Translations under genes and position numbers: made by a program
From: an uncultured archaeon
GTDB lineage: Archaea; Iainarchaeota; Iainarchaeia; Iainarchaeales; 1-14-0-10-31-34
Length of the DNA: 64,000 nucleotides
Assembly: GCA_964442255.1 (NCBI GenBank)
Contig: CAYTYC010000002.1
Location: forward strand, 730 to 64,729
Reading direction: 5' to 3'
The notes under the pieces: generated by a model
What the model was told of the DNA's origin: nothing
Databases searched by the model: none
What the model saw: the letters and a program-made list of their open reading frames with translations, nothing else
Shown: piece after piece, positions 1-64,000 of the stretch
Numbering within the stretch: position 1 is the first letter of the stretch
How the letters are laid out: each line of letters opens with the position of its first letter

Positions 1-15
1 GAATTCTATTTAAGT

Positions 16-228
16 GTGGCTGAATTGAGGAAATTTTTTGTGCGCAGGGCGCAGGGCAGTGAAGGGAAAGGGCTGGAATTGTTTTCGGAAAACAAAGCGC
101 AAAGCGAATGGAGTTCAGTTTACATGCTCATTGTTTTGATTATCGCCGCCCTGTTGCTTATCGCCGTGATTAAGCCGATGTTCCAGCAGTCCCAGGACAT
201 CGTGAAAACAAGCGGCGATTCAGCCTGA
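16..228 (+). CDS. Small single-TM protein. Possibly 5'-truncated by the window edge or starting at the internal TTG at 79, which would give an MFSENKAQ|SEWSSVYMLIVLIIAALLLIAVI pilin-like N-terminus.
   Basis: The ORF is open to position 1 with no upstream stop. It has one ~22-aa hydrophobic helix. It is co-oriented with, and directly precedes, the pilin-like array. Confidence 0.3.
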   Translation: MAELRKFFVRRAQGSEGKGLELFSENKAQSEWSSVYMLIVLIIAALLLIAVIKPMFQQSQDIVKTSGDSA

Positions 229-238
229 GGGAATTTGA

Positions 239-808
239 ATGAAACAAAAGGGCCAGGAAGCCGCGCCGTTTGAACTGCTGATTGCGGTCATCCTGATGGG
301 TTTTGTCTTGTTTGTGGGATTGACTGCAATGAAGGAACTGGAAAGGCAGCAGTGCCTCGGCAAAGTGAACGAAAAGCTTTCCGAAATGGAGGGCGCAATT
401 GAAAGGGTGGTGAACAACAAGGACACGGTAAGCATTAACTTTAATTTTTCTTCCTGTGCGGCCGACGAAAGCGTGGTGATGAAGGACTGGTTAAATGAAA
501 CCTACTGCGGCGTGAGGTGCGGAAGGGACAAGAAAAGGTGCACGATTCTCACCTATTTTTCGCCTGCCGCGGACGTTGACCCGATTGAAAAATGCCTTGA
601 CATTCCCGCGGCAGTGGAATACGTTACCGAAAAGGACAGGGGCTGCGACATCGGCGAAAACTATTCCCTCATTAATTTGCGTGACACAACTGATGACAAC
701 CCGTTCTCCCAGTATTCCGGAATACCGAAAGGAAAGTACAGGCTCCAGTACCTTCCATTGGAAGGCGACTCAACACCGCATGTCTGCGCGTTCCTTGAGA
801 AAAGGTGA
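239..808 (+). CDS. Archaeal type IV pilin-like protein with a class III signal peptide.
   Basis: ATG start with GAGGGA about 10 nt upstream. The N-terminus is MKQKGQ|EAAPFELLIAVILMGFVLFVGL: a basic leader, a K-G-Q prepilin-peptidase-type site, then a ~20-aa hydrophobic helix. The mature part contains 8 Cys. It is the first of four co-oriented genes with overlapping or abutting boundaries. Confidence 0.6.
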   Translation: MKQKGQEAAPFELLIAVILMGFVLFVGLTAMKELERQQCLGKVNEKLSEMEGAIERVVNNKDTVSINFNFSSCAADESVVMKDWLNETYCGVRCGRDKKRCTILTYFSPAADVDPIEKCLDIPAAVEYVTEKDRGCDIGENYSLINLRDTTDDNPFSQYSGIPKGKYRLQYLPLEGDSTPHVCAFLEKR

Positions 809-812
809 ATGA

Positions 813-1505
813 ATGCTTGGATTCACTTTAAGCAAGCTCAACCTTCTTATACTGGTTATGGCAATTTTCACCATTTCCTCGTTTTTTTTGTTCGGCTTAA
901 GCGAAACCATCGTGAAAAAGGTTGCCGCGGACTTGACCACAAACCACGCGCGAAGCATTTACACCATGGTTAACAGCGAAACCTTCTGCGACTCCAAGGT
1001 TTTTTACCTGCCTGACTCGCTTGACACCAGCCCAAGCGGAAGGGGAGGAGGCTATTACTACGTTTTTTCGGTTAAGGCGCTTGAATACGATAAATCCGGA
1101 AGGCAGTTTTATAAGGTGGCTTTTGTTGTTTCGGACAGGAAAGAGGAAGGCAAAGTGATTGCCGCCTCCTCTTTTGATGTTCCCATCGCGGGGGAAAACG
1201 AAGAGGAGGGAAAGGTTGAAGAAATTGTTTTCTTTGATTATGTGGAACTTGAAAACAGCGTGCAGGGGCAGGGAAGCCCGGTACAGCACGAGGGACACGG
1301 GAAAGGAATTACTTTGGACCCGCAGGACCAGAGAAGGATTGACGCATACGTTTTTTTGAAGGAAACGCATGGGGCAAACAAAACGCTTTACTTTGTTCCG
1401 TGCTCTTCAACCGGCAGGACGTGCCTGGATTTTCTCATGGAAGCGGGGGAGGCGGCGCACCCGGGTGAAGGATTTAAGTGCACTCCTTTGAGGGCGGTTG
1501 AATGA
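813..1505 (+). CDS. Pilin-like protein whose N-terminus resembles the bacterial type IVa G|FTLxE motif.
   Basis: The N-terminus is MLG|FTLSKLNLLILVMAIFTISSFFLFGL, i.e. Gly then F-T-L then a hydrophobic helix, with K at +5 instead of E. It starts 5 nt after the previous stop, and its end overlaps the next ORF by 4 nt. Confidence 0.5.
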   Translation: MLGFTLSKLNLLILVMAIFTISSFFLFGLSETIVKKVAADLTTNHARSIYTMVNSETFCDSKVFYLPDSLDTSPSGRGGGYYYVFSVKALEYDKSGRQFYKVAFVVSDRKEEGKVIAASSFDVPIAGENEEEGKVEEIVFFDYVELENSVQGQGSPVQHEGHGKGITLDPQDQRRIDAYVFLKETHGANKTLYFVPCSSTGRTCLDFLMEAGEAAHPGEGFKCTPLRAVE

Positions 1506-2191
1506 AAAAAATTTTTTTTCCCCTAAAAGGCTTTCCGCGGGGCATTTTTTTCGGCAAAGCCTACCGCAAACCAATGGTTTGCGGAGCCCCTGAAAGGCAT
1601 TCTTTTGCGGGTTTTTCCGGAAAAGGCTTTCTTGGGCCTATTGGCGACGACCTGCCTTCCCTTATTCCCCTTATTTTTGCGTTGATTGTTTTTTTTTCGG
1701 TTTTTTATTCCGCAAACCAGGCCTTTGACAGAAAAACCTCTGTTTTTGAGGACGACATCACCTTAATGCAGATTGGAAATTCCCTGCGTTCAACCGGATT
1801 CATTTCCGGCTACCCTCATTTCAGCGATTTGTGCAATTCATTGAACGTGAGAAGGGTGAAGTTTGTTGCAGGGCTCGTGGACTACATTGAATTCAGGGAA
1901 AGGGAAGGAAAACAATGGCACGAGCTTGACCCTAACACTATTTTCAGCGAAGGCTTTGAGTTTTTTGGGGCGGAAAGCCCTGAGGAAGGGCAAGTGAAGT
2001 TTGTGTGCACAAATGTTCCTGCAGAAGGCAGGTGGGCAGGCTTTCCCGTTATTCCCGCGGAAAAGGAAAATGTTGTCACCCGAACTTATTCTGTTGTCCT
2101 TGATTTCGGGGAATTCCGGGACCCAAAACTTGAAAAGCCCTCGCATTACGTTAAACCAATGCTTTTGGTGATTGCTGCATGGCGGGCTTGA
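1502..2191 (+). CDS. Membrane-anchored secreted protein in the pilin operon. Possibly a minor pilin or pilus-associated protein; the leader is atypical.
   Basis: ATGA overlap with the upstream gene. A basic N-terminus is followed by a hydrophobic helix at about residues 52-75 (LPSLIPLIFALIVFFSVFY) that follows a GKGF motif. Contains several Cys. Confidence 0.4.
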   Translation: MKKIFFPLKGFPRGIFFGKAYRKPMVCGAPERHSFAGFSGKGFLGPIGDDLPSLIPLIFALIVFFSVFYSANQAFDRKTSVFEDDITLMQIGNSLRSTGFISGYPHFSDLCNSLNVRRVKFVAGLVDYIEFREREGKQWHELDPNTIFSEGFEFFGAESPEEGQVKFVCTNVPAEGRWAGFPVIPAEKENVVTRTYSVVLDFGEFRDPKLEKPSHYVKPMLLVIAAWRA

Positions 2192-3006
2192 ATTCTAAAG
2201 GGCAGGCCGCTGTAACCGATGCCTTGTTTTTTTTGATTGTGGTCATGGCCATATCCAGTTTTCTGCTTCTTTTTGTCACGGACTACGGGCAAAACCTGGG
2301 GGGCTTTATTTCAAACCGCTACAAGGCAGACTTCACGACTTCCGCGCTTAAAACAATCCTTTACTCCAATTATCCCCGTGACCCTGATTCAATGAATTTG
2401 GCCGGCGAGCCTGAGGTTGATTACCTTATGGCGTTGGTGAAAGAGGATTACGCGGTTTTGACCACTGAAGAAGCAGGCGACGATAAACATTATAAAATAG
2501 ACGAATACGATGTTGCTTTGGCGCGGCAGATAAGGGAAGTTATGCGCCCAATCAGCGACTCGCATGACTACCTTTTTTACATTAACACAAAAATTGACGA
2601 AAGGGAAGGGGAAGAGATTCCGTTCATGTTTTTGAAGCTCACCAAATTGGAGGTTCTTGAAGTGCCTGGCAAAGCGCCTTCCATTGCCAGGGAAGGAACC
2701 ACTGTTTATTACAGGTGTGCCCCTGGCAGGAGGGCGGACATCACGAATTTCACTGTTTCTTTGGGGGTTTCCGGGAGGACAGTGACTTCCGCGGCTTTCC
2801 CGAAAATAGTGGAAGACGGAAGAGGGGGATATGAGGTGGATGTTGAAAACAGCCTGATTGAGCTTGCCTCATGGCTTTCAACCGAAGTTGACATGCGTGA
2901 AGACAACCCGCAAACAGCTGTTGCGGAGGGAAGGCTTTTCCGTGCGCTTAACTGCACGAAATTCACGAAATTAACGGAGTCAATTCAGCCTATTCCTGAA
3001 CCGTGA
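2179..3006 (+). CDS. Archaeal type IV pilin-like protein with a class III signal peptide.
   Basis: The N-terminus is MAGLNSKGQ|AAVTDALFFLIVVMAISSFLLLFV: a K-G-Q site followed by a hydrophobic helix. It overlaps the previous ORF and carries N-x-S/T sequons (NFT, NCT). Confidence 0.55.
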   Translation: MAGLNSKGQAAVTDALFFLIVVMAISSFLLLFVTDYGQNLGGFISNRYKADFTTSALKTILYSNYPRDPDSMNLAGEPEVDYLMALVKEDYAVLTTEEAGDDKHYKIDEYDVALARQIREVMRPISDSHDYLFYINTKIDEREGEEIPFMFLKLTKLEVLEVPGKAPSIAREGTTVYYRCAPGRRADITNFTVSLGVSGRTVTSAAFPKIVEDGRGGYEVDVENSLIELASWLSTEVDMREDNPQTAVAEGRLFRALNCTKFTKLTESIQPIPEP

Positions 3007-3751
3007 ACCGTTTCCCGCACTTCGGGCACCTGTACTTCATTCTTCCCCCGCCTTTCTCCAAATCTTTTGCGCAAGCCAGACAGAACGCGTTTCCGCAGCT
3101 TGGGCAGTAAATTATTTTTTCCGTTTTTTTTCCGCAGCTTGGGCACAAATTTTTTTCCGGCTCTTTTTCACTGAATTCCTTCAATTCCTTCAGCTCTTCC
3201 CCTTCTTCTTCCATTCCCAGTTCTTTCTCCAAATCACCCAACCCCAGGCCCATTTCATCCCCCATTCCTTTGTTTTCCCCTTCCTTCAGGAGGTCCTCAA
3301 AGCTCTGCTTTTCCTTTGGTTCCCTTAACGGCCTAACTTCATTCCCATCTTCTTTGCCTCTTCTTCCTTTTCCCCCGCTTCTTTCATTCCTTTCAATTTT
3401 CACCTGCGGGAAAATGCTTTCAGCCATCGCGTCAACCTCGTTTTTGCTTGGCTCCCTTTTGTTTCGGTTCTTGAAGTTCCTTATTTCCTGCACTATTCTC
3501 TTTTTTTCTTCCCTGTTTCTTCCCCTGTGCTCCCTGTACAATGATTTTCTTTCCTCCGGGCTTAATCCCTGCAGTTCGTCCACTATTTCTTTTGTGCCTT
3601 CCCTGCCGGAGCCTTCCTCAAACTGCCCGTAAAAGTCCTCGTAGTTTGGCGGAGGCTCGCCCCTTTTTTCGGCCTGCCTGTAAAACCTCTTCAGCCTTCT
3701 TGGAATGTCTTCGTATTCCATTTTCCTTCGGCTAAAAGAAGGCACTTCCAT
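2990..3751 (-). CDS. Highly charged (E/K/R-rich), predicted disordered protein with a C-terminal double zinc ribbon.
   Basis: The C-terminus reads CPSCGKK...YCPSCGNAFCLACAKD...YRCPKCGKRF, i.e. three CxxC pairs. The rest is low-complexity EKR-rich sequence. It is divergent from the pilin array and convergently overlaps its last gene by 17 nt. Confidence 0.45.
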   Translation of the reverse strand: MEVPSFSRRKMEYEDIPRRLKRFYRQAEKRGEPPPNYEDFYGQFEEGSGREGTKEIVDELQGLSPEERKSLYREHRGRNREEKKRIVQEIRNFKNRNKREPSKNEVDAMAESIFPQVKIERNERSGGKGRRGKEDGNEVRPLREPKEKQSFEDLLKEGENKGMGDEMGLGLGDLEKELGMEEEGEELKELKEFSEKEPEKNLCPSCGKKTEKIIYCPSCGNAFCLACAKDLEKGGGRMKYRCPKCGKRFTVQE

Positions 3752-3795
3752 ATTTTAATTCTTTTTCCCCCCGCAAAGCTACTCATTTCCGTTAA

Positions 3796-3816
3796 GCGTA
3801 AACTTTTTAAGTAAAT
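3796..3816 (+). promoter_or_regulatory. TATA-like box for the ECF S-component gene (leaderless arrangement).
   Basis: AACTTTTTAAGTAAAT is centred about 27 nt upstream of the ATG at 3835, inside an 83-nt divergent intergenic region. Confidence 0.3.
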
Positions 3817-3834
3817 GCGCCGTCTTTTTTTAGC

Positions 3835-4362
3835 ATGAACCGCAACAAGGTTGTAATCGGCTCCGCGCTTCTCGCGGCATTAAGCCTGGTTTTCCAGTTC
3901 CTTCCTTTGTTCTACAAGTTTGGGGACATCCGCATTGACCTGGTCGGCTTTCCCTGGATTTTGTCCTCCCTTGCGTTCGGCTTAAGCGGAGGACTCTTAA
4001 CTTCGGTTATTTCCTCAATTGTGCTGGTTTTCACTCCCTCGGGGTGGGTGGGGGCGACGGCAAAATTTCTTGCGACAGTTCCGATGGTTGTTGTTTTCGG
4101 TTTGCTGAAGTTGAAGGGCAAAACCGCCTTAAAATTCCTTTTCGCGGGCTTCATTTTCGCAACAGTTTTCCGCGCAATTTTCATGTCTTTGTTCAACTAC
4201 TTTTTTGCTTTCCCCGTGTTTTGGGGCGTTCCGGTGGAAGAGGCGCTCAACTATCCTTTGGAGTTGATTGTGTTGCCGAACATTTTTCTTTCCGTGATAG
4301 AGTTTTCCCTTGCATACTTTGTCTTGTTTAAAACAAAGCTGAGGTCCAGGCTTAATGCTTGA
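3835..4362 (+). CDS. Putative ECF-type transporter substrate-binding (S) component.
   Basis: A 175-aa, 5-6 TM hydrophobic protein. It overlaps the downstream tandem ABC ATPase by 8 nt. Confidence 0.5.
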   Translation: MNRNKVVIGSALLAALSLVFQFLPLFYKFGDIRIDLVGFPWILSSLAFGLSGGLLTSVISSIVLVFTPSGWVGATAKFLATVPMVVVFGLLKLKGKTALKFLFAGFIFATVFRAIFMSLFNYFFAFPVFWGVPVEEALNYPLELIVLPNIFLSVIEFSLAYFVLFKTKLRSRLNA

Positions 4363-5581
4363 ATGCGAAAAATTAGGCATTTCTTTCGGGGAAAAAACCG
4401 CCGTAAAAGACTTTTTCCTTTCTTTGCGGGAAGGGGAATCAGTTGGAATAACGGGCGCAAACGGAAGCGGAAAAAGCTCGCTTGCCCTGCTCTTTGCGGG
4501 AATTATCCCGGAATTAATTGAAGCAAGGGTTGAAGGAAAATTTTCCTGCAAAGCCAAAACAGGCCTGATAATGCAGAACCCTTCCTCCCAGTTTTTTGCC
4601 TTAACCGTTAAGGAGGAGACAGGAAGGGCCGATTTAGGCGATTTCCGCGCCCAGCACCTCCTCCGGAAATCCGTTTTTGAGTTAAGCGAAGGGGAAAAGC
4701 AGAAAATAAACCTCATCTCCAACCTTTTGAATGAATCCGAACTGCTAATCCTTGACGAGCCTTTGGAGCTTTTGGACCCTTTTGAGGCGCGCGCCTTTAA
4801 AGAGCTCCTTGAGGAACAAAACAAGACGGTAATCTGGTTTGACAAGGACGAATCCTTTCTTAAGGGAATGAAAACATTTTCCCTTGGAAATCCCGTGGAA
4901 AACCATGAAATACGAAAGAGGGATTCCGCGGAAGAGGCGGAAAACCGTGAACGAAGAAAGGGAAATTCCGCGGAAAAAATTCCGCAAAAAAATTTTTTCC
5001 GCACTGTTTTGGACGCAAATTTTTCCCTGAAATTAAGCGGCTTAAGCCTTCAAAACCTTTCTTTTTCATTGGCTGAAGGCGAAAAGGTCGCACTCATCGG
5101 CGCGAACGGCTCCGGGAAAACATCTTTCCTTAAGTCGCTTGCCGGCCTGCACAAAGTAAGGGGAAAAATTTTTTCTTCCCTTCCCTTAAACCTTGTCCCC
5201 CAAAACCCTGCGCACATTTTTTTCAGGGAAACCGCGTTGCAGGAAATCTGCAGCCCTGAAACAGCGGAATTTTTGGGCATGAATGAATTTTCTTCCTGCG
5301 CCCCTGAAAAATTAAGCAAAGGCCAGCAAAAGCTTTTGTCCCTTGCAAGCTTTCCGGAAAAAAGCGTGATGCTTTTGGACGAGCCAACCACCTGGCTTGA
5401 TTCAGGAAACAAAAGCAGGGTCTATGACTTGATTGAAGGAAGCCCTAATTCAATGCTTGTCGCAACCCACGACAAACGCCTTGCGGAATTGTGCGACCGC
5501 GTGCTTTTATTGAACGGAGGCCTGAGCGAATGTTCCAGTTCAACCCTGAATCGGTTTTTTCGCGGCATCCCGCTGAACTGA
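4355..5581 (+). CDS. ecfA: Fused tandem ABC ATPase (EcfA-EcfA' type), very compact.
   Basis: It has two Walker A motifs (GANGSGKSS and GANGSGKTS), two signature-like motifs (LSEGEKQK and LSKGQQK) and two Walker B motifs (LLILDEP and MLLDEPT). Each half is about 200 aa. Confidence 0.75.
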   Translation: MLECEKLGISFGEKTAVKDFFLSLREGESVGITGANGSGKSSLALLFAGIIPELIEARVEGKFSCKAKTGLIMQNPSSQFFALTVKEETGRADLGDFRAQHLLRKSVFELSEGEKQKINLISNLLNESELLILDEPLELLDPFEARAFKELLEEQNKTVIWFDKDESFLKGMKTFSLGNPVENHEIRKRDSAEEAENRERRKGNSAEKIPQKNFFRTVLDANFSLKLSGLSLQNLSFSLAEGEKVALIGANGSGKTSFLKSLAGLHKVRGKIFSSLPLNLVPQNPAHIFFRETALQEICSPETAEFLGMNEFSSCAPEKLSKGQQKLLSLASFPEKSVMLLDEPTTWLDSGNKSRVYDLIEGSPNSMLVATHDKRLAELCDRVLLLNGGLSECSSSTLNRFFRGIPLN

Positions 5582-6135
5582 AGTTTTTCACGGTGCTTGC
5601 GGTGAGCGCCTTCGCGCTTTTCTTCAGGGACGCCTTTCCGCTTGCAGTCCTTTTCGCATTTTCCCTTATGCTGGTTTTGCTTGCAGGCCCCCGGGCCTTC
5701 CCCAAACTCCTCTTGAGCATTGCGCCTTTCCTTTTCCTCACCGACCTGAGCTTTCTTCTGTTCCTTTCCGCGTACATCCCCAATATTTGGGAAGTAATTA
5801 TTGTCTCCAACCTCCGCATGGCAGCCATCTTTCTTTCCTTCGCGTTTTTTTCCCTGAGCACGGATGTCTTTTCTTTGGTGAAGTTTTTTAAGAGGATTCA
5901 CCTGCCTAAAACAATTTACCTTTCCCTTTACATTGTGTTCCGTTTTTTTCCCGAAATTGAGCGGGATTTCCGTGAAATCAGGCAAATCCAGAGACTCCGG
6001 GGCTACTCCGGGAAAAACCCTTTCTCTTACCTGAAGGCAACCCTTTTTCCGCTGGTTTTCCTTTTGTTTGAAAGGATTGACGAAATTTCAGTCGCCTGTT
6101 ATTTAAGGGAAAAAAGGGGCGAAACCTTCGCTTAG
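5530..6135 (+). CDS. ecfT: ECF transporter transmembrane (T) component, CbiQ/EcfT-like.
   Basis: A multi-TM protein with a conserved cytoplasmic IRQIQRLRG coupling motif. The ORF track starts at 5491; the ATG at 5530 is preferred, although it still overlaps the ATPase 3' end by about 50 nt. Confidence 0.6.
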   Translation: MFQFNPESVFSRHPAELKFFTVLAVSAFALFFRDAFPLAVLFAFSLMLVLLAGPRAFPKLLLSIAPFLFLTDLSFLLFLSAYIPNIWEVIIVSNLRMAAIFLSFAFFSLSTDVFSLVKFFKRIHLPKTIYLSLYIVFRFFPEIERDFREIRQIQRLRGYSGKNPFSYLKATLFPLVFLLFERIDEISVACYLREKRGETFA

Positions 6136-6163
6136 CTTTTTTTCCCTCACTTCCCGCCTTTAC

Positions 6164-6180
6164 TAAACCTATATATATTA
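6164..6180 (+). promoter_or_regulatory. TATA box / BRE-like promoter for the 6204 membrane-protein gene (leaderless).
   Basis: CCTATATATATTA lies 25-38 nt upstream of the ATG at 6204 and is preceded by an A-rich CTAAA stretch. No SD-like sequence sits between the box and the ATG. Confidence 0.35.
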
Positions 6181-6203
6181 GTTGAATTCTATAATTTCCC
6201 TGT

Positions 6204-6737
6204 ATGGCTTTTCCAACGCCGATTGAGTTAGTGTTGTCTGTTTTCTCCTTTCTTAGGGGCGCGTTTCTCTTTTCTTTGGGCGTTTTTGTGCTGGCTTTCC
6301 TTGCCTCGCTTTTGAACAGGCACTGGTATAAAAGGTTTGACTGGAGCTGGTTCAGGGCGTCCTTTCTTTCCACTTACTTAATCCTGTTTGTTTTCCTGCT
6401 TTTGGTTTACGTTTTGCCGGTTTTTTTCGCTTTCTGGCAGGCAGACCCCGGCTTTATTCCGCCGGAATTCAGTTACACTTTTTCCGAATGGATTTCCATT
6501 GCCTTAACCCTTTTGCTGAAATCCCTTGCACTGGCCTTCCTTTTCGCCCTCCTTTTGATGCCGTTGGAATTCTTCGGGCTTTTTGTGATGGAAAAAATGG
6601 AGAAAAAGCATAAATTCCCGAAGGCCCTAAATATTTTTGCCGGGTGCTTTGCCTCAACCATGGCTGGAACGGCAGTTGTTTTGTTTGTTTTGCCTTTAAC
6701 CATTCCGGCATTAATTCACTTGATTTTCATGGTGTAA
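6204..6737 (+). CDS. Polytopic membrane protein of unknown function. Probably co-transcribed with the giant surface protein.
   Basis: 177 aa with 5-6 hydrophobic helices. It ends 6 nt before the ATG of the 1508-aa gene. Confidence 0.5.
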   Translation: MAFPTPIELVLSVFSFLRGAFLFSLGVFVLAFLASLLNRHWYKRFDWSWFRASFLSTYLILFVFLLLVYVLPVFFAFWQADPGFIPPEFSYTFSEWISIALTLLLKSLALAFLFALLLMPLEFFGLFVMEKMEKKHKFPKALNIFAGCFASTMAGTAVVLFVLPLTIPALIHLIFMV

Positions 6738-6743
6738 AAAAAA

Positions 6744-9700
6744 ATGCGCGCAAAAAAGGATTTCACGGTTTTTTTGCTGGTTTACCTTATTGCGGGCTCA
6801 ATTTTTTCGCCTTTCGCTTTCGCGCAGGAGAACGGAATGCCGGGCATTGACGGCATTTCCTCTGTTTCCCCTGACTTTGCCTGCTCAACCAAATCCCTTT
6901 CCAGGGAAGAAGTGGACGCAATCCATGAAAACGTACTGCAGGAAGGAATTGTGGCCGACGAACTGGGCTCAAGCGCGGCTCAAACTCCCCCTGAAGACAG
7001 GAAAGAGGTTGAAAACGCGACACTCGTTGACCCCGGGGAGGCGGGAGGGCAGGTCACCGCCTTCCAGATGCCCACCCGGATGATGGCGCCAGGCGAAATC
7101 GCTTACCTCTTGAACAGGTCAAGCACGGGCGCTTTTTCCTTTGGAATGCTTTTGAATGATTCCGTGAGGGCGGGAAGGTGCAAGGACCTGAACATGGACT
7201 GCCCCCTGGTTGCGGGCAGCCTTTTCCTGCGCAACAGCGGGGACGGAATAAAGGGCGACTTCATGAACGTCGTTGACCAGGTAAAGGAATGGACCAGCGA
7301 TGAAAAGCCCAACAATTTGACTGAAGAACAAAAGGCGGCAATGATAGTTGAATCCGAAGTATACAACGACAACAATTTCACCGCCCAAACGTTTGTGAGA
7401 ACCCCGGGCAAAATGATTCCAAACTCCCTTTTCACTGACTCCTTTACCGCAACAATGGCGACCTCCTGCGACCACTACCTTTGCTCAATTACAACCTACA
7501 GCATGTTTGACAAATACTTTAACTCCTGGTACAGCATGGACTTAACTTTTGCCAACTTTGGCCCCACAATCGTGGGCGGAATATGGAAAGCCTTTGGCTG
7601 GAGCGCCAGAAGGGGTTTTCTTGACAAATTCGGCCTGAAGTGGGCTGACAAGCTCAGGACAACTTTTTCCAAGCCAACCGATTTCCTTGGAAAAAACCGC
7701 CTTGCAAGATGGAAAGTTGAAAAGGACAGGTACGGCCTGGGGTCGGTCTGGACCCCGATGATTGAGCCAACAACAGGCGCAAGCACCGCGGGTTATTACG
7801 CGTTGAAGGGAGAGCCTTTCAGGAAATGGATGAACGAAATATGGCAGCCCGACGGATTGCTTGGAAAAATCAAGGACCCAAAAATAAAGGGCCACTTTTA
7901 TGATTCTTTCGCGAAATGGAGGGGCTATGTGAGAACGCAAACAGGGCTGATGGACATTGAAAGGGACCGGTTTTACTCAAGGCTTAAAAAGCTTGAATCC
8001 CAGTTTCCGAACGGGGAGCTTAGGGCGTGGAGAAGCAAGGAAGTAGGGGACGTGCAGTTTGAGGCGCTTACTCCGCAGGCAAGAGCCGCGGCGGATGCGG
8101 CACAGCTTGAATACAGCAGGGAGTTCTCGAAATTAATGCAGCGCTTTGATGACGACACCTCTTTTGACATTCCGGAATGGTTTGCGCGCTCAAAGGAATC
8201 AGGCTTATGGAATGCCGCGGTAAAGCAGGAGGGCGGGGAAGCGGTAATGCCGTTAATGGAAAACTCCAGGCACATCCAAAGGATTTTCGGTGAATTCGCG
8301 GAGCACGGCGACTTTTCCACCGTGAGCATGAAAAGCTTTTACAAGACCGCGGACAACGCGGGAAACATTGTGCGCGGCGGAAAAAACCTGCAGCTTTACC
8401 GCCCAAGCTCCCACGCCGTGTTGGCCCATGAAGTGGGGGCGGAAGAATTAAAGCACGCGGTCGCGGGCGGAAAATACGTTGAAAACTTCGCAAAGCTTGA
8501 CACAGGGGAAATGATGTCCATTACGCCGGGAACCCTTGAAATAATTGAGCGCAATACTTCAGGCCCGATTAAAATTTACACGGGCGGATGGGAGGCAGCG
8601 GAAGTGCTTACCCCGAACGAGCTTGCAAGAAGAATAAACGACTATGAATTCCAGACCAGGCTTCACACCGGGTTAAAGGAAAACGCGGAAAGAATGATGA
8701 ACACCTTAAAGGAAAGGGAATGGAAGAGCAGGAGGTATGCTTCGCTTTTGGACCAGGCAATGATGCAGGAAGAGCAGCTCATTAAAAGCTATTTTTCCGT
8801 GAGGGGAGGGGCAAAGTGGACGGCTTACCCTTACGCCTATTATTTCATGAAAAAAGGATTGTTCCAGGAAAACCTTTCAGGGTACATGCTTCCCGAGCAA
8901 TTTTATAAGGTAACCTATTACACGGGGGAAGAGGCAATATACGATGACGCGTTCGTGGACTTTTTTTCCAATGAGGGCTCCGACGACGGGGACATGTTTA
9001 TCCGCATAATCAAAAAGTTTCCATGGAAAATTGTTTTGGATGAGGTCTCCGAACATTACAACCCGATACGGGAATACTATGACCGCTTCACCAAGCACCT
9101 TATCAGGACAAAGGTGGGAAACCTCATTTACTATGCTGCCGGCCCGGAAGATTGCCCGGAATGCGGAATTTCGTTGAAGCCCACTGGCCTTGAATCCTTT
9201 AACGCTTCATTCAAGTCAAACAAGGAATTAACCTCCTTTATTTTGGAGGACACCCCTGAAGACAAGGAAGACGAAGGCCAGTTGCTGATTGCCTTTGGCT
9301 ACCACACAAACCTAAAAGGCGAGGCTCCGGGAGGCGAAGGCAGCCCTGAAAACATTGATTTGGTGAAAGCCAGGAAAGAGGGAACAACCTGCGGGCAAAA
9401 GCTTGAAGAGCTTTTCCGGGGCTGGGATAAGGCGTCAGAGTTCGGCGCAGCGGTCGGCGGGGCGCTTGCATTCAGTGAAACCCTGGGCTATTTTTTGTTC
9501 CATGGAAGCGGAATCTTCGGCAGCGCGGTAACGCAGATTGTGCTTGCCCCAAAATTCCAGGACTGCGTGGACGACAGGGAAGGCTATTACTCGCATTACT
9601 TCATGCCCGCGGAAAAGGAAATGGAGGAAAAAAAGGACTCCGAAAAAAACCTTGAAAAAAACGCCTTAAGCTTTTTTGAGGGCGTGAAGGAAACCTGGGA

Positions 9701-11270
9701 GAACGCTTTCGCTTCCACCGCCGGCCCGACCAATGACGCGGTGAAAAAAGTGGGGGAACAGATTGACCAGTTCGTTGAAAAGCCCTCCAAAAACCGTGTC
9801 GTGGAGGCAATACTTAAAACCCGGGGGCAGACTTCGGGAACGCTTTCCGCAATCGGGCTGTTTTATTACTGGGCGCAGGGAAACTCGGAAATGAATCCCT
9901 TAAAGTATTTGACTGAAGGCGATTTGCTTTTGCTTGACCATGACTCCAACACTTCCGTGAAACTTGACTTTGAAAAAGGCGAAATTGACGTGAACGGGGA
10001 AAAAATTGTGGACTCCGGGGACAACGTTAGAATGTCTTCAATTGACACCCGCATTCCGGGTGTTGTTGTTCCGCAAACCCTGGGCTCAGTCAGGCTGCCG
10101 AAGGACTCCAACGATTTGATGTTTGAAATGAATGCGGAAGGCGAATTAATTGTTTTGCTGGATGAAGTGAAGGACTGCCTGGTTGAGGGAATCCGCGGGC
10201 AAAAGGGAGGGAAATGGGGAACGGAAAATTTGAGCGACGTTTTTGGTTTGGTGAAAAGCGTTTCCACCGACGTTTACCCGAACATTTTTCCGAGGGACGG
10301 AAAAATTTTTGCTGAAGGAATCGGCCCCAGAAAAATCGCCTCCATGGAGGCAGGCGGAAAAATTCCTTTGCTGCAGATTCTGGCTGACAGGCGCTCCAAC
10401 CTTTTGGGGTCTGTGGATGGGGAGCCTTTTGTGGGAAGAATGGAGTCAATTCAAATGGAAAACGGTTACATGGTTTTCAAGCCTGAAACCAGTGAACTGC
10501 TTTTCTGGCTGCGCCGCCCCAAGGACGGAATACTGAACAAGGACGACATAACTGGGCTGAAACCGGCCCTTTCCCGTGAGCTTGGACCGGACGGATGCGA
10601 GGAACTGGGGCTTGACTTTGCAGTGCAGGCCGACCCCAATTCCCCGTATAAAACGGCTGCGGCAGAAAAATTTAACGCAATTCTCACCGATTACGGGCCT
10701 TTTGACGTGATTGACACTGAAAGGTTTTTGTTCATTTTTTATGAGGACGAGGACTGCAACCAGCACTTCAAGGTAATAGACAAGGAAACAGGGGAAGTGT
10801 ATGACTCAATTATTGACTCGATTTCCCAGACCCCTGAGGGAGTGCAGATTAAGACCCAGGACGGGAGAACGCATGACCTTTCCTTTAACGCCGAAAACGG
10901 CGTTCCAGGGGTTAACTACAATGGAATTGACTCCCTGATTAAGGCGATGATGGGCAAAAATGGTTCCTTCTGGTATGACCCGGAAACAGGGAACTGGTAC
11001 ACGGAAAACGGCCAAATTCTTCCCTTGCTTGAGGCCTTCAAACAGCACGGAATACAGACACAGGTCGGGGAAGACGGAAAAGTGCATTCAACGCCTGCAG
11101 GAAACGTGATGACCCTTAATATTGCTGCAGGCTCCCAGCAGCCCCCATGGGCCCTTCCATCAGTGCCGGAAAAGCTGTCCGAATTGTTGCCTTTCCTTGC
11201 GGTTTTGTTTTCTTTCCTTGCAGCAGTGTTTGTGCTGGTGAACCGGAAAAAAAGAATCCGGGCGCTTTAA
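6744..11270 (+). CDS. Giant (1508-aa) cell-surface protein with an N-terminal signal peptide and a C-terminal TM anchor plus basic tail. No recognisable catalytic motifs.
   Basis: The N-terminus MRAKKDFTVFLLVYLIAGSIFSPFAFA|QE looks like a signal peptide. The C-terminus is LPFLAVLFSFLAAVFVLVNRKKRIRAL. More than 20 N-x-S/T sequons are present. It is one uninterrupted ORF with uniform codon usage. Confidence 0.7.
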   Translation: MRAKKDFTVFLLVYLIAGSIFSPFAFAQENGMPGIDGISSVSPDFACSTKSLSREEVDAIHENVLQEGIVADELGSSAAQTPPEDRKEVENATLVDPGEAGGQVTAFQMPTRMMAPGEIAYLLNRSSTGAFSFGMLLNDSVRAGRCKDLNMDCPLVAGSLFLRNSGDGIKGDFMNVVDQVKEWTSDEKPNNLTEEQKAAMIVESEVYNDNNFTAQTFVRTPGKMIPNSLFTDSFTATMATSCDHYLCSITTYSMFDKYFNSWYSMDLTFANFGPTIVGGIWKAFGWSARRGFLDKFGLKWADKLRTTFSKPTDFLGKNRLARWKVEKDRYGLGSVWTPMIEPTTGASTAGYYALKGEPFRKWMNEIWQPDGLLGKIKDPKIKGHFYDSFAKWRGYVRTQTGLMDIERDRFYSRLKKLESQFPNGELRAWRSKEVGDVQFEALTPQARAAADAAQLEYSREFSKLMQRFDDDTSFDIPEWFARSKESGLWNAAVKQEGGEAVMPLMENSRHIQRIFGEFAEHGDFSTVSMKSFYKTADNAGNIVRGGKNLQLYRPSSHAVLAHEVGAEELKHAVAGGKYVENFAKLDTGEMMSITPGTLEIIERNTSGPIKIYTGGWEAAEVLTPNELARRINDYEFQTRLHTGLKENAERMMNTLKEREWKSRRYASLLDQAMMQEEQLIKSYFSVRGGAKWTAYPYAYYFMKKGLFQENLSGYMLPEQFYKVTYYTGEEAIYDDAFVDFFSNEGSDDGDMFIRIIKKFPWKIVLDEVSEHYNPIREYYDRFTKHLIRTKVGNLIYYAAGPEDCPECGISLKPTGLESFNASFKSNKELTSFILEDTPEDKEDEGQLLIAFGYHTNLKGEAPGGEGSPENIDLVKARKEGTTCGQKLEELFRGWDKASEFGAAVGGALAFSETLGYFLFHGSGIFGSAVTQIVLAPKFQDCVDDREGYYSHYFMPAEKEMEEKKDSEKNLEKNALSFFEGVKETWENAFASTAGPTNDAVKKVGEQIDQFVEKPSKNRVVEAILKTRGQTSGTLSAIGLFYYWAQGNSEMNPLKYLTEGDLLLLDHDSNTSVKLDFEKGEIDVNGEKIVDSGDNVRMSSIDTRIPGVVVPQTLGSVRLPKDSNDLMFEMNAEGELIVLLDEVKDCLVEGIRGQKGGKWGTENLSDVFGLVKSVSTDVYPNIFPRDGKIFAEGIGPRKIASMEAGGKIPLLQILADRRSNLLGSVDGEPFVGRMESIQMENGYMVFKPETSELLFWLRRPKDGILNKDDITGLKPALSRELGPDGCEELGLDFAVQADPNSPYKTAAAEKFNAILTDYGPFDVIDTERFLFIFYEDEDCNQHFKVIDKETGEVYDSIIDSISQTPEGVQIKTQDGRTHDLSFNAENGVPGVNYNGIDSLIKAMMGKNGSFWYDPETGNWYTENGQILPLLEAFKQHGIQTQVGEDGKVHSTPAGNVMTLNIAAGSQQPPWALPSVPEKLSELLPFLAVLFSFLAAVFVLVNRKKRIRAL

Positions 11271-11282
11271 AGTTTTTTTTTC
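11271..11282 (+). terminator. T-run terminator for the 1508-aa gene.
   Basis: A T9 run follows immediately after the TAA stop. Confidence 0.3.
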
Positions 11283-11413
11283 CGGCCTTTAAACCCAAAA
11301 TTGGCTGTAAAGAAAAAAAAGTTTTTTTTTGTTTGCTTTCTTTAACAACCCCTTTTCGGGAATCCCGCCTGTTTTAACGGGCGAATGAATTGTTTCCGTC
11401 AGGCCGTTTGCGG

Positions 11414-11428
11414 GAAAAAAAAAAATTC
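11414..11428 (-). terminator. T-run terminator for the convergent PAC2 gene.
   Basis: An A11 run on the plus strand (T11 on the minus strand) lies about 12 nt downstream of the PAC2 stop. Confidence 0.3.
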
Positions 11429-11437
11429 AGCGGATTT

Positions 11438-12184
11438 TTAAGTGTACATCGGGGTTTGTTCCTCGAATTTTTGTACAGTGGAATGCGTTTTCTTTAATTG
11501 CTCCAGCTGTTTCAGCAAATCTTTTTCGGTTTGCTGTGCCTCTTTCATCAGCGGCTCTGTCTTGATTTTTAGCCCCAGGATTCCGTTCAGTTTTTCAATT
11601 AATGCCGCGGCCGCTTTGTAGTCCGCCTGCAGGTTCACGTTTCCCAGTATGGAAAAAGCGTTGAAACGGGTTTTCCTTAACTCCAGCAGTATGAGCGCGG
11701 TTATTCCTGTTGTGATGCCTTCATCTATTATTTCCACATTGTGTTTTTCCATTTCTTTTCTTGATTCATCGTTTGCCGCTATTCCGTAAACTTTTTCGGT
11801 TTTCGGCTCTCCCGTGTTTATTCCCGCAAGGGAAATCACTTTCCCTATTTTTTTTTCGTTTATCCATTTTACGACCGCTTTCGCGACTTTTTCCGTGAAC
11901 TGCCTTGGAATTATTTGCTCGGAAATCAGCACAACCAGTTTTTTTTCTTCGTTCACGTAAATCCTTGAAGGGTAAACCGGAAAGCCCTTGTGTATTCGGA
12001 TTATGGGCACGAACACGTTTGCGTCCATGTGCCCTATTTCCCTGAATTTCAGCCTTTCCACCAGATACTTTGAGGCAATTGTCCCCACCAACCCCATTCC
12101 GGGAAAGCCTTCAATCAGCGTGTAGCCTGAAAGGTCTTTTTGCGTTGTTTCCGTGAAATTCACTTCAATGTGCTGCATGTTCAT
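11438..12184 (-). CDS. PAC2-family protein (proteasome assembly chaperone-like, PbaA/PbaB type).
   Basis: The N-terminal region has the GYTLIEGFPGMGLVGTIASKYLV motif (GFPGxGxVG) typical of PAC2/DUF75 proteins. Length is about 248 aa. Confidence 0.6.
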   Translation of the reverse strand: MNMQHIEVNFTETTQKDLSGYTLIEGFPGMGLVGTIASKYLVERLKFREIGHMDANVFVPIIRIHKGFPVYPSRIYVNEEKKLVVLISEQIIPRQFTEKVAKAVVKWINEKKIGKVISLAGINTGEPKTEKVYGIAANDESRKEMEKHNVEIIDEGITTGITALILLELRKTRFNAFSILGNVNLQADYKAAAALIEKLNGILGLKIKTEPLMKEAQQTEKDLLKQLEQLKKTHSTVQKFEEQTPMYT

Positions 12185-12279
12185 TCCAATCCACTATCAG
12201 GAAAGTTCAAAGTGTTATTAAAACCTTTCTTTTGAAACTGCTTTTTTTGGGGCAAAGCCTTTTGAAGTGCCTTGGAACT

Positions 12280-13308
12280 TCAGAAAAGGCATTTTTTCGG
12301 CGGCTTAGTTAAAACCCCTAAAAGAAGTTTGGTTGCGTTGTCTATGTCTTTTTTGTGCGCCACCCCTATGGTGGAATGCATGTTCCGGATTGGAACGCAT
12401 AAAACCGTTGAAGGCACTCCTCCGCGCGTCAGGCTGATGCTCATTGCATCGGTTGTCCCGCCTTCCGTTACCTCAAGCTGCAGCGGAATTTTCTCTTTTT
12501 TTGCTACTTCCGCAAACCACTGGTCAATGCACTGGTTTGTAATCATTTCCGCGTCCATTACCGTGAGGCAGGGCCCTTTTCCCAGGATTTTTGTTTTCTC
12601 GCCTTTTGCGTCGTCTGTTGTTGTTACGTCCACCGCAACCGCCCAATCCGGTTTGACCCTGTAAGCCGAGGTTTTTGCCCCATACAACCCCATTTCTTCC
12701 TGTACCGTGAACACAAAATAAATTTCTTCCCTTATTTTGCGCGCTTTTTTCGCCAATTCAATCAAAATACAGCATCCAATCCTGTCGTCCAATGCTTTCC
12801 CGGAAATTATTTCTTTGCTTCCCAGGTACTCGAATTTTTTTTCCGGAGTCAAATAGCTTCCCACTTTCACTCCCCTTGCCTGAAGCTCTTTTTTGTTCAG
12901 CCCCGTGTCCACGTAAAGTTCATCCATTCCCGGTATTTCCTCTATTTCGCTTCCTTCCTGGAGCTTGTGGCTTGTGATTACTCCGTGGATTTCGCTTTTG
13001 GTTGTCGCCACGTGCACTCTTTGCCCGACCAAGGTAATGGACTCCATTCCCCCAACCGCGGCAAACTTTATTTTTCCGTCTGAAGTTATTTTTCTCACCA
13101 TTATCCCTATTTCATCCATGTGCGCTGCAACCATTACCTTTGGGGAATGGCCTTTTTTTATCGCGATTAGGTTGCCCATTGAATCGGTTTTGATTTCGTC
13201 CACGTATTTCCTTATTTCCCTGCTGATAATTCTCCTCACAGAGTCCTCGTTTCCCGAGATTCCAAAGGCGTTGATTAATTCCCTTAAAAGCTTCATTTTC
13301 AACCACAT
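12280..13308 (-). CDS. M42-family (TET/FrvX-type) aminopeptidase.
   Basis: The N-terminus LLRELINAFGISGNEDSVRRII...SMGNLIA...KVMVAAHMDEIG has the metal-binding HxDE motif. D/E/H ligands lie downstream. The 342-aa length fits the family. Confidence 0.8.
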   Translation of the reverse strand: MWLKMKLLRELINAFGISGNEDSVRRIISREIRKYVDEIKTDSMGNLIAIKKGHSPKVMVAAHMDEIGIMVRKITSDGKIKFAAVGGMESITLVGQRVHVATTKSEIHGVITSHKLQEGSEIEEIPGMDELYVDTGLNKKELQARGVKVGSYLTPEKKFEYLGSKEIISGKALDDRIGCCILIELAKKARKIREEIYFVFTVQEEMGLYGAKTSAYRVKPDWAVAVDVTTTDDAKGEKTKILGKGPCLTVMDAEMITNQCIDQWFAEVAKKEKIPLQLEVTEGGTTDAMSISLTRGGVPSTVLCVPIRNMHSTIGVAHKKDIDNATKLLLGVLTKPPKKCLF

Positions 13309-13391
13309 AATAAAGGCGCAAAGTAGTATTTAATTTTTTTGAGTTGCCTCTTTTTTTCCTTGCGCGTTTCGGCCTTTTTTTTTCTGTCCAT

Positions 13392-14285
13392 TCACCCGAA
13401 CAGGAAGGCCGGGGGAATAAAGTAGAAGGCAAGGCTTAAGGGAAGCAGGAAAAGCGCATACACGAAGGATTTTTTGATGTTTCCTTCCTGCAGGGAAAGG
13501 AAAACGGCCGCCAGCAAAGCGTATTCAGCAACGTAAACCCGGGAGCCGAAAACAGCTGCCTGCAGGAGGGCTTCGCTTGCCTCTTTTCCTGCCCCTAATT
13601 CCCCCAAAAGTTCTGCGGGAAAATCCAGCCCCTGCACCAGCCCGGTGCTCAGCCCTATTATCAGGGGCACCACTATTCCGCCGGCAAAAATGAGGGTGAT
13701 TTTTTCTATCAGCAGACTGGACTGCTGTTCCCGGAAAATGTGCTGGGTTTCCAGCAAATCTTCAGCGGTTTCCCGCAGTAAGGAGCCCATGTCCGCTCCC
13801 GTTTTGTGCCCCACTGAAAGCAGTGAAGCCGCACGGGAAATGGCGGGGCTTCCGGATTCTTTTCCAAGCATTTGAAGCGCGTCTTCAGGCGAAACCCCTT
13901 TCCTTATTTTTGCCCCCGCCTTCAGGAAGTCTTTGGAAAGCGCCCCAAACGATTCTTTTCCCAGGTATTCAATTATTTCGCTTGTAGGGGTTTGCGGAGG
14001 AAAAACGCTTGCCTGCAGAAGCAAATCCGGCACCATTTCCTCTTTTTCTTTTTTCCGTTTTTCGGATGCATAGCCTTCCCACAACCCCTTCAATAATGCG
14101 GGAACAAAGAAAACAACCGGAAGAAAGCACAGCATCCAGTAAAATTCAAAAAACAGTGAAACAACAGCCCACCCGACAACCGCGGTCAGCCCGGGAAGCA
14201 GGAGAGAGTTTGCCGTTTCACCCGGTTCTTTCCTTTCTCCGGGAAACCTTTCCCGAAGACTTTTTTTCCAGGACTTTTCGCCCAA
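13392..14285 (-). CDS. Type IV pilus/archaellum platform protein, T2SSF-domain (TadC/FlaJ-half-like).
   Basis: Polytopic topology with a cytoplasmic domain between TM segments, as expected for GspF/TadC. It is adjacent to a second T2SSF-like gene and to the secretion ATPase. Confidence 0.6.
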   Translation of the reverse strand: MGEKSWKKSLRERFPGERKEPGETANSLLLPGLTAVVGWAVVSLFFEFYWMLCFLPVVFFVPALLKGLWEGYASEKRKKEKEEMVPDLLLQASVFPPQTPTSEIIEYLGKESFGALSKDFLKAGAKIRKGVSPEDALQMLGKESGSPAISRAASLLSVGHKTGADMGSLLRETAEDLLETQHIFREQQSSLLIEKITLIFAGGIVVPLIIGLSTGLVQGLDFPAELLGELGAGKEASEALLQAAVFGSRVYVAEYALLAAVFLSLQEGNIKKSFVYALFLLPLSLAFYFIPPAFLFG

Positions 14286-14294
14286 TTTTTTTTT

Positions 14295-15020
14295 TCACCT
14301 CAAATGCGCGGGGGTGCTGAAACGAATGAATGCAAGGATTGCCGCCGCAATGGACGGAAAGAAAACCGCCACAATAAGCAGAACTGCAATTGGGGTGAGG
14401 CTTAAATCCAGGAAAAGGCTGCCCGCAATAAGGAATACCTGGAACAGTGCGGGGGCAAGCGCGCTGAACGCGATGAACATAAGCGAGTAGAAGACGAGTT
14501 TTGAGGAAAACTTTTTTGACTCATGCTTTTGCTTCAAGAGTATTTCTTTCGCAATTTTTTTCAGGGGCTCTGCCCTGTTTTTTTTCTCTCCGCCGGCGTC
14601 CATTAGGCTTACAATCTGTGAAACCGCCCGCTTAAGCTCAAGTGAATTGTTTTTTTCCGCCATCCTTTTCAGCGCGTCCCTTGTGCTTGCCCCGCATTCC
14701 CTGATTTCTTTCCCGCATTTTTTGAATTCCTTGCCTGCCTTTTCGTATCCTTCTTTCCCGACTGCTTCAATTCCTTCCTCTATTTCCAGCCCTGTGTTCA
14801 GCTTTACCGCCAAAGAAAGCAGGGCCAGGGGAAGCGCTGCCTCCAGTTCCTGCGTTTCCCTTTCTTTTTTGAGTTTTGGGTGAAGGAATTCCGTGAACGC
14901 GCAATATCCTCCGGCAACAATTCCCGCGGCAACAAGGCTTAATGTAAGCTCCCGTAAAGCCAGTGAAGCCAGAAACCATGCCCCCGGAAAAAGTAGCGCA
15001 AGAAAAAACTTTTTTTCCAT
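14295..15020 (-). CDS. Type IV pilus/archaellum platform protein, T2SSF-domain (TadB/FlaJ-half-like).
   Basis: N-terminal TM hairpin, cytoplasmic helical domain, and C-terminal TM bundle. It abuts the ATPase gene (stop/start adjacent at 15020/15021). Confidence 0.55.
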   Translation of the reverse strand: MEKKFFLALLFPGAWFLASLALRELTLSLVAAGIVAGGYCAFTEFLHPKLKKERETQELEAALPLALLSLAVKLNTGLEIEEGIEAVGKEGYEKAGKEFKKCGKEIRECGASTRDALKRMAEKNNSLELKRAVSQIVSLMDAGGEKKNRAEPLKKIAKEILLKQKHESKKFSSKLVFYSLMFIAFSALAPALFQVFLIAGSLFLDLSLTPIAVLLIVAVFFPSIAAAILAFIRFSTPAHLR

Positions 15021-16556
15021 TTAATTTACTTCCTCCAAAAATTGTTTTGCGGTCAGGCCTTTTTTCGCCATTTTTTCCAGCAGTTTTTTTCTTTTCCTGA
15101 TTTCTTTTTGAATTCCTTTTTTGTTTGCCCCAAAGCATTTTTCCAGTGCAGGCAAAACTTTTTTTGGCGAAAATTTTTTCTCCCATTTTTTTTTCCTGTG
15201 GCTGTACTCCCAAAGGGGGTTTAATTCAAGTTTTCCTTCCGGGTTTAGGCATATTTCCGCTATTTCCGCCACTTTCCTTTCCTGTCTTCTTGTCCTGTTC
15301 TCCAAATCCTCTTTTCCCCACCTTTTTTGCACCACAATTAAGTCCATTCCGCCCAATTCAGTTTCATTTATTCCGAATGATTTCAGCCTGTTCACTGTTT
15401 CCCTTGCGCTTTGCGCGTGAAAGGTTGCGGCGCTTCCTTTTCCCTGCCCTGCAAGCAGCGTGTCCGCCATTGCTTTTGCTTCCTCCGGTTTTCTCACTTC
15501 CCCGACAATTATCCTGTCCGGGCGCATCCGCAGCGTTTCGTATATCAGCCCTGACATTGACGCCTTTTTTTCTTCCCCTGTCGTCAGCCTTGCCCAGTGT
15601 TTTTGGGGAAGCCTTAATTCAAGGGTTTCCTCAACGGAAACAATTCGTTCTTCCCGTGGAATAAAGTAAAACAATGCGTTTAGCGTGGTGGTTTTTCCCG
15701 AGGAAGTGTTTCCCGCAACAATTATGCTTGTGTCCGCAAGAAGCGCCATCCAAAGGAACGCCAATTGTTCCGCGTCAATTGTTTCCGTTGAAATCAGGTC
15801 CAGGGGAGTGAAGGGGGTGGGCGAAAATTTCCGTATGTTCAGGCTTGCGCCTTTCGCGCTTAACGGGGAAATGATTGCCTTTATTCTTGAGCCGTCCTTT
15901 AAGTGGGCGTTCAGGCTTGGCCGGCTTAAGCTAATTCTTCTCCCCGAGCCCAGCGCCATCCTGTTCACCAAGTCAATGAAGTTTTTTTCGCCTGGAATGT
16001 AAATGTTTGTTTCGCTCCACCCCATTCCCGCAAGAAACGCCCGGACAGGGTTTTCTTGCCCGAAGCCGGAAACGGTTATTTCCTCTATTTCTTGGTCTTC
16101 CATGAGCGCGTTTAATGGCCCAAAGCCGTAGACAAGCGAGTCCGCCATTTCAGGCAGGGTTTCTTTCTGTTCTTCGCTTAACTGTATGCCGTTTTTTTCG
16201 CAGTATTCCCTGAAAGTGAGCTTCAGTTCTTTTTCTTTTCCGTTTTCCGTTTCCTTTGACTGGAATTCTTTCACGGCTTCCTTAACCAGAAGCGCTTCCT
16301 GCGCGCTTAATTCCTGCCATCCCTGGACTGCGTAATAAAGTGAGCCGTTTTCCTGTTTTCTCAGCTCTTTTCCTTCTTCTTTTCTTATCAGCCTTTCGCC
16401 GTTGAATTGCCTGCAAATTATTCCCCACCCGAGCGCTTTCCCTATTTCCTTGGTTCTTTTCCCGCATTCCGGCAGGCATTCACTGCACTCTTCACAGCTT
16501 TTTTCTTCTTCCACAAAAGAATTCGGAGAACCGGAGAGCCTTTTAAACTCTTTCAT
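15021..16556 (-). CDS. FlaI/TadA/VirB11-family secretion ATPase for type IV pilus-like assembly, with an N-terminal Cys4 motif.
   Basis: Walker A is IIVAGNTSSGKTTTLNAL. The Asp/His boxes and the overall length are typical of the family. The N-terminus carries CEECSECLPEC (CxxCxxCxxxC). The ORF track extends to 16625 through a GC-rich spacer; the ATG at 16556 (MKEFKRL) is preferred. Confidence 0.85.
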   Translation of the reverse strand: MKEFKRLSGSPNSFVEEEKSCEECSECLPECGKRTKEIGKALGWGIICRQFNGERLIRKEEGKELRKQENGSLYYAVQGWQELSAQEALLVKEAVKEFQSKETENGKEKELKLTFREYCEKNGIQLSEEQKETLPEMADSLVYGFGPLNALMEDQEIEEITVSGFGQENPVRAFLAGMGWSETNIYIPGEKNFIDLVNRMALGSGRRISLSRPSLNAHLKDGSRIKAIISPLSAKGASLNIRKFSPTPFTPLDLISTETIDAEQLAFLWMALLADTSIIVAGNTSSGKTTTLNALFYFIPREERIVSVEETLELRLPQKHWARLTTGEEKKASMSGLIYETLRMRPDRIIVGEVRKPEEAKAMADTLLAGQGKGSAATFHAQSARETVNRLKSFGINETELGGMDLIVVQKRWGKEDLENRTRRQERKVAEIAEICLNPEGKLELNPLWEYSHRKKKWEKKFSPKKVLPALEKCFGANKKGIQKEIRKRKKLLEKMAKKGLTAKQFLEEVN

Positions 16557-16723
16557 TCGCTTATTGCCGTGCCGGCTGTTCCCGGCAGTGGAATCCCGCC
16601 TGCTCGCGGGAGTGGAGTGTGCCATACTCCGTATGGCACTGGCTCGGCTTTCGCCTCGCTATCATGCCTGTTTTCGTCCGGCCGGGAGTGAGAGAGAGGC
16701 GTAATTAGAACGGCAGTTGCCCC
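16557..16723 (-). promoter_or_regulatory. GC-rich structured intergenic element between the nucleotidyltransferase stop and the ATPase start. It may be a 5'UTR, an attenuator, or a small RNA.
   Basis: The 167-nt spacer is far GC-richer than other intergenic DNA. It holds a perfect 9-bp hairpin GTGCCATAC-TCC-GTATGGCAC (16619-16639) and a CCCGC-CTGCTC-GCGGG hairpin (16596-16611). No T-run terminator is present. Confidence 0.3.
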
Positions 16724-17197
16724 CTACCGCCCGCGTATTTTTTTCAGCGTTTCAGAAGTCGAGTAGCCCGGCACCTTTTTTTCCAAAACAATTTTGCACC
16801 CAATCCTTTCAAGCGCTTCCCTCTCCCCTTTATCCAGCGTCTCCAGAGCGTAGTCCCCGCCTTTAACGTACACCTGCGGCTTTAGCTCTTCAATGAGGGA
16901 AGTGATTCTTTCCTCCGGAAACACGACCACAAAATCGACTGCCTGCAGGCCTGCAAGGACAATTGCCCTGCTTTTTTCGTTGTTTAAGGGCCTGCCTTTG
17001 CCCTTTAATTTCCTGACGGATTCATCCCCGTTTAATGCAACCACCAAACAATCCCCTTTTGCCCGCGCTTTTTCCAGGTACTGCACGTGCCCTGCGTGCA
17101 ATAAATCAAAGCACCCGTTTGTCAACACAATGCGCTTAAACTTTTCACCCAGGTCTTTGAGATTTTTCCTTGGAATAATTTTTTCTTTGGCCTGCAT
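16724..17197 (-). CDS. Sugar-1-phosphate nucleotidyltransferase, RfaE domain II-like (D-beta-D-heptose-1-P adenylyltransferase type). Standalone, with no kinase domain.
   Basis: The sequence has TNGCFDLLHAGHVQYLEKARAKGDCLVVALNGDESVRKLKGKGRPLNNEKSR...VDFVVVFPEE...VKGGDY. These match the (H/T)xGH cytidylyltransferase-fold motif and the RfaE-II signature RLKGxxRP...VDxVxxF.E...VKGGDY. Confidence 0.8.
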   Translation of the reverse strand: MQAKEKIIPRKNLKDLGEKFKRIVLTNGCFDLLHAGHVQYLEKARAKGDCLVVALNGDESVRKLKGKGRPLNNEKSRAIVLAGLQAVDFVVVFPEERITSLIEELKPQVYVKGGDYALETLDKGEREALERIGCKIVLEKKVPGYSTSETLKKIRGR

Positions 17198-17339
17198 ATT
17201 GAATCCCGTAAAAAAGAAGCCTGTTTAGGTTTTTTTAACCCTTTCCAAAGGTTTTTTTTTTTCCTGCCTTGGCTCGGCGGTCGGGCGTGTTGAAGGTGCC
17301 AGTCCGTGCGTTGGCATGAAATGTTTAATTTCCTGTAAT

Positions 17340-17390
17340 GCGCGTAAAAAACAAAAAAAAATAGAAAAAGCGAAGGCTTACGCCTTCTTT
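17340..17390 (-). terminator. Intrinsic-type terminator (hairpin plus T-tract) for the 664-aa surface-protein gene.
   Basis: The GAAGGC-TTAC-GCCTTC hairpin (17372-17387) spans the TAA stop codon. On the minus strand it is followed by GCTTTTTCTATTTTTTTTTGTTTTTT. Confidence 0.5.
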
Positions 17391-19372
17391 TTTGGCTTCA
17401 TTGCGTTTTCTTCAGGCGCAATTGGTTCGGCTCCGCCTTCCCGCCCTTTTTTGGAGTAAAAGTACCATCCTGCGATGATTACTGCCACCACGATTATCAG
17501 GATGATGAATCCCTCCATTCCAGGCATTGCAGCGGGCTTTTGTTGGGGAGCCGTTTTCACGCAGTTTCCTGCCTGGCATGTTCCTTCCGGGCAGATTGAG
17601 CCGTCAGGCAGCGCCTCGTTCACGCACTGTCCGGTGGCTGCATTGCAGTAGTCCCTTGTGCACGGGTTTCCGTCGTCGCAGTTCACTCCCTCACAGGGGT
17701 CAACCACAACTTTTGCCCCTATTTCAGTTACAACCGGGGAAACGGTTTCCAAAAACGCTGAATCCGTTATTTTTTTGCCCACACTGTATTTTACTTCATA
17801 AGAGCTGTTGGGGTTGATGTAAGGCACCAGGAACTCTAATACGGGGTCTTCCACCAGCACCTCAAATTCCTCGTCACTGCTTATTTCTGAGGCTTTTTGC
17901 GCAATGCTTTTTGGCACTGTTGCAAGCACTTTCACGTTCTCCCACCTTTGGCCGGAATTGTTTTCAACTGTTATTGTGAGCGTTGTCATGTAGCTCACAA
18001 CTCCTCCGGCTGAGGTTAGTTTCTCCACTTGGTATGTGAAGGTGATTGTTTCAATGTCCTCCATTGCCTCAAGCGCCTCTGCAATCTCTTCAGGGGTAAA
18101 GCCGGCATCTGAAAGTATTTCAGTTACCTTTTCGTCTGTCGGCGTGTAGGTTGTGCTGTTTTCCGCAATCACTTCGGTGGTGGCTTCACCTGTTTCGCCT
18201 CCTCCTGTTCCTCCGTTCCCACCCGGCCCGGCCGGGGTTGTGGGGCTTGTTCCCCCTGTGGAGGTGTCCGTGGCGAAAGCGTATTCAGAGAATGAGTCAA
18301 TGTTTACCTGTACGTAGTCCCTGTCGGTGTTCACTGTTTTTCCTGAACTGATTTTTGTCCAGCTTGAGCCATCGTATTTCCAGATGTTCAGGTTTGCGCT
18401 TTGCGCCTGTTCATCCGTAATGAAGCCCGTGTAAGTCAGCCTGAGGGTTGCGTTTCCGTTGTTGTTTACGGTCAGCCCGGTTTTGCTTGAGCCAAAGGAA
18501 AACCTTGGCGCATCGTTGTCCAGGCTTGCGCCGGAAGGCGTTTTTGCTGCTGATTCAGCGTTGATGTCAACCGTGATGAAGTCTGTTCCGGCTGTGCCGT
18601 TTGTTCCGTCCTGTGGAATGCTGAAGTACATTCTTTCCTGCCCTGTTGCGTCAGTGAAGTTCAAATCAGTTACCCCGGATGCCTGGATTGTCTTTATTCC
18701 GACTATTGCGTTTGGTTCAACGTTTGCGCCGCTTTGATCTGAATCATACCCTGACTCGCTTACCGCCAGCCCGTTTATGAACGGCACGGCTGAAATGTAT
18801 ATTCCGTCCGGCAGGTCTTCAAACGTGAAAACGCAGGTGAATGTTCCCGCGTAATTGTATGCGTGCCCGTAATACGCTATTTCTGGGTCCCATTGCGTGA
18901 ACTTTGCGCCCACGTTGTTGTCCAGCACTCCGGGGGCCCCTGCATCCGGGTCAAAGTCAACATAGCCGTATTCCAGGATATTCAAATCGTGTCCTGCAAT
19001 GTCTGTGACGTACTGCGAGAGCCCGTAGCTGTAGTAATCGGAGTTTGCGGTGCAGTTTACATCGGTGTTTGACTGCGCGCTCAGTCCCCCTGTATTGGGG
19101 TCCCCGTTTGTGTTCATTTTAATCAGGCGCGCTGAAATTGTTCCAATGGCTTCATATCTTTCCTTGTAGAATGTGACCGTGACGTTTATGTCGTCTGTTC
19201 CCGGGTCGTGCTGGGTTGTGGGGGAGGCGGTGACATAGAAGGCCGCGGGGTTTCCGCTGTTGTAAACCAAATGGAAAACTATTCCCGCGATTACCGCGAT
19301 AACAAAAAGCCTTTTTGCGATGTATTTTTTGTCAAGATGAATTTCTTTCTCCAGCCCCATTTCACCACACAC
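17378..19372 (-). CDS. Cell-surface protein with an N-terminal signal/anchor, a Thr/Gly-rich linker, a C-terminal Cys-rich module and a TM anchor.
   Basis: The N-terminal hydrophobic segment is LFVIAVIAGIVFHLV. The linker is TGGTSPTTPAGPGGNGGTGGGETGEATTE. The Cys-rich module reads CEGVNCDDGNPCTRDYCNAATGQCVNEALPDGSICPEGTCQAGNC. The C-terminal TM IILIIVVAVIIAGWYFY is followed by a basic tail. Many N-x-S/T sequons. Confidence 0.65.
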   Translation of the reverse strand: MCGEMGLEKEIHLDKKYIAKRLFVIAVIAGIVFHLVYNSGNPAAFYVTASPTTQHDPGTDDINVTVTFYKERYEAIGTISARLIKMNTNGDPNTGGLSAQSNTDVNCTANSDYYSYGLSQYVTDIAGHDLNILEYGYVDFDPDAGAPGVLDNNVGAKFTQWDPEIAYYGHAYNYAGTFTCVFTFEDLPDGIYISAVPFINGLAVSESGYDSDQSGANVEPNAIVGIKTIQASGVTDLNFTDATGQERMYFSIPQDGTNGTAGTDFITVDINAESAAKTPSGASLDNDAPRFSFGSSKTGLTVNNNGNATLRLTYTGFITDEQAQSANLNIWKYDGSSWTKISSGKTVNTDRDYVQVNIDSFSEYAFATDTSTGGTSPTTPAGPGGNGGTGGGETGEATTEVIAENSTTYTPTDEKVTEILSDAGFTPEEIAEALEAMEDIETITFTYQVEKLTSAGGVVSYMTTLTITVENNSGQRWENVKVLATVPKSIAQKASEISSDEEFEVLVEDPVLEFLVPYINPNSSYEVKYSVGKKITDSAFLETVSPVVTEIGAKVVVDPCEGVNCDDGNPCTRDYCNAATGQCVNEALPDGSICPEGTCQAGNCVKTAPQQKPAAMPGMEGFIILIIVVAVIIAGWYFYSKKGREGGAEPIAPEENAMKPKKKA

Positions 19373-19533
19373 CTTCCCGCAATTTTTGTTTTAAATTGTA
19401 AATTGTATGTATTTTGACTTTTCTTTATTTAAATGTTTCGCTGCCGTGAAACCGCGTTTTGTGTGGAGTTTTCCCTGTTTGGTGGCTACAAAACAAAAAC
19501 GTTATGTATAAATTCAGCCGTTTTTTTTCGGTT

Positions 19534-19899
19534 TCACTGGAGGCATTCCACTTTGTCCGCCTTTATTATAATCCAGTTTATTGTTCCCAGGGTTCCCCTT
19601 ACCCGGGTTACCTGCCTTTTTTTTACTTCCCCGTGCACCCTCACTTTTTTTGTGGGGCAGCTTGTTTCTTTTTCCAGCAGCAGCGGCAGGCCGACTTCCT
19701 TTTTTTGGTCCTTCCACAGGTAGCCGCGGATTTCGCCTTCAGTGAATATTTCCGCGGGGTAGTTTGCTGAACCGTTTATGTACCCGTCCAGGACAATTTT
19801 TTTTCCGTCGTGCTGTTCGTAAACGTTGTCCCACCCTGCCCCCACACAGCCGGATAAAGCCGCAAGCGCCAGAACCGCCGGAAAAAACAGTTTTTTCAT
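19534..19899 (-). CDS. Small predicted lipoprotein.
   Basis: The signal is MKKLFFPAVLALAALSG|C, containing an L-S-G-C lipobox. The mature protein is about 100 aa. Confidence 0.5.
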   Translation of the reverse strand: MKKLFFPAVLALAALSGCVGAGWDNVYEQHDGKKIVLDGYINGSANYPAEIFTEGEIRGYLWKDQKKEVGLPLLLEKETSCPTKKVRVHGEVKKRQVTRVRGTLGTINWIIIKADKVECLQ

Positions 19900-19904
19900 T
19901 TAAA

Positions 19905-20303
19905 TCAGGTTCTTGTTATCAGGAAGCTTCCCAGTGCGATTAAAATTATTCCTGCCCACCTTACTGCGGTAACGTTTTCTTTAAGGAAAACAAAGGCGCC
20001 TATTGCGACAAGCACGTATGCTATGCTTAACAGGGGGTAAATGTAGCTTACATCCAGTGAGGAAAGCGCCCCAAGCCAAAGCACTGCCAGAAAGGCGTAA
20101 AGCAGCACACCCCCAACCAAGTATTTGTTTGTTATTATTTTGAAAAAAGTGTCTTTGCTGAAAAGAGACTGCAGGCTTTTTTGTTCCCCTACTTCATTCA
20201 TTCCTTTTTTCAGGATTATCTGCCCGAATACTGCTCCCCCAATGCAAACCAAAACCAAACTCAAGGCAAACAAGCTCATCCCCCTCACTTGCATTTGCTT
20301 CAC
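19905..20303 (-). CDS. EamA/SMR-like 4-TM small transporter, possibly an ArnE/ArnF-type flippase subunit for lipid-linked sugars.
   Basis: 132 aa with four hydrophobic helices in an EamA-like pattern. It lies at the edge of the glycan island. Confidence 0.5.
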   Translation of the reverse strand: MKQMQVRGMSLFALSLVLVCIGGAVFGQIILKKGMNEVGEQKSLQSLFSKDTFFKIITNKYLVGGVLLYAFLAVLWLGALSSLDVSYIYPLLSIAYVLVAIGAFVFLKENVTAVRWAGIILIALGSFLITRT

Positions 20304-20333
20304 TTTCTTTTTTTAATTGCTTGGAAGTTTTTA

Positions 20334-21131
20334 TTAACCCTTTCCTTTTGCTTCCAGCTTCTCCACGAATTCCTTCAGCGAACACCCGGTTTCAATGTTC
20401 TTTTCTTTAACTTTTCCCAAAATTTTTTCCAGAATTTTTTTCCCTTCCCCAAAGGACTGGATATGGAAAAGAAACACAAAGAATTTTTTTTCTTCAATTC
20501 TTTTCAGCATTTTTTCCGTGAACTCCATTGCCTTTTCTTCGCTGTACTGGAACTGCATTATTGGGTCACACACACTCTCCGCAGGCACAACCCGCAGCCC
20601 TTCAGCTGTCTTCCATGTCTTTGGCTTAAAGAAATAAGAATCTGAAGAATAAAGGAAGCCGTTTTCTTTGAGCTCTTTTTCCCTTCCCCGGTGGAGGTGA
20701 AACCTTGGGCTCCTGTAGCCGTCAACCTTTTTCCCAAACCTTTCCTCAAGAATTTTTTTTCCTTCAGAAACAAGTTTTTTTCGTGTTTCCTTTTTTTCTT
20801 TCACTATTTCGTTTCTTTCGTGCGTCAGCCCGTGCTGCGCAATTTCATGCCCCTTCAGTATTGCCGTCATTTCCGCAGCTTTCTCCTTGCTTAATGTTTT
20901 TCCGTATACTTTTGGTATAACAAAAAAGGTTCCCTTTACCTTGAATTTTTTCAGCATCCATGCAAGCCCCTTTAAGTCGGATAAATCTGTTTTTTCGCTT
21001 AAATCGTCGCAGGTGAACAGAAAAAATTCGTTGCTTAGCAAAGGCTTTCTTAGGGCGCTTATTGGGGGAAAATGCATGAACAAATCCAGCCCTTTTGCGT
21101 TCAGTGCCTTTATAAAACCGGTTAAATGCAT
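20334..21131 (-). CDS. Polysaccharide deacetylase (CE4/NodB-like).
   Basis: It has FLFTCDDLSE (a TFDDG-type Asp motif) and HEIAQHGLTHE (an H-x4-H metal-binding motif). Length is 265 aa. Confidence 0.6.
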   Translation of the reverse strand: MHLTGFIKALNAKGLDLFMHFPPISALRKPLLSNEFFLFTCDDLSEKTDLSDLKGLAWMLKKFKVKGTFFVIPKVYGKTLSKEKAAEMTAILKGHEIAQHGLTHERNEIVKEKKETRKKLVSEGKKILEERFGKKVDGYRSPRFHLHRGREKELKENGFLYSSDSYFFKPKTWKTAEGLRVVPAESVCDPIMQFQYSEEKAMEFTEKMLKRIEEKKFFVFLFHIQSFGEGKKILEKILGKVKEKNIETGCSLKEFVEKLEAKGKG

Positions 21132-21358
21132 TTTTCTGTCACGCTTTAAATCTTTTTCTTCCCCCTGTATCTTCTATCCCGTTAATTTGATTAAAGGAAT
21201 GTTGGGTAAAAAATAGGGGCAACTTAATTGGGTGCTGTAGAATTGGTTCATTTAACGTACTTTAATGCAAAAAACGGTTTTTTTGCTTTTCTTGTAAAGC
21301 ACTTGCCAAGAATCGTTAAAAAGGAAAAAAGGCTGCCCCGGTTTTCTGAGTGAATCTA

Positions 21359-22096
21359 ATGGGTAAAACATGTTTGGAAGGGATTGAAAGATGGGACAGA
21401 ATCTGGCAGCAGACACATTCCACGAAACCAAATGAAAGCCTTGTCTTTTGTGTTTCTTCCTTGTTTGAAGACTTAAACGGAAAACGTTTTTTAGACATTG
21501 GCGCAGGGCGCGGAAACGACATAACCTTTTTTGCAGAAAAAGGCGCAAAAGCGTTTGCCTTGGATTATTCGAAGCAGTCGGTTAAGCTTATCAAAAAACT
21601 TTCAAAAGAAAAAAATGCAGCAGTAAATATTGTTATAGCGGATTTGAATTCACTGCCTTTTTCAGGTAATTCATTTGACTTGGTTTATTCGCAGGGGGTC
21701 CTGGAGCACTTCAAAGAGATTGAGCCCTTTATTAAAGCCCAAAAAAGGGTGCTGAAAAAAGGCGGCTTCTTGCTTGTGGATGTTCCCCAAAAATATTCCC
21801 TTTACACTTTATGGAAGCAACTCATGGGGGAAAAGCACTGGACTCTTGGCTGGGAAACACAGTACTCGTTTTTTGAATTGAAAAGAGTTCTGGAAAAAAA
21901 CGGTTTTAGGGTTTGCAGTTCATATGGCACAGAATTTTTCCCTTACCTTCATTTGATTGGGCAAGGCATAACCGGAAAACCTTTTATGCCTGGATCCCTG
22001 AGAAAAATTTACTTGAAGTTGGTTAAATCCCTGGAAAAAAGTTTTTTTGGGCCTTTCTTTTGTGTCTCAGTTGGAGTTGTCGGGGTAAGACTTTAG
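21359..22096 (+). CDS. Class I SAM-dependent methyltransferase.
   Basis: Motif I is FLDIGAGRGNDITFFAEKG. An acidic residue ends beta2 (ALDYS), and motifs II/III lie downstream. The track begins at GTG 21350; the ATG at 21359 is preferred. Confidence 0.75.
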   Translation: MGKTCLEGIERWDRIWQQTHSTKPNESLVFCVSSLFEDLNGKRFLDIGAGRGNDITFFAEKGAKAFALDYSKQSVKLIKKLSKEKNAAVNIVIADLNSLPFSGNSFDLVYSQGVLEHFKEIEPFIKAQKRVLKKGGFLLVDVPQKYSLYTLWKQLMGEKHWTLGWETQYSFFELKRVLEKNGFRVCSSYGTEFFPYLHLIGQGITGKPFMPGSLRKIYLKLVKSLEKSFFGPFFCVSVGVVGVRL

Positions 22097-22105
22097 GGGA
22101 GTTAA

Positions 22106-23554
22106 ATGGGCGAAGTAAGAACAATAGCCAAAAATATGGTTGTACTCACTGCTTCAAGAGCAGTCGGCATGTTCTTGTCTTTTGCTTTGTTGATTCTTGT
22201 TGCCCGCCATTATGGGGCGGAGCTTTTTGGGGAATACAACTTTGCACTGGCTTTCTCCATTTTCTTTGTTATTGTGTCTGATTTTGGCTTGACCACGATT
22301 GCAATAAGGGATGTCGCAAGATGCAAAAGCGACAAAAAAAAGTATTTAACAAACATCTTTGCACTCAAGCTCGGGCTGACTTTCCTTGTGGCTTTAACCG
22401 TTTTTTTTGTTGTTCTTTTTTTGGGTTACCCTTCTCACCTGACTTCAATTATTTGCATTATTGTTGCAGCTTCTTTGGTTGAATCCTTTTCCAACACTTT
22501 CCGCCTTTACTTTAAAGCCTTTCAGAGAATGGAATTTGAGGCTTTACTGGTTTTCCTGCAGAGCCTCTTTTTCTTTGTTTTGGGTTGGACTGTTGTAACC
22601 AACAGTTTGGACATCGTTTTCCTGGCTTTGGCTTACTTGCTTGTCAACGTTTTTATTCTTTTCTTAAGCGCGTTCCTTGCACTGAAAAAAATTACTTCTT
22701 TCAGCTGGCGCCTTGACCCCGCACTTTTGAAGTATTTGCTTGTCAGCTCCGCGCCACTAATGCTAATTGGTTTTCTGGAGGCGGTTTACACCAGAATTGA
22801 CGCAGTGCTTTTGTCAAAACTTACCTTTGAGCCGATTAAGGCAATAGGCCTTTACAGCTCAGTTTACAGGCTTATTGACGCCCTCACAGTATTGCAAGTG
22901 AGCTTTTTTATTGCAATTTTTCCGGTTTTGTCTGAATTCTTTCACTCCAACCGGCAAAGGTTTGAATTTCTTTACACCCGCTCATTCAAGCTGATAATAA
23001 TTTTTTCTTTCCCCCTGGCTTCACTTATTTCAGTTTTTTCCCTTCAGATCGTTCAAATAATTTATGGCCGGGAATTCATTGAAGCTGCAAGCGCCTTAAC
23101 TGTCCTTGCATGGGTTTTGCCTTTCACTTTCCTGAACTCTTTGCTTTTCAATGTCCTTTACTCAAGTGAAAAACAAAAATGGGCAATGGTCTTTTTCGCA
23201 TTAACAGCCGGCTTAAACATTTTGCTGAACCTCTTGTTAATTCCTGTTATGAGTTTTGTTGGGGCAAGTGTCAGCGCACTAATGAGTTCAGCGTTTTTGT
23301 TTGCCCTTCTTTTCTTTTACGTTTCCAGAAAAACAGCCAAGCCCGCTATTATGCGTTACCTTCCAAAACTTTCAGTCCTGAATATGCTGTTTTTCGCACT
23401 TGTTTTCCTGTTTAATGAGTCCTTTGGCTTGACTTTTTTCTCATTTATATTAATTCTTTTTGTTTCAATATTGTATTTGTTTCTTCTCTTTGTTTTAAGG
23501 GTTGTGGATGAGAAGGACTTGGGTCTGCTAAGGCAGCTTACCGGAAGAAGGTGA
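22106..23554 (+). CDS. wzx: Wzx-type oligosaccharide flippase (MOP superfamily polysaccharide biosynthesis protein).
   Basis: The N-terminus IAKNMVVLTASRAVGMFLSFALLILVARHYGAELFGEYNFALAF is the classic Wzx/RfbX start. The protein has about 12-14 TM over 482 aa. Confidence 0.8.
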   Translation: MGEVRTIAKNMVVLTASRAVGMFLSFALLILVARHYGAELFGEYNFALAFSIFFVIVSDFGLTTIAIRDVARCKSDKKKYLTNIFALKLGLTFLVALTVFFVVLFLGYPSHLTSIICIIVAASLVESFSNTFRLYFKAFQRMEFEALLVFLQSLFFFVLGWTVVTNSLDIVFLALAYLLVNVFILFLSAFLALKKITSFSWRLDPALLKYLLVSSAPLMLIGFLEAVYTRIDAVLLSKLTFEPIKAIGLYSSVYRLIDALTVLQVSFFIAIFPVLSEFFHSNRQRFEFLYTRSFKLIIIFSFPLASLISVFSLQIVQIIYGREFIEAASALTVLAWVLPFTFLNSLLFNVLYSSEKQKWAMVFFALTAGLNILLNLLLIPVMSFVGASVSALMSSAFLFALLFFYVSRKTAKPAIMRYLPKLSVLNMLFFALVFLFNESFGLTFFSFILILFVSILYLFLLFVLRVVDEKDLGLLRQLTGRR

Positions 23555-23561
23555 ACTTGAA

Positions 23562-25289
23562 TTGAATGTTTTGGGTATCTCAGCTGAATTTGTTCACGAC
23601 TCTGGTGCAGCGCTGGTAAAGGACGGAAAACTTGTCGCTGCGGCAGAAGAGGAAAGATTTTCGAGAAAAAAGCACGACTACTCCGCCCCGCTTGAATCCA
23701 TTAAATTCTGCCTAAACCAGGCCAACCTGACAATGGATCAAATAGATTTTGTGGCTGTTCCGTGGCTGCCGTTCAGTGCCTTCTCCTATGGAAATGTTTT
23801 CAGCTGGCTTTCCCGGGGAAGGGATGTCTGGCCTTTGGGGGCCCATTTTCTCTTAAACAAGGGGCTTAACTCCGCTGTTAAACTGTGGAAGTCAGGAAAA
23901 AACTCTAACCAGCTTGAAGTTGAAAAACTTTGCCAGGGCACTGTCGCCTATCTTTCAGAGCAATACCTTGACATTCCTGAAGTAAAATACTTTGAACACC
24001 ACAAAGCGCATGCAGCCAATGCATTCTACTGCTCCGGCTTTGATGATGCCTCAGTCATAAGTGTTGACGGAAACGGCGAGGCAAACGCAACTGTTGTCTG
24101 GAATGCGGACGGAAACTCAATCGAAAAAGTCAGGGAAGAGCTTTGCCATAATTCCTTGGGAATGTTTTACCTTACTGTAACAAATTTTTTGGGGCTTGGA
24201 AGGTTTGGGGAAGGCAAAACAATGGGGCTCGCAGCCTACGGAAAGAAAAACAAATCCCTGGAAAAAAGAATCCGTGAAAAAATAATTGACACCGAAAAAC
24301 CGGAATGGTACAAGCTTGGCTTCCCTTCTTTAACGTATGAATCAAACGCAATAAACAAACAGGTTTTGGGTTTTCCCAGCCGAACAAATGAATCCCCCCT
24401 TGGAAAAAATTATGCTGACTTTGCTTTTGCTTCCCAGAAGGCGTTGGAAAAGGCTGTTTCAAATATTGCGGAATGGGCTGTTGAAAAAACAGGCCGCCCC
24501 AATCTCTGCTTAAGCGGGGGGGTTGCCTTAAATTGCCTTGCAAACTCTGTTGCAATGAATTCACACAATGTAAACGGTTTTTTTGCTTTCCCTGCAGCAA
24601 ATGACGGCGGGACCCCTGTTGGGGCGGCACTGCTTTGCGCTGCAGAGCACGGAGAGAAAGTCAAGCACAAGATGGAGCATGCTTACTTTGGCCCAGCTTA
24701 CTCCAATAAGGAAATCGAAAATCTGTTAAAAAAAATTAAAGCCGATTACACTGAAAGCAGGGACATCTCAGGCGAGGTAGCGGAACTCCTTGCAAAAAAC
24801 AGGATTGTGGGCTGGTTTCAGGGCAGAATGGAGCTCGGACCAAGGGCTTTGGGGAACAGAAGCATTCTTTCAAATCCAACAAAAAAATCCACAAAAGACA
24901 AGGTAAACAAGTTAAAGGGGCGGGAGTTTTGGCGTCCTTTGGCTCCTTCCATGCCGGATGAAGCAAAAGAAGAATACTTGGAGGCTGCTGTTGAGTCCCC
25001 GTTTATGATTTTAAGTTTTAACATCAGGAAAGAAAAACTAAAAGAAATTCCTTCCGCCTCCCACGTTGACGGCTCCACCAGACCCCAAACAGTAAAGAAA
25101 AAATCCAACCCAAAGTATCACCGTCTTATAAAAGAGTTTGAAGGCTTAACCTCTGTTCCAGTTGTCTTAAACACTTCCTTTAATTTGAAACACGAGCCAA
25201 TTGTCTGCAGCCCTTTGGATGCTGTCCGGACATTTTACTCCTCCACACTTGACGCCGCCGCAATAGGGGATTTTTTGTTGTTAAAGTAA
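23562..25289 (+). CDS. NodU/CmcH-family carbamoyltransferase.
   Basis: The N-terminus MNVLGISAEFVHDSGAALVKDGKLVAAAEEERFSRKKHD is highly characteristic of the family. The 575-aa length also fits. Confidence 0.85.
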   Translation: MNVLGISAEFVHDSGAALVKDGKLVAAAEEERFSRKKHDYSAPLESIKFCLNQANLTMDQIDFVAVPWLPFSAFSYGNVFSWLSRGRDVWPLGAHFLLNKGLNSAVKLWKSGKNSNQLEVEKLCQGTVAYLSEQYLDIPEVKYFEHHKAHAANAFYCSGFDDASVISVDGNGEANATVVWNADGNSIEKVREELCHNSLGMFYLTVTNFLGLGRFGEGKTMGLAAYGKKNKSLEKRIREKIIDTEKPEWYKLGFPSLTYESNAINKQVLGFPSRTNESPLGKNYADFAFASQKALEKAVSNIAEWAVEKTGRPNLCLSGGVALNCLANSVAMNSHNVNGFFAFPAANDGGTPVGAALLCAAEHGEKVKHKMEHAYFGPAYSNKEIENLLKKIKADYTESRDISGEVAELLAKNRIVGWFQGRMELGPRALGNRSILSNPTKKSTKDKVNKLKGREFWRPLAPSMPDEAKEEYLEAAVESPFMILSFNIRKEKLKEIPSASHVDGSTRPQTVKKKSNPKYHRLIKEFEGLTSVPVVLNTSFNLKHEPIVCSPLDAVRTFYSSTLDAAAIGDFLLLK

Positions 25290-26093
25290 GTGATTTTTAT
25301 GCAAAAGATTTCAGCCTGCATTGTCGCAAAAAATGAGGCCCACTGCATTGCGGAATGCCTTGAAAGCGTTAAGTGGGCTGACGAAATAGTCTTGGTTGAC
25401 CAGCAAAGTTCAGACGCCACCACTGCAATCAGCAAAAGGTTTGGGGCAAAAATTTTCAGGTGCAGGAAAACAGGGTTTGTTGAACCCGCAAGGGAATTTG
25501 CGGTTGGAAAAGCCTCTAACCAGTGGGTGCTTGTTTTGGATGCAGATGAAAGCCTTAGCAAAGAACTGCAGAATGAAATAAAAGAAATGCTTGAAAGAGA
25601 AAGCTCTTTTGACGGTTTTCTTCTGCCCTTTCAGACAATTTTCCTGGGCAAAACCTTAAACCATTCCGGTGAAACTTTTTTCCAGGCAAGGCTTTTCAAG
25701 AGCTCCAAAGCAGTTTTTCCAACCGAACTCCACCAGCCCATTCAGGTAAACGGAAAACTTTCACAGTTAAACGGAAAAGTGTTTCATGAACCATACAGGG
25801 ACCTGGAAGAATTAAGGGAAAAAACCGTTTTGTATAGTTCGATTGAAGCCCGCCAGGATTTTTCCAAGGGAAAAAGTTTTTCCCTTTTAAAACTCTTGTT
25901 TTCTCCTTTTGCTTCTTTTGCACACAAATTTTTTTTTCGCATGGGTTTCCTGGACGGCAGGCGCGGGCTTACCTTGGCTTTTTTTGCTGCAAAATATAAA
26001 TTCTTAAAGCAAAAAAAGCTGAAGGCCCTTGCTTCAGGACATTCGGCTCACTTAAAAAATCCAGCCAAATTATCAAGCAATGAAAAACGGTAA
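25290..26093 (+). CDS. Family 2 glycosyltransferase.
   Basis: It has ISACIVAKNEAHCIAECLESV...VLVDQQSSDAT and VLVLDADE (DxD). Rossmann-like GT-A N-terminus. Confidence 0.8.
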   Translation: MIFMQKISACIVAKNEAHCIAECLESVKWADEIVLVDQQSSDATTAISKRFGAKIFRCRKTGFVEPAREFAVGKASNQWVLVLDADESLSKELQNEIKEMLERESSFDGFLLPFQTIFLGKTLNHSGETFFQARLFKSSKAVFPTELHQPIQVNGKLSQLNGKVFHEPYRDLEELREKTVLYSSIEARQDFSKGKSFSLLKLLFSPFASFAHKFFFRMGFLDGRRGLTLAFFAAKYKFLKQKKLKALASGHSAHLKNPAKLSSNEKR

Positions 26094-27433
26094 AATTTTT
26101 CCATGAACCCCTGCACAGTTATTTTCCCGTTAAGCAAACCCTTAACCATGTCAAACGGGGTTCCTTCAACTCCGTCAATGAATCCAAAGTGTTCAGTGAA
26201 CATTAACGTCAAAGAATATAAGGCCAGAACTGCCCCCAAAGCTATTCCGAGTTTCCTGTGCTTTTTCAGAAAAACTGAATAGCCCACAACGAACACCGGA
26301 AAAAGGGAAGTCAAATACCTCTGGGAAAAGCTCCAGCCCCCGCTCCACTCCGAAAAAAAACTGTACGCAACAGTCAGGCTCAAAAACATTCCTAAAAAGA
26401 AAACCCCCGGGCCCCTTTTTTCCTTAACCAAATAAATCAAGCCAATGATTGAAAGAACAGTCAACGGAGACCACAGAAAGAGCCCGTGCACAGGGTTTAA
26501 CAGGATGTTCAGGAAATTCATTGCAGGAATTGGCGCGGCACTGCTTGAAGCAATCAACGCAATGTTTTCCTCTCCCATTGCCCCAATGTGTGCGTTCCAG
26601 TAAAAAGGCAAAACCCAAATCAATGACAGAAACCCCGCCCCTAAATGCTTTGTGTGCCCCATTTTCTTAAAATAAATATAGTAAACGAAAAGAAAAACAA
26701 AGAACACCGCATTCGCATATCTCACCCACATGCTTGCCGCCAAAAGTGCTCCGACAAAAAACTGGTATTTTGGGTTTTTGTCCCTTAAAAACAGAAACAG
26801 GAATACAAACAAGCTGATCACAAAAGCGTCAACTGCATGAGTGAAAGAGGGAACAAAAACAGAGTAGTAAAGCAGAGGCGTTGAAACGAAAACCGCCAGC
26901 ACAGTGAAGGAAGACTTTTTCAGTTTTAGTTGCCCCAAAATCCCCAGGCAAATGAAAAGAGTCAATATCCCGTAAAAGTTGCTTGAAATGTTCACTGAAG
27001 CCATGTGAATCCATAACTCTTCAACTGTTCCCTGCACTCCAAGCTCTGCAGAAAATTTTGCCTGAAAAAAGCCATCCAAAGCCAAAGCAACAATATAAAA
27101 AGGGGCATTAAAGAGCGCGGTCCCAAATGAAGCATTTGTATTGAATCTTTCATGTTTTGGGTCCCATGTCACCAGATAAATGTGCTGGTCTGGTTCCTGC
27201 ATTACCTGGTTTGTTAACTCAAAGTCAAGGTCCTGGGCCATTGATTTCATTAGTGTGTAATGCGCAAACCCGTCGCTCCAGACAACGTAGCTGTTAAAGT
27301 TTGCCGCAAAAAAAACAAACACCGCCGCAACAAACAAACACTGTTTGTGCCTTGACGCGAATTCCTTGACTTTTTTGAAGGAGGGTTTCTCCATTTTTCC
27401 GCCTTGCCAGTGTTTAATAATTTTTCCGCTCAA
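26048..27433 (-). CDS. Polytopic membrane protein, possibly a GT-C-type glycosyltransferase.
   Basis: First TM, then a ~90-aa loop carrying acidic motifs (SDGFAHY, DLDFE), then more than 10 TM helices. It is convergent with the upstream GT2 and overlaps it by about 46 nt. Confidence 0.4.
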   Translation of the reverse strand: MSGKIIKHWQGGKMEKPSFKKVKEFASRHKQCLFVAAVFVFFAANFNSYVVWSDGFAHYTLMKSMAQDLDFELTNQVMQEPDQHIYLVTWDPKHERFNTNASFGTALFNAPFYIVALALDGFFQAKFSAELGVQGTVEELWIHMASVNISSNFYGILTLFICLGILGQLKLKKSSFTVLAVFVSTPLLYYSVFVPSFTHAVDAFVISLFVFLFLFLRDKNPKYQFFVGALLAASMWVRYANAVFFVFLFVYYIYFKKMGHTKHLGAGFLSLIWVLPFYWNAHIGAMGEENIALIASSSAAPIPAMNFLNILLNPVHGLFLWSPLTVLSIIGLIYLVKEKRGPGVFFLGMFLSLTVAYSFFSEWSGGWSFSQRYLTSLFPVFVVGYSVFLKKHRKLGIALGAVLALYSLTLMFTEHFGFIDGVEGTPFDMVKGLLNGKITVQGFMEKFYRFSLLDNLAGFFK

Positions 27434-27484
27434 TTACCTTATCTAAAACATCAATGAATATTTTAATACTAGTGACGGGAGAAA

Positions 27485-28738
27485 ATGGCTGACAGATTGC
27501 TGAAGTACGGAAGCCTTTTGTTTGTCGTGAACGTGTTTGCGGCATTCGTGAACTACCTGTTTCACGTTGTCTTGGGCAGAATGCTTGGCCCTGCGGAGTA
27601 CGGGGCGTTTGCCTCTCTCCTCGCCTTTTTCTATGTTTTGTCAGCCCCCACCCTCACAATCCAGACAACGCTCGCAAACTTTGTTTCAAAATTCAATTTC
27701 CTGAAAAAATTTGATGAAGTAGGCTGCCTTCTTTCCAGGGCGACCAAAAAATTCTTGGTTTACTTTTCGGCGGCCTTTGTTTTGATTGCCTTGTTCAGCG
27801 GAACCATTTCGGATTTTCTTCACATTTCTTCTCCTTTGCCTGTAATCCTTTTAGGGCTTCTTGTATTGTTTTATTCCCTTTTGTTTGTTCCCTTGGGTTT
27901 TTTGCAGGGGCTGCAGAGGTTTGTTGAATTCAGCGCAACATCGCTTTTGATGTCTGTCCTGAAGCTTTTGCTTGCGGTTCTGTTTGTTTGGCTTGGTTTT
28001 GCGGTAAGCGGGGCGTTGTTTGGCTTTGCTTTGGCTGCACTCATTGCCCTTTTTCTTGGCTTGTTTTTCTTGAGGGGCTTTTTCGGGGGAAAAAAAGTCT
28101 TGGTTGGAAAAAAGGCGATTTACGCCTATTCTTTTCCTGTTCTTGCGGCGTTTTTCTGCCTGATGGTTTTGATTCATGTTGACGTCGTATTGGTGAAGCA
28201 TTTTTTCTCTTCCGTTGACGCAGGGAATTATGCGGTTGCGTCAGTTCTCGCGAAAGTCATTTACTTTATGGCCCTTTCCCTGGCTATCGTGTTTTTCCCG
28301 ATGGCCGCGGAGGAAGCAAACCCACGGAAAGTTTTTTCCCTTCTGAAAAAGGGCCTGATTTATGTCTTTGCTTTCTCTTCCTTGGTTGCGTTTGTTTACT
28401 GGTTTTTCCCTTACTTTGTCGTGCTTCTTTTCTTTGGCTTGCCTTACGTTAACTCCGCCGGGCTCATTGGCTTGTTCGGGCTTGCAATGACTTTTTTTGC
28501 CTTAACCAATGTACTGGTCTACTACAGCCTTGCGCTCAACAAGAAAAGATTTTTGTTTCCCCTGATTTTTTTCACTTTTTCAGAACCCGTACTGATTCTT
28601 TTCTTCCACGCCTCCTTGGTTCAGGTTTTGCATATAATGGTTTCAGTCAATGCCTTGCTGTTTTTCTCGCTTTTAATTAACATGCTTTTAGGAGTTAATA
28701 AGAAGAAAGTTCAACGAATCCCTTTTTCCGGCCCTTAA
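27485..28738 (+). CDS. wzx: Wzx-type flippase (MOP superfamily), second copy.
   Basis: The N-terminus LLKYGSLLFVVNVFAAFVNYLFHVVLGRMLGPAEYGAFASL fits the family. About 12 TM over 417 aa. Confidence 0.75.
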   Translation: MADRLLKYGSLLFVVNVFAAFVNYLFHVVLGRMLGPAEYGAFASLLAFFYVLSAPTLTIQTTLANFVSKFNFLKKFDEVGCLLSRATKKFLVYFSAAFVLIALFSGTISDFLHISSPLPVILLGLLVLFYSLLFVPLGFLQGLQRFVEFSATSLLMSVLKLLLAVLFVWLGFAVSGALFGFALAALIALFLGLFFLRGFFGGKKVLVGKKAIYAYSFPVLAAFFCLMVLIHVDVVLVKHFFSSVDAGNYAVASVLAKVIYFMALSLAIVFFPMAAEEANPRKVFSLLKKGLIYVFAFSSLVAFVYWFFPYFVVLLFFGLPYVNSAGLIGLFGLAMTFFALTNVLVYYSLALNKKRFLFPLIFFTFSEPVLILFFHASLVQVLHIMVSVNALLFFSLLINMLLGVNKKKVQRIPFSGP

Positions 28739-29417
28739 CTTTTTTTTTTGCGCAGACAAAGACTTCCTGGGACGCAAAACCAAAATCCAAGTCAAATGGA
28801 AACCTTAACCCAAAGATTTTGAGGGTAAATCCCTTTAAGGTAAAGGAATCAAAGCCGCCTGAAAAAACTATTTCAGCGCCTGAAGAGGAAACCGCTTTTT
28901 CCAGGGACTTAACTGAATAATTTTTCTCGTAGCCGTGCACCCAGCGCTTTCCTTTCAGTTTCCTGTACGCCTGCCAGAGGTTGAATCTTCCTGGAACAAA
29001 AACCAACAGAAGCCCTTCCTTGCTTAAAACCCGGGCCATTTCGCTTAACGCCTTTTTTTCCGATTCAAAGTGTTCAATTACCCCCGCATTGAAAACCAGG
29101 TCAAAAGAGTTTTCCTTAAACGGAAGCCTTTCAATGTCTCCCTGCACAGTTCCCGGGATTTCTTTCTTTACCTGCGGTAAAGCTGTCTTGCTCAAGTCAA
29201 GGGCAAAACGCTTGTTTTCTTTTTTAAGCAGCCGGATGTTTGAACCCGTACCGCATCCGGCTTCAAGAATCCGGGGATTTTTTTTTCCGATCCTTTCAAG
29301 CGCTTTTTTTATTTCCTTGTTTCTTTTTTCAATGTAAAACTTTTCCGCTTTTGATGTGCGGTGAGTTTTCCAGAAATCGTCCCATGTTTTCATGTCCTCA
29401 ACGCCAATTAAAAGCAA
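28695..29417 (-). CDS. Class I SAM-dependent methyltransferase.
   Basis: Motif I is ILEAGCGTGSNIRLL. Downstream motif II is DLVFNAGVIEHF. Confidence 0.8.
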   Translation of the reverse strand: MLLIGVEDMKTWDDFWKTHRTSKAEKFYIEKRNKEIKKALERIGKKNPRILEAGCGTGSNIRLLKKENKRFALDLSKTALPQVKKEIPGTVQGDIERLPFKENSFDLVFNAGVIEHFESEKKALSEMARVLSKEGLLLVFVPGRFNLWQAYRKLKGKRWVHGYEKNYSVKSLEKAVSSSGAEIVFSGGFDSFTLKGFTLKIFGLRFPFDLDFGFASQEVFVCAKKKVKGRKKGFVELSSY

Positions 29418-29464
29418 AAGTTTTTTTACTATGGTTGGTCATACCATTTTTTGCGGGGGATTAA

Positions 29465-30550
29465 ATGAAGATTTTGTGGCTCAGCTGGAAGGACATCAAG
29501 CACCCGTGGGCCGGGGGCGCGGAAAGGATAAGCTTTGGCTTGATGAAACGGCTTGTAAAGTCAGGGCATGAACTCACTTTATTCACCTCAACCTTTGACG
29601 GCTGCAGGGCGCTGGAAAAAATCGAGGGAGTCAATGTTGTGAGGGACGGCGGGAGATACACTGTTTACCTTAAAGCATTCAATTATTACAGGAAGAAAGC
29701 AAAAGGAAAATTCGATTTGATTGTCGATGAAATAAACACAATTCCTTTTTTCAGCCCCCTTTACGTTAAAGAAAAAAGGCTTGCTCTGCTTTACCAGCTT
29801 TCAAGAAAAGTTTGGTTCTTTGAAATGCCATTTCCTGTTTCGTGGATAGGTTATTTTCTTGAGCCCCTTTTCCTCCGCCTTTACAGAAAAGACTGCCTTG
29901 TAACTATTTCCAGTTCAACAAGGCAGGACCTTGAAGAAGCAGGAATTTCAAACATTGATTTGCTTCCGGTGTGCATAAACTTCAAGCCCCTTCTACGGCC
30001 TCCCGTAAAGGAAAAAAAGCCAACTCTTTTGTTTGTCGGCAGGCTTACTCGGGGCAAGCGCCCTGACCACGCTTTTGAGGCATTTAAGCTAGCGAAAAAG
30101 GAAATCCCTGACCTGCAGTTATGGATTGCCGGAAGCGGATTTTTCGCGGAGAAACTCAGGAACATTGTTCATAAAGGATTCAAGTTTTTTGGCTATCTTC
30201 CATTAAAAAAGAAAGCCGAGTTAATGCAAAAAGCGCACCTCGTTCTTGTCACAAGCGTAAGGGAGGGCTGGTGCCTGGTTGTAACCGAAGCAAATGCCCG
30301 CGGAACCCCTGCAGTCGGCTACAACATTCCTGGGCTAACGGAGTCAATTAAAGACGGAAAAACCGGCTCAATTGTTGAACCCGACCCGGAGGCAATGGCA
30401 AAAGAAGTCGTCAGAATACTGAAAAACAAAAAGTTATGCAAAAAACTAAGCTTAAATGCGCTGAAAGACTCAAGGAATTACACCTGGGACAAAACGGAAA
30501 AAGCCTTTAAGAACATTCTTTCAAAGACTGTTAAACAAAATAAAACCTAA
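29465..30550 (+). CDS. Family 4 (GT-B) glycosyltransferase.
   Basis: The N-terminus is MKILWLSW...AGGAERISFGLMKRLVKSGHELTLFT. The C-terminal EGWCLVVTEANARGTPAV...DGKTG is an E-x7-E-type motif. Confidence 0.85.
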   Translation: MKILWLSWKDIKHPWAGGAERISFGLMKRLVKSGHELTLFTSTFDGCRALEKIEGVNVVRDGGRYTVYLKAFNYYRKKAKGKFDLIVDEINTIPFFSPLYVKEKRLALLYQLSRKVWFFEMPFPVSWIGYFLEPLFLRLYRKDCLVTISSSTRQDLEEAGISNIDLLPVCINFKPLLRPPVKEKKPTLLFVGRLTRGKRPDHAFEAFKLAKKEIPDLQLWIAGSGFFAEKLRNIVHKGFKFFGYLPLKKKAELMQKAHLVLVTSVREGWCLVVTEANARGTPAVGYNIPGLTESIKDGKTGSIVEPDPEAMAKEVVRILKNKKLCKKLSLNALKDSRNYTWDKTEKAFKNILSKTVKQNKT

Positions 30551-30562
30551 AAGGGTCTTTGA

Positions 30563-32359
30563 ATGCGTTTCGGGGAATTTTTCCGGTTTTCAAACAAAAA
30601 GTTTTTGCTCTTGTTTTTCTTCCTGCTTTTCTTTGTTTTCTTCCGCTTCCAGCCGATTCCCTTTAACGGAGACGATTTTGGTTACCTTACAACATACAAA
30701 ACCGTTTTCCCGGGACCAATTACGGCGGAAACCCTGGATGAATTAAGCCAGCTGAATGTCCTTCCCAGGCCTTTTGCTTTGCTTATTTTTTTTCCAATAA
30801 TTTTTCTCTTCGGCTTTGGCCCTTATGTTTTGGTTTACGCAATGCATTTTTCCGCTGTGGGGATAACCCTTGCAATGCTTTACCTGAATTTTAAGTTGTT
30901 CTCAAAGCGTTACGGCTTTAACACAGGGGCGCTCTCCACGTTTCTTCTTGCAACAACTTACACAACCTCTTATGTAATCGGCTACATTGGAACCCTTAAC
31001 ATCACGCTTAGTGCGGTTTACTGGCTGGCTTTTCTGTTACTTTTGAATTCCTTCAGTAAAACCAAAAACCTGCTTATCGCGTCACTACTGGTTGCGGTTG
31101 CGTTGTTTACGCGTGAGGCGATTGGAGTTGCTTTCCTTGCAGTTATTGTTTTCCTTTTGTTTGTGGATTTAATTAATTTCACCCAAAAAAAGCCAGGCGC
31201 AATCTCTTCTTTCATGGGGCTTGCAAAAAAGTACGCAATCCTTTTCCTTCCATTTATTGTTTTTTGGGCTTTTTTAACTATCTTCTTTGGCGGAATTGGG
31301 GGCTTCCAGCAGGGGATGATGGAGGAAAACTTTTTCCTGGCCGCAAAAGATTTTTTCCTTCCGCCCAATGAATCCGGAATACTCTATTATGCCACTTATT
31401 TCACCCAAAACTATTTGGCCCCAATTTTCCTGTTTGCCTTTGCGCTTCTCGCTTTTTCTTTTCTTCGTTCGCCTTCCTTCACCTTTCCTTCAGTTGGCTC
31501 TTTCATCAACCGCCACCTCTTTTCACTTGTTTTGCTTGCCTCGCTTGCGGGAATGGCTGTGCCAATTTTCTTGAATTCCCATGAAGCATTCAGATATTTG
31601 GCTCCGGTTCTTCCAATTATCTTTGTTTTCTTTTCCAAAATATTTTCCGACCACCTGCTCTCAAAACTGGATTCAATGCCTCTTAAGCTCTTGGCTTTGG
31701 GTTTTTTCCTTAACCTTGTTTTCTGGATTCTGTTCTTCAATGCATGGATTTTTTCCCCTGAAGCCGCAACACTTTTACTGAACATTTTTTTCTTTTTTAT
31801 TTTGGCGTTTTCCTTTTCTCCGATTTTTTTTGCATTGCTGAAAGGGCTTCCAAGAAAACAGCGCCTCCTGAATTCCGCTCTCGCGGTTCTGCTTGTCCTT
31901 CTTTCAGTTTCAGTCGTAGCTCAAGTGAATGAAGTTTACGGGGGCTTTTACTCCGTGCACTACACTAACTCCAAACTAGCCTTTGACTCCGGGCTTTTCA
32001 TTGCCTCTTCATTTCCTGAAAACTCCCGTGTTTTTACAGTGCAAGCGCATCCCTGGTTTTGGTGGGGCTCAATGAAGGCCCTTGGAAGGGAAGACACAAT
32101 TATCGTGCACAGGGTTCCTGAACCAAGTGAACTTAACCAAAAGGATTTTCTCATCCAAAACAGTATTGATGGAGGCAACTCTATCCAAAAATTTGTTGAC
32201 GAAAACCCCGAAAAATTCCGTGAACTAAAAAGCTTTGGTGAGGAGTACCGGTTCCATCCCCGGTCAACTTTAAGCGTCAAAATGCTTTCAGAAAAACTTC
32301 TGTTGTTTGAATTCTTCCGGGACAGGTCCCCGGAAATAATATTATTTGAAGTCAGGTGA
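30563..32359 (+). CDS. GT-C-fold membrane glycosyltransferase (putative).
   Basis: An N-terminal TM is followed by a loop-1 motif FNGDDFGYL (acidic DD at codons around 30671). There are more than 11 TM and a ~130-aa C-terminal soluble domain. Total 598 aa. Confidence 0.55.
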   Translation: MRFGEFFRFSNKKFLLLFFFLLFFVFFRFQPIPFNGDDFGYLTTYKTVFPGPITAETLDELSQLNVLPRPFALLIFFPIIFLFGFGPYVLVYAMHFSAVGITLAMLYLNFKLFSKRYGFNTGALSTFLLATTYTTSYVIGYIGTLNITLSAVYWLAFLLLLNSFSKTKNLLIASLLVAVALFTREAIGVAFLAVIVFLLFVDLINFTQKKPGAISSFMGLAKKYAILFLPFIVFWAFLTIFFGGIGGFQQGMMEENFFLAAKDFFLPPNESGILYYATYFTQNYLAPIFLFAFALLAFSFLRSPSFTFPSVGSFINRHLFSLVLLASLAGMAVPIFLNSHEAFRYLAPVLPIIFVFFSKIFSDHLLSKLDSMPLKLLALGFFLNLVFWILFFNAWIFSPEAATLLLNIFFFFILAFSFSPIFFALLKGLPRKQRLLNSALAVLLVLLSVSVVAQVNEVYGGFYSVHYTNSKLAFDSGLFIASSFPENSRVFTVQAHPWFWWGSMKALGREDTIIVHRVPEPSELNQKDFLIQNSIDGGNSIQKFVDENPEKFRELKSFGEEYRFHPRSTLSVKMLSEKLLLFEFFRDRSPEIILFEVR

Positions 32360-32966
32360 ATCTTTTTTTTGCTGTTTTCCTGAATTTTGTTATGTGGCTC
32401 AGGCACAGCCTGTAAAAGGGAAAAGGGACCTTTTTTGTTTCCCGTATCTCCAGGCCAAAAAGTGATTCAATTTCTTTTGGAGTGAATCGGTTCAAATGCG
32501 CGGGCACCCTTAAAGGAAACCTTAACACAAAAAGCCTTCCAAGCCGGAGGTTGGTTTCGTTTGGCGCGGAAATTACTATCTCTCCACTGTCCTTTGCAAC
32601 CCTCTTGATTTCCTTTATGGCTTTCCTGTAATCCTTTACGTGCTCCAAGACTTCAGAGCACACCACTGTGTCAAATGTTCTGCTTTTGAAGGGCAGTTTT
32701 GAGGCATCCGATTTAACCAAAAGGAATGTTTTGTTTTTTTCTTTTGCCTTTATTAGCTTCTCTTCCAGTGGGTCAATTCCGAAACGTTTTCCCTTAACTT
32801 TGATTAAAAAAAAACCTTCCCCGCAGCCTACATCCAGGATTTTTCCCTTCGGCTTAACCATTTTTGCCACTTCATTCAGCCTCTGGTTGTGGAAAAACTT
32901 GATTAACGGGTTTCTTGCGTTGTAGACGTCCTTGTCCTGGTCTGATTCAATTGCCCTTTCTTCCAT
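32352..32966 (-). CDS. Class I SAM-dependent methyltransferase.
   Basis: Motif I is ILDVGCGEGFFLIKV and motif II is DTVVCSEVLEHV. The ORF track extends to 33113, where it would overlap the divergent GT2. The internal ATG (MEERAIE...) at 32966 is preferred. Confidence 0.75.
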   Translation of the reverse strand: MEERAIESDQDKDVYNARNPLIKFFHNQRLNEVAKMVKPKGKILDVGCGEGFFLIKVKGKRFGIDPLEEKLIKAKEKNKTFLLVKSDASKLPFKSRTFDTVVCSEVLEHVKDYRKAIKEIKRVAKDSGEIVISAPNETNLRLGRLFVLRFPLRVPAHLNRFTPKEIESLFGLEIRETKKVPFPFYRLCLSHITKFRKTAKKRFT

Positions 32967-33035
32967 GCTTCCGATAATTTTTAACGTCAATCTGTTTTTT
33001 ATTCTTTTGTGGCTTATTTGCTCTGGGTTGTTTTC

Positions 33036-33743
33036 ATGGATAAAAGCCTGAGCATCATCATTCCGGCCTACAACGAGGAAAACAGGGTTCTTCCCACAAT
33101 AGAATCGTATCATTCTTTTTTTTCCCGCAAATTCAAGGACTTTGAGTTGATTGTTGTGTGCAACAACTGCTCTGATTCAACCCCTAAAAAAGCGGAACAG
33201 GTCAGCAGAAGATTAAAAAATCTCAGATGCCTGAATTTTCCTTTTTACACAGGGAAAGGCGGCGCGGTTTACAGGGGTTTTGATGCCGCAAGCGGCGAAA
33301 TGCTTGGGTTTACTGACGCGGACAACTCCATCCCTCCGGAAGAATTTGAAAAAATTGTGAAGGCCTTGTCTGAAGGCAATGCGGATGCCGCAATCGGTTC
33401 CCGTGCATTAAGGAATTCAGTGATAGAAAAAAGACAGCCTCCCCACAGGGTCTTCAGCGCAAAGGCTTTTAGCTTGCTTGTTAACCTGATGTTTTCTTTG
33501 GGAATCCCTGACACCCAATGCGGGGCAAAGGCATTCAAAAAAACCGCGGTAAAAAAAATTAAAAATTCTTTAAAGTCTACGGGCTGGGAGTTTGATGTGG
33601 AGCTTTTATGGAAACTGAAAAAAAATGGCTTTAAAATAAGGCAGGTTCCGGTTAAGTGGACCGATTCAGAGGAAACAAAGTTCAGTTTTTCTGCGGTTCC
33701 GGGAATGTTTTTTAGCCTGCTTAAAATAAGGCTCGGCCTTTGA
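33036..33743 (+). CDS. Dpm1-like GT2, a polyprenyl/dolichyl-phosphate hexosyltransferase.
   Basis: It has LSIIIPAYNEENRVLPTIES...ELIVVCNNCSDST...FTDADNS (DxD). The ~235-aa soluble GT-A is typical of Dol-P-Man/Glc synthases. Confidence 0.8.
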   Translation: MDKSLSIIIPAYNEENRVLPTIESYHSFFSRKFKDFELIVVCNNCSDSTPKKAEQVSRRLKNLRCLNFPFYTGKGGAVYRGFDAASGEMLGFTDADNSIPPEEFEKIVKALSEGNADAAIGSRALRNSVIEKRQPPHRVFSAKAFSLLVNLMFSLGIPDTQCGAKAFKKTAVKKIKNSLKSTGWEFDVELLWKLKKNGFKIRQVPVKWTDSEETKFSFSAVPGMFFSLLKIRLGL

Positions 33744-33749
33744 ATTCGC

Positions 33750-35183
33750 CTACGAAAAAGCCCGGATCATTTTCAGCCCCTGAATGTTTCTTTTGATGTC
33801 TGTCCATCCCCGTATCTTCAGAATCCTTTTAAGTACATAATTTGGCCGCAAATAAAATTTCCTGAACGCCTTTTTTTGGAGTTCCTTTATTTCCTCAATG
33901 CTTTTGTATCCGTGGGGAATGAAAACAGGCTCCCAAATGCTGTACTTGTCAAAGTCTTCAATCAGTTTTCCGTATTTTTTTGCGTCCTCGTAAAGCTGTG
34001 TCCCGGGAAAAGGGGTTGTGATGCAGAACTGCGCGTAATCCACGTCAAGTTCAACTGCAAAGTCAATTGTTTTTTCCGCAAGTTCAGGCGTTTCTCCCGG
34101 CAACGCAAGCATGAAGGAGCCCCTCGCCTCAATTCCGGCTTCTTTTGTCAGCTTCACCGCCTTCCTTATCTGCTCCGGGTTTGTCCGCTTGTTTATTATG
34201 TCCAACAGCTTTTGGCTTCCGCTTTCAATTCCGTAAAAAATGTTCCAGCACCCGGCTTCCTTCATTTTATCCAAAAGCCCTTTGTCAACAGTATTCACCC
34301 TGCCGTAACAGCTCCAAGTCAAGTCCAGTTTTTCTTTAATCATCAAATCGCATAATTCATGGAGCCATTTTTTGTTTGCTGTGAGGGTGTCGTCCCAGAA
34401 GGAAATTTCTTTTATCCCGAATTCTTTAATGATTCGCTTCATTTCTTCCACTGCCTTGAAAGGGCTTCTTGCCCGTATTTTTCTTCCAAACATTGAGTGG
34501 CTTGAGCAATAAGTGCAGTTGTATGGGCATCCCCTGATTAAAACCATGTTCGCCACTGGCTTTCTTTTGTACTGGTTTGGAAGAGGCAGATACTTTTCCA
34601 TTGGCAGGAGCTCCCTTGCCGGAAACGGAAGCTTGTCTAAATCTTCTATGAGCTCCCTTGGCTTTGTTTTAACTATTTTTTCCCCTGACAAAAAATAGAT
34701 TCCATCAATTTTTTTGAGCTTCTCCTTTTTTTCAATTATTTTTTTGTCCCGCTTTAATTCGCTTAAAAGTTCCGTGAAAGTTTTTTCGCCTTCCCCGTAA
34801 ACCAGGACATCAAAAACCCCTTTTTTCATTACCTCTTCCGGCAGGATTGTTGCATGGTGTCCCCCGACAACAAGAACAATTTCCGGAAACCTTTCCCTCA
34901 GCTTCTCTGCGAGAAAAAGTGTTCTGTTAAAGGTCGGCGTCAAAGAGGAAAACCCGACAACCATTGGCCTGAGTTCCGCTATTTTTTCCAGCACGCCTTC
35001 CATTGAAAGCCCTAAAACAGGGGCATCCAGAATTCCTGCGCTGAAGCCCTCTTCTTTCAGCACGGCTGCAAGCGTGGCGAGCCCCAATGGAGGCATATGC
35101 CCCCCGACATCCCCAACCCCGTGAGCATATCTTTCATCTATTGAAATGGGGGGAAAAACCAGCAGGCAGTCCAGCATACCCAC
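33750..35183 (-). CDS. Class B (B12-binding) radical SAM enzyme.
   Basis: An N-terminal cobalamin-binding Rossmann-like domain (VLVVGGHHAT...) is followed by a radical SAM core with CPYNCTYC (CxxxCxxC). Length is 477 aa. Confidence 0.85.
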   Translation of the reverse strand: MGMLDCLLVFPPISIDERYAHGVGDVGGHMPPLGLATLAAVLKEEGFSAGILDAPVLGLSMEGVLEKIAELRPMVVGFSSLTPTFNRTLFLAEKLRERFPEIVLVVGGHHATILPEEVMKKGVFDVLVYGEGEKTFTELLSELKRDKKIIEKKEKLKKIDGIYFLSGEKIVKTKPRELIEDLDKLPFPARELLPMEKYLPLPNQYKRKPVANMVLIRGCPYNCTYCSSHSMFGRKIRARSPFKAVEEMKRIIKEFGIKEISFWDDTLTANKKWLHELCDLMIKEKLDLTWSCYGRVNTVDKGLLDKMKEAGCWNIFYGIESGSQKLLDIINKRTNPEQIRKAVKLTKEAGIEARGSFMLALPGETPELAEKTIDFAVELDVDYAQFCITTPFPGTQLYEDAKKYGKLIEDFDKYSIWEPVFIPHGYKSIEEIKELQKKAFRKFYLRPNYVLKRILKIRGWTDIKRNIQGLKMIRAFS

Positions 35184-35216
35184 TTAATACCTGGAAAACA
35201 TTATTAAACACTTTTA

Positions 35217-37196
35217 ATGCCAGTTGTTTTGATGGAAAGCCGGCGTTCATCCAGGAAAATCTTTTTCTTTTTTTTAGTTTGGCTTTTTTTATTTTGCGCT
35301 TCATTTTTGTTTTTTGGGGCCTCGGTTGACAACTTTTTTGTGAGCGACGATTTCCTGCTTCTTGACTACGGAAAAAACTTTTCCATTGAAAAATTTTTTG
35401 AACCCCTTCTTGACTCCTATTTCAGGCCGTTTTTGGGCTTCCTTTACTCAACCCTGCTGTTTTCCTTTGGCCTGGAGCCTTCATACTACAGGCTCTTCGC
35501 AATCTTAATGCACTCGGTTAACGCCTTCCTTGTTTTCCTTTTTGCAAGAAAAATCCTGAAAAACAGCCTGCCTTCTTTTTTTGCCTCCTTTTTCTTCCTG
35601 GTTTTCTTCCTCAATTACGAGGTTTTGTTTCAGGTAAGCACATTAAACGAAATATTTCTTTTCTTTTTTTCAATCCTTTCACTTTTGTTTTTTGCACATT
35701 ACCTTGAGCACAAAAGAAAAGCTTTTTACGCCTTTTCTTTTGCCTTTTTTTCCCTTGCTTTGCTGACCAAGGAGTCGGCTGTGATACTTTTCATTATTTT
35801 TATTTTGTTTGAGTTTTTTTTCCACTCCAAAGGGAAGCTTTTTTCACAAACCAGAAAAAGGGCCCTGCTTTTTGCGCCCTTCTTTTTTGCGGCCCTGCTT
35901 TCAGCTTCCCTCAAGGCATTATTGGCGCCTTTTTACGGGGAAGCGCCCCACCTATTCTTCTATTTGTTGTTCTACAGGGACGCGCTTGCATTCCTTTTGC
36001 TTCCGGCGCCTGACCTGCTTGTTTTCCTTGTGCAGTCGTCAGTTGACTTTCCATTTCGTTTTGCAGCAGGAATCCTGTTCATTGTTTTTTTTCTCGCATT
36101 AAATTACTTTGTTTTCTTCAGGTCGCGAAAACCGGCGTTTAAATTCTCCCTGCTTTGGATTTATTTTACCCTGCTTCTGCCGCTTGCTTTTGGCTCACCG
36201 CAGGCACGGTACTTTTATCTGCCGTCTGCCGGCTCTTCAATCCTGATTGGATACTTTTTATGGTGGCTTATAAAATCAAGTGCCTTGACTCAAAGAAAGC
36301 TTGATGCAAAACGTTTTGCGGGAATTGTTTTTTCTGCGGTGGTGATTGTCCTTATTGTTGGTTCAAGTTTTGTGTACACCTGGCAAAAGGAAAGCGAATG
36401 GGATTCAGCCGGAAAAATCTCTGAATCAACCCTTGCTGAGGCGTCAGCACATTTAAGCTATTCCCCTGAAGCCCCTGTGTTTTTCGTTTATGAAAGGGAT
36501 TCCTTTGAAGGGATTTTCTTTTTTGACCGCGTGCTGGTCTGGAGAAACGGATTTGAGGAAGCCATGGAACTCTTCCATGGAATTTCACCGGAATGGCGGG
36601 AAAAATTTTCTTTAAGCGAGGTTTTCTGTGAAAACCCGGAGCCAAAACAAGGAAAGCTTTTTTTGCTCTTCAATTCAAGCGAAAAAAAAGCCAAGAAAAT
36701 TGAGTGCATCAGGAAAGGCGAAAACATTCTTTCAAACCCGGGCTTTGAAATTGCGGAAAACGGAAAACCTGTGGGCTGGACAGGCAAAGTAATCCAGGAC
36801 AATTCAAGGGCTTTCTCCGGAAACTCAAGCGGATTAATTGCAGCGGGTTTTTTCCCTGAAGAAAAAGCGTTTTCCGTGGATTACCCCACGGGCAAAAGCC
36901 ACGCATACTATCTCCTGTCTGCAAAGGCTTTTGGCGAAGGTTCTCGCCCGCAAATGCATTTATTCGGGAAAGGCAAACTTTACTCTGGCTTTCTCTTAAA
37001 CTTTGATTTGCCTTACTGGGAAATCCTGTGGTTTAACATTAGAGGGGAAAGCGGATGGTTTAAGGCGGAAAAAATAGTTGAGGTTCCGCCTGAAGCAGAT
37101 TCCATTTACATCAGGCTTGACAACGACGGCTCAGGAAAAGTATGGTTTGACGAAGTGGAGTTAAGAAAAATAGAACCAGTTTTTGGGGATTCCTGA
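35217..37196 (+). CDS. GT-C-fold membrane glycosyltransferase with a C-terminal extracytoplasmic beta-sandwich (CBM4/9-like) domain.
   Basis: An N-terminal TM is followed by a loop-1 motif VSDDFLLLDYG (D44/D45, about 35346). There are more than 10 TM. The C-terminal ~160 aa (about 36715-37190), ILSNPGFEIAENGKPVGWTG...VWFDEVELRKI, resembles a carbohydrate-binding module. Confidence 0.55.
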   Translation: MPVVLMESRRSSRKIFFFFLVWLFLFCASFLFFGASVDNFFVSDDFLLLDYGKNFSIEKFFEPLLDSYFRPFLGFLYSTLLFSFGLEPSYYRLFAILMHSVNAFLVFLFARKILKNSLPSFFASFFFLVFFLNYEVLFQVSTLNEIFLFFFSILSLLFFAHYLEHKRKAFYAFSFAFFSLALLTKESAVILFIIFILFEFFFHSKGKLFSQTRKRALLFAPFFFAALLSASLKALLAPFYGEAPHLFFYLLFYRDALAFLLLPAPDLLVFLVQSSVDFPFRFAAGILFIVFFLALNYFVFFRSRKPAFKFSLLWIYFTLLLPLAFGSPQARYFYLPSAGSSILIGYFLWWLIKSSALTQRKLDAKRFAGIVFSAVVIVLIVGSSFVYTWQKESEWDSAGKISESTLAEASAHLSYSPEAPVFFVYERDSFEGIFFFDRVLVWRNGFEEAMELFHGISPEWREKFSLSEVFCENPEPKQGKLFLLFNSSEKKAKKIECIRKGENILSNPGFEIAENGKPVGWTGKVIQDNSRAFSGNSSGLIAAGFFPEEKAFSVDYPTGKSHAYYLLSAKAFGEGSRPQMHLFGKGKLYSGFLLNFDLPYWEILWFNIRGESGWFKAEKIVEVPPEADSIYIRLDNDGSGKVWFDEVELRKIEPVFGDS

Positions 37197-37239
37197 GGCG
37201 GCAGGCAATCAATAAATTATTAATTAGTTTAAGACACAA

Positions 37240-38103
37240 ATGTTTCCTGTTATGGCCAAAAACGCTGTTTCCGTTGTAATGCCCGCATTTAACGAGGAAA
37301 ACGCTGTTTCAGGCGTGATTTCAGGGGTGAAGAAAGCCCTCAAAGGCTTTACCCATGAAATAATTGTTGTGGATGACGCCTCCACTGACCGGACAGCGCG
37401 GGCAGTCGGAAAAAAAGCCCTTCTCCTCAGCCACACCCAAAACCGCGGATACGGCGCAAGCATTAAAACAGGAATTAAAAAAGCAAAACACGAATGGATT
37501 CTCATAATCGACGCTGACGGCAGCTACCCAACCGAAGCAATCCCAAAGCTGTTGCCTTTCGCAGGAACATTTGATATGGTTGTCGGGGCGAGAACAGGAA
37601 AAAAAGTTAACGCCCCGTTAATCAGGAAGCCCGCAAAATGGTTTCTTACAAAACTTGCAAACTATCTCACAGGCACAAGAATCCCTGACCTTAACTCCGG
37701 GTTAAGGCTGTTCAGGAATGAAAGTGCATTGAAGTTTTTTTCCATTCTCCCAAACGGCTTTTCCCTTACCTCAACAATCACGATTGCCTTTCTTTCAAAC
37801 GATTTTTCAGTAAAATATGTTCCAATAGACTACCTTAAAAGAAAAGGCAAGTCCAAAATCAGCCCAATAAAGGACACAGTGAATTTTACTTTGCTTATTC
37901 TCAGGGCAATAACCTATTTCAGGCCCCTGAAAATTTTTCTCCCTGTTTCTTTTGTGTTATTTGTTTTGGGTTTTATTTACGCCCTTTACATCGGGTTTTT
38001 CAGGGGCCAGCTGCCTGACTCTTCTGTTTTGCTTATGGTAATGGCGGTGCAGTTTTTTTTCCTCGGGCTGATTGCGGATTTGATGTCAAAAAACAGGGGC
38101 TAA
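37240..38103 (+). CDS. GtrB/ArnC-like GT2 (polyprenyl-phosphate sugar synthase) with a C-terminal TM hairpin.
   Basis: It has VSVVMPAFNEENAV...IIVVDDASTDRT...IIDADGS, plus two C-terminal TM helices. Total 287 aa. Confidence 0.8.
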   Translation: MFPVMAKNAVSVVMPAFNEENAVSGVISGVKKALKGFTHEIIVVDDASTDRTARAVGKKALLLSHTQNRGYGASIKTGIKKAKHEWILIIDADGSYPTEAIPKLLPFAGTFDMVVGARTGKKVNAPLIRKPAKWFLTKLANYLTGTRIPDLNSGLRLFRNESALKFFSILPNGFSLTSTITIAFLSNDFSVKYVPIDYLKRKGKSKISPIKDTVNFTLLILRAITYFRPLKIFLPVSFVLFVLGFIYALYIGFFRGQLPDSSVLLMVMAVQFFFLGLIADLMSKNRG

Positions 38104-39063
38104 GTGGCTGGAAAAATGGGAAATAAGACAAAAGTCCTGCTTTCAGGAACAATAACCGCGGTTTTGGTTTTTTTTCTGCTGACCCAATTCAATGCCCTCA
38201 AAACGGTTGAGTTAATCTCCAATATTTCGCCTGCCTGTATTGCTTTGGCTGCAGCAATATACTTTTTAATAACCCTTTCCAAGGCTTTGAGGTTCAGGCT
38301 CTTGCTTGGGCCTGACCTGAAGGTAACCGGGCTTTTCAAGATTGCCTCAATCCACACCCTGTTCATAAACCTTCTTCCCTCCAGAACCGGGGAGTTAAGC
38401 GGGCTCTATCTTTTAAGGAAGCATAATGTTTCCCTTGCAAGTGCGACCTCTGCTTTGGTTGCCTCACGGGTTTTCGATTTTTTTGCGCTTTCAGGAATAT
38501 TTTTTGCGGTGGTTTTGCTCCTTCCGGAACTCCCTGAATTAATTTCAAGGGCCATTTTTTTGGTTGCGCTTTTGGTTTTCATGCTTTTCTTTATTGTTCT
38601 TCTCATTTTGTATTTCGGGGAAAAAGTTGTTTTTTTGCTTATAAAATTTTTTCCCAAAACCGGCTTGCGGGAAAAACTCGGAAACCTGCTTCTGGAAGTG
38701 GTTCACGCTTTTAGGGTAATAAAGTCAAAAGATATCCTGTTTTCGGTTTTCCTGGTTTCCGTTGTGAGGTGGCTGCTGCTCATATCCTTTATTTTTGTCG
38801 TTTTGCAGGGCATGATGGTGGATGTTACGCTTCTCATTGTTTCCATTGCCACTTCTTTTCTGAAACTTCTCGACTTCATTCCTGTACAGGGCCTGGCAGG
38901 CTTTGGAACCGTTGAAGGGTTTTACTCAATTGTTTATATTTCGCTTGGAATGGGGAAGCAAACAGCCCTGGCTTCAGGCTTTGCATACCATCTGTTGTTG
39001 TTGGCTTACTCAATTGTTTTCGGATTGTTTTGCATTTTCTTGGAAAGGAAAAAAGTTTTCTAG
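38104..39063 (+). CDS. UPF0104/MprF-flippase-domain-like polytopic membrane protein, a putative lipid-linked sugar flippase.
   Basis: 319 aa and 8 TM. Its start abuts the stop of the GtrB-like GT2, the same arrangement as GtrA/flippase partners. Confidence 0.45.
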   Translation: MAGKMGNKTKVLLSGTITAVLVFFLLTQFNALKTVELISNISPACIALAAAIYFLITLSKALRFRLLLGPDLKVTGLFKIASIHTLFINLLPSRTGELSGLYLLRKHNVSLASATSALVASRVFDFFALSGIFFAVVLLLPELPELISRAIFLVALLVFMLFFIVLLILYFGEKVVFLLIKFFPKTGLREKLGNLLLEVVHAFRVIKSKDILFSVFLVSVVRWLLLISFIFVVLQGMMVDVTLLIVSIATSFLKLLDFIPVQGLAGFGTVEGFYSIVYISLGMGKQTALASGFAYHLLLLAYSIVFGLFCIFLERKKVF

Positions 39064-40571
39064 CGCTTTTGCGCAAGGACTGTCGCCATGTTCGGTCTTT
39101 TCCCCGGAAAAAGGTCGGAAAGCAGGATAAGGGGGTAAATGAAAGGGAAAACAATAAGCTGAAGCAATGGGTTTAAGCGGTAATAGTATTTGTTTGCCAG
39201 GTCCCTGGTTTCAATGAATTCGTAATCCAGAACCCTGAAGCCGTTTTTTTCCAGAACCTTTTTCAGGCGCATGAAATTGTATCCGCTCCTGAAGTGCCCT
39301 GCTTTTCTTTCGTGTTCTTCGGAGATTATTCTCCTTGTGTCAGAGTCAACGCATAACACAAGGAATCCTTTGTCTTTCAGGAATTTCGGGAACTCGCTGA
39401 AAACAAGTGCATCGTTTTTAATGTGGCCCATGAGGTTTGACGCAAGAACGCAGTCAAATTTTTTTCCCGGCGAAAACCTTTTCTCCAGGTCAGCATATTT
39501 GAATTCCACGTTCAAACCGTGTTTTCTTGCAACAGTCCTTGCAACCTCTATCCTCTTTAAGTCGTTGTCCACGGCCAGAACGCTTGCCTTGAATTTGTCG
39601 GAAATAAGCACAGCAATGTCCCCGATTCCGCAGCCCAAATCCAGCACGCTTTCAAACGGCGCGGCCTTTTTGAAGTGCTTAAGCATGCTTTTGACCCTTA
39701 AGCGCTTGAAAACAAGCGGAGGGCCTATTACATTCAGGTAAAGTTTCAGCAGGGGCTTTGGGATTTTCTTTTTTGTTGCCAGCACATTTGAGACGTAAAG
39801 CTTGTTCCTTATTTTCTTGAAGTTTATCCTGCCCTCGGATTTTTTCCTTTTGAATCCGATTCCCCCGACTTTTTTTGTGAAAATCCTGTCAGGCTTTCCG
39901 TACAGCTTGAAGTTTATTTTGAAGAAAAGGTGGTAAAGCGAGGTAAGCGCCTTTGCCGGGTAATTCAATGGGTTGCTGTACAGGACATAATAGTCTATCG
40001 GAAAAACCTCTGCATCCTTGAATCCCTTGAACCTGAAGATTTGCTTGAGGCTGTAGCCCGTGAAAAAAGAGTAATGGTCAACGTTTTGGTGCGGCGCAAC
40101 AGGGCCTATAAGGGGATTTGCGGGGTTAAGGGAATTCACCAGAAAGGCTCCGCCTTCCCTCAGGCTTTTTTTTGCAAGGTCAAGCAATAGGAGGACTTCC
40201 TTTTTTGTCAGGTGGTTGAGTTCCTGTTCCGCGAAAATGAAGTCAAATTTTTCCCTGTTTTTTGCAAGAAAGTCTAAGGAATCCCCTGTCTTGCAGGCAA
40301 AGCCCTTGAATGATGCGTACTCTGTTTTTTCGCTGTCCGCATCCATTCCCAAAGCGTTTTTGTAGCCAAGCTTTTTCAGGAAATTCAGGAAGTATCCATG
40401 CCCGCAGGACATCACAAAAATTCTTGCGTTCTTGTCTTCAGGCAAAAACCTTGCGTAGTTTTTCCTGTAAAATTTGTAAAACAGGCGGTAGTCGCTTTCA
40501 ACATTGCCTGTTCCCTCACAAAAGCTTGTGAACGGCCTGAACTCCGCTGTCAGCTTCATTTCTTTCCCCAC
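39060..40571 (-). CDS. Tandem-domain class I SAM-dependent methyltransferase.
   Basis: Two separate motif I regions are present: ARIFVMSCGHGYFLNFL in the N-terminal half and VLDLGCGIGDIAVLIS in the C-terminal half. Confidence 0.7.
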   Translation of the reverse strand: MGKEMKLTAEFRPFTSFCEGTGNVESDYRLFYKFYRKNYARFLPEDKNARIFVMSCGHGYFLNFLKKLGYKNALGMDADSEKTEYASFKGFACKTGDSLDFLAKNREKFDFIFAEQELNHLTKKEVLLLLDLAKKSLREGGAFLVNSLNPANPLIGPVAPHQNVDHYSFFTGYSLKQIFRFKGFKDAEVFPIDYYVLYSNPLNYPAKALTSLYHLFFKINFKLYGKPDRIFTKKVGGIGFKRKKSEGRINFKKIRNKLYVSNVLATKKKIPKPLLKLYLNVIGPPLVFKRLRVKSMLKHFKKAAPFESVLDLGCGIGDIAVLISDKFKASVLAVDNDLKRIEVARTVARKHGLNVEFKYADLEKRFSPGKKFDCVLASNLMGHIKNDALVFSEFPKFLKDKGFLVLCVDSDTRRIISEEHERKAGHFRSGYNFMRLKKVLEKNGFRVLDYEFIETRDLANKYYYRLNPLLQLIVFPFIYPLILLSDLFPGKRPNMATVLAQKR

Positions 40572-41644
40572 CCTGGGACAACGTTATTGTACAGGTATGC
40601 AAGATTTTTAAAGGTTTGAGGGATGCAGCTTTCACACGGCAGGTAAGGCCGTTCTTTCATTTTGGTTTTTTTCCTTAACTCAACATATTTTTTGTTGTTC
40701 CACACTCCCTCAAATCCGTCCCTTAAAACATTCCCCAGAATTCCTTCCCCGCGTTTCCACACAAACATCTGGCACGGTCTTACATCCCCGTTGAATTCAA
40801 TGTAAGTGTGCGTCCAAGGAAAATGGCACACCCTTCCGGTGTCCCGGAATTCTTCTGCCGGCCGCATTTTGTTGTAGTACATCCCCAAATCCCTTAAAAG
40901 AATCGGAATGTTTGTTTTCACTTTCAAAGTGTTTGCTTTTTCAAGGCCTTTTTCCAGTTTTTCCTTTAGTTCATTGAATGAAAGGTTTCCGACAACAACC
41001 TTTTTTTTGTATTCCATGTTCACGAACTCCATGTACTGCACGTAAACGGCCTTTGCCCTAAAATCCTTTGCCATCCCGACCACTTCATCCAGTTCATCCA
41101 AATTGTCCCTTTGGAGAGCGAAGTTCAGCCTGAGCTCGGGCTTTTCCAGCCCGTGCTTTTCCTTGAATTCCTGGAGCTTCCTTATGTTTTCGGTTACCAA
41201 CTCAAAGCAGTCTATTCCGCGGATTTTTTTGTAGTTTTTTTTGTTTGAGGAATCAATTGAAACCTTTACCATGTCCAGCCCGCTTCCGCAGATTTCCTTT
41301 ATCTTGTCCCCAACAAGGGTAAAATTGGTTGCAAGCCCAACCGGAATTCCTTTGGATTTTGCGTATGAAACCATTTCCAAAAAATCCTTGTTCAGGAATG
41401 ACTCCCCCATTCCCGTAAGGTTTAAGGTTGCGGGCTTAACCTCGTCCACTATCTTTTTGAATTCCTTCAGTGACATGAAACCCGGGTTTTTTATTGTTTC
41501 CCTGTGGTTGCACATCTGGCATCTGGAGTTGCAGGCGTTTGTGACCTCAAGCTGCAGGTACAGCGGCCTGTTCGGCGCCTTCGCAGGCTTGAACAAAAAA
41601 GAGTAAGCTGTCAAAAGAATGTTCTTTATTTTGTTTAAATTCAT
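40556..41644 (-). CDS. Radical SAM enzyme with a C-terminal SPASM/twitch domain.
   Basis: The core has CNSRCQMC (CxxxCxxC). A C-terminal Cys cluster reads C...CQMF...G...GN...CESC. It overlaps the upstream GT4 by 4 nt (ATGA). Confidence 0.8.
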   Translation of the reverse strand: MNLNKIKNILLTAYSFLFKPAKAPNRPLYLQLEVTNACNSRCQMCNHRETIKNPGFMSLKEFKKIVDEVKPATLNLTGMGESFLNKDFLEMVSYAKSKGIPVGLATNFTLVGDKIKEICGSGLDMVKVSIDSSNKKNYKKIRGIDCFELVTENIRKLQEFKEKHGLEKPELRLNFALQRDNLDELDEVVGMAKDFRAKAVYVQYMEFVNMEYKKKVVVGNLSFNELKEKLEKGLEKANTLKVKTNIPILLRDLGMYYNKMRPAEEFRDTGRVCHFPWTHTYIEFNGDVRPCQMFVWKRGEGILGNVLRDGFEGVWNNKKYVELRKKTKMKERPYLPCESCIPQTFKNLAYLYNNVVPGWGKK

Positions 41645-42792
41645 TTTCCCGTGCCCCGCGAACTTTCATATATTTTCAGGTAATCCAATGCAACCTTCTT
41701 CCAGGTAAGCTTTTCAACCGCCTTCTTTCGGTTTTCTTTCCCCATTTTTTCCCTCATCCCAGTGTCTTCAGCCATTCTCTGCAGTGCGTCAGCGAGTTCC
41801 CCTGAATTCTCGGGCTCAACAAGCAGCCCGTTGACATTGTTTTCAACTGTTTCCGGAATGCCCATTGCATTGCTTGCCACTATGGGCAAGCCGCATGCCA
41901 TTGACTCCGCAAAAACCAGCCCAAAGGACTCCGCAAGCGAGGGAAGGACAAACACATCCGCTTCCCTGTAGGCTTCCGGCAGCCCTTCCCCTTTAATGTA
42001 TCCCCTGAAAAAAACCGCATTCCTTAAACCAAGTTTTGCGGAAAAACTTTCCAGTTCTTTTTTGTGCGCGCCTTCACCGTAAATGTCCAGGCGAATGTTT
42101 TCAAGGCCTTTTTCTTGCAGCATTTTAACTGCCTCCAGAAGGTATTCTATTCCTTTCCTTTTTGTGAGCCTTGTGGTGCAAACCAGCCTGAAATTTTTTG
42201 AATGAACTTTTTTCAGGGGCCTGAATTTTTTGGAGTCAATTCCGTTGCCTATCACAGCGTAATCAATTTCCGGAACAAATTCCTCTGCAAGTTTTTCCAG
42301 CCCCCTGCTTAAGGCCACAACTTCTGAGGCTTCTTTCCACACCCCTCTGTTCACCGGCCTCAATATTCCGTGCTGCAACCCATACCCTGATTTATCGTAT
42401 CCGGGAACATCGGAGCCGCGCAATGAAACAATGTAATTTTTCCCGTAAAGCTTTTTCCCGAGCCACGGAATTATTCCGGTGGGGACACTGAAAAAGGCGT
42501 GCACTGCATCGTACTCCTTTTCCTTTAAGAGTTTCCTGTATTTCAGGAACCCGTTGAAGACATAAAGCGCCATTCCCAGACTGCCGCTGTCATGGATTCC
42601 TTTTCTTTTCATCCCGGCCCTGTAAACATTAATGCCTTCAGTTTTTTCCAGTTCCCTGAATTTTCCCGTGCCTCCTGTCAGGATGTCAACCTCATGCCCT
42701 AATTTTGCCAGTTCCCGCCCGATGTTGTAGGTTGCCCTGCCTGCGCCTCCCCCGACAGGCGGAAACTCCGGGTTAAGCAAAAGAATGCGCAT
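41641..42792 (-). CDS. Family 4 (GT-B) glycosyltransferase.
   Basis: The N-terminus is MRILLLNPEFPPVGGGAGRATYNIGRELAKLGHEV. The C-terminus ESFGLVFAESMACGLPIVAS is E-x7-E-like. Confidence 0.85.
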   Translation of the reverse strand: MRILLLNPEFPPVGGGAGRATYNIGRELAKLGHEVDILTGGTGKFRELEKTEGINVYRAGMKRKGIHDSGSLGMALYVFNGFLKYRKLLKEKEYDAVHAFFSVPTGIIPWLGKKLYGKNYIVSLRGSDVPGYDKSGYGLQHGILRPVNRGVWKEASEVVALSRGLEKLAEEFVPEIDYAVIGNGIDSKKFRPLKKVHSKNFRLVCTTRLTKRKGIEYLLEAVKMLQEKGLENIRLDIYGEGAHKKELESFSAKLGLRNAVFFRGYIKGEGLPEAYREADVFVLPSLAESFGLVFAESMACGLPIVASNAMGIPETVENNVNGLLVEPENSGELADALQRMAEDTGMREKMGKENRKKAVEKLTWKKVALDYLKIYESSRGTGK

Positions 42793-42889
42793 TTTTGGCT
42801 CCTCTTACCATTCTTTGGGCTGTTATCATTTTAAAAGTTTAAACACCCTTCCTTCTTTTAGGGGTTTTTTGGTGGGGCTGCCTGAAGTT

Positions 42890-44392
42890 TTGAAGCGGAA
42901 CAGGACCGCGTTTTTGCTGGCATTTTTTTTCCTTTTCTATGCTTTTTCACTGAACGGCTTTCTCGGCGCAAACGGCGACGACGCAAATTACGCGATTCTT
43001 GCAAAAGCCCTGGCTGAAGGAAAAGGCTACACTGACTTGCAGTCTCCGGGGCAACCGTTCCATGCGCACTTTCCGCCTGTTTTTCCCCTTCTTATTTCCC
43101 CGTTGGTTTTTTTCTTTGGTCTGAACTTTTTTGCGGTGAAGTTTTTGGTTTCCTTTATCGCAGTTTTGGTCCTTTGCCTTGTCTTTATTTTCTTCAAAAG
43201 GCACTGCTCGGAAAACCTTGCAATCGCGCTCACAGCCCTGTTGGGCTTTTCCCCTCTTTTCTTTTCCTATTCCCACCAGGTGATGGCTGAAATTCCGTTC
43301 ATGTTTTTTGCCTTCCTTTCCCTGTTTTTTTTCGCGAAATTCACTGAAACCAATTCCCGAAACTTTTTCGCGTTTTCCCTGTTGTTTGTTTTGCTTGCAT
43401 TTTTCACCAAGCTTACTGGAATCACTTTTGTTGCCGCACTTCTTTTCGTTTCCTTCCGTAAGGGAATGCTTAAGGACAGGAAAAACCTTTTTCTCGCTTC
43501 TTTGGCGGTTCTTGCCGTTGTTTTCTGGTTTTTTGTTGGAACCCTTGCCCCGGGAAACCCAACCCAGCATTACCTTGAGCTCGCGGCGGTTTCAGACCCA
43601 AGGGACACGGACTTGGGCAGTGTCGGTGTGGAAGGCTTTTTTTCCAGGGCAATCCACCATGCACTGTTTTATGTTTCAAACACCGCCTCAAACCTTTTCC
43701 CGGGATACAATTCCTTTTTCCCGCATTCAAGCATTTTAAGGCATTTCCTTTCCCCACTGATTTTCGCCCTGGTTTTAACCGGTTTTCTCAGTTCACTGCA
43801 CCGGAAAGCCGAGCTAAAGGAAGTCTATTTTCTCTTTTACTTTGCCTTGCTTATTTTTTTCACGAGCTTTGAAGAAAGATACCTCCTTCCGCTTCTGCCT
43901 TTCCTGTTTTATTACTTTTTCACCGGAACGGGGTTTTTGCTGGGCAAACTGAATTTTTCTTTGGGCCTGAAGAAAAACATTCCAAGGTTTTTTTTCCTTT
44001 TGATTCTTTTTCTGGGGGTAATTGCCTCTGCAGGCATTTTTTTGCAGGAAAGGAACCCGAATTACGTTGAAGAAGTCCAAGGCCAGGGCTGGCACAATTA
44101 CCTTAAGGCAGCGGAATGGGCAAAGCAAAACACGCCTGAAGATGCCGTGATTGTAGCAAGGAAACAAAACAACTTTTACATTTACTCCGGGAGAAAGGCT
44201 TTCCATTTTTTCTTCGGCAGCGATGAGGAAAGAATCCTTTCCGAGTTTGAGGAAAAAGGCGCTGGCTTTGTTGTGGTGGACGAATTCAACCTTGAAACAA
44301 AAAAATTCCTTGAGCCTGTGGTCAGGAACAACCCTGAAAGGTTTTCCCTTGTAAAGGAATTCGGGGAAACCCGAATCTACGAATTCACCTGA
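42890..44392 (+). CDS. GT-C-fold glycosyltransferase, PMT_2/ArnT-like (GT39/GT83-type).
   Basis: The loop-1 motif NGDDANYAILAKALAEGKGY (D65/D66, about 42977) matches the PMT_2 pattern DxxxYAxxAxxxxxxG. There are more than 10 TM and a C-terminal soluble domain. The track starts at ATG 42785; the TTG at 42890 (MKRNRTAFLLAFFF) is preferred. Confidence 0.55.
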   Translation: MKRNRTAFLLAFFFLFYAFSLNGFLGANGDDANYAILAKALAEGKGYTDLQSPGQPFHAHFPPVFPLLISPLVFFFGLNFFAVKFLVSFIAVLVLCLVFIFFKRHCSENLAIALTALLGFSPLFFSYSHQVMAEIPFMFFAFLSLFFFAKFTETNSRNFFAFSLLFVLLAFFTKLTGITFVAALLFVSFRKGMLKDRKNLFLASLAVLAVVFWFFVGTLAPGNPTQHYLELAAVSDPRDTDLGSVGVEGFFSRAIHHALFYVSNTASNLFPGYNSFFPHSSILRHFLSPLIFALVLTGFLSSLHRKAELKEVYFLFYFALLIFFTSFEERYLLPLLPFLFYYFFTGTGFLLGKLNFSLGLKKNIPRFFFLLILFLGVIASAGIFLQERNPNYVEEVQGQGWHNYLKAAEWAKQNTPEDAVIVARKQNNFYIYSGRKAFHFFFGSDEERILSEFEEKGAGFVVVDEFNLETKKFLEPVVRNNPERFSLVKEFGETRIYEFT

Positions 44393-45821
44393 TTCCTGGC
44401 CAAAAATCTGCCTTGCTTTCCTTCAGCAAATCCCTGTCCAAAAAAATGTTTGCTGCAATGTAAACAGTTAGGCCTGCAACTGCAAGCAAAACAAGTGAAA
44501 CCAGCCCTCCGGGCATCAGTTCCTTAAGAAATAAAAGCACTGCAGCCATTGCAATTGAAGCAAGAAAAGGTTTCCCAATCCTTTCCACTGAACCGGAAAA
44601 CCTTTCCCCAGCAATCCTTGTTGCCTTGAAGATTGCCAGGGAATTCACAAACAAACAAGCCAAAATCACGGTTATTGCCACACCCATTGCCCCTGCATTA
44701 GAAACAGCCGGAAGAATTAAAACAGCCAAAATAGTGAGGTGAAGCAGTTCGATTTTTGCAAAAAGCCCCGGGTTTCCTGTCGCAAGAAAAAAGTTTCCCG
44801 CAACCGCGCCAATCACCCTGACAGCCCCAAACAATGCAAGTACCTGCATCAGCCCGACCATTGGCGCCCATTTTGCGCCGAAAACAACTGAAACAAACTC
44901 CGGAGCCAGGGCAAACAACCCAAAGCAAAGCAGGAAAACCACAAGGCATGTGTAATGAAGGGTTTTCCTGAAGCCGGCCAAAAGCTTTTCCTTTTCTGCC
45001 CTGATTGAAGAGTAAGTCGGAAACATTACCCTGTTGATTACTGAACTCATCAGTACAGCCGGAAGGTTTGAAATCACCAAAGCCATTGAATAAAATCCAA
45101 GCAGCTCCATCCCCAAAAATTTTCCCACCACCCCGATGTCCAGGTTCAGTATAAGGAAAGTCAGGACACTTGAAACCAAAACAAATTTTCCGTAGCCGAA
45201 CAGCTCCCGCGCAATCCTTTTGTCAAACTCCAGTTTTGGCCTCCAAGAAAACACCAGGTAAAGCATTAATGTGTTTACCACCGAAAGCACAACTGAACCG
45301 TAAACAAGCGCCCAGACACCAAAGCCATTTGCGGCAAAGAAAACAGCACAGGCAAAGTATGCGGTGTATGAAACCAACTGCGCCTGAACAGTTTTCTTGA
45401 ACTTAAGCTGTTTTTCAAGCAAAAAATAGTTCACGTTTCCAAGGGAATGGAAAACAAAAACCAGTGCAAGAATCCTTGTAATCCATTCAATCCTTGCGTC
45501 CCCAAAAAACCCCGCAATAAAAGGCGCGGAAAAGAAAATCAACACAAAAAAGACTGCGCTTACAGCCATTTCAATCCAAAAATTCGTGTTAGCGGCCTTC
45601 CCTATTTCTTCTTTCCTGTAAACAAGCGCCGCACTTATGCCCAAACCCTTGAATGTCTCAAGAAAACCTATTACCGCAAAGCCTATTGCAAACAGCCCGA
45701 ATGCCTCTGGCAAAAGAAACCATGCAAGGATTATCCGGCTCAAAAACTGGATTAAAGTGGTGTAAACATTTGAGCCCAAAACCAGCCCAAGGCTTTTTAC
45801 AGTTCTTAAGGTCAACCCCAT
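44385..45821 (-). CDS. wzx: Wzx-type flippase (MOP superfamily), third copy.
   Basis: The N-terminus is LRTVKSLGLVLGSNVYTTLIQFLSRIILAWFLLPEAFGLFAIGFAV. About 14 TM over 478 aa. Confidence 0.75.
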   Translation of the reverse strand: MGLTLRTVKSLGLVLGSNVYTTLIQFLSRIILAWFLLPEAFGLFAIGFAVIGFLETFKGLGISAALVYRKEEIGKAANTNFWIEMAVSAVFFVLIFFSAPFIAGFFGDARIEWITRILALVFVFHSLGNVNYFLLEKQLKFKKTVQAQLVSYTAYFACAVFFAANGFGVWALVYGSVVLSVVNTLMLYLVFSWRPKLEFDKRIARELFGYGKFVLVSSVLTFLILNLDIGVVGKFLGMELLGFYSMALVISNLPAVLMSSVINRVMFPTYSSIRAEKEKLLAGFRKTLHYTCLVVFLLCFGLFALAPEFVSVVFGAKWAPMVGLMQVLALFGAVRVIGAVAGNFFLATGNPGLFAKIELLHLTILAVLILPAVSNAGAMGVAITVILACLFVNSLAIFKATRIAGERFSGSVERIGKPFLASIAMAAVLLFLKELMPGGLVSLVLLAVAGLTVYIAANIFLDRDLLKESKADFWPGIR

Positions 45822-45892
45822 TCAAATCAGCCTACCTTTTATTAATTGCACAAATAAATAAAAAAGGGGTTAGGGACAAACTTATTTCAGCC

Positions 45893-47065
45893 ATGCAGCC
45901 AAAACCTGAAACAAAAAAACCGGGCGGAAAAATGAAGGTCTGCCTTTTTGGGACTTACGATCCCCTTTACGCCCGCAACCGCGTGCTCCGGAAGGCAATG
46001 CAAAAGCAAGGCATTGAAACAGTTGAATGCAATTCCCCTCTTCCTGCATTTGAGGGAAAAGTGGAAGACAAACTCTCGCACATAAATTTTTTGCTTAAGA
46101 CAAGCTGGGAAAAACTGAAGACCTACTCCTACCTTACTTTAAGGTTCTGGAGAAATGGAAGGGACTGTGACGCAATTTTTGTGCTTTTCCCTTGGGAATG
46201 GGACGTTCCCCTTGCAAGGGTTTTCTCTTTTTTCACGCGCCAGCCGGTTGCTTTTGATGTTTTTGTTTCCAAATACAACACTTTTGTGTTGGACAGCAGG
46301 ATTTTCCCTGAAAAATCTTTTCAGGCGCGCTGGCAGAAATTCAAGGACACTTTTTCATGCTCTTTGGCTGACACAGTGCTGATTCAAACAGAGGCGCAGA
46401 AAAAAGTCTTCATTGAACTGCTTGGAGTTGAAAGAAAAAAATTGAAGACAGTTTACCTCGGCGCAGAGGATGACCTGTTTTTCCCCCGCCCTGAACCAAA
46501 AAACAAGTCATTTAATGTGTTGTTTTTCGGAAGCTTTGTTCCTTTGCAGGGCGCCCACCACATAATCCGGGCAATAAAGCTGCTGGAAAACGAGAAAGAC
46601 ATCCGTTTTAGGCTGATTGGAACAGGGCAAACTTATAGAGAATGCATGAAACTCGCGGAAGATCTTGGAATAAAGAGAACAACTTTTGCGGGCTGGGTCG
46701 ACTATGAATTCATTCCACGGGAAATTGCAAAAGCAGACCTTTGCCTTGGGCAGTTCGGGGAAAGCTTTAAGGGCAGCCTTTTCATCGGCCACAAGGTTTT
46801 TCAGGCAATGGCAATGCAGAAGCCAATAATAAACGGCGATTATGCTGCCGCAAAAGAACATCTTAAGCACAGGGAAAACATTTTCCTCTGCAAAACCGCT
46901 GATGAAAAGGCCTTGGCGGATGCAATCCTGCTATTGAAAAAAAACCCTGCTCTCAGGAAAAAAATCGCCTTCAACGCCTTCAAAACATTTAATGAACGGT
47001 TTTCCACTGAACATATCGGAAAAGAGTTAAAGAATGTTTTCAGCCAATTGCTTAAAGGGAATTAA
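45893..47065 (+). CDS. GT-B (GT4/GT1-like) glycosyltransferase.
   Basis: The N-terminus MKVCLFGTYDPLYARNRVL... is followed by C-terminal FGSFVPLQGAHHIIRAI...GTGQ...QKPIING. The track start at 45653 runs into the divergent Wzx gene; the ATG at 45893 (or 45932) is preferred. Confidence 0.7.
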   Translation: MQPKPETKKPGGKMKVCLFGTYDPLYARNRVLRKAMQKQGIETVECNSPLPAFEGKVEDKLSHINFLLKTSWEKLKTYSYLTLRFWRNGRDCDAIFVLFPWEWDVPLARVFSFFTRQPVAFDVFVSKYNTFVLDSRIFPEKSFQARWQKFKDTFSCSLADTVLIQTEAQKKVFIELLGVERKKLKTVYLGAEDDLFFPRPEPKNKSFNVLFFGSFVPLQGAHHIIRAIKLLENEKDIRFRLIGTGQTYRECMKLAEDLGIKRTTFAGWVDYEFIPREIAKADLCLGQFGESFKGSLFIGHKVFQAMAMQKPIINGDYAAAKEHLKHRENIFLCKTADEKALADAILLLKKNPALRKKIAFNAFKTFNERFSTEHIGKELKNVFSQLLKGN

Positions 47066-47090
47066 GTGCTTAAAATAAAGAGTTGATTTC

Positions 47091-47870
47091 ATGCCAAGAT
47101 TCGGCAAAAACTTTCCCTTAACACAGGGCCTGAACTTTTTTGGCAGACTCGGCTATCTGATTCACGGCTATCACTTCATTGGCGGATTCCAGAGAAGCAT
47201 TTACTTCAGGAAAGCGATAAAGGGGTTAAGTTTTGAGAGAATTCTTGACGCAGGATGCGGGGCGGGGGAATACAGTTTTTTTCTTGCGGAAAAATTTCCG
47301 TTCGCAAAAATTGATGCAATGGACAAGAATAAAACCGCCATCGAACTGAATAAAGCACTGCAGAAAAAACTCAAATTATTGAACATAACCTTTTTTCAGG
47401 GCGACCTAACCAAGCTAAGCAAAAGAAACGAATACGATTTTGCGTTTTCAGTGGATGTATTGGAGCACTTAAAGGAAAACGAGAAGGCAGTCAGGCTGCT
47501 TTTCAAGTCACTGAAAAAAGGGGGCTTTCTTTTTTTGCATATGCCTTCCGGCAAACACACCGAAAAAATGCTTAAAGAAAGAAAACTGAAGCGTTACGCC
47601 GAGTTCGTGAAAGAAGAGCACATAGGAAAAGGGTTTGAACTGGATGAAATGGTTTCCTTTCTGGAGTCTTTGGGGCTTAAAGTTCTCAGTTCAGGGAATT
47701 CGTTTGGCTTCTTTGGCGGAAAGGCCTGGCTGGTTGAACAGGTTCTTCATGAAAAAAGCCTTGGATATTTGAAGGCTATTGCGCTTCCCTTCCTTAAGCT
47801 CTTATGCCATTTGGATGCTTTAATGAAAAACAGGGAAGGTTTTGCGTTCTATGTTTTAGCGCAGAAGTGA
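47091..47870 (+). CDS. Class I SAM-dependent methyltransferase.
   Basis: Motif I is ILDAGCGAGEYSFFLAEK and motif II is DFAFSVDVLEHL. Confidence 0.8.
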   Translation: MPRFGKNFPLTQGLNFFGRLGYLIHGYHFIGGFQRSIYFRKAIKGLSFERILDAGCGAGEYSFFLAEKFPFAKIDAMDKNKTAIELNKALQKKLKLLNITFFQGDLTKLSKRNEYDFAFSVDVLEHLKENEKAVRLLFKSLKKGGFLFLHMPSGKHTEKMLKERKLKRYAEFVKEEHIGKGFELDEMVSFLESLGLKVLSSGNSFGFFGGKAWLVEQVLHEKSLGYLKAIALPFLKLLCHLDALMKNREGFAFYVLAQK

Positions 47871-49004
47871 AGAATAAATTCCGGCTATTTCTTTTGCGGC
47901 CCTTTCAACCGAAAACTCTTTTCTGGCACCTTCTCTTCCCTTTTTGCCCAGCTCTTCCGCGAACTCTTTTTCCCTTAAAAGTTTTTTCACTGCCTCAGCC
48001 AATTCTTCCGCTTTTCCCTCTTTAACCAGCAGCCCTTTCCCTTGAATGTATTCCTCTAAACTTCCCGCCCGGCTTCCCACAACAGGACAGCCTTGAACCA
48101 TTGCCTCCGCCCAGGTCAAGCCAAAGACCTCCGGCCAGAGAGGCGGGCAAACGTAAACGGCCGCCTTTGCATACTCTTCTCTTAGCTTCTTTTCTCCCAT
48201 AAATCCTTTGAACTCAATGTTTCTTGAGACACCTTCTTTTTCCGCCAGTTCTTCAACCTCTTTCCGTAAAGGGTTTTCCTTTTCCTGTTCCATTCCAACA
48301 AACCTTAATTTTGCTTCAGGAAATTCTTTCACTATTTTTCCCATGGCTTTAACCGCAATTCTTGAGCCCTTGAATTCCGCCATTGGCCCTGCAAAAAGAA
48401 TTGTGCTTTCTTCCCTGCCCGCTTCCTTAAGGTCTTTGAAATCAACCCATGGAACAACTGTTTTCCATTTTCCCTTGAGCAATCCGTTTTTTTCGTAGAT
48501 ATTTTTGACTTTCTCGCCTGCTGCAATGCCCAGGTCGCACAGGTTTACTGCTTTTTTGTTTTTCCTTGTCGCAATTAAAGCCCCCATCCCGACGCATGCA
48601 ATGCAGTTCATCCCCCGAACTTTTTCGCAAACCTTTTTGTCTTTTGAAAAGAGAATCCTTTTCCCGCACAGCGGCCAGTAATCATGCCCGAAGTATACAA
48701 CCGGCATTCCGGTTTCCTTTGCCTTCCGGATGGACTGCGTCCCAAGAAGCAGAACATTGTGAACCTGAACCAAATCAATTCCTTTTTCTTCCACAATTTT
48801 TTTCACCAGCCCCTTTGAATCCTTTTTGCTGCTTTTGTGTATTTTTATTTTGGAATGTGAACTCGGGGCCGGGTGGGAGGATGATTCAATTAAGTGAATT
48901 TCCTCCACAAAGCCTTTTTCCAGGAATTCGTTGAGCAGGAGCCTAAGCCTTTTTTCTGTCCCTGAACAGGAGATTCCGTAGTCATTGAGCACAAGTAATT
49001 TCAT
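47856..49004 (-). CDS. Family 4 (GT-B) glycosyltransferase.
   Basis: The N-terminus is MKLLVLNDYGISCSGTEKRL. The C-terminal EVFGLTWAEAMVQGCPVVGS is an E-x7-E-like motif. The track start at 49100 is trimmed to the ATG at 49004. Confidence 0.8.
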   Translation of the reverse strand: MKLLVLNDYGISCSGTEKRLRLLLNEFLEKGFVEEIHLIESSSHPAPSSHSKIKIHKSSKKDSKGLVKKIVEEKGIDLVQVHNVLLLGTQSIRKAKETGMPVVYFGHDYWPLCGKRILFSKDKKVCEKVRGMNCIACVGMGALIATRKNKKAVNLCDLGIAAGEKVKNIYEKNGLLKGKWKTVVPWVDFKDLKEAGREESTILFAGPMAEFKGSRIAVKAMGKIVKEFPEAKLRFVGMEQEKENPLRKEVEELAEKEGVSRNIEFKGFMGEKKLREEYAKAAVYVCPPLWPEVFGLTWAEAMVQGCPVVGSRAGSLEEYIQGKGLLVKEGKAEELAEAVKKLLREKEFAEELGKKGREGARKEFSVERAAKEIAGIYSSLLR

Positions 49005-49176
49005 TTCGTTTTCTCCCTCATTATTTGCACGAGCCTTTCCATGCAGCTTCTTCAGCTCCAGCCCGGATGCTGAATAAAACCCGCATTTAGTTGACCGCAT
49101 TTAACTAAAACGTCTATTTTTTTTAATACCTTTCTACATTATTCTTCTTTAGGCTCACGCCACAGGAAAGAAGCAA

Positions 49177-49941
49177 ATGAAACAGAAAAAGATTGCTGTC
49201 TTTATAATTGCCTACCAAGCGGTGACCACACTTATTTCCGCGATTGACAGGATTCCCCCGGGTTTGATGAAAAAATCCAGAGAAATTTATGTTTTCGATG
49301 ACTGCAGCAATGACAACACCTACTATGCGGGAATAGGCTACAAGTGCCTCAATAAGCTTAACAAGCTGAATGTTTACAGGAACAAGAAAAACCTCGGCTA
49401 CGGCGGAAACCAGAAAAAAGGCTACAATTACGCCATCAGGAAAGGCTATGACATTGTTGTAATGCTTCACGGGGATGTGCAGTATGCCCCGGAAAAAATA
49501 CCTGAATTAATTGCCCCCCTGGAAAAAGGCGAAGCCGACATGGTTTTCGGTTCAAGGATGAAGGGAAACCCCAGGAAAGGCGGAATGCCCCTATGGAAAT
49601 TTTTTGGGAACAAGTTTCTTACTTTCGTTGAAAACAAGGCCCTTGGGCTTAACCTTTCAGAATTCCATTCGGGTTTCAGGGCTTACTCTTGCGGGGCGCT
49701 CAAGAAGCTTCCATTCAACAAAATAACAGACGACTACTACTTTGACACCGAAATATTCATTCTCCTGAAAGAGAAAGGAATGCGGATAAGGGAAATCCCT
49801 ATCCCCACCCACTACGGGCCTGAGTCACATAAAATAACTTTCACGAAATCCGTCAAATATGGTGCAAACATCCTTAAAACTCTGACCAGGTATGTGCTGC
49901 ACAAGAGGGGCATAATAACCGTTGAAAAATTCAATGTTTAA
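49177..49941 (+). CDS. Family 2 glycosyltransferase.
   Basis: It has IAVFIIAYQAVTTL...YVFDDCSNDNT...VVMLHGDVQY. GT-A fold. Confidence 0.8.
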   Translation: MKQKKIAVFIIAYQAVTTLISAIDRIPPGLMKKSREIYVFDDCSNDNTYYAGIGYKCLNKLNKLNVYRNKKNLGYGGNQKKGYNYAIRKGYDIVVMLHGDVQYAPEKIPELIAPLEKGEADMVFGSRMKGNPRKGGMPLWKFFGNKFLTFVENKALGLNLSEFHSGFRAYSCGALKKLPFNKITDDYYFDTEIFILLKEKGMRIREIPIPTHYGPESHKITFTKSVKYGANILKTLTRYVLHKRGIITVEKFNV

Positions 49942-51549
49942 GGGGTAATCAAAATAAGGAAAAACCATTTTCTTATCGCATCAATTGTTTTCTTTGCATT
50001 TGTTTTAAGGCTTTTTCTTCTCCTCCAAAAAAAAGTTGTTTCAAGCGGAGATGAAGCGGGTTTTCTTTTGGCTTCCCTCAACATCTTCAATGTTTTCCAG
50101 GCCTCAGGTCAAGGCGCTTTCCTGCACATTTTTCGTTTTCTTGCTTTTCCCTGGGGTTACGTCAACATACTGGTAAATTCAGTTAACATTTCCCTGCTGT
50201 CTTTTTTTGGGGCCCCTTTAACCGAATTCACCTTATTTTTTCCCTTTGTTGTTCTGGGGAGCGCTTCAATATTTCTTGTTTACCTTGTCGGAAAAGAAAT
50301 CATGAATGAAAAAGCCGCCTTGATTGCGTCCGCAATTTTTGCGTTTATGCCTTTCCAGATAATGCATTCCGTAAGAAACCTTAACCTTGTGCCGCCGGCT
50401 TTTCTTTTTCTGCTTACAATCTATTTTTTAACCAAACACTTCAAAAACAGGGACTCAAAAAAGTTTGCCCTGCTCTCCGCCTTTTCCCTTGCAATGTATT
50501 TCTCCTCAGACAATGTTTTTTTGATAATGTTTCCGGCGCTTTTTTTCCTTGGGTTCTTTTTCTCAACCGGCAGGGACCTTGCCTCAAGAATTCGCGGGAT
50601 TTTTAACAGGCGTTTTATTGGAATAATTATTTTGACCCTGGTTTTGCTTCTGCCGCTCCTGCTTGTCCAGGCTTATTTTGTCTTTACAGGAAACCTCACC
50701 CAAGGCTTTTGGGGGCACCTGTTTGAAGGAAAGGCAAAACCGGGTTTTTTTTTGCTTGGCTTTTTATACCTTTTTTCAAGTTACTCCGGGATAGTTTTTA
50801 CATTGTTTTTGTTGCCTGCAGTTATTTTTGCGTTAAAGGAGTTCAAATCCAGGGAAAAAGACTTTTTTTTGGCACTGTTTCTGGTTTCATCCTTTATTTG
50901 GGTTTTTGTGGTTCCCAACACCCAGACAATTGTCAGGAATTACATGTATCATTCGGCGATTGCAGCGGCTTTTTTGGTTGGGTTTTTTCTTGAACGCATT
51001 GACTCCCATTTTGTCCTCAAAAAACGTTTTTACTGGACTGCCCCTGCTCTTGTTGCTTTGATTGTTTCATTTGCTTTGTTTGGCGGTTTTCTTGGCTTGG
51101 TTGGCACTGTATTGGATAAAAACACCGGAGTTAAAACCGCGGGCTATTATGCCAGGGAAAACATTGCACAAGGTGAAGCCGTTTTTACTGACCAGGACCC
51201 GACAATTGCAAGGTACTATTTTCACCTGGACACATTGGCTGTTTACGACTCCCATTCAGCCGATTTATGGGGTTACTTTGATTCAGTGAAAGAAAAAACC
51301 TCTTTCATTATTGTTGAGGCAAAAAACAGGGAAGAGGCTGAAAATCGGATGGGTTCGGCGTTCAGCAAAACAGCCGAAATTTTTTACGGGGGAAAGCCCG
51401 TGATGTTCATTTATTCAAAAGAAAAACTGCCTCTCCGAAGAATGAATTCCGAAGACTTTGACAAACTTTTTGACAAAAAATACGGCAAAATTGAATCCCT
51501 GCTGACTGAAAAAATCTGGGAGACCGCAAGCAATCAGGAAATCCGCTGA
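49942..51549 (+). CDS. GT-C-fold membrane glycosyltransferase paralogue with an ambiguous start. Its N-terminal TM and acidic loop motif are encoded immediately after, and in frame with, the upstream GT2 stop.
   Basis: The frame is open from the codon after the GT2 TAA (49939-41) and encodes IKIRKNHFLIASIVFFAFVLRLFLLLQKKVVSSGDEAGFLLASL (TM1 plus loop-1 DE at about 50050). The first ATG/GTG/TTG in frame is the TTG at 50068, which lies after the DE motif. It has 11 or more TM and a ~130-aa C-terminal domain. Confidence 0.5.
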   Translation, partial: GVIKIRKNHFLIASIVFFAFVLRLFLLLQKKVVSSGDEAGFLLASLNIFNVFQASGQGAFLHIFRFLAFPWGYVNILVNSVNISLLSFFGAPLTEFTLFFPFVVLGSASIFLVYLVGKEIMNEKAALIASAIFAFMPFQIMHSVRNLNLVPPAFLFLLTIYFLTKHFKNRDSKKFALLSAFSLAMYFSSDNVFLIMFPALFFLGFFFSTGRDLASRIRGIFNRRFIGIIILTLVLLLPLLLVQAYFVFTGNLTQGFWGHLFEGKAKPGFFLLGFLYLFSSYSGIVFTLFLLPAVIFALKEFKSREKDFFLALFLVSSFIWVFVVPNTQTIVRNYMYHSAIAAAFLVGFFLERIDSHFVLKKRFYWTAPALVALIVSFALFGGFLGLVGTVLDKNTGVKTAGYYARENIAQGEAVFTDQDPTIARYYFHLDTLAVYDSHSADLWGYFDSVKEKTSFIIVEAKNREEAENRMGSAFSKTAEIFYGGKPVMFIYSKEKLPLRRMNSEDFDKLFDKKYGKIESLLTEKIWETASNQEIR

Positions 51550-51566
51550 CTCCACAGCCAATAAAT

Positions 51567-52709
51567 TCATTTTTCCGCAACCTTCCTCAGCTCTTCAGCC
51601 AACAACTTTGCACATTTGTCCAAGGAGTATTCCTCCAAAGCTTTTTTTCTTGCCTTTTTTCCCATCTTTTCCGATTCACCCGAATTTTCTTTAAGCCAGC
51701 AGACCTTTTCCGCAATTTTTTCCGGGGAAGGAAAAGTCATTTCCCCGTACTTTGGATTTTTCCTTAAAGGAACACAGAACCCGGTTTTTCCATCCTCAAC
51801 TATTTCATTCATTGGCGGCTTGTCTGCCGCAATGCACGGAATGCCTGAAGCCATTGCCTCAACCAACGGAACGCCAAAACCTTCATTGTTGCTTGGAAAA
51901 ACCAAAACATTTGCGTTAAAATATTTTTCCGGCATTTCCTTGAATTCAGTCCACTGTGTCTCGGAAAAAAAGTTTTCTGAAAAACTTTTCTTTGTTTCCT
52001 TTATTTTCTTCGCTATTTTCCCCGCATGCGGGGAATATCTGTCCAAAGGGGCGTGAACCCTGAAAACAATTTCAGGGTGTTTTTCCAGAACAAATGGAAT
52101 TGAATCCAGGAAGGGAAGGATTCCTTTCGCGTAATGCGCCCTGTTAACAAACAAAACCTCAAACCCGCTTTTCCCGTCTTTTGGGGAAAAAAGTTCGGTG
52201 TCAACACCCAAGGGAATGTTCTCAACATTTTCCAGCCCATTTGCCTTGAACTCTTCTTTTGCCCATTTGCTTGTGCTTACAGTGAGGTCTGCTGCCTTTG
52301 CAAGCTCGAGGATTTTTCCCTTTTTTTCCGTTAGGTTTTCCGCCTCATGGATTGTCTGGAAGAAAACAGTCTTCGCCTTCGCTTTTCCCAAGATTTTTTC
52401 CAGGTTAACCCCTAAACAGAAGAAAACAATTGCATCCAAAAAACTGTCCTCCGGCTTTGCGAAACCGATTCCAGGGAAAAGCTTTTTGTCTATTCTGTTT
52501 CCGTAAGGGACTGCGTAAACGTCTGTTCCTTTTTCCTGCATCAGTTTTCCTACAAAGTAATAAGTTACAGCCGCGGCACCGTTTTCTGTTGGCGGGAACA
52601 GCGAGCACCACCCGACATTCAGCTTGTCTGGGTCAACTCTTGCCCTGCTTTTCGCCAAATCAATCGGAGTCAGGCTTGTTTCCAAATATTTTTTGGTTCT
52701 TCCTATCAC
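51567..52709 (-). CDS. Family 4 (GT-B) glycosyltransferase.
   Basis: The C-terminal motif is FPSNNEGFGVPLVEAMASGIPCIAADKPPMNEIVEDGKTG. Confidence 0.8.
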   Translation of the reverse strand: MIGRTKKYLETSLTPIDLAKSRARVDPDKLNVGWCSLFPPTENGAAAVTYYFVGKLMQEKGTDVYAVPYGNRIDKKLFPGIGFAKPEDSFLDAIVFFCLGVNLEKILGKAKAKTVFFQTIHEAENLTEKKGKILELAKAADLTVSTSKWAKEEFKANGLENVENIPLGVDTELFSPKDGKSGFEVLFVNRAHYAKGILPFLDSIPFVLEKHPEIVFRVHAPLDRYSPHAGKIAKKIKETKKSFSENFFSETQWTEFKEMPEKYFNANVLVFPSNNEGFGVPLVEAMASGIPCIAADKPPMNEIVEDGKTGFCVPLRKNPKYGEMTFPSPEKIAEKVCWLKENSGESEKMGKKARKKALEEYSLDKCAKLLAEELRKVAEK

Positions 52710-53632
52710 TTGTTTCCACCGAAATTGATTTTCAAAAGCTTAAGCGAAAGCCCTGCCTTTTCCCTTGCTTTTTCTTTGTCTGAAAGATATGAAACAGGAA
52801 AAAAAGCAACTTCTGCCAAGTTGCTGAGGGAGACCGCGGCTTTTAATGCTGTTGTCTTTGCGTTCCCGTGGTGTTTTTCGAAAAACTTCAACAAGTTTTT
52901 GTACTGCATTTCCTTTTTTTTCAGGGAATCCTTTGTGCTTTTTCCCCCGTAATGGATTGCTTTTACGCCGGGAAAAAAGTATAGTTTCCAGCCCTTTTTT
53001 TTCATCCTGTAAAACCAGTCGGTTTCCTCCACGTAGGCAAAAAAGCTTTCATCAAACATTCCCGTATCTTTTATTGCCTGCTTTTTCACTAAGTAACAGC
53101 TTCCACTGAAGTTCTCTATCTCTTCTATTTCTCTGTATCCGCATGAATCTTTTGCCAGTAACCGGTTTGCAAAAGGAATCCTTGCCCCAAACTCATTTGC
53201 AAGGGTGGGAAAAGGCGAACAGTTCTTCTGCACGCTTAAATCCTCATTCAGTATTTTGCAGCTTGCTGCCCCTGCCTTTGAATTCGAGTCCAAAAATTTA
53301 ACCATTGCCTTTATATCAGAGGAAAGCACTTTGACGTCACTGTTCACTATCATGACATATTTTCCCTTGCTTTTCCGTATTGCCTGATTGTGTGCCTTCC
53401 CGAATCCAAGGTTCTCCTTGTTCTTTATGAGGAGCGCTTCAGGAAACTCTTTTTCCACCATTTCTGCACTGCCGTCTTTTGAGTTGTTGTCCACCACAAT
53501 TATTTCAAGGCTTTTGCCTTTAAGCTCTTTTTTTATTGACTTAATGCATTGTTTTGTGAGTTCTCTTGTGTTCCAGGACGCAATGCTTACTGAAATGTCT
53601 GTTCCTTTCCGCATATAAAAAAAACACTGCAA
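52706..53632 (-). CDS. Family 2 glycosyltransferase.
   Basis: It has VSIASWNTRELTKQCIKSI...IIVVDNNSKDGS...MIVNSDV. It overlaps the upstream GT4 by 4 nt. Confidence 0.8.
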   Translation of the reverse strand: MQCFFYMRKGTDISVSIASWNTRELTKQCIKSIKKELKGKSLEIIVVDNNSKDGSAEMVEKEFPEALLIKNKENLGFGKAHNQAIRKSKGKYVMIVNSDVKVLSSDIKAMVKFLDSNSKAGAASCKILNEDLSVQKNCSPFPTLANEFGARIPFANRLLAKDSCGYREIEEIENFSGSCYLVKKQAIKDTGMFDESFFAYVEETDWFYRMKKKGWKLYFFPGVKAIHYGGKSTKDSLKKKEMQYKNLLKFFEKHHGNAKTTALKAAVSLSNLAEVAFFPVSYLSDKEKAREKAGLSLKLLKINFGGNK

Positions 53633-53649
53633 AAAACTTTTAATAAACT

Positions 53650-54723
53650 CTAACGGGCTGACTCAATGATTTTTTTCCATTTCTTGATGTAAACGGCTGA
53701 ATCAAATCTTTTGCTCCATTCAATACAGTCTTTTTTCATTGCCTTGGCCCGATTTTCATTTAACCCCCTGACTGCCTTGATTATTTCCTCTTTTTTTGGT
53801 TCAACAGGAAAACCGGTTTTTTCTTTGACCACTGTTTCCCTGCAGCCTCCCTCATTCACCGCAATGCAGGGCTTTCCTGAAGCATTGCCTTCCAACGGAA
53901 CCATTCCAAAGTCCTCATCCACTGGCATATAAACTGTCGCAAAGCAGTTCGCGTAATATTCCGCCAGTTTTTTTTCCGTAAGCCTTCCCACACACTTAAT
54001 GTTCCCGTGTTTTTCGGCAATCTTCCTTATGTTTTTTTCTTCAGGCCCGAAACCCGCTATCACCAGCTTTTTCTCCTGCATCTCCGCGAATGCCTCTGCA
54101 ATTAACCCAAACCTTTTTTCCGGAACAAGCCTGCCTGCAGTAAAATAAAAGTCACCGAATTTGCTGAAGTAATATTTCTTTGTTTCAATGGGGGGGTAAA
54201 CAATCTCTGAATCCAAACCATAAAATTTTTTCACCCGTGACTGCACGTTCTTTGAGATTGAAACGATTTTTTTGAACCTTTTTTTAACGGCTTTCTGGTC
54301 CCTTGGGCAAAAAAAATCAATATACCGTTTCCAAAGCAGTTTCTGCAGAAAACCCAATTCATTCATTCTTCGCTTGCGCAAATCGTAAAGAGTCCTGTTT
54401 GGCGTAACGCACAACCATATGTTGTTTTGATTTTCCTGTGCCCCGTAAACGGAAAAAAACCCTGAAAAAATGTTCACGTCATACTCGAATCTTTTCCTAT
54501 TAAGATAAAACCTTGCCGCGCTTTCCAGCCACCCCAGTCTTTCATTAAACTTAACGCTCCAGTTTCCCAAATCAATTACTTTTCCCTTAACCCATTCCCT
54601 GTAAACTTCTTTTCTGTAGCCGCAGGTTATGATGTCCGCATTCAGTTCGTTCGCCAGCACGGCTGAAATCCTTTCCGCGCCCCCTCCCTGCATAAAGGAG
54701 TCAAAACAAATCGATATCCGCAT
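53650..54723 (-). CDS. Family 4 (GT-B) glycosyltransferase.
   Basis: The N-terminus is MRISICFDSFMQGGGAERI. The C-terminus is DEDFGMVPLEGNASGKPCIAVNEGGCRETV. The track start at 54783 is trimmed to the ATG at 54723. Confidence 0.8.
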   Translation of the reverse strand: MRISICFDSFMQGGGAERISAVLANELNADIITCGYRKEVYREWVKGKVIDLGNWSVKFNERLGWLESAARFYLNRKRFEYDVNIFSGFFSVYGAQENQNNIWLCVTPNRTLYDLRKRRMNELGFLQKLLWKRYIDFFCPRDQKAVKKRFKKIVSISKNVQSRVKKFYGLDSEIVYPPIETKKYYFSKFGDFYFTAGRLVPEKRFGLIAEAFAEMQEKKLVIAGFGPEEKNIRKIAEKHGNIKCVGRLTEKKLAEYYANCFATVYMPVDEDFGMVPLEGNASGKPCIAVNEGGCRETVVKEKTGFPVEPKKEEIIKAVRGLNENRAKAMKKDCIEWSKRFDSAVYIKKWKKIIESAR

Positions 54724-56398
54724 CCTTTTTCCCCGCATGCTTTCTCCACCCCTTTGTCCATTTGGATTCAAAAACCTTGTCAAATTCCTTACCGGAAACC
54801 AAATGCCCCTGCCCTTTTTCCTTATCCAAAAGCCCTATCCCTGTGTCTTTGCCTAATCCGTCTCGCCAGTCAATTGCCCTGCGGTGGTCAAACTCCTTCT
54901 CAAAAGAATAATATGTCAAGTGGTTTGGGATAAGACTTGGCTCCCGTGTTCCTGTAAACAGCCCCAACGGAAATAAAAGAACAAAAACCAAAACAAGGTT
55001 TCTTTTTTGCTTTGGAAGCCTTGCCAGGAACATGAATGCAAAAAGCCCCAAAAAAAGGACAAGATAGTTCAAGGTTCTTATTTCAAAGTTTGCAAAGCCT
55101 TCCTTAAGGAAGAATCCCGCAAAAAGCGTTAAAGCAAAAATACAAAGCAAAGGCGCAATAACAAAAAACACCCACCCAAGCCTTCTTAAATCATTTTTTC
55201 TGGTCATCTCAGCCAAAGTGAGGGAGCCGGCAGCCAAAAGAAAAAAGTCAGTTGAATGCAGAACCAAAAATACAGTCGGATTAAGGTATGAACGCGTTAT
55301 TTCATTTAAGTGCAACACTGATTGTATTGTTATGGCCGCAAGAATCAGCCCCAGCAAAGTTAATCGGATTCGATTTGGCTTGGTTTTTTTGGCAAGCGCC
55401 AGAACTGCGTTAAAAACACGCGATATCCTTTTATGGGCTAATTTCAGGCCGGCTAAAGCAAGGAAAGTCAGTCCTGTCAGCAGGAGTGCGGGAACAAAAA
55501 CAAGGTATGAAAAATTCAGGCCTGATTCAAGGACATGGAGCTTCAGCAGACCGGGGTAAGCAATCTCGTTGTATAGACCTCCAGCCCCCATTGCTTCCCT
55601 TACCACAAAGTGCAGGTCCCAGAGTATTCCCGCAAGGGAAAGGAAAAGCATTAGTGAAGCCATCCAGAGAAACAGAAGTGCGGCAAACCCTGCCCTGAGC
55701 TTAAGCGGGTTTTTCTTCAAAAAAACGTAAAACAAGGCGAATGTAAGGAATAAATAAGAGAGAAGGAGGGACCACAAGTGCATAAAGGCCAACGGCACCA
55801 GAACCAAAGCCGCAAGAAAAACAAAGGAAGCCTTTTTTTGCTTCAATGCTTTCACCAAAAGCAGCGCCAAAGCAAAGAACAGAACCATGCCTGCAGACTG
55901 CGGTTTGAGCTCAATAAGCGGCCAGATAAAAAAACCGGAAAACATTGTGCAGAGTACGCCCCCAAATGCAATCCTCTGGTTTGATGTGACTTCCCTTAAA
56001 AGCGCAAAAGCAATCAGGACGGTGAAGGCGCTGAAAAACAGGTCCAAAAAGGCAATAAGGAACCCGAGCTCAAATCCTGCAAAGCCATCCAACTGCAACT
56101 GCGTAAGCAAAGCCAGGAAACCGGGCCCAGAGCTGTGGGACTTAAATATGCTTCCCGCATTTTCAGAGACATCAAAGTTCTGCTTCAAAATGTTTTCATC
56201 AGTTGAATTGAAAATAAATTCATGGCTTAAACCAAACCTTGCGTAAACCGAAAAAAAAACTGAAAGCAGCACCAAGGCAAGGAGAAAAAATTTCAGTTTT
56301 TTTTCGAAAAACTTTTCATTGTTTCTTAAAACCAGAAGCAAAAGCAGGGCCACTGCGCCCCAAATAAGGAACAAAAAAATCGCTGAAAAAGCGTTCAT
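54701..56398 (-). CDS. Polytopic membrane protein. Possibly a Wzy-type polymerase/ligase or a GT-C-like enzyme; function unresolved.
   Basis: 565 aa and at least 12 TM, with a ~80-aa C-terminal soluble tail. No WWDYG (AglB/STT3) motif was found. It overlaps the upstream GT4 by 4 nt. Confidence 0.4.
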   Translation of the reverse strand: MNAFSAIFLFLIWGAVALLLLLVLRNNEKFFEKKLKFFLLALVLLSVFFSVYARFGLSHEFIFNSTDENILKQNFDVSENAGSIFKSHSSGPGFLALLTQLQLDGFAGFELGFLIAFLDLFFSAFTVLIAFALLREVTSNQRIAFGGVLCTMFSGFFIWPLIELKPQSAGMVLFFALALLLVKALKQKKASFVFLAALVLVPLAFMHLWSLLLSYLFLTFALFYVFLKKNPLKLRAGFAALLFLWMASLMLFLSLAGILWDLHFVVREAMGAGGLYNEIAYPGLLKLHVLESGLNFSYLVFVPALLLTGLTFLALAGLKLAHKRISRVFNAVLALAKKTKPNRIRLTLLGLILAAITIQSVLHLNEITRSYLNPTVFLVLHSTDFFLLAAGSLTLAEMTRKNDLRRLGWVFFVIAPLLCIFALTLFAGFFLKEGFANFEIRTLNYLVLFLGLFAFMFLARLPKQKRNLVLVFVLLFPLGLFTGTREPSLIPNHLTYYSFEKEFDHRRAIDWRDGLGKDTGIGLLDKEKGQGHLVSGKEFDKVFESKWTKGWRKHAGKKDADIDLF

Positions 56399-57537
56399 AA
56401 GCCTTTCACTGCATTTAAATAAACGTCTTCAATTTTTAAAGCAATTTTTTTCCAGCCAAACTCTTTTTCCGCTTTTTTCCTTCCGTTTTTTCCCATTCTT
56501 CTGCACATGCTTTTATTCCCCAAAAGTTTTTCCATTTTCTCCGCCAAATCAATTGAATCCCTTGGATTCACAAGCAGCCCGTTTATGCCTTTTTCAACCA
56601 AGTTCCTTACTCCCGGCAAGTCAGATGCAATAACCGCTTTCCCGCAGGCCATTGCCTCAGCCAAAACCAATCCAAATGCTTCGCCTTTGTCTGTTGACGG
56701 AAGCACTGCGAAATCCGCAAGCGCGTAAAACTCAGGCAAAACTTTTTCTTCAACTCTTCCCGTAAAAACAACCCGCTCTTTTATCCCTAATTCGGAAGCC
56801 TTTTTCCTGTAATATTTTTTGAGTTCGCCTTCCCCCACAACAAGCAGTAAAGCATTTTTTTCTTGTATTTTGCTGAATGCATCAAGCAAAACATTCACTC
56901 CCTTAAAGTAATGCGCCTTATCCAGTGCGCCCACAAACAAAACAACTCTCCTGTTCCTTAAACCAAGTTTTTTCTTTAGCCCGCTGCAGTCAATCTTTGG
57001 ATTGAATTTTTCCAATCCAACCCCGTTTGGGATTGCGGAAACATCCTCTTTTCTTTCTTTAAAAATTTCTTTAATGTTAGAGTTTTCTGCATAATCCATA
57101 GAGCTGACAATAATTTTTTTCGAGTTTCCCAGAACAGATTTAAGGAAAACCTTTTCATGGAATTTGAAGAACCGCTTTTTCCACCCCTTTCCCACCACAT
57201 CCATTTGATATGTTGAAACCATTGGAATTCCCCTTGCCTTGGAGGCAAGTGCCGCCAGTTCTCCCCCAAAGTGGTAAGGAAGATGCAAATGCACCAAATC
57301 AAATCCCTTCAATTTAACCAGTCCGGGAGTAAGAATTCCGTTCCCCAGCTTAAACCAGTAATTAAGCCTTTCAACCCCGATTTCCTTTGGATAAGGAAAA
57401 TTTCCTTTCGGGTAGTTTGAGGTGAAAACCTTTACTTTGTGCCCGAGCCTTGCGATTTCCAGTGCATTATGGAACGCGGTATTCCCCACCCCCCCAAAGT
57501 AGGGGGGAAAAGGGGATGCAACAACAGCCACCTTCAC
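56395..57537 (-). CDS. Family 4 (GT-B) glycosyltransferase.
   Basis: The N-terminus is MKVAVVASPFPPYFGGVGNTAFHNALEIARLGHKV. The C-terminus is GEAFGLVLAEAMACGKAVIAS. Confidence 0.85.
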   Translation of the reverse strand: MKVAVVASPFPPYFGGVGNTAFHNALEIARLGHKVKVFTSNYPKGNFPYPKEIGVERLNYWFKLGNGILTPGLVKLKGFDLVHLHLPYHFGGELAALASKARGIPMVSTYQMDVVGKGWKKRFFKFHEKVFLKSVLGNSKKIIVSSMDYAENSNIKEIFKERKEDVSAIPNGVGLEKFNPKIDCSGLKKKLGLRNRRVVLFVGALDKAHYFKGVNVLLDAFSKIQEKNALLLVVGEGELKKYYRKKASELGIKERVVFTGRVEEKVLPEFYALADFAVLPSTDKGEAFGLVLAEAMACGKAVIASDLPGVRNLVEKGINGLLVNPRDSIDLAEKMEKLLGNKSMCRRMGKNGRKKAEKEFGWKKIALKIEDVYLNAVKGL

Positions 57538-58253
57538 TTTCTCTGCCCCCTAAACCTTAACGCAAAACACTCCAAAAGAATTGAGCCATACTTTCCCCCG
57601 ATATCCAGGAGCTTCATTTTGGCTTCCCCTGCTTTCCTGTTTTTCCAGGTTGTGGGCACTTCAGCAATTTTTGCGTTCCTTAAAACCATTGGCTTCAAAA
57701 TCATTTCAGCGGTCAACTCAAAGCAGGTGCTCTTTAATCTTATTCCCTTGAAAACTTCTTTCCTGTAAGCCTTAAACGCGTTTGAAAAGTCTTTAATGTT
57801 TTTTCCGAAAACAAGTGCCAAAACATTGTTGTAAAGCCTGTTGCAAAAAAGCTTAATGAAAGGATACTCAACTGTTTTTCCTCCTTTTACAAACCTTGAA
57901 CCGATCACAATGTCGTACCCTTCACCGACTTTTTTAATCATTTTTGGGATTGTTTTAGGGTCATCGGAAAGGTCAGCCATAACAGGCAAAATGACATTCC
58001 CTTTAGCTTTTTTGAATCCGTCCCTTACAGCCAAGCCAAACCCGTTTGGTGGGGAGCGGTGAATAACCGAAATATTTGAATTCTTTCCTGCAAGCTTGTC
58101 CGCAATTTTTCCGGTCTCATCTGAACTGCAGTCGTCCACAATAATTATTTCACAGCCCAGTTTTCCGCATTCCCGGTAAACTGATTCCACGCATTTCTCC
58201 AGGTTTTTTTCCTCGTTGTGCGCCGGAATAACTATGCTTGCATTCATTTTCAT
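57534..58253 (-). CDS. Dpm1-like GT2, a polyprenyl/dolichyl-phosphate hexosyltransferase.
   Basis: It has MNASIVIPAHNEEKNLEKCVESV...IIIVDDCSSDET. The ~235-aa soluble GT-A is trimmed to the internal ATG (MKMNAS...). Confidence 0.8.
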   Translation of the reverse strand: MKMNASIVIPAHNEEKNLEKCVESVYRECGKLGCEIIIVDDCSSDETGKIADKLAGKNSNISVIHRSPPNGFGLAVRDGFKKAKGNVILPVMADLSDDPKTIPKMIKKVGEGYDIVIGSRFVKGGKTVEYPFIKLFCNRLYNNVLALVFGKNIKDFSNAFKAYRKEVFKGIRLKSTCFELTAEMILKPMVLRNAKIAEVPTTWKNRKAGEAKMKLLDIGGKYGSILLECFALRFRGQRK

Positions 58254-59458
58254 CACAAAACCGTTGTTACGAGATACAAACCCCATATGTCCAAAAGGAA
58301 CAAAAAAACAAAGAAAGAATATTCATTTAACTTCTTCAGAAAGCATGTTTTCAGCACGTCCCTTGTTCCTGCGACAAAAAGCATTGCAATCGGCGCAATA
58401 ACAGGAAAAAAGTGCCTGCCTTGCGGCGATAAATGCTTCAAACTATAGAATAATTCAATCGCGAAAAGAACCGCTACGCTTAAAGCACAAAGCATAACCG
58501 CTTTTCCCTGAATTTTTTCCAGAAAAACCTTCCCTTCCCTCAACCCAAAAAAAACCTTCATCAACCCTGCAAACGCAATAAAGGAAACCAGATAAAGAAA
58601 CGCATACACTGTCCCTGGAAACCTAACCTGATTTGTTATTCCAAACGCGCCCCAAAACGTCTCAAAAATGTTCATCACAAAAAAGTGCGCCTCCCAAAAC
58701 CCAAAAGACGCAATTGCAGGCGCAGCAATCGCGGCTCCAGTCAAGTCCCCGTAAACCGCGAGGTTCCGCGCAAACCACGGCGCGACAACTGCTGCAGCTA
58801 ACCCAACTGCAATCAGGGACTTTTTCAGGAAACCCTTTTTTGTTCCGTTAAAGTAAAACGCAAGCACCGCAACAGGCACCCCGATGAAGAGGGTGTACTT
58901 TGTGAGGATTCCTGCAGCCAAAAGCACGCCAACCAAAACCGCTGTCAATGTTCCTGGCTTTTCCTGCACAGCTTTCACTAAATAGTAAAGCAAAACTGAA
59001 AAAACAAGGTAAGAGAACGTGTCGTTTCCGATTACCGCGGTCATTGCAATGTGCGCCGGAAGCAATGCAACAAACAATGCCGAGCCAACAGCAAGCCATT
59101 CCTTTTCAGGAAAAACTTTTCCCGCAATCCTGTACACAAGGTAAATTCCAAGTACCCCCAGGAAAACAGACAAAAGCCTTAACGCGTAAATCGCCGGCAA
59201 TTCACCAAAGCCCGCAAAAAGGCTGAAAGGAATCAATGCAACCAAATAATATGCCGGGGGCTGCCAGTTCTGGTAGTCCTTGTGTCCGGAAACCATGCTG
59301 TGCTCCGCAACAGGAAAAGCCTTGTTTTCATTAAGGAAGAGGATGTAATTGTAGTGCGGCTCTTCATCAGGCGCCTCCCAGACAGGAATGCTGAAGCAAA
59401 AAATCAGCCGCAAAAGCAATGCCAGAACCAAAACAATTGCGATTTTGTTTTTATCCAC
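58253..59458 (-). CDS. GT-C-fold glycosyltransferase, ArnT/PMT_2-like.
   Basis: The N-terminus is MDKNKIAIVLVLALLLRLIF, and the loop-1 motif is EAPDEEPHYNYILFL (D31 about 59368). There are more than 10 TM. It lies directly upstream of a Dpm1-like GT2. Confidence 0.55.
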   Translation of the reverse strand: MDKNKIAIVLVLALLLRLIFCFSIPVWEAPDEEPHYNYILFLNENKAFPVAEHSMVSGHKDYQNWQPPAYYLVALIPFSLFAGFGELPAIYALRLLSVFLGVLGIYLVYRIAGKVFPEKEWLAVGSALFVALLPAHIAMTAVIGNDTFSYLVFSVLLYYLVKAVQEKPGTLTAVLVGVLLAAGILTKYTLFIGVPVAVLAFYFNGTKKGFLKKSLIAVGLAAAVVAPWFARNLAVYGDLTGAAIAAPAIASFGFWEAHFFVMNIFETFWGAFGITNQVRFPGTVYAFLYLVSFIAFAGLMKVFFGLREGKVFLEKIQGKAVMLCALSVAVLFAIELFYSLKHLSPQGRHFFPVIAPIAMLFVAGTRDVLKTCFLKKLNEYSFFVFLFLLDIWGLYLVTTVL

Positions 59459-59459
59459 T

Positions 59460-60377
59460 TCACTTCCCCCAAAACCATTTCTGCCCGCTCAGAACTCTGC
59501 AAACATTTTTGGGAAGAAATTTTCCGTTTTTCCCCGCAGTCAGCCCTGAAAACTTTACCGTGCCTGAAACAAGCGCGTAAGGAATTAGGTGTGAGAGGTT
59601 TTCTTTTTGCAGCCACCCCACTAATTCCCTGTAAAACCCTATTCCTGATTTAGTGAAACGGGCTGAATCAAAGTTTTCATGGATCTGCGAATAAGAGTAG
59701 CCGATGTCAAAGTGTCTCCTGAAATCCGATGCCAATCCATGGCTATGGGAATGAAGTACAGCTGCTTCCGGTTCGTAAACTATGTCAAAGCCTTTCCGCA
59801 TAACCCTGAAGGCCCATTCATAGTCCTCTGAGACAATTGTTTTCTCGGAGAAAGGCTCTTCCAGAAAAAGTTTTCTTTTAACCGCGGAATTCGCATTAGA
59901 AAAAACAATGTCCTCTTCACCCCGGTTTTTGGAGTTTCGGAAAATTTTTTTGTTTCCATATTTTTTTCCGTAAAAAAACTTTTCCATTGGCGAAGAGTTT
60001 TTCCTTGCAACCTGCCTTCCATAAGTGCCTGCAACATTTTTTTCTTTCAGCCCCTGCACAAGCTTCTTCAGCCATTCTATGGTTTCCGGAACAGCATCTT
60101 GTGTAAGGAAAACCAAATACTTTCCTTTTGCTTCCCTTGCCATCGCATTCCTGGTTTTTCCGTGCCCGAATTCTTTTGGGGAAATGGTCTTTAGCTTTAC
60201 AGGAAACTTTTCCGCTATTTCCCTTGTGCAGTCGGTTGAACCGGAATCCCACACCACAACATCAAAGGAAACCCCTTTCTGGGCAAACACCTGTTCAAGG
60301 ACTTTTTGAAGGCCTTTTCCTGCGTTTCTTGTGGGGATAAGGACAGAGGCATCTGTTGCTGGCATTAAAGAGAACAT
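59460..60377 (-). CDS. Family 2 glycosyltransferase.
   Basis: It has ASVLIPTRNAGKGLQKVLEQV...VVVWDSGSTDCT...FLTQDAV. Confidence 0.75.
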   Translation of the reverse strand: MFSLMPATDASVLIPTRNAGKGLQKVLEQVFAQKGVSFDVVVWDSGSTDCTREIAEKFPVKLKTISPKEFGHGKTRNAMAREAKGKYLVFLTQDAVPETIEWLKKLVQGLKEKNVAGTYGRQVARKNSSPMEKFFYGKKYGNKKIFRNSKNRGEEDIVFSNANSAVKRKLFLEEPFSEKTIVSEDYEWAFRVMRKGFDIVYEPEAAVLHSHSHGLASDFRRHFDIGYSYSQIHENFDSARFTKSGIGFYRELVGWLQKENLSHLIPYALVSGTVKFSGLTAGKNGKFLPKNVCRVLSGQKWFWGK

Positions 60378-60391
60378 GCTGGGAAAACAAT

Positions 60392-61933
60392 TTATTCCTT
60401 TACAGGCGCGGGCATAAGTTTTCTTGCCATTGAAATAAGCCTTTCCAGCCCTATTCCTGTGAGAAGGATTATTGTGTAAACAAGCATTGTCACAAGAATT
60501 GTGTAGGATACAAGAAAATGCGTTGAAATAACCGGGTTAAGGTAAATAAAGAAAAGCATGAAAACAAGAAGTATGACAAGGATTTTTGCCCTTTTGCTGA
60601 AAACACTGAAGTAAAAGCCAACCATTGCGATAATGAAGTGTGAAAGGCTCACATAGTAGAGGACATTCAAAAGGTTTCCTGCGGTTGGCTGGAAAGAGAA
60701 AAGGTTTGAAGCCAGGACAAGCATCACGACGCTTGCGCCAGCCCAAAAAAGCACAAGCCTCTTTGAGGCAATGCTTTTGAATTCGGTTGCAAGATAGAAA
60801 AGAAAAACAAAGAAAAGCACCGTGAAGAGTTCCCTGCTGAAGATGAACAGCGTAGCGTAAGGAATTAAGGTGAACACATACCTTTGTATATTCTCCCTTC
60901 CAAACGTCACAAGTATTCCATAAAGCGCGGCAATAAACAGCCCGAAGCCGATAAGCATGTTGAAAGGAAGCAGTGTTATGCTATTAAGGAAATTAAAAGA
61001 AAAAACCAGGGTAATTGAAGACAAAGTGCTTGCAAGGAAGTTTCCTTTTGTCATGTAAATCATCAGGCTGTAAGTTAAAACAAGGAGTGTGGAAGAAAAA
61101 AGAAAAGGCGCGAGTTCAAAACCCAAGAAACCAAAGGAATAGTTTGAGGTATAAAAGTTTTTGGTGAGCCCGAAACTAACCGCCAAATGCGTTACAAGGT
61201 TAACCGCAAGCAGGAAAGGAAGGAGCGCCATGTTGTACTTCACTACTCTCGGGTTGCGCAAAAACTTCAAGTCAAAAAGCCTTCTTGCAATTTTCACTCC
61301 GTCCCTGAATGCGTTAAGTTTGGGTTCATCCCCGCGAGTGCGGTAGGTAATCGGAATTTCGGTGAACAAAAAATCCCTGTGGGTGCATTCACTGAAAAGG
61401 TTTGCCTCAATGTCAAACCCTTCCGCAGTGAGTTCAACCCCTTTAATGACTTTTTTCCTGAAACCCCAATATCCAGTGCACAAATCAGTTATCTTTGAGC
61501 CGAACAAAAGGTTTGCAATAAAGGTAAGCCCCCTATTTCCCAGGAGGTTTGTTCCGCTCATCGCACCTTTTTGTATGGAGCCCTTAAGCCTTGACCCCAA
61601 AACCACGTCCGAGCCTTTTTCCAGTTCGCCCAAAATCGGGATAATGTACTCCCCGGGGTAGGTTTCATCAGCGTCAAGCATTATGGTGTAATCCGTTTGA
61701 ATATAATTGAATGCATCCCTTACTGCGTTTCCTTTCCCTTTCCTTGTCTGGATAACTGTTGCGCCTTTTTTTTTCGCGATTTCCTCTGTCCTGTCAGTGG
61801 AGGGGCCATTAACTACAAGCACCCCTGTTTTGAAGCCCATTTCCCTTAATTTCTTGAGCGGAATTTCCCCTATAACATTTCCAATATGTTTTTCCTCGTT
61901 CAAAGCCGGGATAAAAATAGTCAATGATTCCAT
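60392..61933 (-). CDS. AglD-like fusion: a Dpm1-type GT2 domain followed by a polytopic C-terminal membrane domain.
   Basis: The N-terminal ~230 aa is GT-A (LTIFIPALNEEKHIGNV...VLVVNGPSTDRT...MLDADE). Another ~280 aa carrying 8 or more TM helices follows. Confidence 0.7.
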   Translation of the reverse strand: MESLTIFIPALNEEKHIGNVIGEIPLKKLREMGFKTGVLVVNGPSTDRTEEIAKKKGATVIQTRKGKGNAVRDAFNYIQTDYTIMLDADETYPGEYIIPILGELEKGSDVVLGSRLKGSIQKGAMSGTNLLGNRGLTFIANLLFGSKITDLCTGYWGFRKKVIKGVELTAEGFDIEANLFSECTHRDFLFTEIPITYRTRGDEPKLNAFRDGVKIARRLFDLKFLRNPRVVKYNMALLPFLLAVNLVTHLAVSFGLTKNFYTSNYSFGFLGFELAPFLFSSTLLVLTYSLMIYMTKGNFLASTLSSITLVFSFNFLNSITLLPFNMLIGFGLFIAALYGILVTFGRENIQRYVFTLIPYATLFIFSRELFTVLFFVFLFYLATEFKSIASKRLVLFWAGASVVMLVLASNLFSFQPTAGNLLNVLYYVSLSHFIIAMVGFYFSVFSKRAKILVILLVFMLFFIYLNPVISTHFLVSYTILVTMLVYTIILLTGIGLERLISMARKLMPAPVKE

Positions 61934-62030
61934 CGAAAAAATATGCGCTAAACCCAATTTAAAGCTTTATGGGGCCCGGAAGGCAATCAAATAAATTTTA
62001 ATTCATTAAACACTATTATAAAGTGTTACA

Positions 62031-63596
62031 ATGAACAGGGACTTAATTGCAAAAGCGTTTTTATGGGCAGGGCTTATCGCTTTTTTCTTTCTGCTTAGCT
62101 GGTTTTTTACCTACTCAATCCACGACTTTTACCCTCTTCCATATCATTCGGATGAATGGGACCACATCGCAATTGCAAACGAAATCGCCAGAACAGATGG
62201 CCTGGTGAACTACAACCCTTATTGGAGGGAAGGATGGGACCCGCAGTGGGAGCAAAACTACCATGTGCTGATGGTTCTCCTGATGAATGCGACCGGCTGG
62301 GATGTCGCGGATTTGGGCGGGGTTTATGTTGCCCTTTTCATTCCCGTTTTAATGACTTTTCTGATGGTTTTTTTCACTTTCCTTCTTGTAAGGCATTTGA
62401 CTGGAAGCAACATCGCCGGACTGATAGCTTCCGTAACAGTTCTCTTGACCCGGCCAAACCCCACCCTCCTCGGTTACTGGTTTGCTGTTCCAATGGCTTT
62501 TGGATTGGCTTTCATTCCAATGGTTTTGTTTCTATTCGTAAAGGCTTTTTCCTCTAAGGGATACGCATACTTTGCCGCTCTTTCCTTGGTGTTTGCGAAC
62601 CTTACTTTGGTGCACCCGGCTTCCGCAATAATTTTCCTTCCGGCTTTTTTTGTTTACTTAATGATTCACCCAAAGCTTTTGGTCCAAAACAAATACAAAA
62701 TGGCTTTCGTTGTTTTGGAGCTTGCGGCCCTTGCCTTGCTTATGGTTACCTATTCAATCGCCGATTTTTCTTTTGGCACAAGGGCTGAATTCATTGAAAC
62801 AGTGTTTAGGACAATTACCTTCACTACCTCCCTTTACGAAGTGCAGGTCTTCTTTTTTCTTCCAAGGTTTTTAACCTGGGCTGGCTTTGCTTTGGGTTTG
62901 ATTGGAATGGGTTACATGTTGCTTCTAAGGAACCGTGAAGCAAAAATTCTTCCCCTGCTTGCCATAACCCTGGTGCCCTTGATTTACCTTTTCTTTACCC
63001 AGGAAAGAATTTTTTTGGCTGACTACCGGCGGGTTTTCATGTACGTTGCAACTGTTTTTGCGATTCTTTCGGGAATCGGAATTTACGCAATTGTTTCCGG
63101 ATTAAACCATTTGCTTAAGAAAAAAATTTCAAAACTCAGCATCCGAAACAAAATCGGATTGATTCGTTTTCCGCAGGCATTGATAGCGTTGGTTGTGGGC
63201 TTTCTGCTGTTAAACCAGCTTCTGCTGATTCCTTTCACCCATCTCCCCTATCTTTACCGTGTTATAGAGGAAGATGATGTTCCCGCGATTTTGTGGCTCA
63301 AGCACAACTCCAATATTGATGAAGTTGTTTTGGCTTTGCCCGGCCATTCCCGTGCGATACACGGGATAGCCGGAAACAAGGTTTTGTATGTTAATATGGC
63401 CCGCCTCCGCGGTCCACGGGGGGAGGAAGAGGCATTTGAATTCTTGAGCGTTGGATGCGAGCAAAGGGCCAAAATGCTTTACGGGCGCCCCAACTTTGTT
63501 TACAGCGCAGAACCTTTGGGGTGTGATTTTTTAAAGGAAGTTTATTCAATTAATGACAGGCACGTTTACCGGGTGGATTACAGTGAAATCACTTAA
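62031..63596 (+). CDS. GT-C-fold glycosyltransferase, ArnT/PMT_2-like.
   Basis: The N-terminal TM is followed by a loop-1 motif YHSDEWDHIAIANEIARTDG (D41 about 62151). There are more than 11 TM and a C-terminal soluble domain. Confidence 0.55.
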   Translation: MNRDLIAKAFLWAGLIAFFFLLSWFFTYSIHDFYPLPYHSDEWDHIAIANEIARTDGLVNYNPYWREGWDPQWEQNYHVLMVLLMNATGWDVADLGGVYVALFIPVLMTFLMVFFTFLLVRHLTGSNIAGLIASVTVLLTRPNPTLLGYWFAVPMAFGLAFIPMVLFLFVKAFSSKGYAYFAALSLVFANLTLVHPASAIIFLPAFFVYLMIHPKLLVQNKYKMAFVVLELAALALLMVTYSIADFSFGTRAEFIETVFRTITFTTSLYEVQVFFFLPRFLTWAGFALGLIGMGYMLLLRNREAKILPLLAITLVPLIYLFFTQERIFLADYRRVFMYVATVFAILSGIGIYAIVSGLNHLLKKKISKLSIRNKIGLIRFPQALIALVVGFLLLNQLLLIPFTHLPYLYRVIEEDDVPAILWLKHNSNIDEVVLALPGHSRAIHGIAGNKVLYVNMARLRGPRGEEEAFEFLSVGCEQRAKMLYGRPNFVYSAEPLGCDFLKEVYSINDRHVYRVDYSEIT

Positions 63597-64000
63597 GGAC
63601 TTGGTTTTGGCTTTGGTTTTCCTTTCAGCTGTTTTTTCTTCAGCCGTGCTTGTGGTTTCCGAGCTGACAGAGCCGGCTGAAGCATTTAACGAGCTGAGCG
63701 GATTTTGGAGGGTTCCCCTTGGAATTTATCTTCTTCTTTTTCCGACAGGCTTTATCCTTTATTCCTTACTTTTCGTTAACAGGAAAACCGACGCACTTGA
63801 AATCTTTGGCTTAAGCATTGCTTTATCGGTTTCAACAATAACCCTTGCAGCGGTTATGGCTAACGTGTTGCTTTCTTTTCCACTTGGCCTTCTCCACAAC
63901 CTGTTGGTAATCAATGCCTTGAATGTGTTGTTTTACTTTTTGTTTGTTTTCAGGGAAAAAGTTTCCCCTATAATTTCCCACGCATTAGGCTACTATGAGT
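63553..64000 (+). CDS. Polytopic membrane protein, 3'-truncated by the window end.
   Basis: An ATG at about 63553 opens an ORF that runs to the window end and is hydrophobic throughout (LVLALVFLSAVFSSAVLVVSEL...). It overlaps the previous gene's 3' end by about 44 nt in another frame. Confidence 0.3.
   Translation, partial: MTGTFTGWITVKSLKDLVLALVFLSAVFSSAVLVVSELTEPAEAFNELSGFWRVPLGIYLLLFPTGFILYSLLFVNRKTDALEIFGLSIALSVSTITLAAVMANVLLSFPLGLLHNLLVINALNVLFYFLFVFREKVSPIISHALGYYE

Follow-up and report, generated by a model that had tools for sequence, protein, structure and literature searches.

The first 3 kb of a 64,000-nucleotide stretch of DNA from an uncultured archaeon (GCA_964442255.1 CAYTYC010000002.1:730-64729; the whole stretch is called the window here) hold five tightly packed genes on the plus strand, O1 to O5, each of which codes for an N-terminal hydrophobic helix. 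An initial annotation of this DNA described them as an array of pilin-like genes mixing archaeal and bacterial leader types, which raises the question of what such an array would build and whether all of its members carry the same kind of signal. All five open reading frames (ORFs) that had been proposed are present with their coordinates and N termini (Table 1), and they are packed as in an operon: 10 nt separate O1 from O2 and 4 nt separate O2 from O3, O3 and O4 overlap by ATGA, and O4 and O5 overlap by 13 nt. The window start truncates O1, whose longest ORF begins 17 nt upstream of the window, with a nearer TTG as another possible start. A sixth pilin-like gene, O0, lies just upstream of O1 and has the N terminus MDSKG/QAFSTFKLLIAAVVA (the slash marks the predicted cut). 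Given the seven-pilin operon order of the orthologous loci, the array extends upstream of the window. Scans of the window for tRNAs and Rfam families were empty. As set out below, O1 to O5 very probably belong to the pilin subunit module of an Iainarchaeota-specific type IV filament operon (Diapherotrites, DPANN).

TABLE 1 Positions (window nucleotides) of the pilin-like array, its neighbors, and a second filament machinery
Feature	Position	Strand	Description
O1	1-228	+	Small pilin, candidate major subunit
O2	239-808	+	Pilin-like, 189 aa
O3	813-1505	+	Leaderless pilin-fold protein, 230 aa
O4	1502-2191	+	Pilin-like
O5	2179-3006	+	Pilin-like, 275 aa, largest
Zn-ribbon neighbor	2990-3751	-	Lys/Glu-rich cytoplasmic protein with C-terminal double zinc ribbon; Pfam Zn-ribbon matches
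Polytopic membrane protein	6204-6737	+	177 aa; conserved downstream pair
Secreted protein	6744-11270	+	1508 aa; N-terminal signal; C-terminal "LPSVPE," then TM helix and basic tail
Second type IV filament machinery	13392-16625	-	534-aa T2SSE ATPase, two TadC-like platform genes (241 and 297 aa)

Between 46 and 60 orthologues were retrieved per gene, and they keep the same order in about 50 genomes (counted at the species level): an ATPase (∼760 aa), a platform protein (∼780 aa), Om1, O0, O1, O2, O3, O4, and O5, followed by a Zn-ribbon protein on the opposite strand, a 177-aa membrane protein, and a 1500-aa surface protein. The ATPase and the TadC-like platform stand directly upstream of the pilin genes in 25 to 31 orthologous loci. 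The ATPase has a T2SSE domain (7.6e-17), with afGspE (5e-30), CpaF (2e-27), and FlaI (4e-22) as its nearest solved relatives, and the platform matches T2SSF at 2.7e-5. From this synteny, we would place the ATPase and platform genes of the present genome just upstream of the window. The earlier proposal of pilin-like genes is supported, most likely for one major and several minor subunits; in the orthologous loci, the genes for the T2SSE ATPase and the T2SSF-like platform immediately precede them. The first 25 mature residues are 49 to 78% identical across genomes (60 to 78% in the five window families) and the heads 27 to 33%, and a conserved N terminus with a divergent head is the usual pilin pattern. 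No pilin model in Pfam or NCBIfam recognized any of the seven families in scans of the window proteins and 142 orthologues, and the archaeal pilin and class III models gave no match at an E value of ≤1 in the 142 members. An archaellum was rejected, as the loci hold no archaellin, FlaH, or FlaCDE genes.

Four of the five window genes carry a class III (prepilin) site, i.e., K-A/Q in O1, K-G/Q in O2 and O5, and K-G/F in O4, and the claim that the N termini are class III signals holds for these four and fails for O3. The cut, earlier placed after the glutamine (KGQ/), belongs before it: the site is KG/Q, of the EppA type, as in the Methanococcus EppA substrates, KGQ proteins that are cut before Q (PMC3875500, PMC4371748). 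A FlaFind-like rule, the check that had been suggested for these signals, picked out 7 of 497 ORFs, and three of these lie within the first 3 kb. Scanning the 64 kb in six frames for the pattern [KR][GA][QF] plus a hydrophobic stretch returned four sites, namely, those of O2, O4, and O5 and an internal site of a polytopic flippase; O1 was missed because its mature part is only 43 aa long. The clustering of class III sites in the first 3 kb exceeds chance.

Processing needs G, A, or S at position −1 and, in archaea, also a charged residue at −2 (PMC4371748). In six of the seven families, including O0, O1, O2, O4, and O5, position −1 is G or A (plus S in O1) in 97 to 100% of the orthologues, −2 is K or R in 81 to 97% (O0, 81%; O1, 97%; O2, 93%; O4, 92%; O5, 95%), and +1 is invariant, next to leaders that vary in length and sequence. 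A hydrophobic H domain of ∼20 residues follows the site, with O4, where it starts at +12, as the exception. Position +1 is Q in all orthologues of O0, O1, O2, and O5 and F or Y instead in O4, so that +1 Q and +1 F substrates coexist within one operon. EppA demands a +1 Q, FlaK rejects it, and PibD is tolerant (PMC4371748). The combination of +1 Gln and +1 Phe substrates predicts a PibD-like peptidase of broad specificity or else two peptidases. Peptidase_A24 had no match among the scanned window ORFs of at least 150 aa, and a motif search for GxGDxK in polytopic ORFs, both strict and relaxed, found none in the window and 56 loci (737 kb of syntenic sequence). Acidic residues occupy positions +3 in O1, +2 and +7 in O2, and +6 in O5, with no Glu at +5. 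The charges conserved in the N-terminal helices are K/R+7 in O0, E+3 in O1, E+2 and E+7 in O2, K+5 in O3, D+7 and D+8 in O4, and D+6 in O5, which suggests specific electrostatic pairing between subunits.

The predicted site of O1 is N-K-A/Q-S-E-W-S-S-V-Y-M-L-I-V-L-I-I-A-A-L-L-L-I. Across 40 orthologues, −2 is K or R in 97%, −1 is A, G, or S in 97%, and +1 is Q in 100%; Y+8, I+15, K+25, M+27, and F+28 are invariant, and between genomes the first 25 residues share 72% identity. With a mature part that is barely more than one helix and a place among the best-conserved families, O1 is the candidate for the filament-forming major pilin. O1 matches the ComGC pilin model weakly (E value of 1.2e-3; 19 bits versus a cutoff of 75), as do 17 of 30 O1 orthologues (best E value, 3.1e-4; the two O1 hits listed have 19 to 19.5 bits). 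These weak matches come from the hydrophobic helix, and with scores far under the 75-bit equivalog cutoff, membership in the ComG competence pseudopilus was rejected. A Tad/Flp pilin was likewise discarded: O1 is small but reads Q-S-E-W-S-S-V-Y, without the Flp motif (G/xxxxEY), and the Flp_Fap model matched only 3 of 142 family members, at E values of 0.41 or worse.

O2, O3, O4, and O5 always stand together as a block of four closely packed genes, each from a family unrelated to the other three. As the initial annotation had noted, their mature domains do not resemble each other: hhalign probabilities among O2 to O5 are below 2%, which rules out paralogy within the block. Only Om1 and O0 are paralogous by hhalign, and their likeness to O2 is confined to the N-terminal helix. 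The description of the mature domains as Cys-rich applies to O2 alone, with 8 cysteines (4.2% versus a background of 1.2%), and not to O3, O4, and O5, with 4, 2 (mature O4), and 2; these numbers are all even, and several of the cysteines are invariant. O2 has the site MKQKG/QEAAPFELLIAVILMGFV, and its 8 cysteines lie in the head; in 51 orthologues, −1 is G or A in 99%, +1 is Q in 100%, E+7 is kept in 98%, and A+4, F+6, F+17, and V+18 are invariant. Its homologues are only "hypothetical" proteins of Diapherotrites or of an unclassified archaeon, and O2 has no match in Pfam. O5 has the site MAGLNSKG/QAAVTDALFFLIVVMAI. Its AlphaFold model (pLDDT 81) combines a helix (residues 6 to 62) with an alpha/beta, Cache/PAS-like head that resembles Cache-type sensor domains more than pilins, and its sequence profile found nothing meaningful in the PDB.

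O4 has the site S-G-K-G/F-L-G-P-I-G-D-D-L-P-S-L-I-P-L-I-F-A-L-I-V-F-F, and it may start at the ATG at 1502 (42-aa leader, overlapping the O3 stop) or at the ATG at 1574 (18-aa leader). Its 41 orthologues have K or R at −2 in 92%, G at −1 in 100%, and F or Y at +1 in 100%, with G+3, I+5, G+6, D+7, D+8, P+10, S+11, L+12, and P+14 invariant. A HMMER search of 1.84 billion representatives gave 141 hits, and in most of them the match begins 2 to 20 residues into the protein; the 21 hits that we read all have a variable basic leader ending in [KR][GA]/[FY]. The true G/F prepilin of the array is O4, not O3. We also observed that the hydrophobic stretch of O4 begins only after an invariant FxGPIGDDLPS, which is atypical for a pilin.

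O3 is the member that had been taken for a bacterial type IVa prepilin (MLG/FTL). Its N terminus, M-L-G-F-T-L-S-K-L-N-L-L-I-L-V, is almost invariant in the family, and its leader is always exactly M-[LMIF]-x, without a basic residue. In the 51 orthologues, the start codon is at −3 in all cases and −2 is always L, M, I, or F and never K or R, while −1 is G in 28 (55%), D in 12, A in 6, E in 4, and S in 1, i.e., D or E in 16 (31%) and G, A, or S in 35. A miscalled start hiding a basic leader is excluded by the invariant start at −3 together with in-frame stops at most 6 codons upstream in 31 of the 51 orthologues. Judged by these sequences, the O3 N terminus is not a class III signal. In the structural modeling that had been proposed as a check, run on O3 and O5, both proteins showed the pilin "lollipop" of a 52- to 57-residue helix and a beta-rich head. 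The AlphaFold model of O3 (pLDDT 90) consists of a helix (residues 2 to 53) and a sheet, and its head is closest, weakly, to GspI, EpsI, and XcpV; Foldseek against the PDB gave only noise with the O3 model, and the O3 sequence profile found nothing meaningful there.

That O3 is nonetheless a true bacterial-type G/FTL(I)E prepilin, acquired from bacteria and cut after Gly3, is barely credible to us. The stretch F-T-L-S-K-L-N-L-L-I-L-V-x-A-I does recall the bacterial alpha1-N consensus, and the window copy, like 55% of the orthologues, has a G before the F. However, G, A, or S is needed at −1, plus a charged −2 in archaea (PMC4371748), and of the 51 orthologues, 16 have a D or E at −1 and 7 an A or S. 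Moreover, the leader is uncharged, a longer one is excluded by the upstream stops, K replaces E at +5, and the N_methyl and TIGR02532 models give no match at an E value of ≤1. All O3 homologues found come from Iainarchaeota-type archaeal contigs. The supposed mixture of archaeal KGQ and bacterial GFTL leaders finds no support, since all sites of the array are of the form G/A before X and O3 fails as a bacterial prepilin.

Another reading is that the genes encode common membrane or secreted proteins with a Sec signal anchor (type II), whose clustering is fortuitous and which neither undergo cleavage by a prepilin peptidase nor form a filament. This would fit the lack of a peptidase gene nearby, of pilin HMM matches, and of a class III site in O3, but a signal anchor gives no reason for the near-fixed −1, the basic −2, and the invariant +1 Q or F beside variable leaders. 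Nor would it explain why, in 25 to 31 loci, the genes keep their place beside a T2SSE ATPase and a T2SSF platform or why the models of O3 and O5 show a pilin-like helix and head, and we regard it as highly improbable. Unlikely, though to a lesser degree, is a set of class III surface proteins that form a short pseudopilus, bindosome-like, or ComG-like structure for binding substrate, DNA, or a host rather than a long pilus, with the Cache-like head of O5 and the other large heads as ligand-binding modules. The order of ATPase, platform, small pilin, and several larger pilin-like genes mirrors comGA-GG, the ComGC model is weakly matched by over half of the O1 orthologues searched, and binding proteins with class III signals are reported from archaea as a widespread feature (10.64898/2026.04.22.720090). 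The reduced genomes and host dependence of DPANN archaea also speak for this reading. Against this stand the origin of the ComGC scores in the hydrophobic helix and the absence of any substrate-binding-protein domain in Pfam, while a short and a long filament look alike in these data.

Under the preferred reading, a pilin module of a type IV filament, the N-terminal hydrophobic helix of each precursor would mediate its membrane insertion. Removal of the short basic leader would fall to an A24-type prepilin peptidase encoded elsewhere, which would cut after G or A, with F as the next residue in O4 and Q in the other four (O0, O1, O2, and O5). The subunits would then be extracted and polymerized by the operon's own ATPase and TadC-like platform, whose genes are placed just upstream of the window. 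The O2-to-O5 block, with its disulfide-bearing heads, would most likely serve as a complex of minor pilins for priming or capping the filament, comparable to GspH-I-J-K or FimU-PilVWX in bacteria and to the set of at least five minor pilins in euryarchaeal loci. O3 would be synthesized in nearly mature form, with a stub of only three residues and without a peptidase site, so that it would join the complex, or stay as a membrane anchor, unprocessed. Going further, we propose, tentatively and as something rather less than probable, that O3 is a peptidase-independent leaderless pilin and that a DPANN filament needs it as its first (tip-nucleating) or last (anchoring) subunit, its helix pairing electrostatically with the acidic N-terminal helices of O2, O4, and O5. 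If so, a type IV filament would be primed or terminated here in a manner not described so far, within a phylum-wide seven-pilin machine that possibly serves host attachment by ultra-small archaea. Being leaderless, O3 also lends itself as a natural test of how far pilin function depends on leader removal.

Archaeal type IV pilus loci typically comprise an ATPase, TadC, a major pilin, at least five minor pilins, and an S-layer-like protein with a C-terminal TM helix, with conserved cysteines (PMC4858521). A +1 Q and a small major pilin are the EppA/Epd signature (PMC3875500, PMC4371748), and the Epd pili of Methanococcus maripaludis (major pilin EpdE/MMP1685, minor pilins EpdA to EpdD) share with the Iainarchaeota operon the invariant +1 Gln after G or A (KGQ or RAQ), an archaeal-type secretion ATPase, a very small major pilin (62 aa mature in Methanococcus, 43 aa in O1), and several larger minor pilins, which are essential for assembly there and conserved here (PMC3875500). 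Membership in the Epd/DUF361 type was nevertheless rejected: the +1 Gln is present, but the subunits lack the +5 Glu and recognition by the family model, and no sequence or HMM relationship is detectable. The Iainarchaeota operon also has seven subunit genes together with a single large platform gene, in contrast to two platform genes and scattered pilins in Epd, as well as a +1 Phe member (O4) and a leaderless member (O3).

GspH-I-J-K of type II secretion, FimU-PilV-W-X of type IVa pili, and ComGD-GG are likewise four unrelated pilin-fold proteins beside a major subunit gene, comG has the same order of ATPase, platform, and pilins, and GspK, which lacks E5, is an exception to the helix charge rule like O3 with its K5. 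These bacterial sets differ in having no sequence homology to the array, whose machinery (an afGspE-, CpaF-, or FlaI-like ATPase) and signals (K or R at −2) are archaeal, and the analogy to a tip complex is a putative one. The minor archaellins FlaF and FlaG have an anchoring role. If O3 is unprocessed, they are possible functional analogues of it: FlaF and FlaG (ArlF and ArlG) do not make up the filament body but are accessory parts with an archaellin- or pilin-like N-terminal hydrophobic helix and a beta-rich head (PMC4858521), although they share no sequence similarity with O3, which lies in a pilus-type operon without FlaH, FlaCDE, and archaellins. Makarova, Wolf, and Koonin (2019) described type IV pilus loci in some DPANN genomes with a FlaI-like ATPase, TadC, and signal-peptide proteins without detectable similarity to known pilins (PMC6393860); examples of these "dark matter" pilins, which may include the Iainarchaeota locus, are given in a figure. 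The texts searched for this locus in Diapherotrites/Iainarchaeota gave general statements only, and we did not find the family anatomy, the seven-gene order, or the leaderless O3 in them.

The operon is a lineage-specific variant of a known archaeal pilus system, recognizable though unannotated. Seven families that are hypothetical in at least about 50 genomes can be assigned to one type IV filament operon, with a likely major subunit, a four-member minor-pilin block, and processing sites predicted. The Iainarchaeota and other DPANN archaea are uncultured and ultra-small, many are thought to be contact dependent, and surface filaments are prime candidates for such contact. The analysis extends the understanding of archaeal pili to a poorly known phylum rather than overturning it.

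The window also holds a second type IV filament machinery, with Pfam matches to T2SSE (8.5e-33) and T2SSF (4.5e-9 and 1.5e-11) and, in the six-frame scan, no adjoining pilin genes and no class III sites nearby; its two-platform layout is that of the Epd-like "System 1" reported in DPANN (10.64898/2026.04.22.720090). Closer to the array, the Zn-ribbon gene is convergent with O5 and directly downstream of it in ∼45 loci, and it may have a regulatory role. The downstream pair has no matches in Pfam or NCBIfam and is syntenic in about 25 to 30 loci, and the C-terminal NLPSLPE-TM-RK motif of the 1508-aa protein is kept in 25 orthologues; this protein likely serves as an adhesin or S-layer-like protein within the same surface island.

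The pilin-like genes at the start of the window, designated O1 to O5, are consecutive plus-strand ORFs with gaps of 10 and 4 nt between the first three and overlaps of 4 and 13 nt between the last three, indicating that they form one operon. The pilin array described in the initial annotation is confirmed, with class III signals predicted for all of its members except O3. In a short public contig from the same organism, which reaches 700 nt upstream of the window, the longest ORF for O1 begins 17 nt ahead of the window and is preceded by a sixth pilin-like gene, O0. A six-frame scan of the 64 kb for [KR][GA][QF] ahead of a hydrophobic stretch returned four sites, namely those of O2, O4, and O5 and one internal to a polytopic flippase; the short mature part of O1 (43 amino acids) is the only reason that it was missed. 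A FlaFind-like rule matched 7 of 497 ORFs, and the matches beyond the array include polytopic membrane proteins.

Features of the pilin-like array and its surroundings, in window positions. A slash marks the predicted cleavage site.
Feature	Position	Strand	Length	N-terminus or site	Family consensus
O0	upstream of window		184 aa	MDSKGQAFSTFKLLIAAVVA...	[KR]G/Q-A-F-S-V-F-K-L-L-I-A-A-V-V-A
O1	16-228 as listed	+	cut by window edge	N-terminus ...ENKAQSEWSSVYMLIVLIIAALLLI	[RK]A/Q-S-E-W-S-S-V-Y-M-L-I-V-L-I-I-A-A-L-L-L-I-x-V-I-K-P-M-F
O2	239-808	+	189 aa	N-terminus MKQKGQEAAPFELLIAVIL	[KR]G/Q-E-[SA]-A-P-F-E-L-L-I-A-V-I
O3	813-1505	+	230 aa	N-terminus MLGFTLSKLNLLILV	
O4	1502-2191	+	229 aa	internal site ...SGKGFLGPIGDDLPSLIPLIFALIVFF	[KR]G/F-[IL]-G-P-I-G-D-D-L-P-S-L-I-P-L
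O5	2179-3006	+	275 aa	N-terminus MAGLNSKGQAAVTDALFFLIVVMAI	[KR]G/Q-A-A-V-T-D-A-L-Y-F-L-L-I-V
Zn-ribbon protein	2990-3751	-	253 aa		
ECF transporter module	3835-6135	+			
Membrane protein	6204-6737	+	177 aa		
Large secreted protein	6744-11270	+	1508 aa		
Second type IV filament machinery	13392-16625	-			
Cys-rich repeat protein	17378-19372	-	664 aa		
Glycosylation island	~20000-62000				

We aligned the N-termini of each family on the predicted cleavage site. In O0, O1, O2, O4, and O5, position -1 is G or A in 97 to 100% of sequences, position -2 is K or R in 81 to 97%, and position +1 is invariant, while the leaders are basic but variable in sequence and in length (4 to ~60 residues). Given this combination of a conserved site and variable leaders, these five families are predicted to carry class III (prepilin) signals rather than signal anchors. 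All prepilins need G, A, or S at -1, and in archaea a charged residue at -2 is critical; in Methanococcus, whose processed major pilin has 62 amino acids, substrates of the peptidase EppA have a hallmark +1 Gln and KGQ or RAQ sites that are cut before the Q (PMC4371748, PMC3875500). For this reason, the cleavage after KGQ proposed earlier should be moved to KG/Q. In some O4 leaders, the cleavage-site unit is repeated in tandem: the homologue P0232 has five copies of GDNKSRGFVGFL ahead of the real KGF-IGPIGDD, and another (locus L024, 10747-11490) repeats KGFLRS.

O3 differs from this pattern. Across 51 orthologues, its start codon (ATG in 41, TTG in 7, and GTG in 3) is always three codons ahead of an invariant F-[TI]-L-S-K-[LM]-N-L-L-I-L-V, with an in-frame stop at most six codons upstream in 31 of them. 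Position -2 is L, M, I, or F in all 51, and position -1 varies (G in 28, D in 12, A in 6, E in 4, and S in 1). The fixed start, uncharged -2, and variable -1 mean that O3 has neither a basic leader nor a conserved peptidase site. No pilin model matched it, the bacterial N-methyl/GFxxxE models included. Its likeness to a bacterial G/FTLIE prepilin is superficial, and the suggested mixture of archaeal and bacterial leader types does not hold. The real G/F prepilin of the operon is O4, and the leaderless O3 is its single truly odd feature.

Sequence conservation is concentrated at the N-termini of these proteins. Identity across genomes over the first 25 mature residues is 49 to 78% (60 to 78% in the five window families) compared to 27 to 33% in the heads. 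Profile-profile comparison showed that O2, O3, O4, and O5 are mutually unrelated, in agreement with the earlier remark that the proteins do not resemble each other, and that O0 is a paralogue of Om1, a further pilin-like family encoded upstream. The description of the mature parts as Cys-rich applies to O2, with eight cysteines, but not to O3, O4, and O5, with four, two, and two; several of these cysteines are invariant. None of the seven families is represented in Pfam or NCBIfam, and of 1.84 billion proteins, only 141 cluster representatives belong to the O4 family.

The 46 database homologues of O3 are all "hypothetical" proteins from unclassified archaeal metagenome-assembled genomes, and among the archaeal genes of the window itself is one for a PAC2 proteasome chaperone. 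The O3 alignment, run against a single genome for each GTDB species, yielded 52 loci, including the complete genome GW2011_AR10 and Ca. Iainarchaeum andersonii; those carrying a taxon name are mostly Candidatus Iainarchaeum or Diapherotrites, and many of the rest are labeled plain "archaeon." When the window proteins served as queries against the ORFs of these loci, an almost invariant order of 12 genes emerged: a T2SSE ATPase (~760 aa), a membrane protein with a T2SSF domain (~780 aa), Om1 (~150 aa), O0 (~180 aa), O1 (~55 aa), O2, O3, O4, O5, a Zn-ribbon protein on the opposite strand, a 177-aa membrane protein, and a ~1,500-aa protein, the last three of which are conserved 3' neighbors in the window as well. 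In AR10, the ATPase matches T2SSE at 7.6e-17 and the platform matches T2SSF at 2.7e-5; among solved structures, the ATPase is nearest to Archaeoglobus GspE, CpaF, and FlaI. The conserved order therefore means that the window begins partway through a type IV filament operon, and by synteny the ATPase and platform genes of this genome would lie upstream of it. Other genomes show an insertion hot spot between O1 and O2, with gaps of 0.4 to 1.9 kb and, in locus L002 (8102-8763), a PIN/MazE toxin-antitoxin pair plus an extra O2 paralogue, while the O2-O5 block is not interrupted in any locus, suggesting two transcription units.

This locus most probably encodes a type IV filament system. It fits the published general plan of archaeal type IV pili, which comprises an ATPase, TadC, one major pilin, at least five minor pilins, an S-layer-like protein with a C-terminal transmembrane (TM) helix, and, as a further feature, conserved cysteines (PMC4858521). 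O1 is the likely filament-forming subunit; it consists of little beyond a single helix and ranks with the best conserved of the seven families. The bacterial four-member sets GspHIJK and FimU-PilVWX prime or cap their filaments, and by analogy the always contiguous O2-O5 block probably forms a minor-pilin complex with such a role. O3 would then enter this complex unprocessed or remain as an anchor, possibly comparable to FlaF and FlaG, which are anchors in the archaellum. The N-terminal helices carry conserved charges (K/R+7 in O0; E+3 in O1; E+2 and E+7 in O2; K+5 in O3; D+7 and D+8 in O4; D+6 in O5), suggestive of specific pairing between helices.

Substrates with +1 Gln and +1 Phe occur together in the operon, and +1 Gln is required by EppA, rejected by FlaK, and tolerated by PibD (PMC4371748). 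Judging from these specificities, the cognate peptidase should be PibD-like in breadth, or two enzymes should be involved. Pfam scans of 59 of the 62 window ORFs of at least 150 aa, the other three being opposite-strand overlaps of scanned genes, found no A24 peptidase gene, nor did a motif search in 737 kb of syntenic loci.

Makarova, Wolf, and Koonin noted type IV pili loci with unrecognizable "dark matter" pilins in some DPANN genomes (PMC6393860), and a 2026 survey of archaeal type IV filaments mentions DPANN only under Aap-like systems, System 1, and subsystem 4A (10.64898/2026.04.22.720090). In the literature, we found no description of the Iainarchaeota operon, its seven families, or its leaderless member. 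Given these general statements and the absence of the families from literature and domain databases, we rate the operon as a lineage-specific form of an already known type of system, one that can aid annotation and inform ideas about the surfaces of DPANN cells.

The large secreted protein, adjoined by the 177-aa gene, ends in LPSVPE, a TM helix, and a basic tail; N-L-P-S-L-P-E followed by a TM helix and an R/K tail is conserved in 25 orthologues and resembles an exosortase or archaeosortase sorting signal. In 11 syntenic loci, an exosortase-like gene (~180 aa; PF09721, E value 8.5e-5) adjoins the pilus ATPase; the two may be an undescribed "PSLPE-CTERM" and mini-archaeosortase pair tied to the pilus island. 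The Lys/Glu-rich Zn-ribbon protein has a double zinc ribbon at its C terminus, and its gene is convergent with O5 with a 17-nt overlap, an arrangement kept in ~45 genomes; the protein may regulate the pilus system or act as its partner in the cytoplasm. Between it and the 177-aa gene lies the ECF transporter (S component, double ABC ATPase, and CbiQ-like T component), which appears to have been inserted into the surface island, since both flanking genes are adjacent in the closest relative.

Farther downstream, the second machinery consists of a 534-aa ATPase and two TadC-like platform genes in a "System 1"/Epd-like layout. No pilin genes were found beside it, and its pilins may be those of the first operon or come from genes located elsewhere. 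A gene downstream of it encodes a protein with a Dictyostelium-type Cys-rich repeat (PF00526, 1.1e-8), which may be another surface protein. At ~20 kb, G+C content falls from ~0.48 to ~0.43, and a 40-kb glycosylation island follows with more than 25 glycosyltransferases, methyltransferases, radical SAM enzymes, flippases, PMT_2-type transferases, and a carbamoyltransferase. This island could provide the glycans of the pilins or of the surface protein, or it may have been acquired horizontally as a block.

Follow-up and report, generated by a model that had tools for sequence, protein, structure and literature searches.

The locus described here raises the question of what an uncultured archaeon would build with tens of kilobases of sugar-handling genes, and of how that stretch came to be assembled. 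Within the window, the 64,000-nucleotide stretch of DNA that was analysed, positions 19905 to 64000 hold 37 genes set back to back and are 98% coding. We searched all 37 open reading frames of 19905-63596 with Pfam and NCBIfam profiles. These genes, all of them solely for sugar-chain building, form a glycan island that occupies at least 44 kb of the window and probably measures about 50 kb in all; genes for nucleotide-sugar synthesis are almost absent from it. The original prediction of an exceptionally dense, contiguous locus for glycan assembly and tailoring was upheld by this inventory, which reproduced its gene list almost gene for gene. Its estimate of about 44 kb and 40 genes came close on gene number but placed the end too early, since an identical Logan contig carries the island at least 5 kb past 64000, where a DUF1616-like gene is followed by two small genes, a GT9, another B12-radical SAM enzyme and a further methyltransferase. 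NCBIfam equivalog cut-offs were missed throughout, so specific functions are left without assignment. Two genes had escaped the first reading, the ArnF/ArnE-like 4-TM protein at 19905 (see below) and an ADP-heptose-type gene in the higher-GC flank that is possibly linked to the island; the latter (16724-17197, minus strand) resembles heptose-1-phosphate adenylyltransferase of the HldE domain II type (TIGR02199, 175.3 bits against a cut-off of 181.5; Pfam CTP_transf_like).

Of the GT2 and GT4 glycosyltransferase families, Pfam recovered eight and seven genes, respectively. For five of the eight GT2 the best NCBIfam match was AglJ or a dolichyl-phosphate hexose transferase, all under equivalog cut-offs: 60392 (189 bits), 37240 (119), 57534 (91), 49177 (61) and 33009 (58). 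By these matches four to five GT2 appear to be AglJ/Dpm1-like, in line with the four Dpm1/GtrB/AglD-like enzymes predicted among about eight. In 60392 (60392-61957, minus) an AglJ-like GT2 (DolP-hexose transferase, 115 bits) is fused to a membrane domain with 8 TM segments at residues 242-475. The AglJ/GtrB-like polyprenyl-phosphate sugar synthase 37240 (37240-38103, plus; AglJ 119.5, DolP-hexose transferase 85, ArnC 68 bits) has two C-terminal TM segments, at residues 227 and 258, and 57534 (57534-58286, minus) is DolP-hexose-transferase-like (DPhHxTase 90.6, AglJ 87 bits). Weaker resemblance is seen in 33009 (33009-33743, plus; AglJ/polyprenyl-phosphate type, Pfam GT2 100 bits) and 49177 (49177-49941, plus; AglJ type, Pfam GT2). 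Two others are EpsD-like by Pfam and NCBIfam, namely 52706 (52706-53632, minus; EpsD/rhamnosyltransferase-like, of sugar-to-sugar type) and 59460 (59460-60377, minus), and 25290 (25290-26093, plus; Pfam Glycos_transf_2 E 1.8e-15) is ambiguous in subclass, with weak NCBIfam matches throughout. The GT4 genes lie at 29465-30550 (plus; Glycos_transf_1 E 1.3e-34), 41641-42792 (minus; E 5e-46), 45653-47065 (plus; Glycos_transf_1 and Glyco_trans_1_4), 47856-49100 (minus; Glycos_transf_1 E 1e-30), and, also by Pfam, at 51567-52709, 53650-54783 and 56395-57537 (all minus), the first of these three opening a minus-strand run of nine genes. The 45653 frame overlaps its neighbour at 44385-45821, and its true start is probably downstream.

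Membrane glycosyltransferases of the GT-C type number seven supported proteins and one candidate by Pfam, NCBIfam and predicted fold, within the six to eight expected. Four match Pfam PMT_2: 35217 (35217-37196, plus; 31 bits), 42785 (42785-44392, plus; 40 bits, with DUF6798), 50068 (50068-51549, plus; 36 bits) and 58253 (58253-59458, minus; 50.7 bits). The other four, g26048, g30563, g54701 and g62031, are polytopic proteins without a Pfam match. A DD/DE acidic motif directly follows TM1 in seven of these eight proteins, for example VSDDF in 35217, NGDDANY in 42785 and APDEEPHY in 58253. The GT-C-like g26048 (26048-27433, minus), with about 8 TM segments and WSDG after TM1, has its NCBIfam match in the LA_3751/LA_3752 family of putative glycosyltransferases (E 8e-11; 41.4 bits, cut-off 200). 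The candidate is the orphan g30563 (30563-32359, plus), which has about 13 TM segments and NGDDFGY after TM1. It matched nothing in Pfam, NCBIfam or PDB, was its own sole relative among 5.8 billion clusters and fell below significance in hhalign comparisons to A1 and A2; it may instead have a Wzy-like role. The predicted pairing of Dpm1-like with GT-C genes is seen as adjacency at five places: 25290/26048, 49177/50068, 57534/58253, 60392/62031, and 37240 with 35217 and 38104, which together form a contiguous, same-strand, Gtr/Arn-like three-gene unit opened by 35217.

The last two polytopic proteins were assigned by their predicted folds. The model of g54701 (54701-56398, minus), a member of a very rare family with 13 TM segments and part of the conserved core described below, is a GT-C; by gene context this protein had been the best Wzy candidate, a role that its predicted fold argues against. 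Its family is homologous to that of g62031 (62031-63596, plus; hhalign probability 96%, E 4e-9), which is divergent from 60392 and has homologs carrying the names archaeon, Micrarchaeota or Altiarchaeota. Oligosaccharyltransferases lead the structural matches for the two models, and AftA, AftD, AftB and ArnT are also among the top matches. For g62031 the prediction is an STT3/AglB/ArnT-like GT-C fold in which a degenerate motif replaces WWDYG; the C-terminal domain of its model matches AfAglB-S2, and ArnT comes nearly as close. The sequence WWD.G occurs in none of the six frames of the window, the looser WW[DE].G has one match (WWERG, in an unused reading frame), and canonical AglB is absent from the 64 kb. 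Hence the earlier statement that neither AglB/STT3 nor Wzy or Wzz was recognised holds for WWDYG, Wzy and Wzz, but has to be modified for the STT3/AglB-like predicted fold of g62031.

Pfam also recovered the predicted flippases and tailoring enzymes. Three Wzx/MOP proteins are encoded, at 22106-23554 (plus; Polysacc_synt 99 bits, MurJ, MatE; about 14 TM segments), 27485-28738 (plus; divergent, Polysacc_synt 35 bits; about 13) and 44385-45821 (minus; bacterial WzxC/TuaB-like, Polysacc_synt_3 250 bits, PRK10459 241 bits against a cut-off of 273). The flippase-domain protein is 38104 (38104-39063, plus), which is MprF-type flippase-like (LPG_synthase_TM 98.6 bits; TIGR00374 63.6 bits, above its cut-off of 43.2). 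At the left edge lies a candidate small flippase of ArnE/ArnF type (19905-20303, minus), a half-size EamA protein by Pfam with 4 hydrophobic segments (NCBIfam ArnF E 7.6e-12, ArnE E 6.7e-8, both below cut-off). From the three Wzx at least three lipid-linked oligosaccharides had been deduced, which does not follow, because Haloferax has a Wzx-like protein, AglR, that serves a monosaccharide donor, DolP-mannose (PMC3871713). Tailoring enzymes comprise a CE4/DUF2334 polysaccharide deacetylase (20334-21131, minus; DUF2334 61 bits, Polysacc_deac_1 39 bits), a NodU/CmcH-type carbamoyltransferase (23562-25289, plus; Carbam_trans_N 161 and Carbam_trans_C 221 bits; NCBIfam NodU 163 bits, below cut-off), a B12-binding radical SAM enzyme resembling class B methylases (33750-35183, minus; Pfam B12-binding and Radical_SAM; NCBIfam BchE, HpnJ and others, all below cut-offs) and a radical SAM/SPASM enzyme (40556-41644, minus; Pfam Radical_SAM and SPASM). 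To these are added five SAM methyltransferases, at 21350-22096 (plus; Methyltransf_11 E 5.5e-23), 28695-29417 (minus; Methyltransf_11 E 6.8e-22), 32352-33113 (minus; Methyltransf_11 E 4e-21), 39060-40571 (minus; tandem-domain, four methyltransferase Pfam families each matching two stretches) and 47091-47870 (plus; Methyltransf_31 E 2.4e-18).

The comparison of gene order that the original prediction had proposed divided the island in two. A DPANN core takes up the right third (52.7-64+ kb); it is conserved on a 1.19-Mb groundwater contig at an amino-acid identity of about 50% (49-54%) and in the same gene order, and consists of a minus-strand GT4/GT2/GT-C run, the GT2-TM fusion divergent from the STT3-like GT-C, and then the DUF1616-like gene (63553-64000, plus, running off the window; 295 aa, L001 gene 1624-2511). 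L010 preserves the succession 59460-60392-62031 and what comes after it, the DUF1616 gene next to the g62031 homolog being 35% identical to ours. Core identities are 49% to L010 and L008 for 53650, 51-56% to both for 56395, 49% and 50%, respectively, for 59460, and 54% to L010 for 60392; 57534 and 58253 are an insertion particular to the window, missing from the L010 core. Even in L013, where the entire glycan locus spans only about 11 kb, the triad of GT2_TM_C (the Pfam family borne by the 60392 counterpart), g62031 homolog and DUF1616 is found at 39% identity. Units of one to four genes, orphan genes among them, form a patchwork over the left 32 kb, and this part alone looks lineage-specific. 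Outside the island, synteny with a Ca. Iainarchaeum MAG is seen for the genes of the giant protein, PAC2, T2SSF and T2SSE, with identities of 30-56%. Judged by identities of 30-61% to MAG proteins, not by marker-gene phylogeny, the host is probably an uncultured member of the DPANN archaea that has a small genome and is akin to Iainarchaeota and Micrarchaeota.

The GC content of the island is 0.433 as compared to 0.481 in 18 flanking genes (Mann-Whitney p = 5e-8), with a sharp step at about 20.0 kb (GC 0.48 to 0.43; GC3 0.56 to 0.48). Such a drop might suggest that the whole 44 kb was recently acquired as a horizontally transferred or mobile island, as might the closeness of the third Wzx to bacterial WzxC/TuaB, the housekeeping genes in the equivalent flank of the Ca. 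Iainarchaeum MAG, and the low-GC islands that carry glycosylation genes in nanohaloarchaea (PMC10266531). Yet the conserved core (0.430) matches the variable part (0.434), so that the low GC seems to be inherent in the locus and not a sign of recent arrival; moreover, searches turned up no integrase, transposase or tRNA gene and no flanking repeats, and island paralogs are at most 37% identical. We therefore regard recent acquisition as unlikely. Far less probable still is that faulty assembly produced the size, through a chimera or through variant islands of co-occurring strains strung end to end. In this region the Logan assembly of the same sequencing run (SRR7048218) falls into 3-10-kb contigs, one break being a 29-nt overlap (27552-27580) typical of an assembly-graph branch, and the junctions at 30.7-39.8, 43.9-48.9 and 59.2-61.9 kb fall outside the retrieved contigs. 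However, all five retrieved contigs agree with the window at 100% identity and in colinear order over about 30 kb, one of them spanning the GC step, and the window proteins all lie on one 75.6-kb NCBI contig. Long repeats are lacking, the L010 order from 59460 onward argues for an authentic arrangement, and since no two island genes exceed 37% identity, strain variants have not been stacked. No sign was seen of the chimerism named at the outset as grounds for refutation.

As to the product, a possible but less favoured reading replaces the protein-linked glycan by a lipoglycan anchored in the membrane or by a wall polymer, which the GT-Cs would make extracellularly from polyprenyl-phosphate sugars in the manner of mycobacterial arabinogalactan and lipoarabinomannan or of Arn-type lipid modification. 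The seven to eight GT-C and four to five polyprenyl-phosphate sugar synthase genes would suit it, as would the Aft proteins and ArnT among the structural matches, the ArnF-like protein adjoining the CE4 deacetylase, and the lack of a WWDYG oligosaccharyltransferase in the window. The adjacent surface proteins likewise show no enrichment in N-X-S/T sequons (observed 11, expected 7.8; observed 8, expected 6.6). But oligosaccharyltransferases head the matches of both models, five GT2 are best matched by AglJ, an enzyme of S-layer N-glycosylation, and a canonical aglB may sit elsewhere in the genome; the two products could also coexist. A bacterial-type Wzx/Wzy-dependent exopolysaccharide or capsule is improbable: three Wzx, many GT2 and GT4 and the tailoring enzymes are typical of EPS and O-antigen clusters, and g30563 could be a polymerase, but profile searches gave no Wzy_C, EpsG, Wzz/PCP, OPX, WbaP or WecA, g54701 is a GT-C by predicted fold, and the host is an archaeon.

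We consider it probable instead that this is the host's main locus for assembly and decoration of a surface glycan, most likely on dolichol phosphate and Haloferax-Agl-like. In Haloferax, AglJ charges DolP, AglG, AglI and AglE extend the chain, AglP methylates it, and AglD, AglR and AglS place the last mannose extracellularly, while strains differ greatly in a second agl cluster (PMC3871713; PMC11407970). Here, the four to five AglJ/Dpm1-like GT2, one of them the 8-TM fusion, would load dolichol phosphate with single sugars at the cytoplasmic face. A WecA- or WbaP-type initiating enzyme, absent from the locus by Pfam, would not be required. Some of the charged lipids would become lipid-linked oligosaccharides through the soluble GT4 and EpsD-like GT2, their sugars being tailored by the methyltransferases, the carbamoyltransferase, the CE4 deacetylase and the two radical-SAM enzymes. 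The three Wzx, the MprF-type protein and the ArnE/F-like protein would then bring lipid-linked mono- and oligosaccharides to the outer face, where seven to eight GT-C would add further sugars from DolP-sugar donors. We infer the carrier, the sugars, the sidedness of these steps and the acceptor, as well as surface proteins as the final target; the neighbouring giant protein, a 664-aa protein and pilin-like proteins are candidate substrates. The logic known from AglD/AglR/AglS, Gtr and Arn would thus recur several times in one place. Loci of this kind are already well known, and what is remarkable in this archaeon is the unusually large size of this instance.

The inventory of glycan genes that the original prediction had read from the sequence alone was borne out by profile searches, for which ORFs were called on the window, Pfam was run on all ORFs of 19905-63596, and NCBIfam was applied to the island's glycosyltransferases and tailoring enzymes as well as to its membrane proteins. 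These searches recovered 8 GT2 and 7 GT4 glycosyltransferases, 3 Wzx/MOP flippases, one LPG_synthase_TM (MprF-type flippase-like) protein, and a membrane set composed of 4 PMT_2-type GT-C glycosyltransferases and 4 polytopic proteins without a Pfam match. The tailoring genes likewise held up: 5 SAM methyltransferases, of which one carries the methyltransferase domain twice, two radical-SAM enzymes (one B12-binding, the other of the SPASM type), a Carbam_trans_N/C carbamoyltransferase and a CE4/DUF2334 deacetylase. Indeed, all 37 of the 37 island genes are glycan-related or encode membrane proteins in a glycan context, at a coding density of 98%, and a run of this kind cannot be attributed to chance. 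Glycosyltransferase candidates number 23, of which 22 are supported and the last is g30563, a membrane protein (genes are named here by their start coordinate in the window). At ~20.0 kb, per-gene GC falls from 0.481 to 0.433 and third-codon-position GC from 0.555 to 0.482 (Mann-Whitney p = 5e-8 and p = 6e-7, respectively).

For five of the GT2 enzymes the top NCBIfam match is AglJ (TIGR04182) or DolP-hexose transferase (60392, 189 bits; 37240, 119; 57534, 91; 49177, 61; 33009, 58), all of these scores being below the equivalog cut-offs (325 and 375). Wzx-like flippases of the AglR/Agl15 type are represented by three Polysacc_synt/Polysacc_synt_3 proteins, each of which exceeds its Pfam cut-off. 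The third of them (44385-45821, minus strand) matches a bacterial WzxC/TuaB-type MOP flippase model at 241 bits against a cut-off of 273, while the other two are much farther from any model, so that a bacterial origin is suggested for this Wzx gene at least. The predicted absence of Wzy and Wzz also stands at the profile level, in that no window ORF has a Pfam match to Wzy_C, EpsG, Wzz, Bac_transf or Glycos_transf_4 (PF00953).

An acidic motif directly after the first TM helix is a hallmark of the GT-C fold. A DD, DE or D motif lies right behind TM1 in 7 of the 8 polytopic proteins, the exception being g50068, which has no clear N-terminal TM segment. With 7-13 hydrophobic segments per protein, the set conforms to the GT-C pattern of 8-13 TM helices and an acidic motif in the first extracytoplasmic loop. 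Four proteins (g35217, g42785, g50068 and g58253) exceed the Pfam cut-off for PMT_2, g26048 has a match below cut-off to the Leptospira LA_3751/LA_3752 putative glycosyltransferase family of NCBIfam (E 8e-11), and overall a profile or fold match to a known GT-C was found for every member except g30563, for which all sequence searches were negative, including Pfam, PDB and hhalign comparisons. Both g54701 and g30563 retrieved only themselves in a word-indexed search of 5.8 billion clusters, and an exhaustive HMMER search of 1.84 billion representative proteins found 17 relatives of g54701. PDB sequence searches with g54701, g30563, g62031, g26048, g58253 and the A1 and A2 family profiles returned nothing meaningful. 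A Wzy identity for the orphan membrane proteins g54701 and g62031 was considered and is ruled out by their predicted GT-C fold; one distant g54701 homolog does carry a weak EpsG match (E 0.0023), and g54701 itself is a GT-C by predicted fold. The protein g30563 is a candidate for either a GT-C or a Wzy. The g54701 and g62031 families are rare GT-C families and a new element of the locus.

The g62031 protein (62031..63596, plus strand) bears on the further claim that the window lacks AglB. At the motif level this claim stands, in that WWD.G occurs in none of the six frames and no window ORF matches the STT3 Pfam family; at the level of structure, the g62031 model matches OST catalytic subunits. 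The protein has 9 relatives among 5.8 billion protein clusters (24-61% identity), and a model built from these nine homologs reached pLDDT 78 and pTM 0.81. In a Foldseek search with this model the top 15 ranks were all OST catalytic subunits (E 1e-8 to 7e-6). Four features define STT3/AglB/PglB proteins (PMC3703281): a TM region with a CC unit, DXD motifs, the WWDYG motif, and DK or MI. On the predicted model, g62031 has the corresponding architecture of an N-terminal multi-span TM region together with a globular CC unit at the C-terminal end. Invariant positions in the family alignment are H39, D41, E42 and W43 of the first loop ('HSDEWDH'), H195, P196, R334 and a pair of C-terminal cysteines; no second diacidic motif could be identified. 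Where OSTs have strand-WWDYG-helix, g62031 has VVLA-LPGHS-RAIHGIAG, so that its strand-motif-helix site reads LALPGHSRAI, the family pattern at this site is [LI][AS]xx[WYGH]xS[RK]A[IV], and the family alignment contains no conserved WWD. Sequence profiles similarly fail to place g62031 in the family: there is no STT3 Pfam match, TIGR04154 gives E 0.015 and 13.6 bits against a cut-off of 450, the g62031 family profile has no match in the PDB, and two of the homologs match Pfam DUF6541 instead of STT3. Because WWDYG and profile membership are missing and the architecture is seen only on a predicted model, we do not file g62031 as an AglB.

The nearest likeness is to the short AglB-S type of Archaeoglobus fulgidus, with which g62031 shares a predicted multi-span TM domain followed by a small alpha/beta C-terminal unit and an acidic motif of the first external loop that is invariant in its family. 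AglB-S1 proteins are about 590 aa long; g62031 is shorter, at 521 aa. All named homologs of g62031 come from DPANN archaea, and all 3 genomic contexts examined show it in divergent orientation to an AglJ-like GT2-TM fusion, with a DUF1616 gene behind it. One reading of the predicted fold, which we consider rather improbable, is that the g62031 family may form a new minimal branch within the STT3/AglB/ArnT class, in which the Ser/Thr-binding motif WWDYG has been lost, and act as the dedicated end-transferase of a conserved DPANN surface-glycan module. If this were true, g62031 would be a non-canonical oligosaccharyl or glycosyl transferase with a non-sequon protein site or a lipid as acceptor, and glycosylation in this organism would work without a classical AglB.

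Comparison with other contigs divides the island into two layers. On a 1.19-Mb groundwater contig (L010; Ga0209514_10000002), which is also present in other assemblies, core genes occur in the same order and orientation as in the window. For example, this contig encodes a GT4 with 49% identity to g53650 that is fused to a methyltransferase, a rare GT-C with 39% identity over part of its length to g54701, a second GT4 (51%), a GT2 with 49% identity to g59460, a GT2-TM fusion (54%) divergent from a g62031 homolog (54%), and a DUF1616 gene, a small gene and a YdjM-like gene with 34-36% identity to three genes just past the window end. The closest g54701 homolog, on another contig, has the same GT2-GT4-X-GT4 order. 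Another DPANN contig (L013) keeps the triad of GT2_TM_C, g62031 homolog and DUF1616 at 39% identity, within a glycan locus that is only ~11 kb in total and has housekeeping genes on both sides. Since gene order and identity are shared with these two contigs, the region 52.7-64+ kb is, as judged from sequence, a conserved DPANN core. It makes up most of a 9-gene minus-strand run (51567-61957). Inserted in the core is a Dpm1-like GT2 and PMT_2 pair (57534, 58253), extra in the window compared with the groundwater contig. The 20-52 kb region differs: its 28 genes change strand 16 times, orphan genes are among them, and none of the loci compared offered a relative. Giant ORFs for surface proteins lie no more than 10 kb from the module of GT2-TM fusion, STT3-like GT-C and DUF1616 on L013 (15473-21533; giant ORF of 13,277 aa) and on the groundwater contig (19283-21557; giant ORF of 2857 aa with Laminin_G_3 and DUF2341 domains), and their nearness to the core may be a coincidence in DPANN genomes.

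Could so many glycan genes instead reflect recent duplication, or strain variants stacked by the assembler? Database records of the proteins trace to a single NCBI contig of 75,619 bp and to Logan assemblies of run SRR7048218. Five Logan contigs match the window colinearly at 100% identity (17253-27580, 27552-30700, 39755-43898, 48942-59199 and 61930-64000); the first of these crosses the GC step and the last runs on for 5.1 kb beyond the window. Within the island no two genes exceed 37% identity, which rules out recent duplication, and since the window also holds no long or significant repeats, stacked strain variants are unlikely as well. Two of these Logan contigs (L002 and L007), otherwise colinear with the window, share an overlap of exactly 29 nt at 27552-27580, which is the signature of an assembly-graph branch and could mark strain-level variation inside the island. 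Beyond the window, the last contig encodes a DUF1616-like protein, two small proteins, a GT9, another B12-radical-SAM enzyme and one more methyltransferase. Because the last Logan contig carries island genes past the window, the locus spans at least ~49 kb.

A mobile element would also account for a low-GC block, and it is ruled out within the window, which has no integrase or transposase Pfam match, no tRNA gene and no significant (flanking direct) repeats; the right end of the island lies beyond the stretch that this comparison covers. The argument that low GC proves recent transfer is likewise weakened by a conserved core that is equally low in GC. As both layers are low (0.430 and 0.434), the GC step is a property of the locus and no proof of recent import.

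The genes flanking the island include a PAC2 proteasome-chaperone-like protein, an M42 peptidase, a split T2SSF pair and a T2SSE ATPase. The best relative among GTDB species representatives is a Candidatus Iainarchaeum MAG (44% identity in the ATPase); the organism's own genome is absent from that set, as the scan did not recover it. Genome and metagenome contig scans with the T2SSE ATPase for a closer relative returned only this 44%-identity contig and one other archaeal MAG, and a JGI metagenome scan found nothing closer. In the Candidatus Iainarchaeum MAG the giant protein (30% identity), PAC2 (56%), T2SSF and T2SSE are syntenic, and on the side of the island there are housekeeping genes instead (pyrophosphatase, AlaRS and cis-prenyltransferase). 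The source names of the g62031 homologs ('archaeon', 'Candidatus Micrarcha...' and 'Candidatus Altiarchaeota') indicate a DPANN-type host, and the organism is an under-sampled DPANN-type archaeon.

Several proteins outside the island may belong to the cell surface. Four small proteins of 189-275 aa, at 239-3006 (plus strand) and 13392-16625 (minus strand), each have one N-terminal hydrophobic segment and a pilin-like N-terminus; two of the four have KGQ-type starts resembling class III signal peptides, and none has a Pfam match. Together with the two single-domain T2SSF genes and the T2SSE ATPase nearby, they look like an archaeal type IV pilus locus. A 1508-aa protein (6744-11270, plus strand) combines a signal-like segment at its N terminus with a TM segment at its C terminus, matches no Pfam or NCBIfam model, adjoins PAC2, and shares 30% full-length identity with a syntenic 1538-aa protein of the Candidatus Iainarchaeum MAG; it is likely a conserved surface or S-layer-like protein. 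It contains 11 N-X-S/T sequons against 7.8 expected, and sequon counts in the neighbouring surface proteins are near expectation, without enrichment, leaving the original prediction's proposal that the giant protein and the pilins are the substrates unsupported either way. The stretch that separates the pilus genes from the GC step encodes a 664-aa membrane-anchored protein (17378-19372, minus strand) with one Dicty_CTDC Cys-rich repeat match and a 121-aa protein (19534-19899, minus strand) with a lipobox-like start (…LAALSGC). A 253-aa protein (2990-3751, minus strand) with weak C-terminal zinc-ribbon and RING-like (zf-C3HC4_3) matches has pilin-like genes on one side and an ECF transporter module (3835-6135) on the other.

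A cytidylyltransferase-fold gene just outside the low-GC block (16724-17197, minus strand), absent from the original prediction, scores 175 bits with a heptose-1-phosphate adenylyltransferase (HldE-domain-II-like) model, just under the cut-off of 181.5. The Logan contig L001 carries, about 3.3 kb beyond the end of the window, a GT9 heptosyltransferase-like gene (3464-4486 of that contig, minus strand; heptosyltransferase II, TIGR02195, 101 bits), and the groundwater contig likewise has a GT9 (44% identity). The HldE-like and GT9 genes lie on opposite sides of the island. They hint that a DPANN archaeal glycan contains a sugar derived from ADP-heptose.

The analysis shows domain content, gene adjacency, predicted folds and conservation; the carrier lipid, sugars, sidedness and acceptor of the glycan we infer, with the Haloferax Agl paradigm as the best-supported model (PMC3871713). 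Dolichol phosphate would be loaded by AglJ-like GT2 enzymes, which would explain why no WecA- or WbaP-type initiating enzyme is present, and the chain would be extended by GT4 and EpsD-like GT2 enzymes and tailored by methyl, carbamoyl, deacetyl and radical-SAM steps. Lipid-linked sugars would then be translocated by the Wzx, MprF-type and ArnE/F-type proteins, and further sugars would be added on the outer face by GT-C enzymes, using DolP-monosaccharides made by the adjacent GT2. Such GT2/GT-C neighbours are 49177 and 50068, 57534 and 58253, 60392 and 62031, and possibly 25290 and 26048; in addition, 35217, 37240 and 38104 form a contiguous same-strand unit resembling Gtr and Arn. The original prediction had taken three Wzx genes to imply at least three oligosaccharides, a step that is unsafe since the Wzx homolog AglR works with a DolP-monosaccharide (PMC3871713).

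The Agl system of Haloferax volcanii (aglJ-aglM; variable agl5-agl15) resembles the proposed workings of the island in several respects: dolichol phosphate is charged by a GT2 and the chain extended by soluble glycosyltransferases, a Wzx-like flippase is in use (AglR, Agl15), a separate DolP-sugar is made by a GT2 (AglD) and its sugar is transferred, on the outside of the cell, by a GT-C (AglS), a SAM methyltransferase is involved (AglP), and AglJ or DolP-hexose transferase is the top NCBIfam match of five island GT2 enzymes. The Haloferax agl clusters likewise comprise a conserved one and one that varies strongly between strains (PMC3871713; PMC11407970). However, the island is 3-4 times larger (~40 against ~15 genes), has 7-8 GT-C genes and the DolP-sugar/GT-C step 4-5 times over, and adds radical-SAM, carbamoyl and deacetylase chemistry; it also lacks a canonical aglB and nearly all nucleotide-sugar genes, belongs to a DPANN host, and has all its matches below equivalog cut-offs. 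The Arn (ArnC, ArnD, ArnE/F, ArnT) and phage/Shigella Gtr (GtrA, GtrB, Gtr-type GT-C) systems share the series of GT2 polyprenyl-phosphate sugar synthase, small flippase and GT-C. Indeed, a 132-aa EamA protein at 19905 that had gone unnoted is closest to the ArnF/ArnE undecaprenyl-phosphate-aminoarabinose flippase subunits and adjoins the CE4 deacetylase at 20334, and ArnC is among the matches of 37240 and 57534. Arn and Gtr, however, modify bacterial lipid A or O-antigen, the island scores fall below the family cut-offs, and the flippase of the 35217-37240-38104 unit is MprF-type rather than GtrA. Flexible low-GC glycosylation islands, such as O-antigen and capsule loci and those of haloarchaea and nanohaloarchaea, have in common with this one a GC below that of the flanks, surface-glycan functions, and a patchwork of small transcription units with orphan genes, whereas part of the present island is a conserved core of equally low GC. 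Genomic islands that carry glycosyltransferase or sialic-acid genes have been reported from DPANN archaea (PMC5498576; PMC10266531), and whole nanohaloarchaeal genomes are reported to have 11-12 glycosyltransferases (PMC10266531), about half of the 23 candidates found in this island. Clustered, partly variable, low-GC surface-glycan loci are well known from Haloferax agl, DPANN islands and bacterial O-antigen, and the island is a very large example; its novelty lies in rare GT-C families and in a conserved module made up of the GT2-TM fusion, the STT3/ArnT-like GT-C that lacks WWDYG, and DUF1616.

DPANN archaea have genomes of ~1 Mb and rely on contact with other cells. A locus of ~50 kb would occupy roughly 5% of such a genome, and this share, together with a glycosyltransferase count about twice that of whole cultivated nanohaloarchaeal genomes, points to the surface glycan coat as a major investment. 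The locus adds very rare GT-C families to the catalogue and is a source of candidate enzymes for methylation, carbamoylation and radical-SAM chemistry on archaeal glycans. Its conserved core, comprising the GT2-TM fusion, the WWDYG-less STT3/ArnT-like GT-C and the DUF1616 protein, offers a gene set that is testable in the few cultivable DPANN systems. For the organism itself, the glycan coat probably helps to determine host, virus or partner recognition.

Follow-up and report, generated by a model that had tools for sequence, protein, structure and literature searches.

What does a radical SAM enzyme with a cobalamin-binding-type domain do among the glycosyltransferases of an uncultured archaeon? 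The stretch of DNA that we analysed, hereafter called the window, comprises 64,000 nucleotides and encodes such a protein on the minus strand at 33750..35183, between a Dpm1-like glycosyltransferase of family GT2 and a membrane-embedded glycosyltransferase of the GT-C type. A first-pass annotation of this sequence had taken the gene for a class B radical SAM enzyme and suggested from its neighbours that the glycan may contain a C-methylated or otherwise radically modified sugar.

When read from its GTG codon, the radical SAM gene is a real open reading frame of 477 aa. The database copy of the protein (P0001) begins at an ATG two codons further in, at position 35177, which is likely the true start and gives 475 aa. 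Identical copies of the protein turned up on just one NCBI contig and one Logan contig. Pfam places a B12-binding domain (PF02310) at residues 23-140 with an E-value of 4e-25 and 88.4 bits against a cutoff of 32.1, as well as a Radical_SAM domain (PF04055) at residues 214-376 with an E-value of 3e-28 and 99.4 bits against a cutoff of 29.5. At residues 219-226, CPYNCTYC supplies the motif cysteines C219-x3-C223-x2-C226, all three of which are 100% conserved in 76 orthologs, while GGxH, T82, D53 and D125 reach at least 95% across the same set; the protein is soluble, without any hydrophobic transmembrane (TM) segment. The domain composition and motif named in the first-pass annotation are thereby borne out, with the correction that the N-terminal domain belongs to PF02310 and not to the B12-binding_2 family it had expected next to Radical_SAM. 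The AF2 model (pLDDT 92.4) has a beta/alpha Rossmann N-domain and matches the solved folds of AprD4, MgmA, TsrM, OxsB, CysS and TokK. At the sequence level, its N-terminal domain aligns with the B12 domains of TsrM (query residues 30-389), OxsB (34-359) and TokK (71-231), whose structures contain cobalamin, and additionally with HpnR, PhpK and BzaD. The window encodes no paralog of the enzyme; the other radical SAM protein found there, at 40556-41644, is an unrelated member of the SPASM type.

From these sequence features we infer that the enzyme may use cobalamin. There is no sequence motif diagnostic of cobalamin binding (review PMC13331322), and AprD4, the best structural match, has a B12-like domain but uses no cobalamin, showing that this type of fold can lack the cofactor. 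No cobalamin uptake gene is present in the window; the S component of its sole vitamin transporter, an ECF system at 3835-6135, most resembles RibU, which is not a B12 binder. Many of the host groups concerned, such as DPANN, CPR and SAR11, are not known as cobalamin producers.

The enzyme is a member of a large family without a name, whose sequences are tightly related (43-61% identity) and occur here and there in DPANN archaea, Patescibacteria, Scalindua, Omnitrophota, Elusimicrobia, SAR11 and Methanosarcinales. Our ortholog set comprises 88 sequences from 81 loci; a scan of viral contigs found no relatives. None of the curated family models is passed. The highest score is that of BchE (TIGR02026) with 236.9 bits over residues 18-448 against a cutoff of 481, followed by HpnJ (TIGR03471) with 226.3 bits over residues 33-466, less than 40% of its cutoff of 578. 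Among the 24 family members tested against these models, the best E-value is 1e-75 for BchE and 3e-75 for HpnJ, and all 24 match the latter. The diol-dehydratase model of the AprD4 family (NF033070) reaches 112.9 bits, in the radical SAM half only, against a cutoff of 500, and further significant matches below threshold were obtained for ApyD (201 bits), the ladderane-lipid radical SAM enzyme (135), the MCR glutamine methylase (130) and HpnR (120). Of the methylase models tested, HpnR, PhpK, KedN5 and RiPP C-MT, none scores as high as either BchE or HpnJ. An identity as BchE, HpnJ, AprD4, ApyD, PhpK or the ladderane enzyme was therefore rejected, since all scores lie far below the respective cutoffs, and the 'cyclase' labels that database entries give to family members are over-annotations. 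The protein thus falls into no named lipid or cofactor family, and the refuting pattern set out in the first-pass annotation, a phylogenetic clustering with such class B enzymes together with unconserved synteny, was not borne out.

Both flanking genes proved to be what that annotation had described. The GT2 gene at 33009..33743 on the plus strand encodes a putative polyprenyl-phosphate sugar synthase of the Dpm1/AglJ/PpgS type (Glycos_transf_2, PF00535, 1e-28; PAYNEE and DAD motifs), for which AglJ, PpgS and the Dol-P-hexose transferase are the best NCBIfam matches, all below the equivalog cutoffs. It is convergent with the radical SAM gene, 6 bp separating the two stop codons. On the other side, divergent and across an AT-rich spacer of 39 bp, lies the plus-strand gene of a PMT_2-type GT-C (35217..37196; 3e-07, 31.3 bits against a cutoff of 26.1) with at least ten hydrophobic TM segments and an acidic DD at 44-45, just past TM1 in the first outer loop. 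It is followed on the same strand by a second GT2 (37240..38103; PF00535, DAD motif) with two C-terminal TM helices (227-283), which is most similar to AglJ (119 bits), the Dol-P-hexose transferase, ArnC and PpgS, again below all equivalog cutoffs. Next comes, 3 kb from the radical SAM gene and likewise on the plus strand, a flippase-like membrane protein of the UPF0104/PF03706 family (38104..39063; PF03706, 6e-28), which passes TIGR00374 with 63.6 bits against a cutoff of 43.2 and is the counterpart of the C-terminal domain of AglD and of the flippase domain of MprF. A class I SAM methyltransferase is encoded on the minus strand at 32352..32966, divergent from the first GT2. As the genes around the radical SAM gene alternate between strands, they do not form one operon.

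All of these genes sit in a glycan island that spans at least 44 kb (20-64 kb of the window) and holds at least nine GT2, seven GT4-type and at least four PMT_2 GT-C genes, five class I methyltransferases, three Wzx-type flippases and a carbamoyltransferase. The window also encodes a FlaI-like ATPase and a PAC2 proteasome chaperone, both of which point to an archaeal host, and has no tRNA or Rfam matches. Several other GT2/GT-C pairs of the island lack a radical SAM gene, so some of the co-location may simply reflect how dense a glycan island this is.

We therefore turn to the related loci, which number 80 in total, 44 of them with full context. Within four genes of the ortholog, a GT2 occurs in 84% of the full-context loci, a GT-C in 59%, both in 52% and at least one of the two in 91%, so that only 4/44 have neither; the contrast classes GT4 and NDP-sugar (NAD-dependent) epimerase/dehydratase amount to 16% and 18% (8/44). 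In 40/80 loci, and in 73% of the full-context loci, the window protein that best matches a neighbour of the ortholog is the GT2 at 33009..33743. A GT-C of the PMT_2 or YfhO type lies within three genes in 40/80 loci and directly beside the ortholog in 25/80, making it the most frequent directly adjacent gene. GT2* and GT-C genes together account for 29% of directly adjacent genes and decay to 1-5% at positions 6-8. A class I methyltransferase is a frequent accessory of the cassette (within three genes in 19/80 loci), whereas PF03706 genes are found nearby in 6/80. Direct phmmer comparison of the GT-C and PF03706 proteins of the window with neighbours in the related loci gave no matches; the neighbours were identified as PMT_2, YfhO and PF03706 by clustering, a Pfam scan of representatives and rebuilt HMMs instead.

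The synteny called for by the first-pass annotation thus extends over dozens of loci in both domains of life, and the evidence sharpens the association from glycosyltransferases in general to a lipid-phosphate-sugar module of GT2, UPF0104 flippase-like protein and GT-C. Two proteins, P0017 and P0041, both encoded on short contigs, are fusions in which an N-terminal, 8-TM PF03706 domain precedes the B12-binding and radical SAM domains, which places the enzyme at the membrane, and P0047 is a fusion of a methyltransferase to the same pair of domains. Distances between the radical SAM proteins correlate with those between their neighbours (Mantel r = 0.39-0.50, p = 0.001), a weak indication, since shared species phylogeny also contributes.

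Taken together, we put at roughly 50% the probability that the enzyme tailors a polyprenyl-phosphate monosaccharide in the cytoplasm, as part of a three-component module of the AglD/AglS type; this figure applies to the pathway as a whole and to no single chemistry. Both this substrate and the order of steps we infer as follows. On the inner side of the membrane, the Dpm1/AglJ-like GT2 would attach a monosaccharide to dolichyl or undecaprenyl phosphate, whereupon the radical SAM enzyme would abstract a hydrogen atom from the lipid-linked sugar and modify a ring carbon. The UPF0104 flippase-like protein may then carry the modified lipid-sugar across the membrane, and the PMT_2- or YfhO-type GT-C would transfer the sugar to a glycan or glycoprotein of the cell surface. 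Both the SAM and the reductant on which radical SAM enzymes depend are cytoplasmic, whereas GT-C enzymes work at the outer face, and hence the radical step would have to precede flipping.

As for the chemistry, the glycan context proposed in the first-pass annotation is upheld by the synteny, whereas its specific mention of C-methylation fares less well: neither the closest families, BchE and HpnJ, nor the closest structure, AprD4, are methylases, so that a C-methyl sugar is only one of several options. We regard C-methylation as the leading candidate at somewhat less than even odds, ahead of a ring contraction to a carbocycle of the HpnJ/Cds type, which is possible but clearly less probable, and of an AprD4-like dehydration/deoxygenation or epimerisation, which appears unlikely; other chemistry takes the rest. 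Tentatively, and with the odds leaning slightly against so broad a statement, the family may represent a mobile cassette shared by both domains of life, in which a B12-type radical SAM enzyme would perform C-H chemistry directly on dolichyl- or undecaprenyl-phosphate monosaccharides. Spread horizontally, this cassette would let the GT-C install C-methylated, carbocyclic (cyclitol-like) or deoxygenated residues on the surface glycans of DPANN, CPR, anammox bacteria and SAR11.

Most sugar-tailoring enzymes of glycan clusters act on nucleotide sugars, and the enzyme might likewise modify a soluble NDP-sugar before the GT2 acts, with a C-methyl or deoxy NDP-hexose as one conceivable product, without any special tie to a lipid-linked intermediate. 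Its solubility and lack of TM segments would fit such a role, as would AprD4, which works on a soluble aminoglycoside sugar, and the epimerase/dehydratase genes near orthologs in 8/44 full-context loci. We nevertheless consider this unlikely, given that a GT2 or GT-C gene is present in 91% of these loci as opposed to 18% for NDP-sugar enzymes and 16% for GT4, and that the 8-TM UPF0104 fusions are hard to explain with a soluble substrate. A glycolipid headgroup as substrate has much the same low probability. Here the enzyme would remodel the sugar as HpnJ does on bacteriohopanetetrol-glucosamine or as Cds does in converting hexosyl-GDGT to calditol, the GT2 being a lipid glycosyltransferase, the UPF0104 protein flipping the finished glycolipid and the GT-C a mere neighbour. 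The two highest-scoring families include HpnJ (226 bits; matched by 24/24 members tested), a polysaccharide deacetylase is encoded in the window at 20334-21131, and the pairing of a glycosyltransferase with a UPF0104 flippase is known from hpnIJKL as well as from GpgSDF and HexSDF (PMC12713373). However, the HpnJ score stays under 40% of its cutoff and is no better than that of BchE, the deacetylase is 13 kb distant, and it is the GT-C, a user of lipid-phosphate sugar donors, that most often directly adjoins the orthologs (25/80). Many of the hosts among DPANN and CPR are not known to synthesise lipids themselves, which also counts against a glycolipid.

A non-sugar substrate is improbable: the glycan context would then be indirect, and the target either the polyprenyl carrier or a lipid chain, as for HpnR/HpnP and the GDGT-modifying radical SAM enzymes, or a peptide or protein, as for ApyD and Mmp10/MgmA. 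PMT-type GT-Cs can glycosylate proteins, the MCR glutamine methylase (9ccb) is the second-best structure for the enzyme, and the matches to ApyD, the ladderane enzyme, HpnR and this methylase are significant, although none of these four models is passed. The conserved partners, moreover, handle sugars, and we saw no precursor peptide and no gene for lipid synthesis among them. Finally, the gene could be just one of many B12-type radical SAM paralogs that pile up in variable surface-glycan islands, its neighbourhood being coincidental. GT2 and GT-C genes are closely packed in these islands, and diverse paralogs of this kind share clusters with family members in the related loci. Such a coincidence seems very improbable in view of the clear drop in GT2* and GT-C genes with distance from the ortholog, the domain fusions and a pattern that, although patchily distributed, is maintained between phyla and between archaea and bacteria.

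Three-component systems of GT2, flippase and GT-C are a general route for decorating cell-surface polymers. If tailoring of the polyprenyl-phosphate monosaccharide is correct, a radical step would extend the chemistry of surface glycans by glycosidase-resistant residues of the C-methyl, carbocyclic or deoxy kind, and a function would be assigned to a family of thousands that is now annotated generically or wrongly as 'BchE-like cyclase'. It would constitute the first radical tailoring at the lipid-carrier stage of glycosylation, and the enzyme would be the founding member of a new functional family among the class B radical SAM enzymes. Should cobalamin really be used, ultra-small symbionts (DPANN, CPR) and SAR11 would spend a scavenged cofactor on decorating their surfaces. 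With a tight family and a simple cassette of three or four genes, the proposal is directly testable by heterologous expression.

Among known systems, the overall layout is that of the modules ArnC/ArnT, GtrB/GtrA/Gtr*, CsbB/GtcA/YfhO and archaeal AglD + UPF0104 + PMT/STT3-like protein, each combining a polyprenyl-phosphate sugar synthase of family GT2, a flippase and a GT-C. Counterparts of all three occur in the window and in related loci: the GT2 carries a DxD motif, the flippase-like protein is of the UPF0104 family and the GT-C of the PMT_2 or YfhO type. An archaeal glycosylation neighbourhood of AglD-like GT2, UPF0104 and PMT/STT3-like GT-C has been described independently (PMC5898192), the flippase activity of UPF0104 proteins being only predicted in the literature (PMC12713373, PMC5898192). 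Unlike the cassette, the described three-component systems that we found contain no radical SAM enzyme, and our literature search yielded no paper that links radical SAM enzymes to GT2/flippase/GT-C modules or describes the cassette. The tailoring steps known from the lipid-phosphate-sugar stage, such as deformylation by ArnD and epimerisation by DprE1/E2, are non-radical and keep to ordinary polar reactions.

The nearest parallel in logic is HpnJ, which shares the two-domain architecture and significant full-length similarity with our enzyme. In the hopanoid cluster, the GT2 HpnI precedes HpnJ and attaches the glucosamine to the lipid before HpnJ acts on it, and HpnL is a UPF0104 protein (PMC13459092; bioRxiv 10.1101/2025.07.29.667474), as in the cassette; the reaction of HpnJ is itself known from genetics only. 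HpnJ occurs exclusively in genomes that also carry SHC and HpnH (bioRxiv 10.1101/2025.07.29.667474), and no domains of shc, hpnH, hpnI or hpnK were detected among the scanned ORFs of the window. Here the partner is, in contrast, a GT-C, which implies a polyprenyl-phosphate sugar donor and not a hopanoid. BchE, the anaerobic Mg-protoporphyrin IX monomethyl ester cyclase, likewise has the B12-binding plus radical SAM architecture, but nothing in the gene context points to tetrapyrroles or photosynthesis, and the organisms that carry the family are not phototrophs.

AprD4 (PDB 6FD2) is the best match among solved structures, with a sequence E-value of 2e-27 and a full-length TM-score of 0.74. It is a radical SAM 1,2-diol dehydratase of paromamine and thus acts on a sugar, and its cysteines align with three additional conserved cysteines of our family (C278, C292, C312). 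The sequence similarity is, however, confined to the radical SAM half (residues 180-405), and the substrate of AprD4, which has a reductase as its partner, is a soluble intermediate of an antibiotic. Sugar C-methylation by cobalamin-dependent radical SAM enzymes is known for GenK, GenD1, Fms7 and MoeK5 (PMC12931638). These enzymes, compared here by description only, share the class B architecture and methylate unactivated sugar carbons, but belong to antibiotic pathways and not to surface-glycan modules. In the case of MoeK5, the sugar is linked to a lipid through phosphoglycerate.

The cobalamin-type radical SAM enzyme is encoded on the minus strand by a 477 aa ORF at 33750..35183, whereas its identical database protein P0001 starts at an ATG two codons downstream (35177) and comprises 475 aa. 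Pfam assigns a PF02310 B12-binding domain to residues 23-140 (E 4e-25) and a PF04055 Radical_SAM domain to residues 214-376 (E 3e-28), with CPYNCTYC at 219-226 as the sole CxxxCxxC motif. The domain architecture proposed in the first-pass annotation is thereby confirmed, except that the domain it had named B12-binding_2, a cap domain, is PF02310 instead. A confident AlphaFold model built from an input of 24 family members (mean pLDDT 92.4, pTM 0.90) combines a Rossmann domain with a partial TIM barrel and a helical domain at the C-terminus. Alignments pair the N-terminal domain with the B12 domains of TsrM, OxsB and TokK, all crystallised with cobalamin, and with those of HpnR and PhpK, and GGxH and several more of its positions are at least 95 % conserved among orthologs, which makes cobalamin binding likely. 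Outside the motif, conservation across 76 orthologs reaches 92-100 % for the cysteines C278, C292 and C312, which match cysteines of AprD4 in a sequence alignment; possible roles are an auxiliary site or hydrogen atom donation.

None of the curated NCBIfam models is passed by this protein, and the same holds for all 24 family members tested. The highest score was obtained for BchE (237 bits against a cutoff of 481), followed by HpnJ (226 against 578), ApyD (201 against 750), the P-methylases (139-154 against 575-600), the ladderane-lipid radical SAM enzyme (135 against 360), BzaD (132 against 450), the MCR glutamine methylase (130 against 360), HpnR (120 against 650) and AprD4 (113 against 500). 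AprD4 (6FD2) is the best solved structure both by sequence, where the match covers the radical SAM half only (2e-27), and by fold over the full length (TM-score 0.74), ranking ahead of MgmA, TsrM, OxsB, CysS and TokK. The protein clearly belongs to the B12-domain radical SAM superfamily but falls outside every named family.

As described in the first-pass annotation, the gene is flanked by a Dpm1-like GT2 and a GT-C gene. The GT2 (33009..33743, plus strand) carries PAYNEE and DAD motifs, finds its best NCBIfam matches in AglJ, PpgS and Dol-P-hexose transferase, and converges on the radical SAM gene with stop codons only 6 bp apart. On the other side, a divergent PMT_2-type GT-C (35217..37196, plus strand) with 10 or more hydrophobic segments, the first immediately followed by a DD pair, is separated by an AT-rich spacer of 39 bp. 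Directly past it lies a second GT2 (37240..38103) with two C-terminal TM helices and the strongest resemblance to AglJ, Dol-P-hexose transferase, ArnC and PpgS, and beside this a UPF0104/PF03706 membrane protein (38104..39063) passing the curated TIGR00374 'flippase-like domain' model.

A lack of conservation of this synteny had been named in the first-pass annotation as a refuting outcome. We called ORFs in 80 loci carrying an ortholog and labelled them by their best match to the window proteins. Unlabelled neighbours were assigned by clustering, Pfam and rebuilt HMMs; those of ~500-800 aa proved to be PMT_2- or YfhO-type GT-Cs and TM proteins of ~310 aa to be PF03706. Within three genes of the ortholog, any GT2 was found in 52 and a GT-C in 40 of the 80 loci, both in 30 and either in 62, while GT2s with 33009-33743 as their best window match accounted for 40. 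An extra divergent B12-radical SAM paralog occurred in 28 loci, a class I methyltransferase in 19 and PF03706 in six. The counterparts of the flanking GT2 together with GT-Cs occupy 29 % of directly adjacent positions versus 1-5 % at positions 6-8. When the count was limited to loci having four or more genes on each side (44 loci) and extended to four genes, GT2 was present in 84 %, GT-C in 59 %, both in 52 % and either in 91 %, compared to only 16 % for GT4 and 18 % for NDP-sugar epimerase/dehydratase. The synteny is thus conserved, and the association is specifically with the lipid-phosphate-sugar pair rather than with glycan clusters at large. Pairwise similarities of the radical SAM proteins also correlate with those of the neighbouring GT2s, GT-Cs and methyltransferases (Mantel r = 0.39-0.50, p = 0.001), which is weak support since shared species phylogeny contributes as well. 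In two family members of ~812 aa (P0017, P0041), an N-terminal PF03706 membrane domain precedes the B12 and radical SAM domains, a fusion that physically locates the enzyme at the membrane, beside a predicted lipid flippase; P0047 (774 aa, Paceibacterota) features an N-terminal class I methyltransferase instead.

A protein database search yielded 4393 relatives at E <= 1e-20, the best 120 of which share 52-61 % identity over the full length, and the 80 loci, obtained by scanning one genome per species, hold orthologs at 43-60 % identity. The orthologs fall into a single coherent cluster (88 sequences from 81 loci). Archaeal hosts comprise Nanoarchaeota, Woesearchaeota, Pacearchaeota, Aenigmatarchaeota, Altiarchaeota, Iainarchaeota, Methanobacterium, Methanosarcinales and Nitrososphaerales; bacterial hosts are Patescibacteria, Scalindua, Omnitrophota, Elusimicrobia, Nitrospirota, Desulfobacterota and Pelagibacteraceae. 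As high identity spans both domains of life yet the distribution is patchy, the family appears to have spread horizontally; the viral contigs scanned contained no copies. Many Pelagibacteraceae (SAR11) single-cell genomes encode orthologs at 44-48 % identity, usually adjoining the GT2 (L050, L051, L053, L057, L059, L060, L064, L067, L080), which is worth mentioning because SAR11 is not usually considered to use cobalamin. Four loci (L003, L009, L030, L033) contain, at ~5-14 kb within each locus, arrays of three to five divergent paralogs beside the ortholog, 24-48 % identical to the window protein, which together with the 28 loci with a nearby paralog suggests multi-step radical tailoring.

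Radical SAM enzymes require cytoplasmic SAM and reductant, whereas GT-C enzymes use polyprenyl-phosphate sugar donors on the outer face that are made on the inner face by Dpm1/AglD/ArnC-type GT2s. On the basis of comparative genomics, we propose, with a probability of about 0.5, that the GT2 would make a lipid-phosphate monosaccharide, which the radical SAM enzyme would modify before it is flipped and passed on by the GT-C. Such radical chemistry on the lipid carrier would be surprising for both glycobiology and radical SAM enzymology, and the cassette is small enough for a direct test. Action on a soluble NDP-sugar is unlikely given that family members are fused to PF03706 and that NDP-sugar genes are only weakly associated. 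About equally unlikely is HpnJ/Cds-like remodelling of a glycolipid headgroup with the GT-C as a bystander, as GT-C is the commonest gene adjacent to the ortholog. We consider a lipid chain or peptide as substrate improbable, and mere co-location with glycan genes very improbable in view of the decay with distance and the conservation across domains of life.

Regarding the chemistry of the proposed sugar modification, the glycan context expected in the first-pass annotation stands, while its 'C-methyl' was somewhat ahead of the evidence. C-methylation is the leading single candidate, albeit at less than even odds: methylases are the majority of characterised class B enzymes, the B12 domain looks genuine and clusters often contain several paralogs, but neither the two highest-scoring sequence families (BchE, HpnJ) nor the closest structure (AprD4) are methylases, and many host lineages are not known as cobalamin makers. 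An HpnJ/Cds-like ring contraction is a less probable option, dehydration or epimerisation is more doubtful still, and other reactions make up the remainder.

The cassette lies in a glycan island extending from ~20 kb to the window end with a G+C content of 0.41-0.45, compared to 0.47-0.50 leftward (1-20 kb); the step at ~20000 is consistent with a surface-glycan region that was acquired horizontally or evolves fast. The island encodes at least nine GT2s, seven GT4-type enzymes, at least four PMT_2 GT-Cs, five class I methyltransferases and three Wzx/MurJ-type flippases. A NodU/CmcH-type carbamoyltransferase (23562-25289, plus strand) and a DUF2334/polysaccharide deacetylase (20334-21131, minus strand) imply that the same glycan(s) contain carbamoylated as well as de-N-acetylated sugars. 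Further GT2 and PMT_2 GT-C pairs without a radical SAM gene are found at 49177-51549, 57534-59458 and 42785-44392; the island therefore contains several parallel lipid-phosphate-sugar modules, only one of which has the B12-type enzyme. An unrelated radical SAM-SPASM protein (40556-41644, minus strand; motif CNSRCQMC) has the tungsten-cofactor oxidoreductase maturase as its best NCBIfam match (147 bits, cutoff 380). It overlaps, and is translationally coupled to, a 503 aa protein (39060-40571, minus strand) whose Pfam matches include two methyltransferase-domain stretches, and homologs also occur near the ortholog in two other loci (L019, L023).

Glycosylation commonly targets pilins and archaellins, and a FlaI-like secretion ATPase with two T2SSF-like membrane proteins (13392-16625, minus strand) identifies a predicted archaeal assembly locus for a type IV pilus or an archaellum-like structure. 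The products of 6744-11270 (plus strand, 1508 aa, zero Pfam or NCBIfam matches) and 17378-19372 (minus strand, 664 aa, a Dicty_CTDC repeat as sole match) may be surface proteins and hence candidate glycosylation targets. The left 20 kb also encodes an M42 peptidase, a chaperone of proteasome assembly (PAC2) and a complete ECF-type vitamin transporter module (3835-6135, plus strand) of S component, fused double ATPase and CbiQ/EcfT component; together with the FlaI-like ATPase and its T2SSF partner, these genes hint at an archaeal host. As the S component most resembles the riboflavin binder RibU (3P5N, 1e-7), the module provides no evidence of B12 uptake. tRNA and Rfam scans of the whole window found none.

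The surrounding module is of a known kind, and its combination with a radical SAM enzyme appears undescribed. Makarova, Galperin and Koonin showed that UPF0104/PF03706 shares homology with the flippase domain of MprF and constitutes the C-terminal domain of AglD, and they described its conserved archaeal neighbourhood with AglD-like GT2s and PMT/STT3-like GT-Cs; their paper mentions no radical SAM partner (PMC5898192). Our full-text literature search likewise found no radical SAM enzyme tied to GT2/flippase/GT-C modules. GpgSDF and HexSDF combine a glycosyltransferase, a deacetylase and UPF0104 to make glycolipid headgroups (PMC12713373). In hopanoid biosynthesis, HpnJ is thought, solely from genetic evidence, to perform a ring contraction on the hopanoid-linked glucosamine placed by the GT2 HpnI, and Cds performs an analogous reaction on GDGT lipids (PMC13459092), while HpnL, encoded in the hopanoid cluster, is a member of the AglD/UPF0104 family (bioRxiv 10.1101/2025.07.29.667474). 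As HpnI, HpnJ and HpnL combine a GT2 that loads a lipid with a sugar, a B12-type radical SAM enzyme that remodels this sugar and a UPF0104 partner, the hopanoid cluster shares the logic of the cassette and represents a precedent for it.
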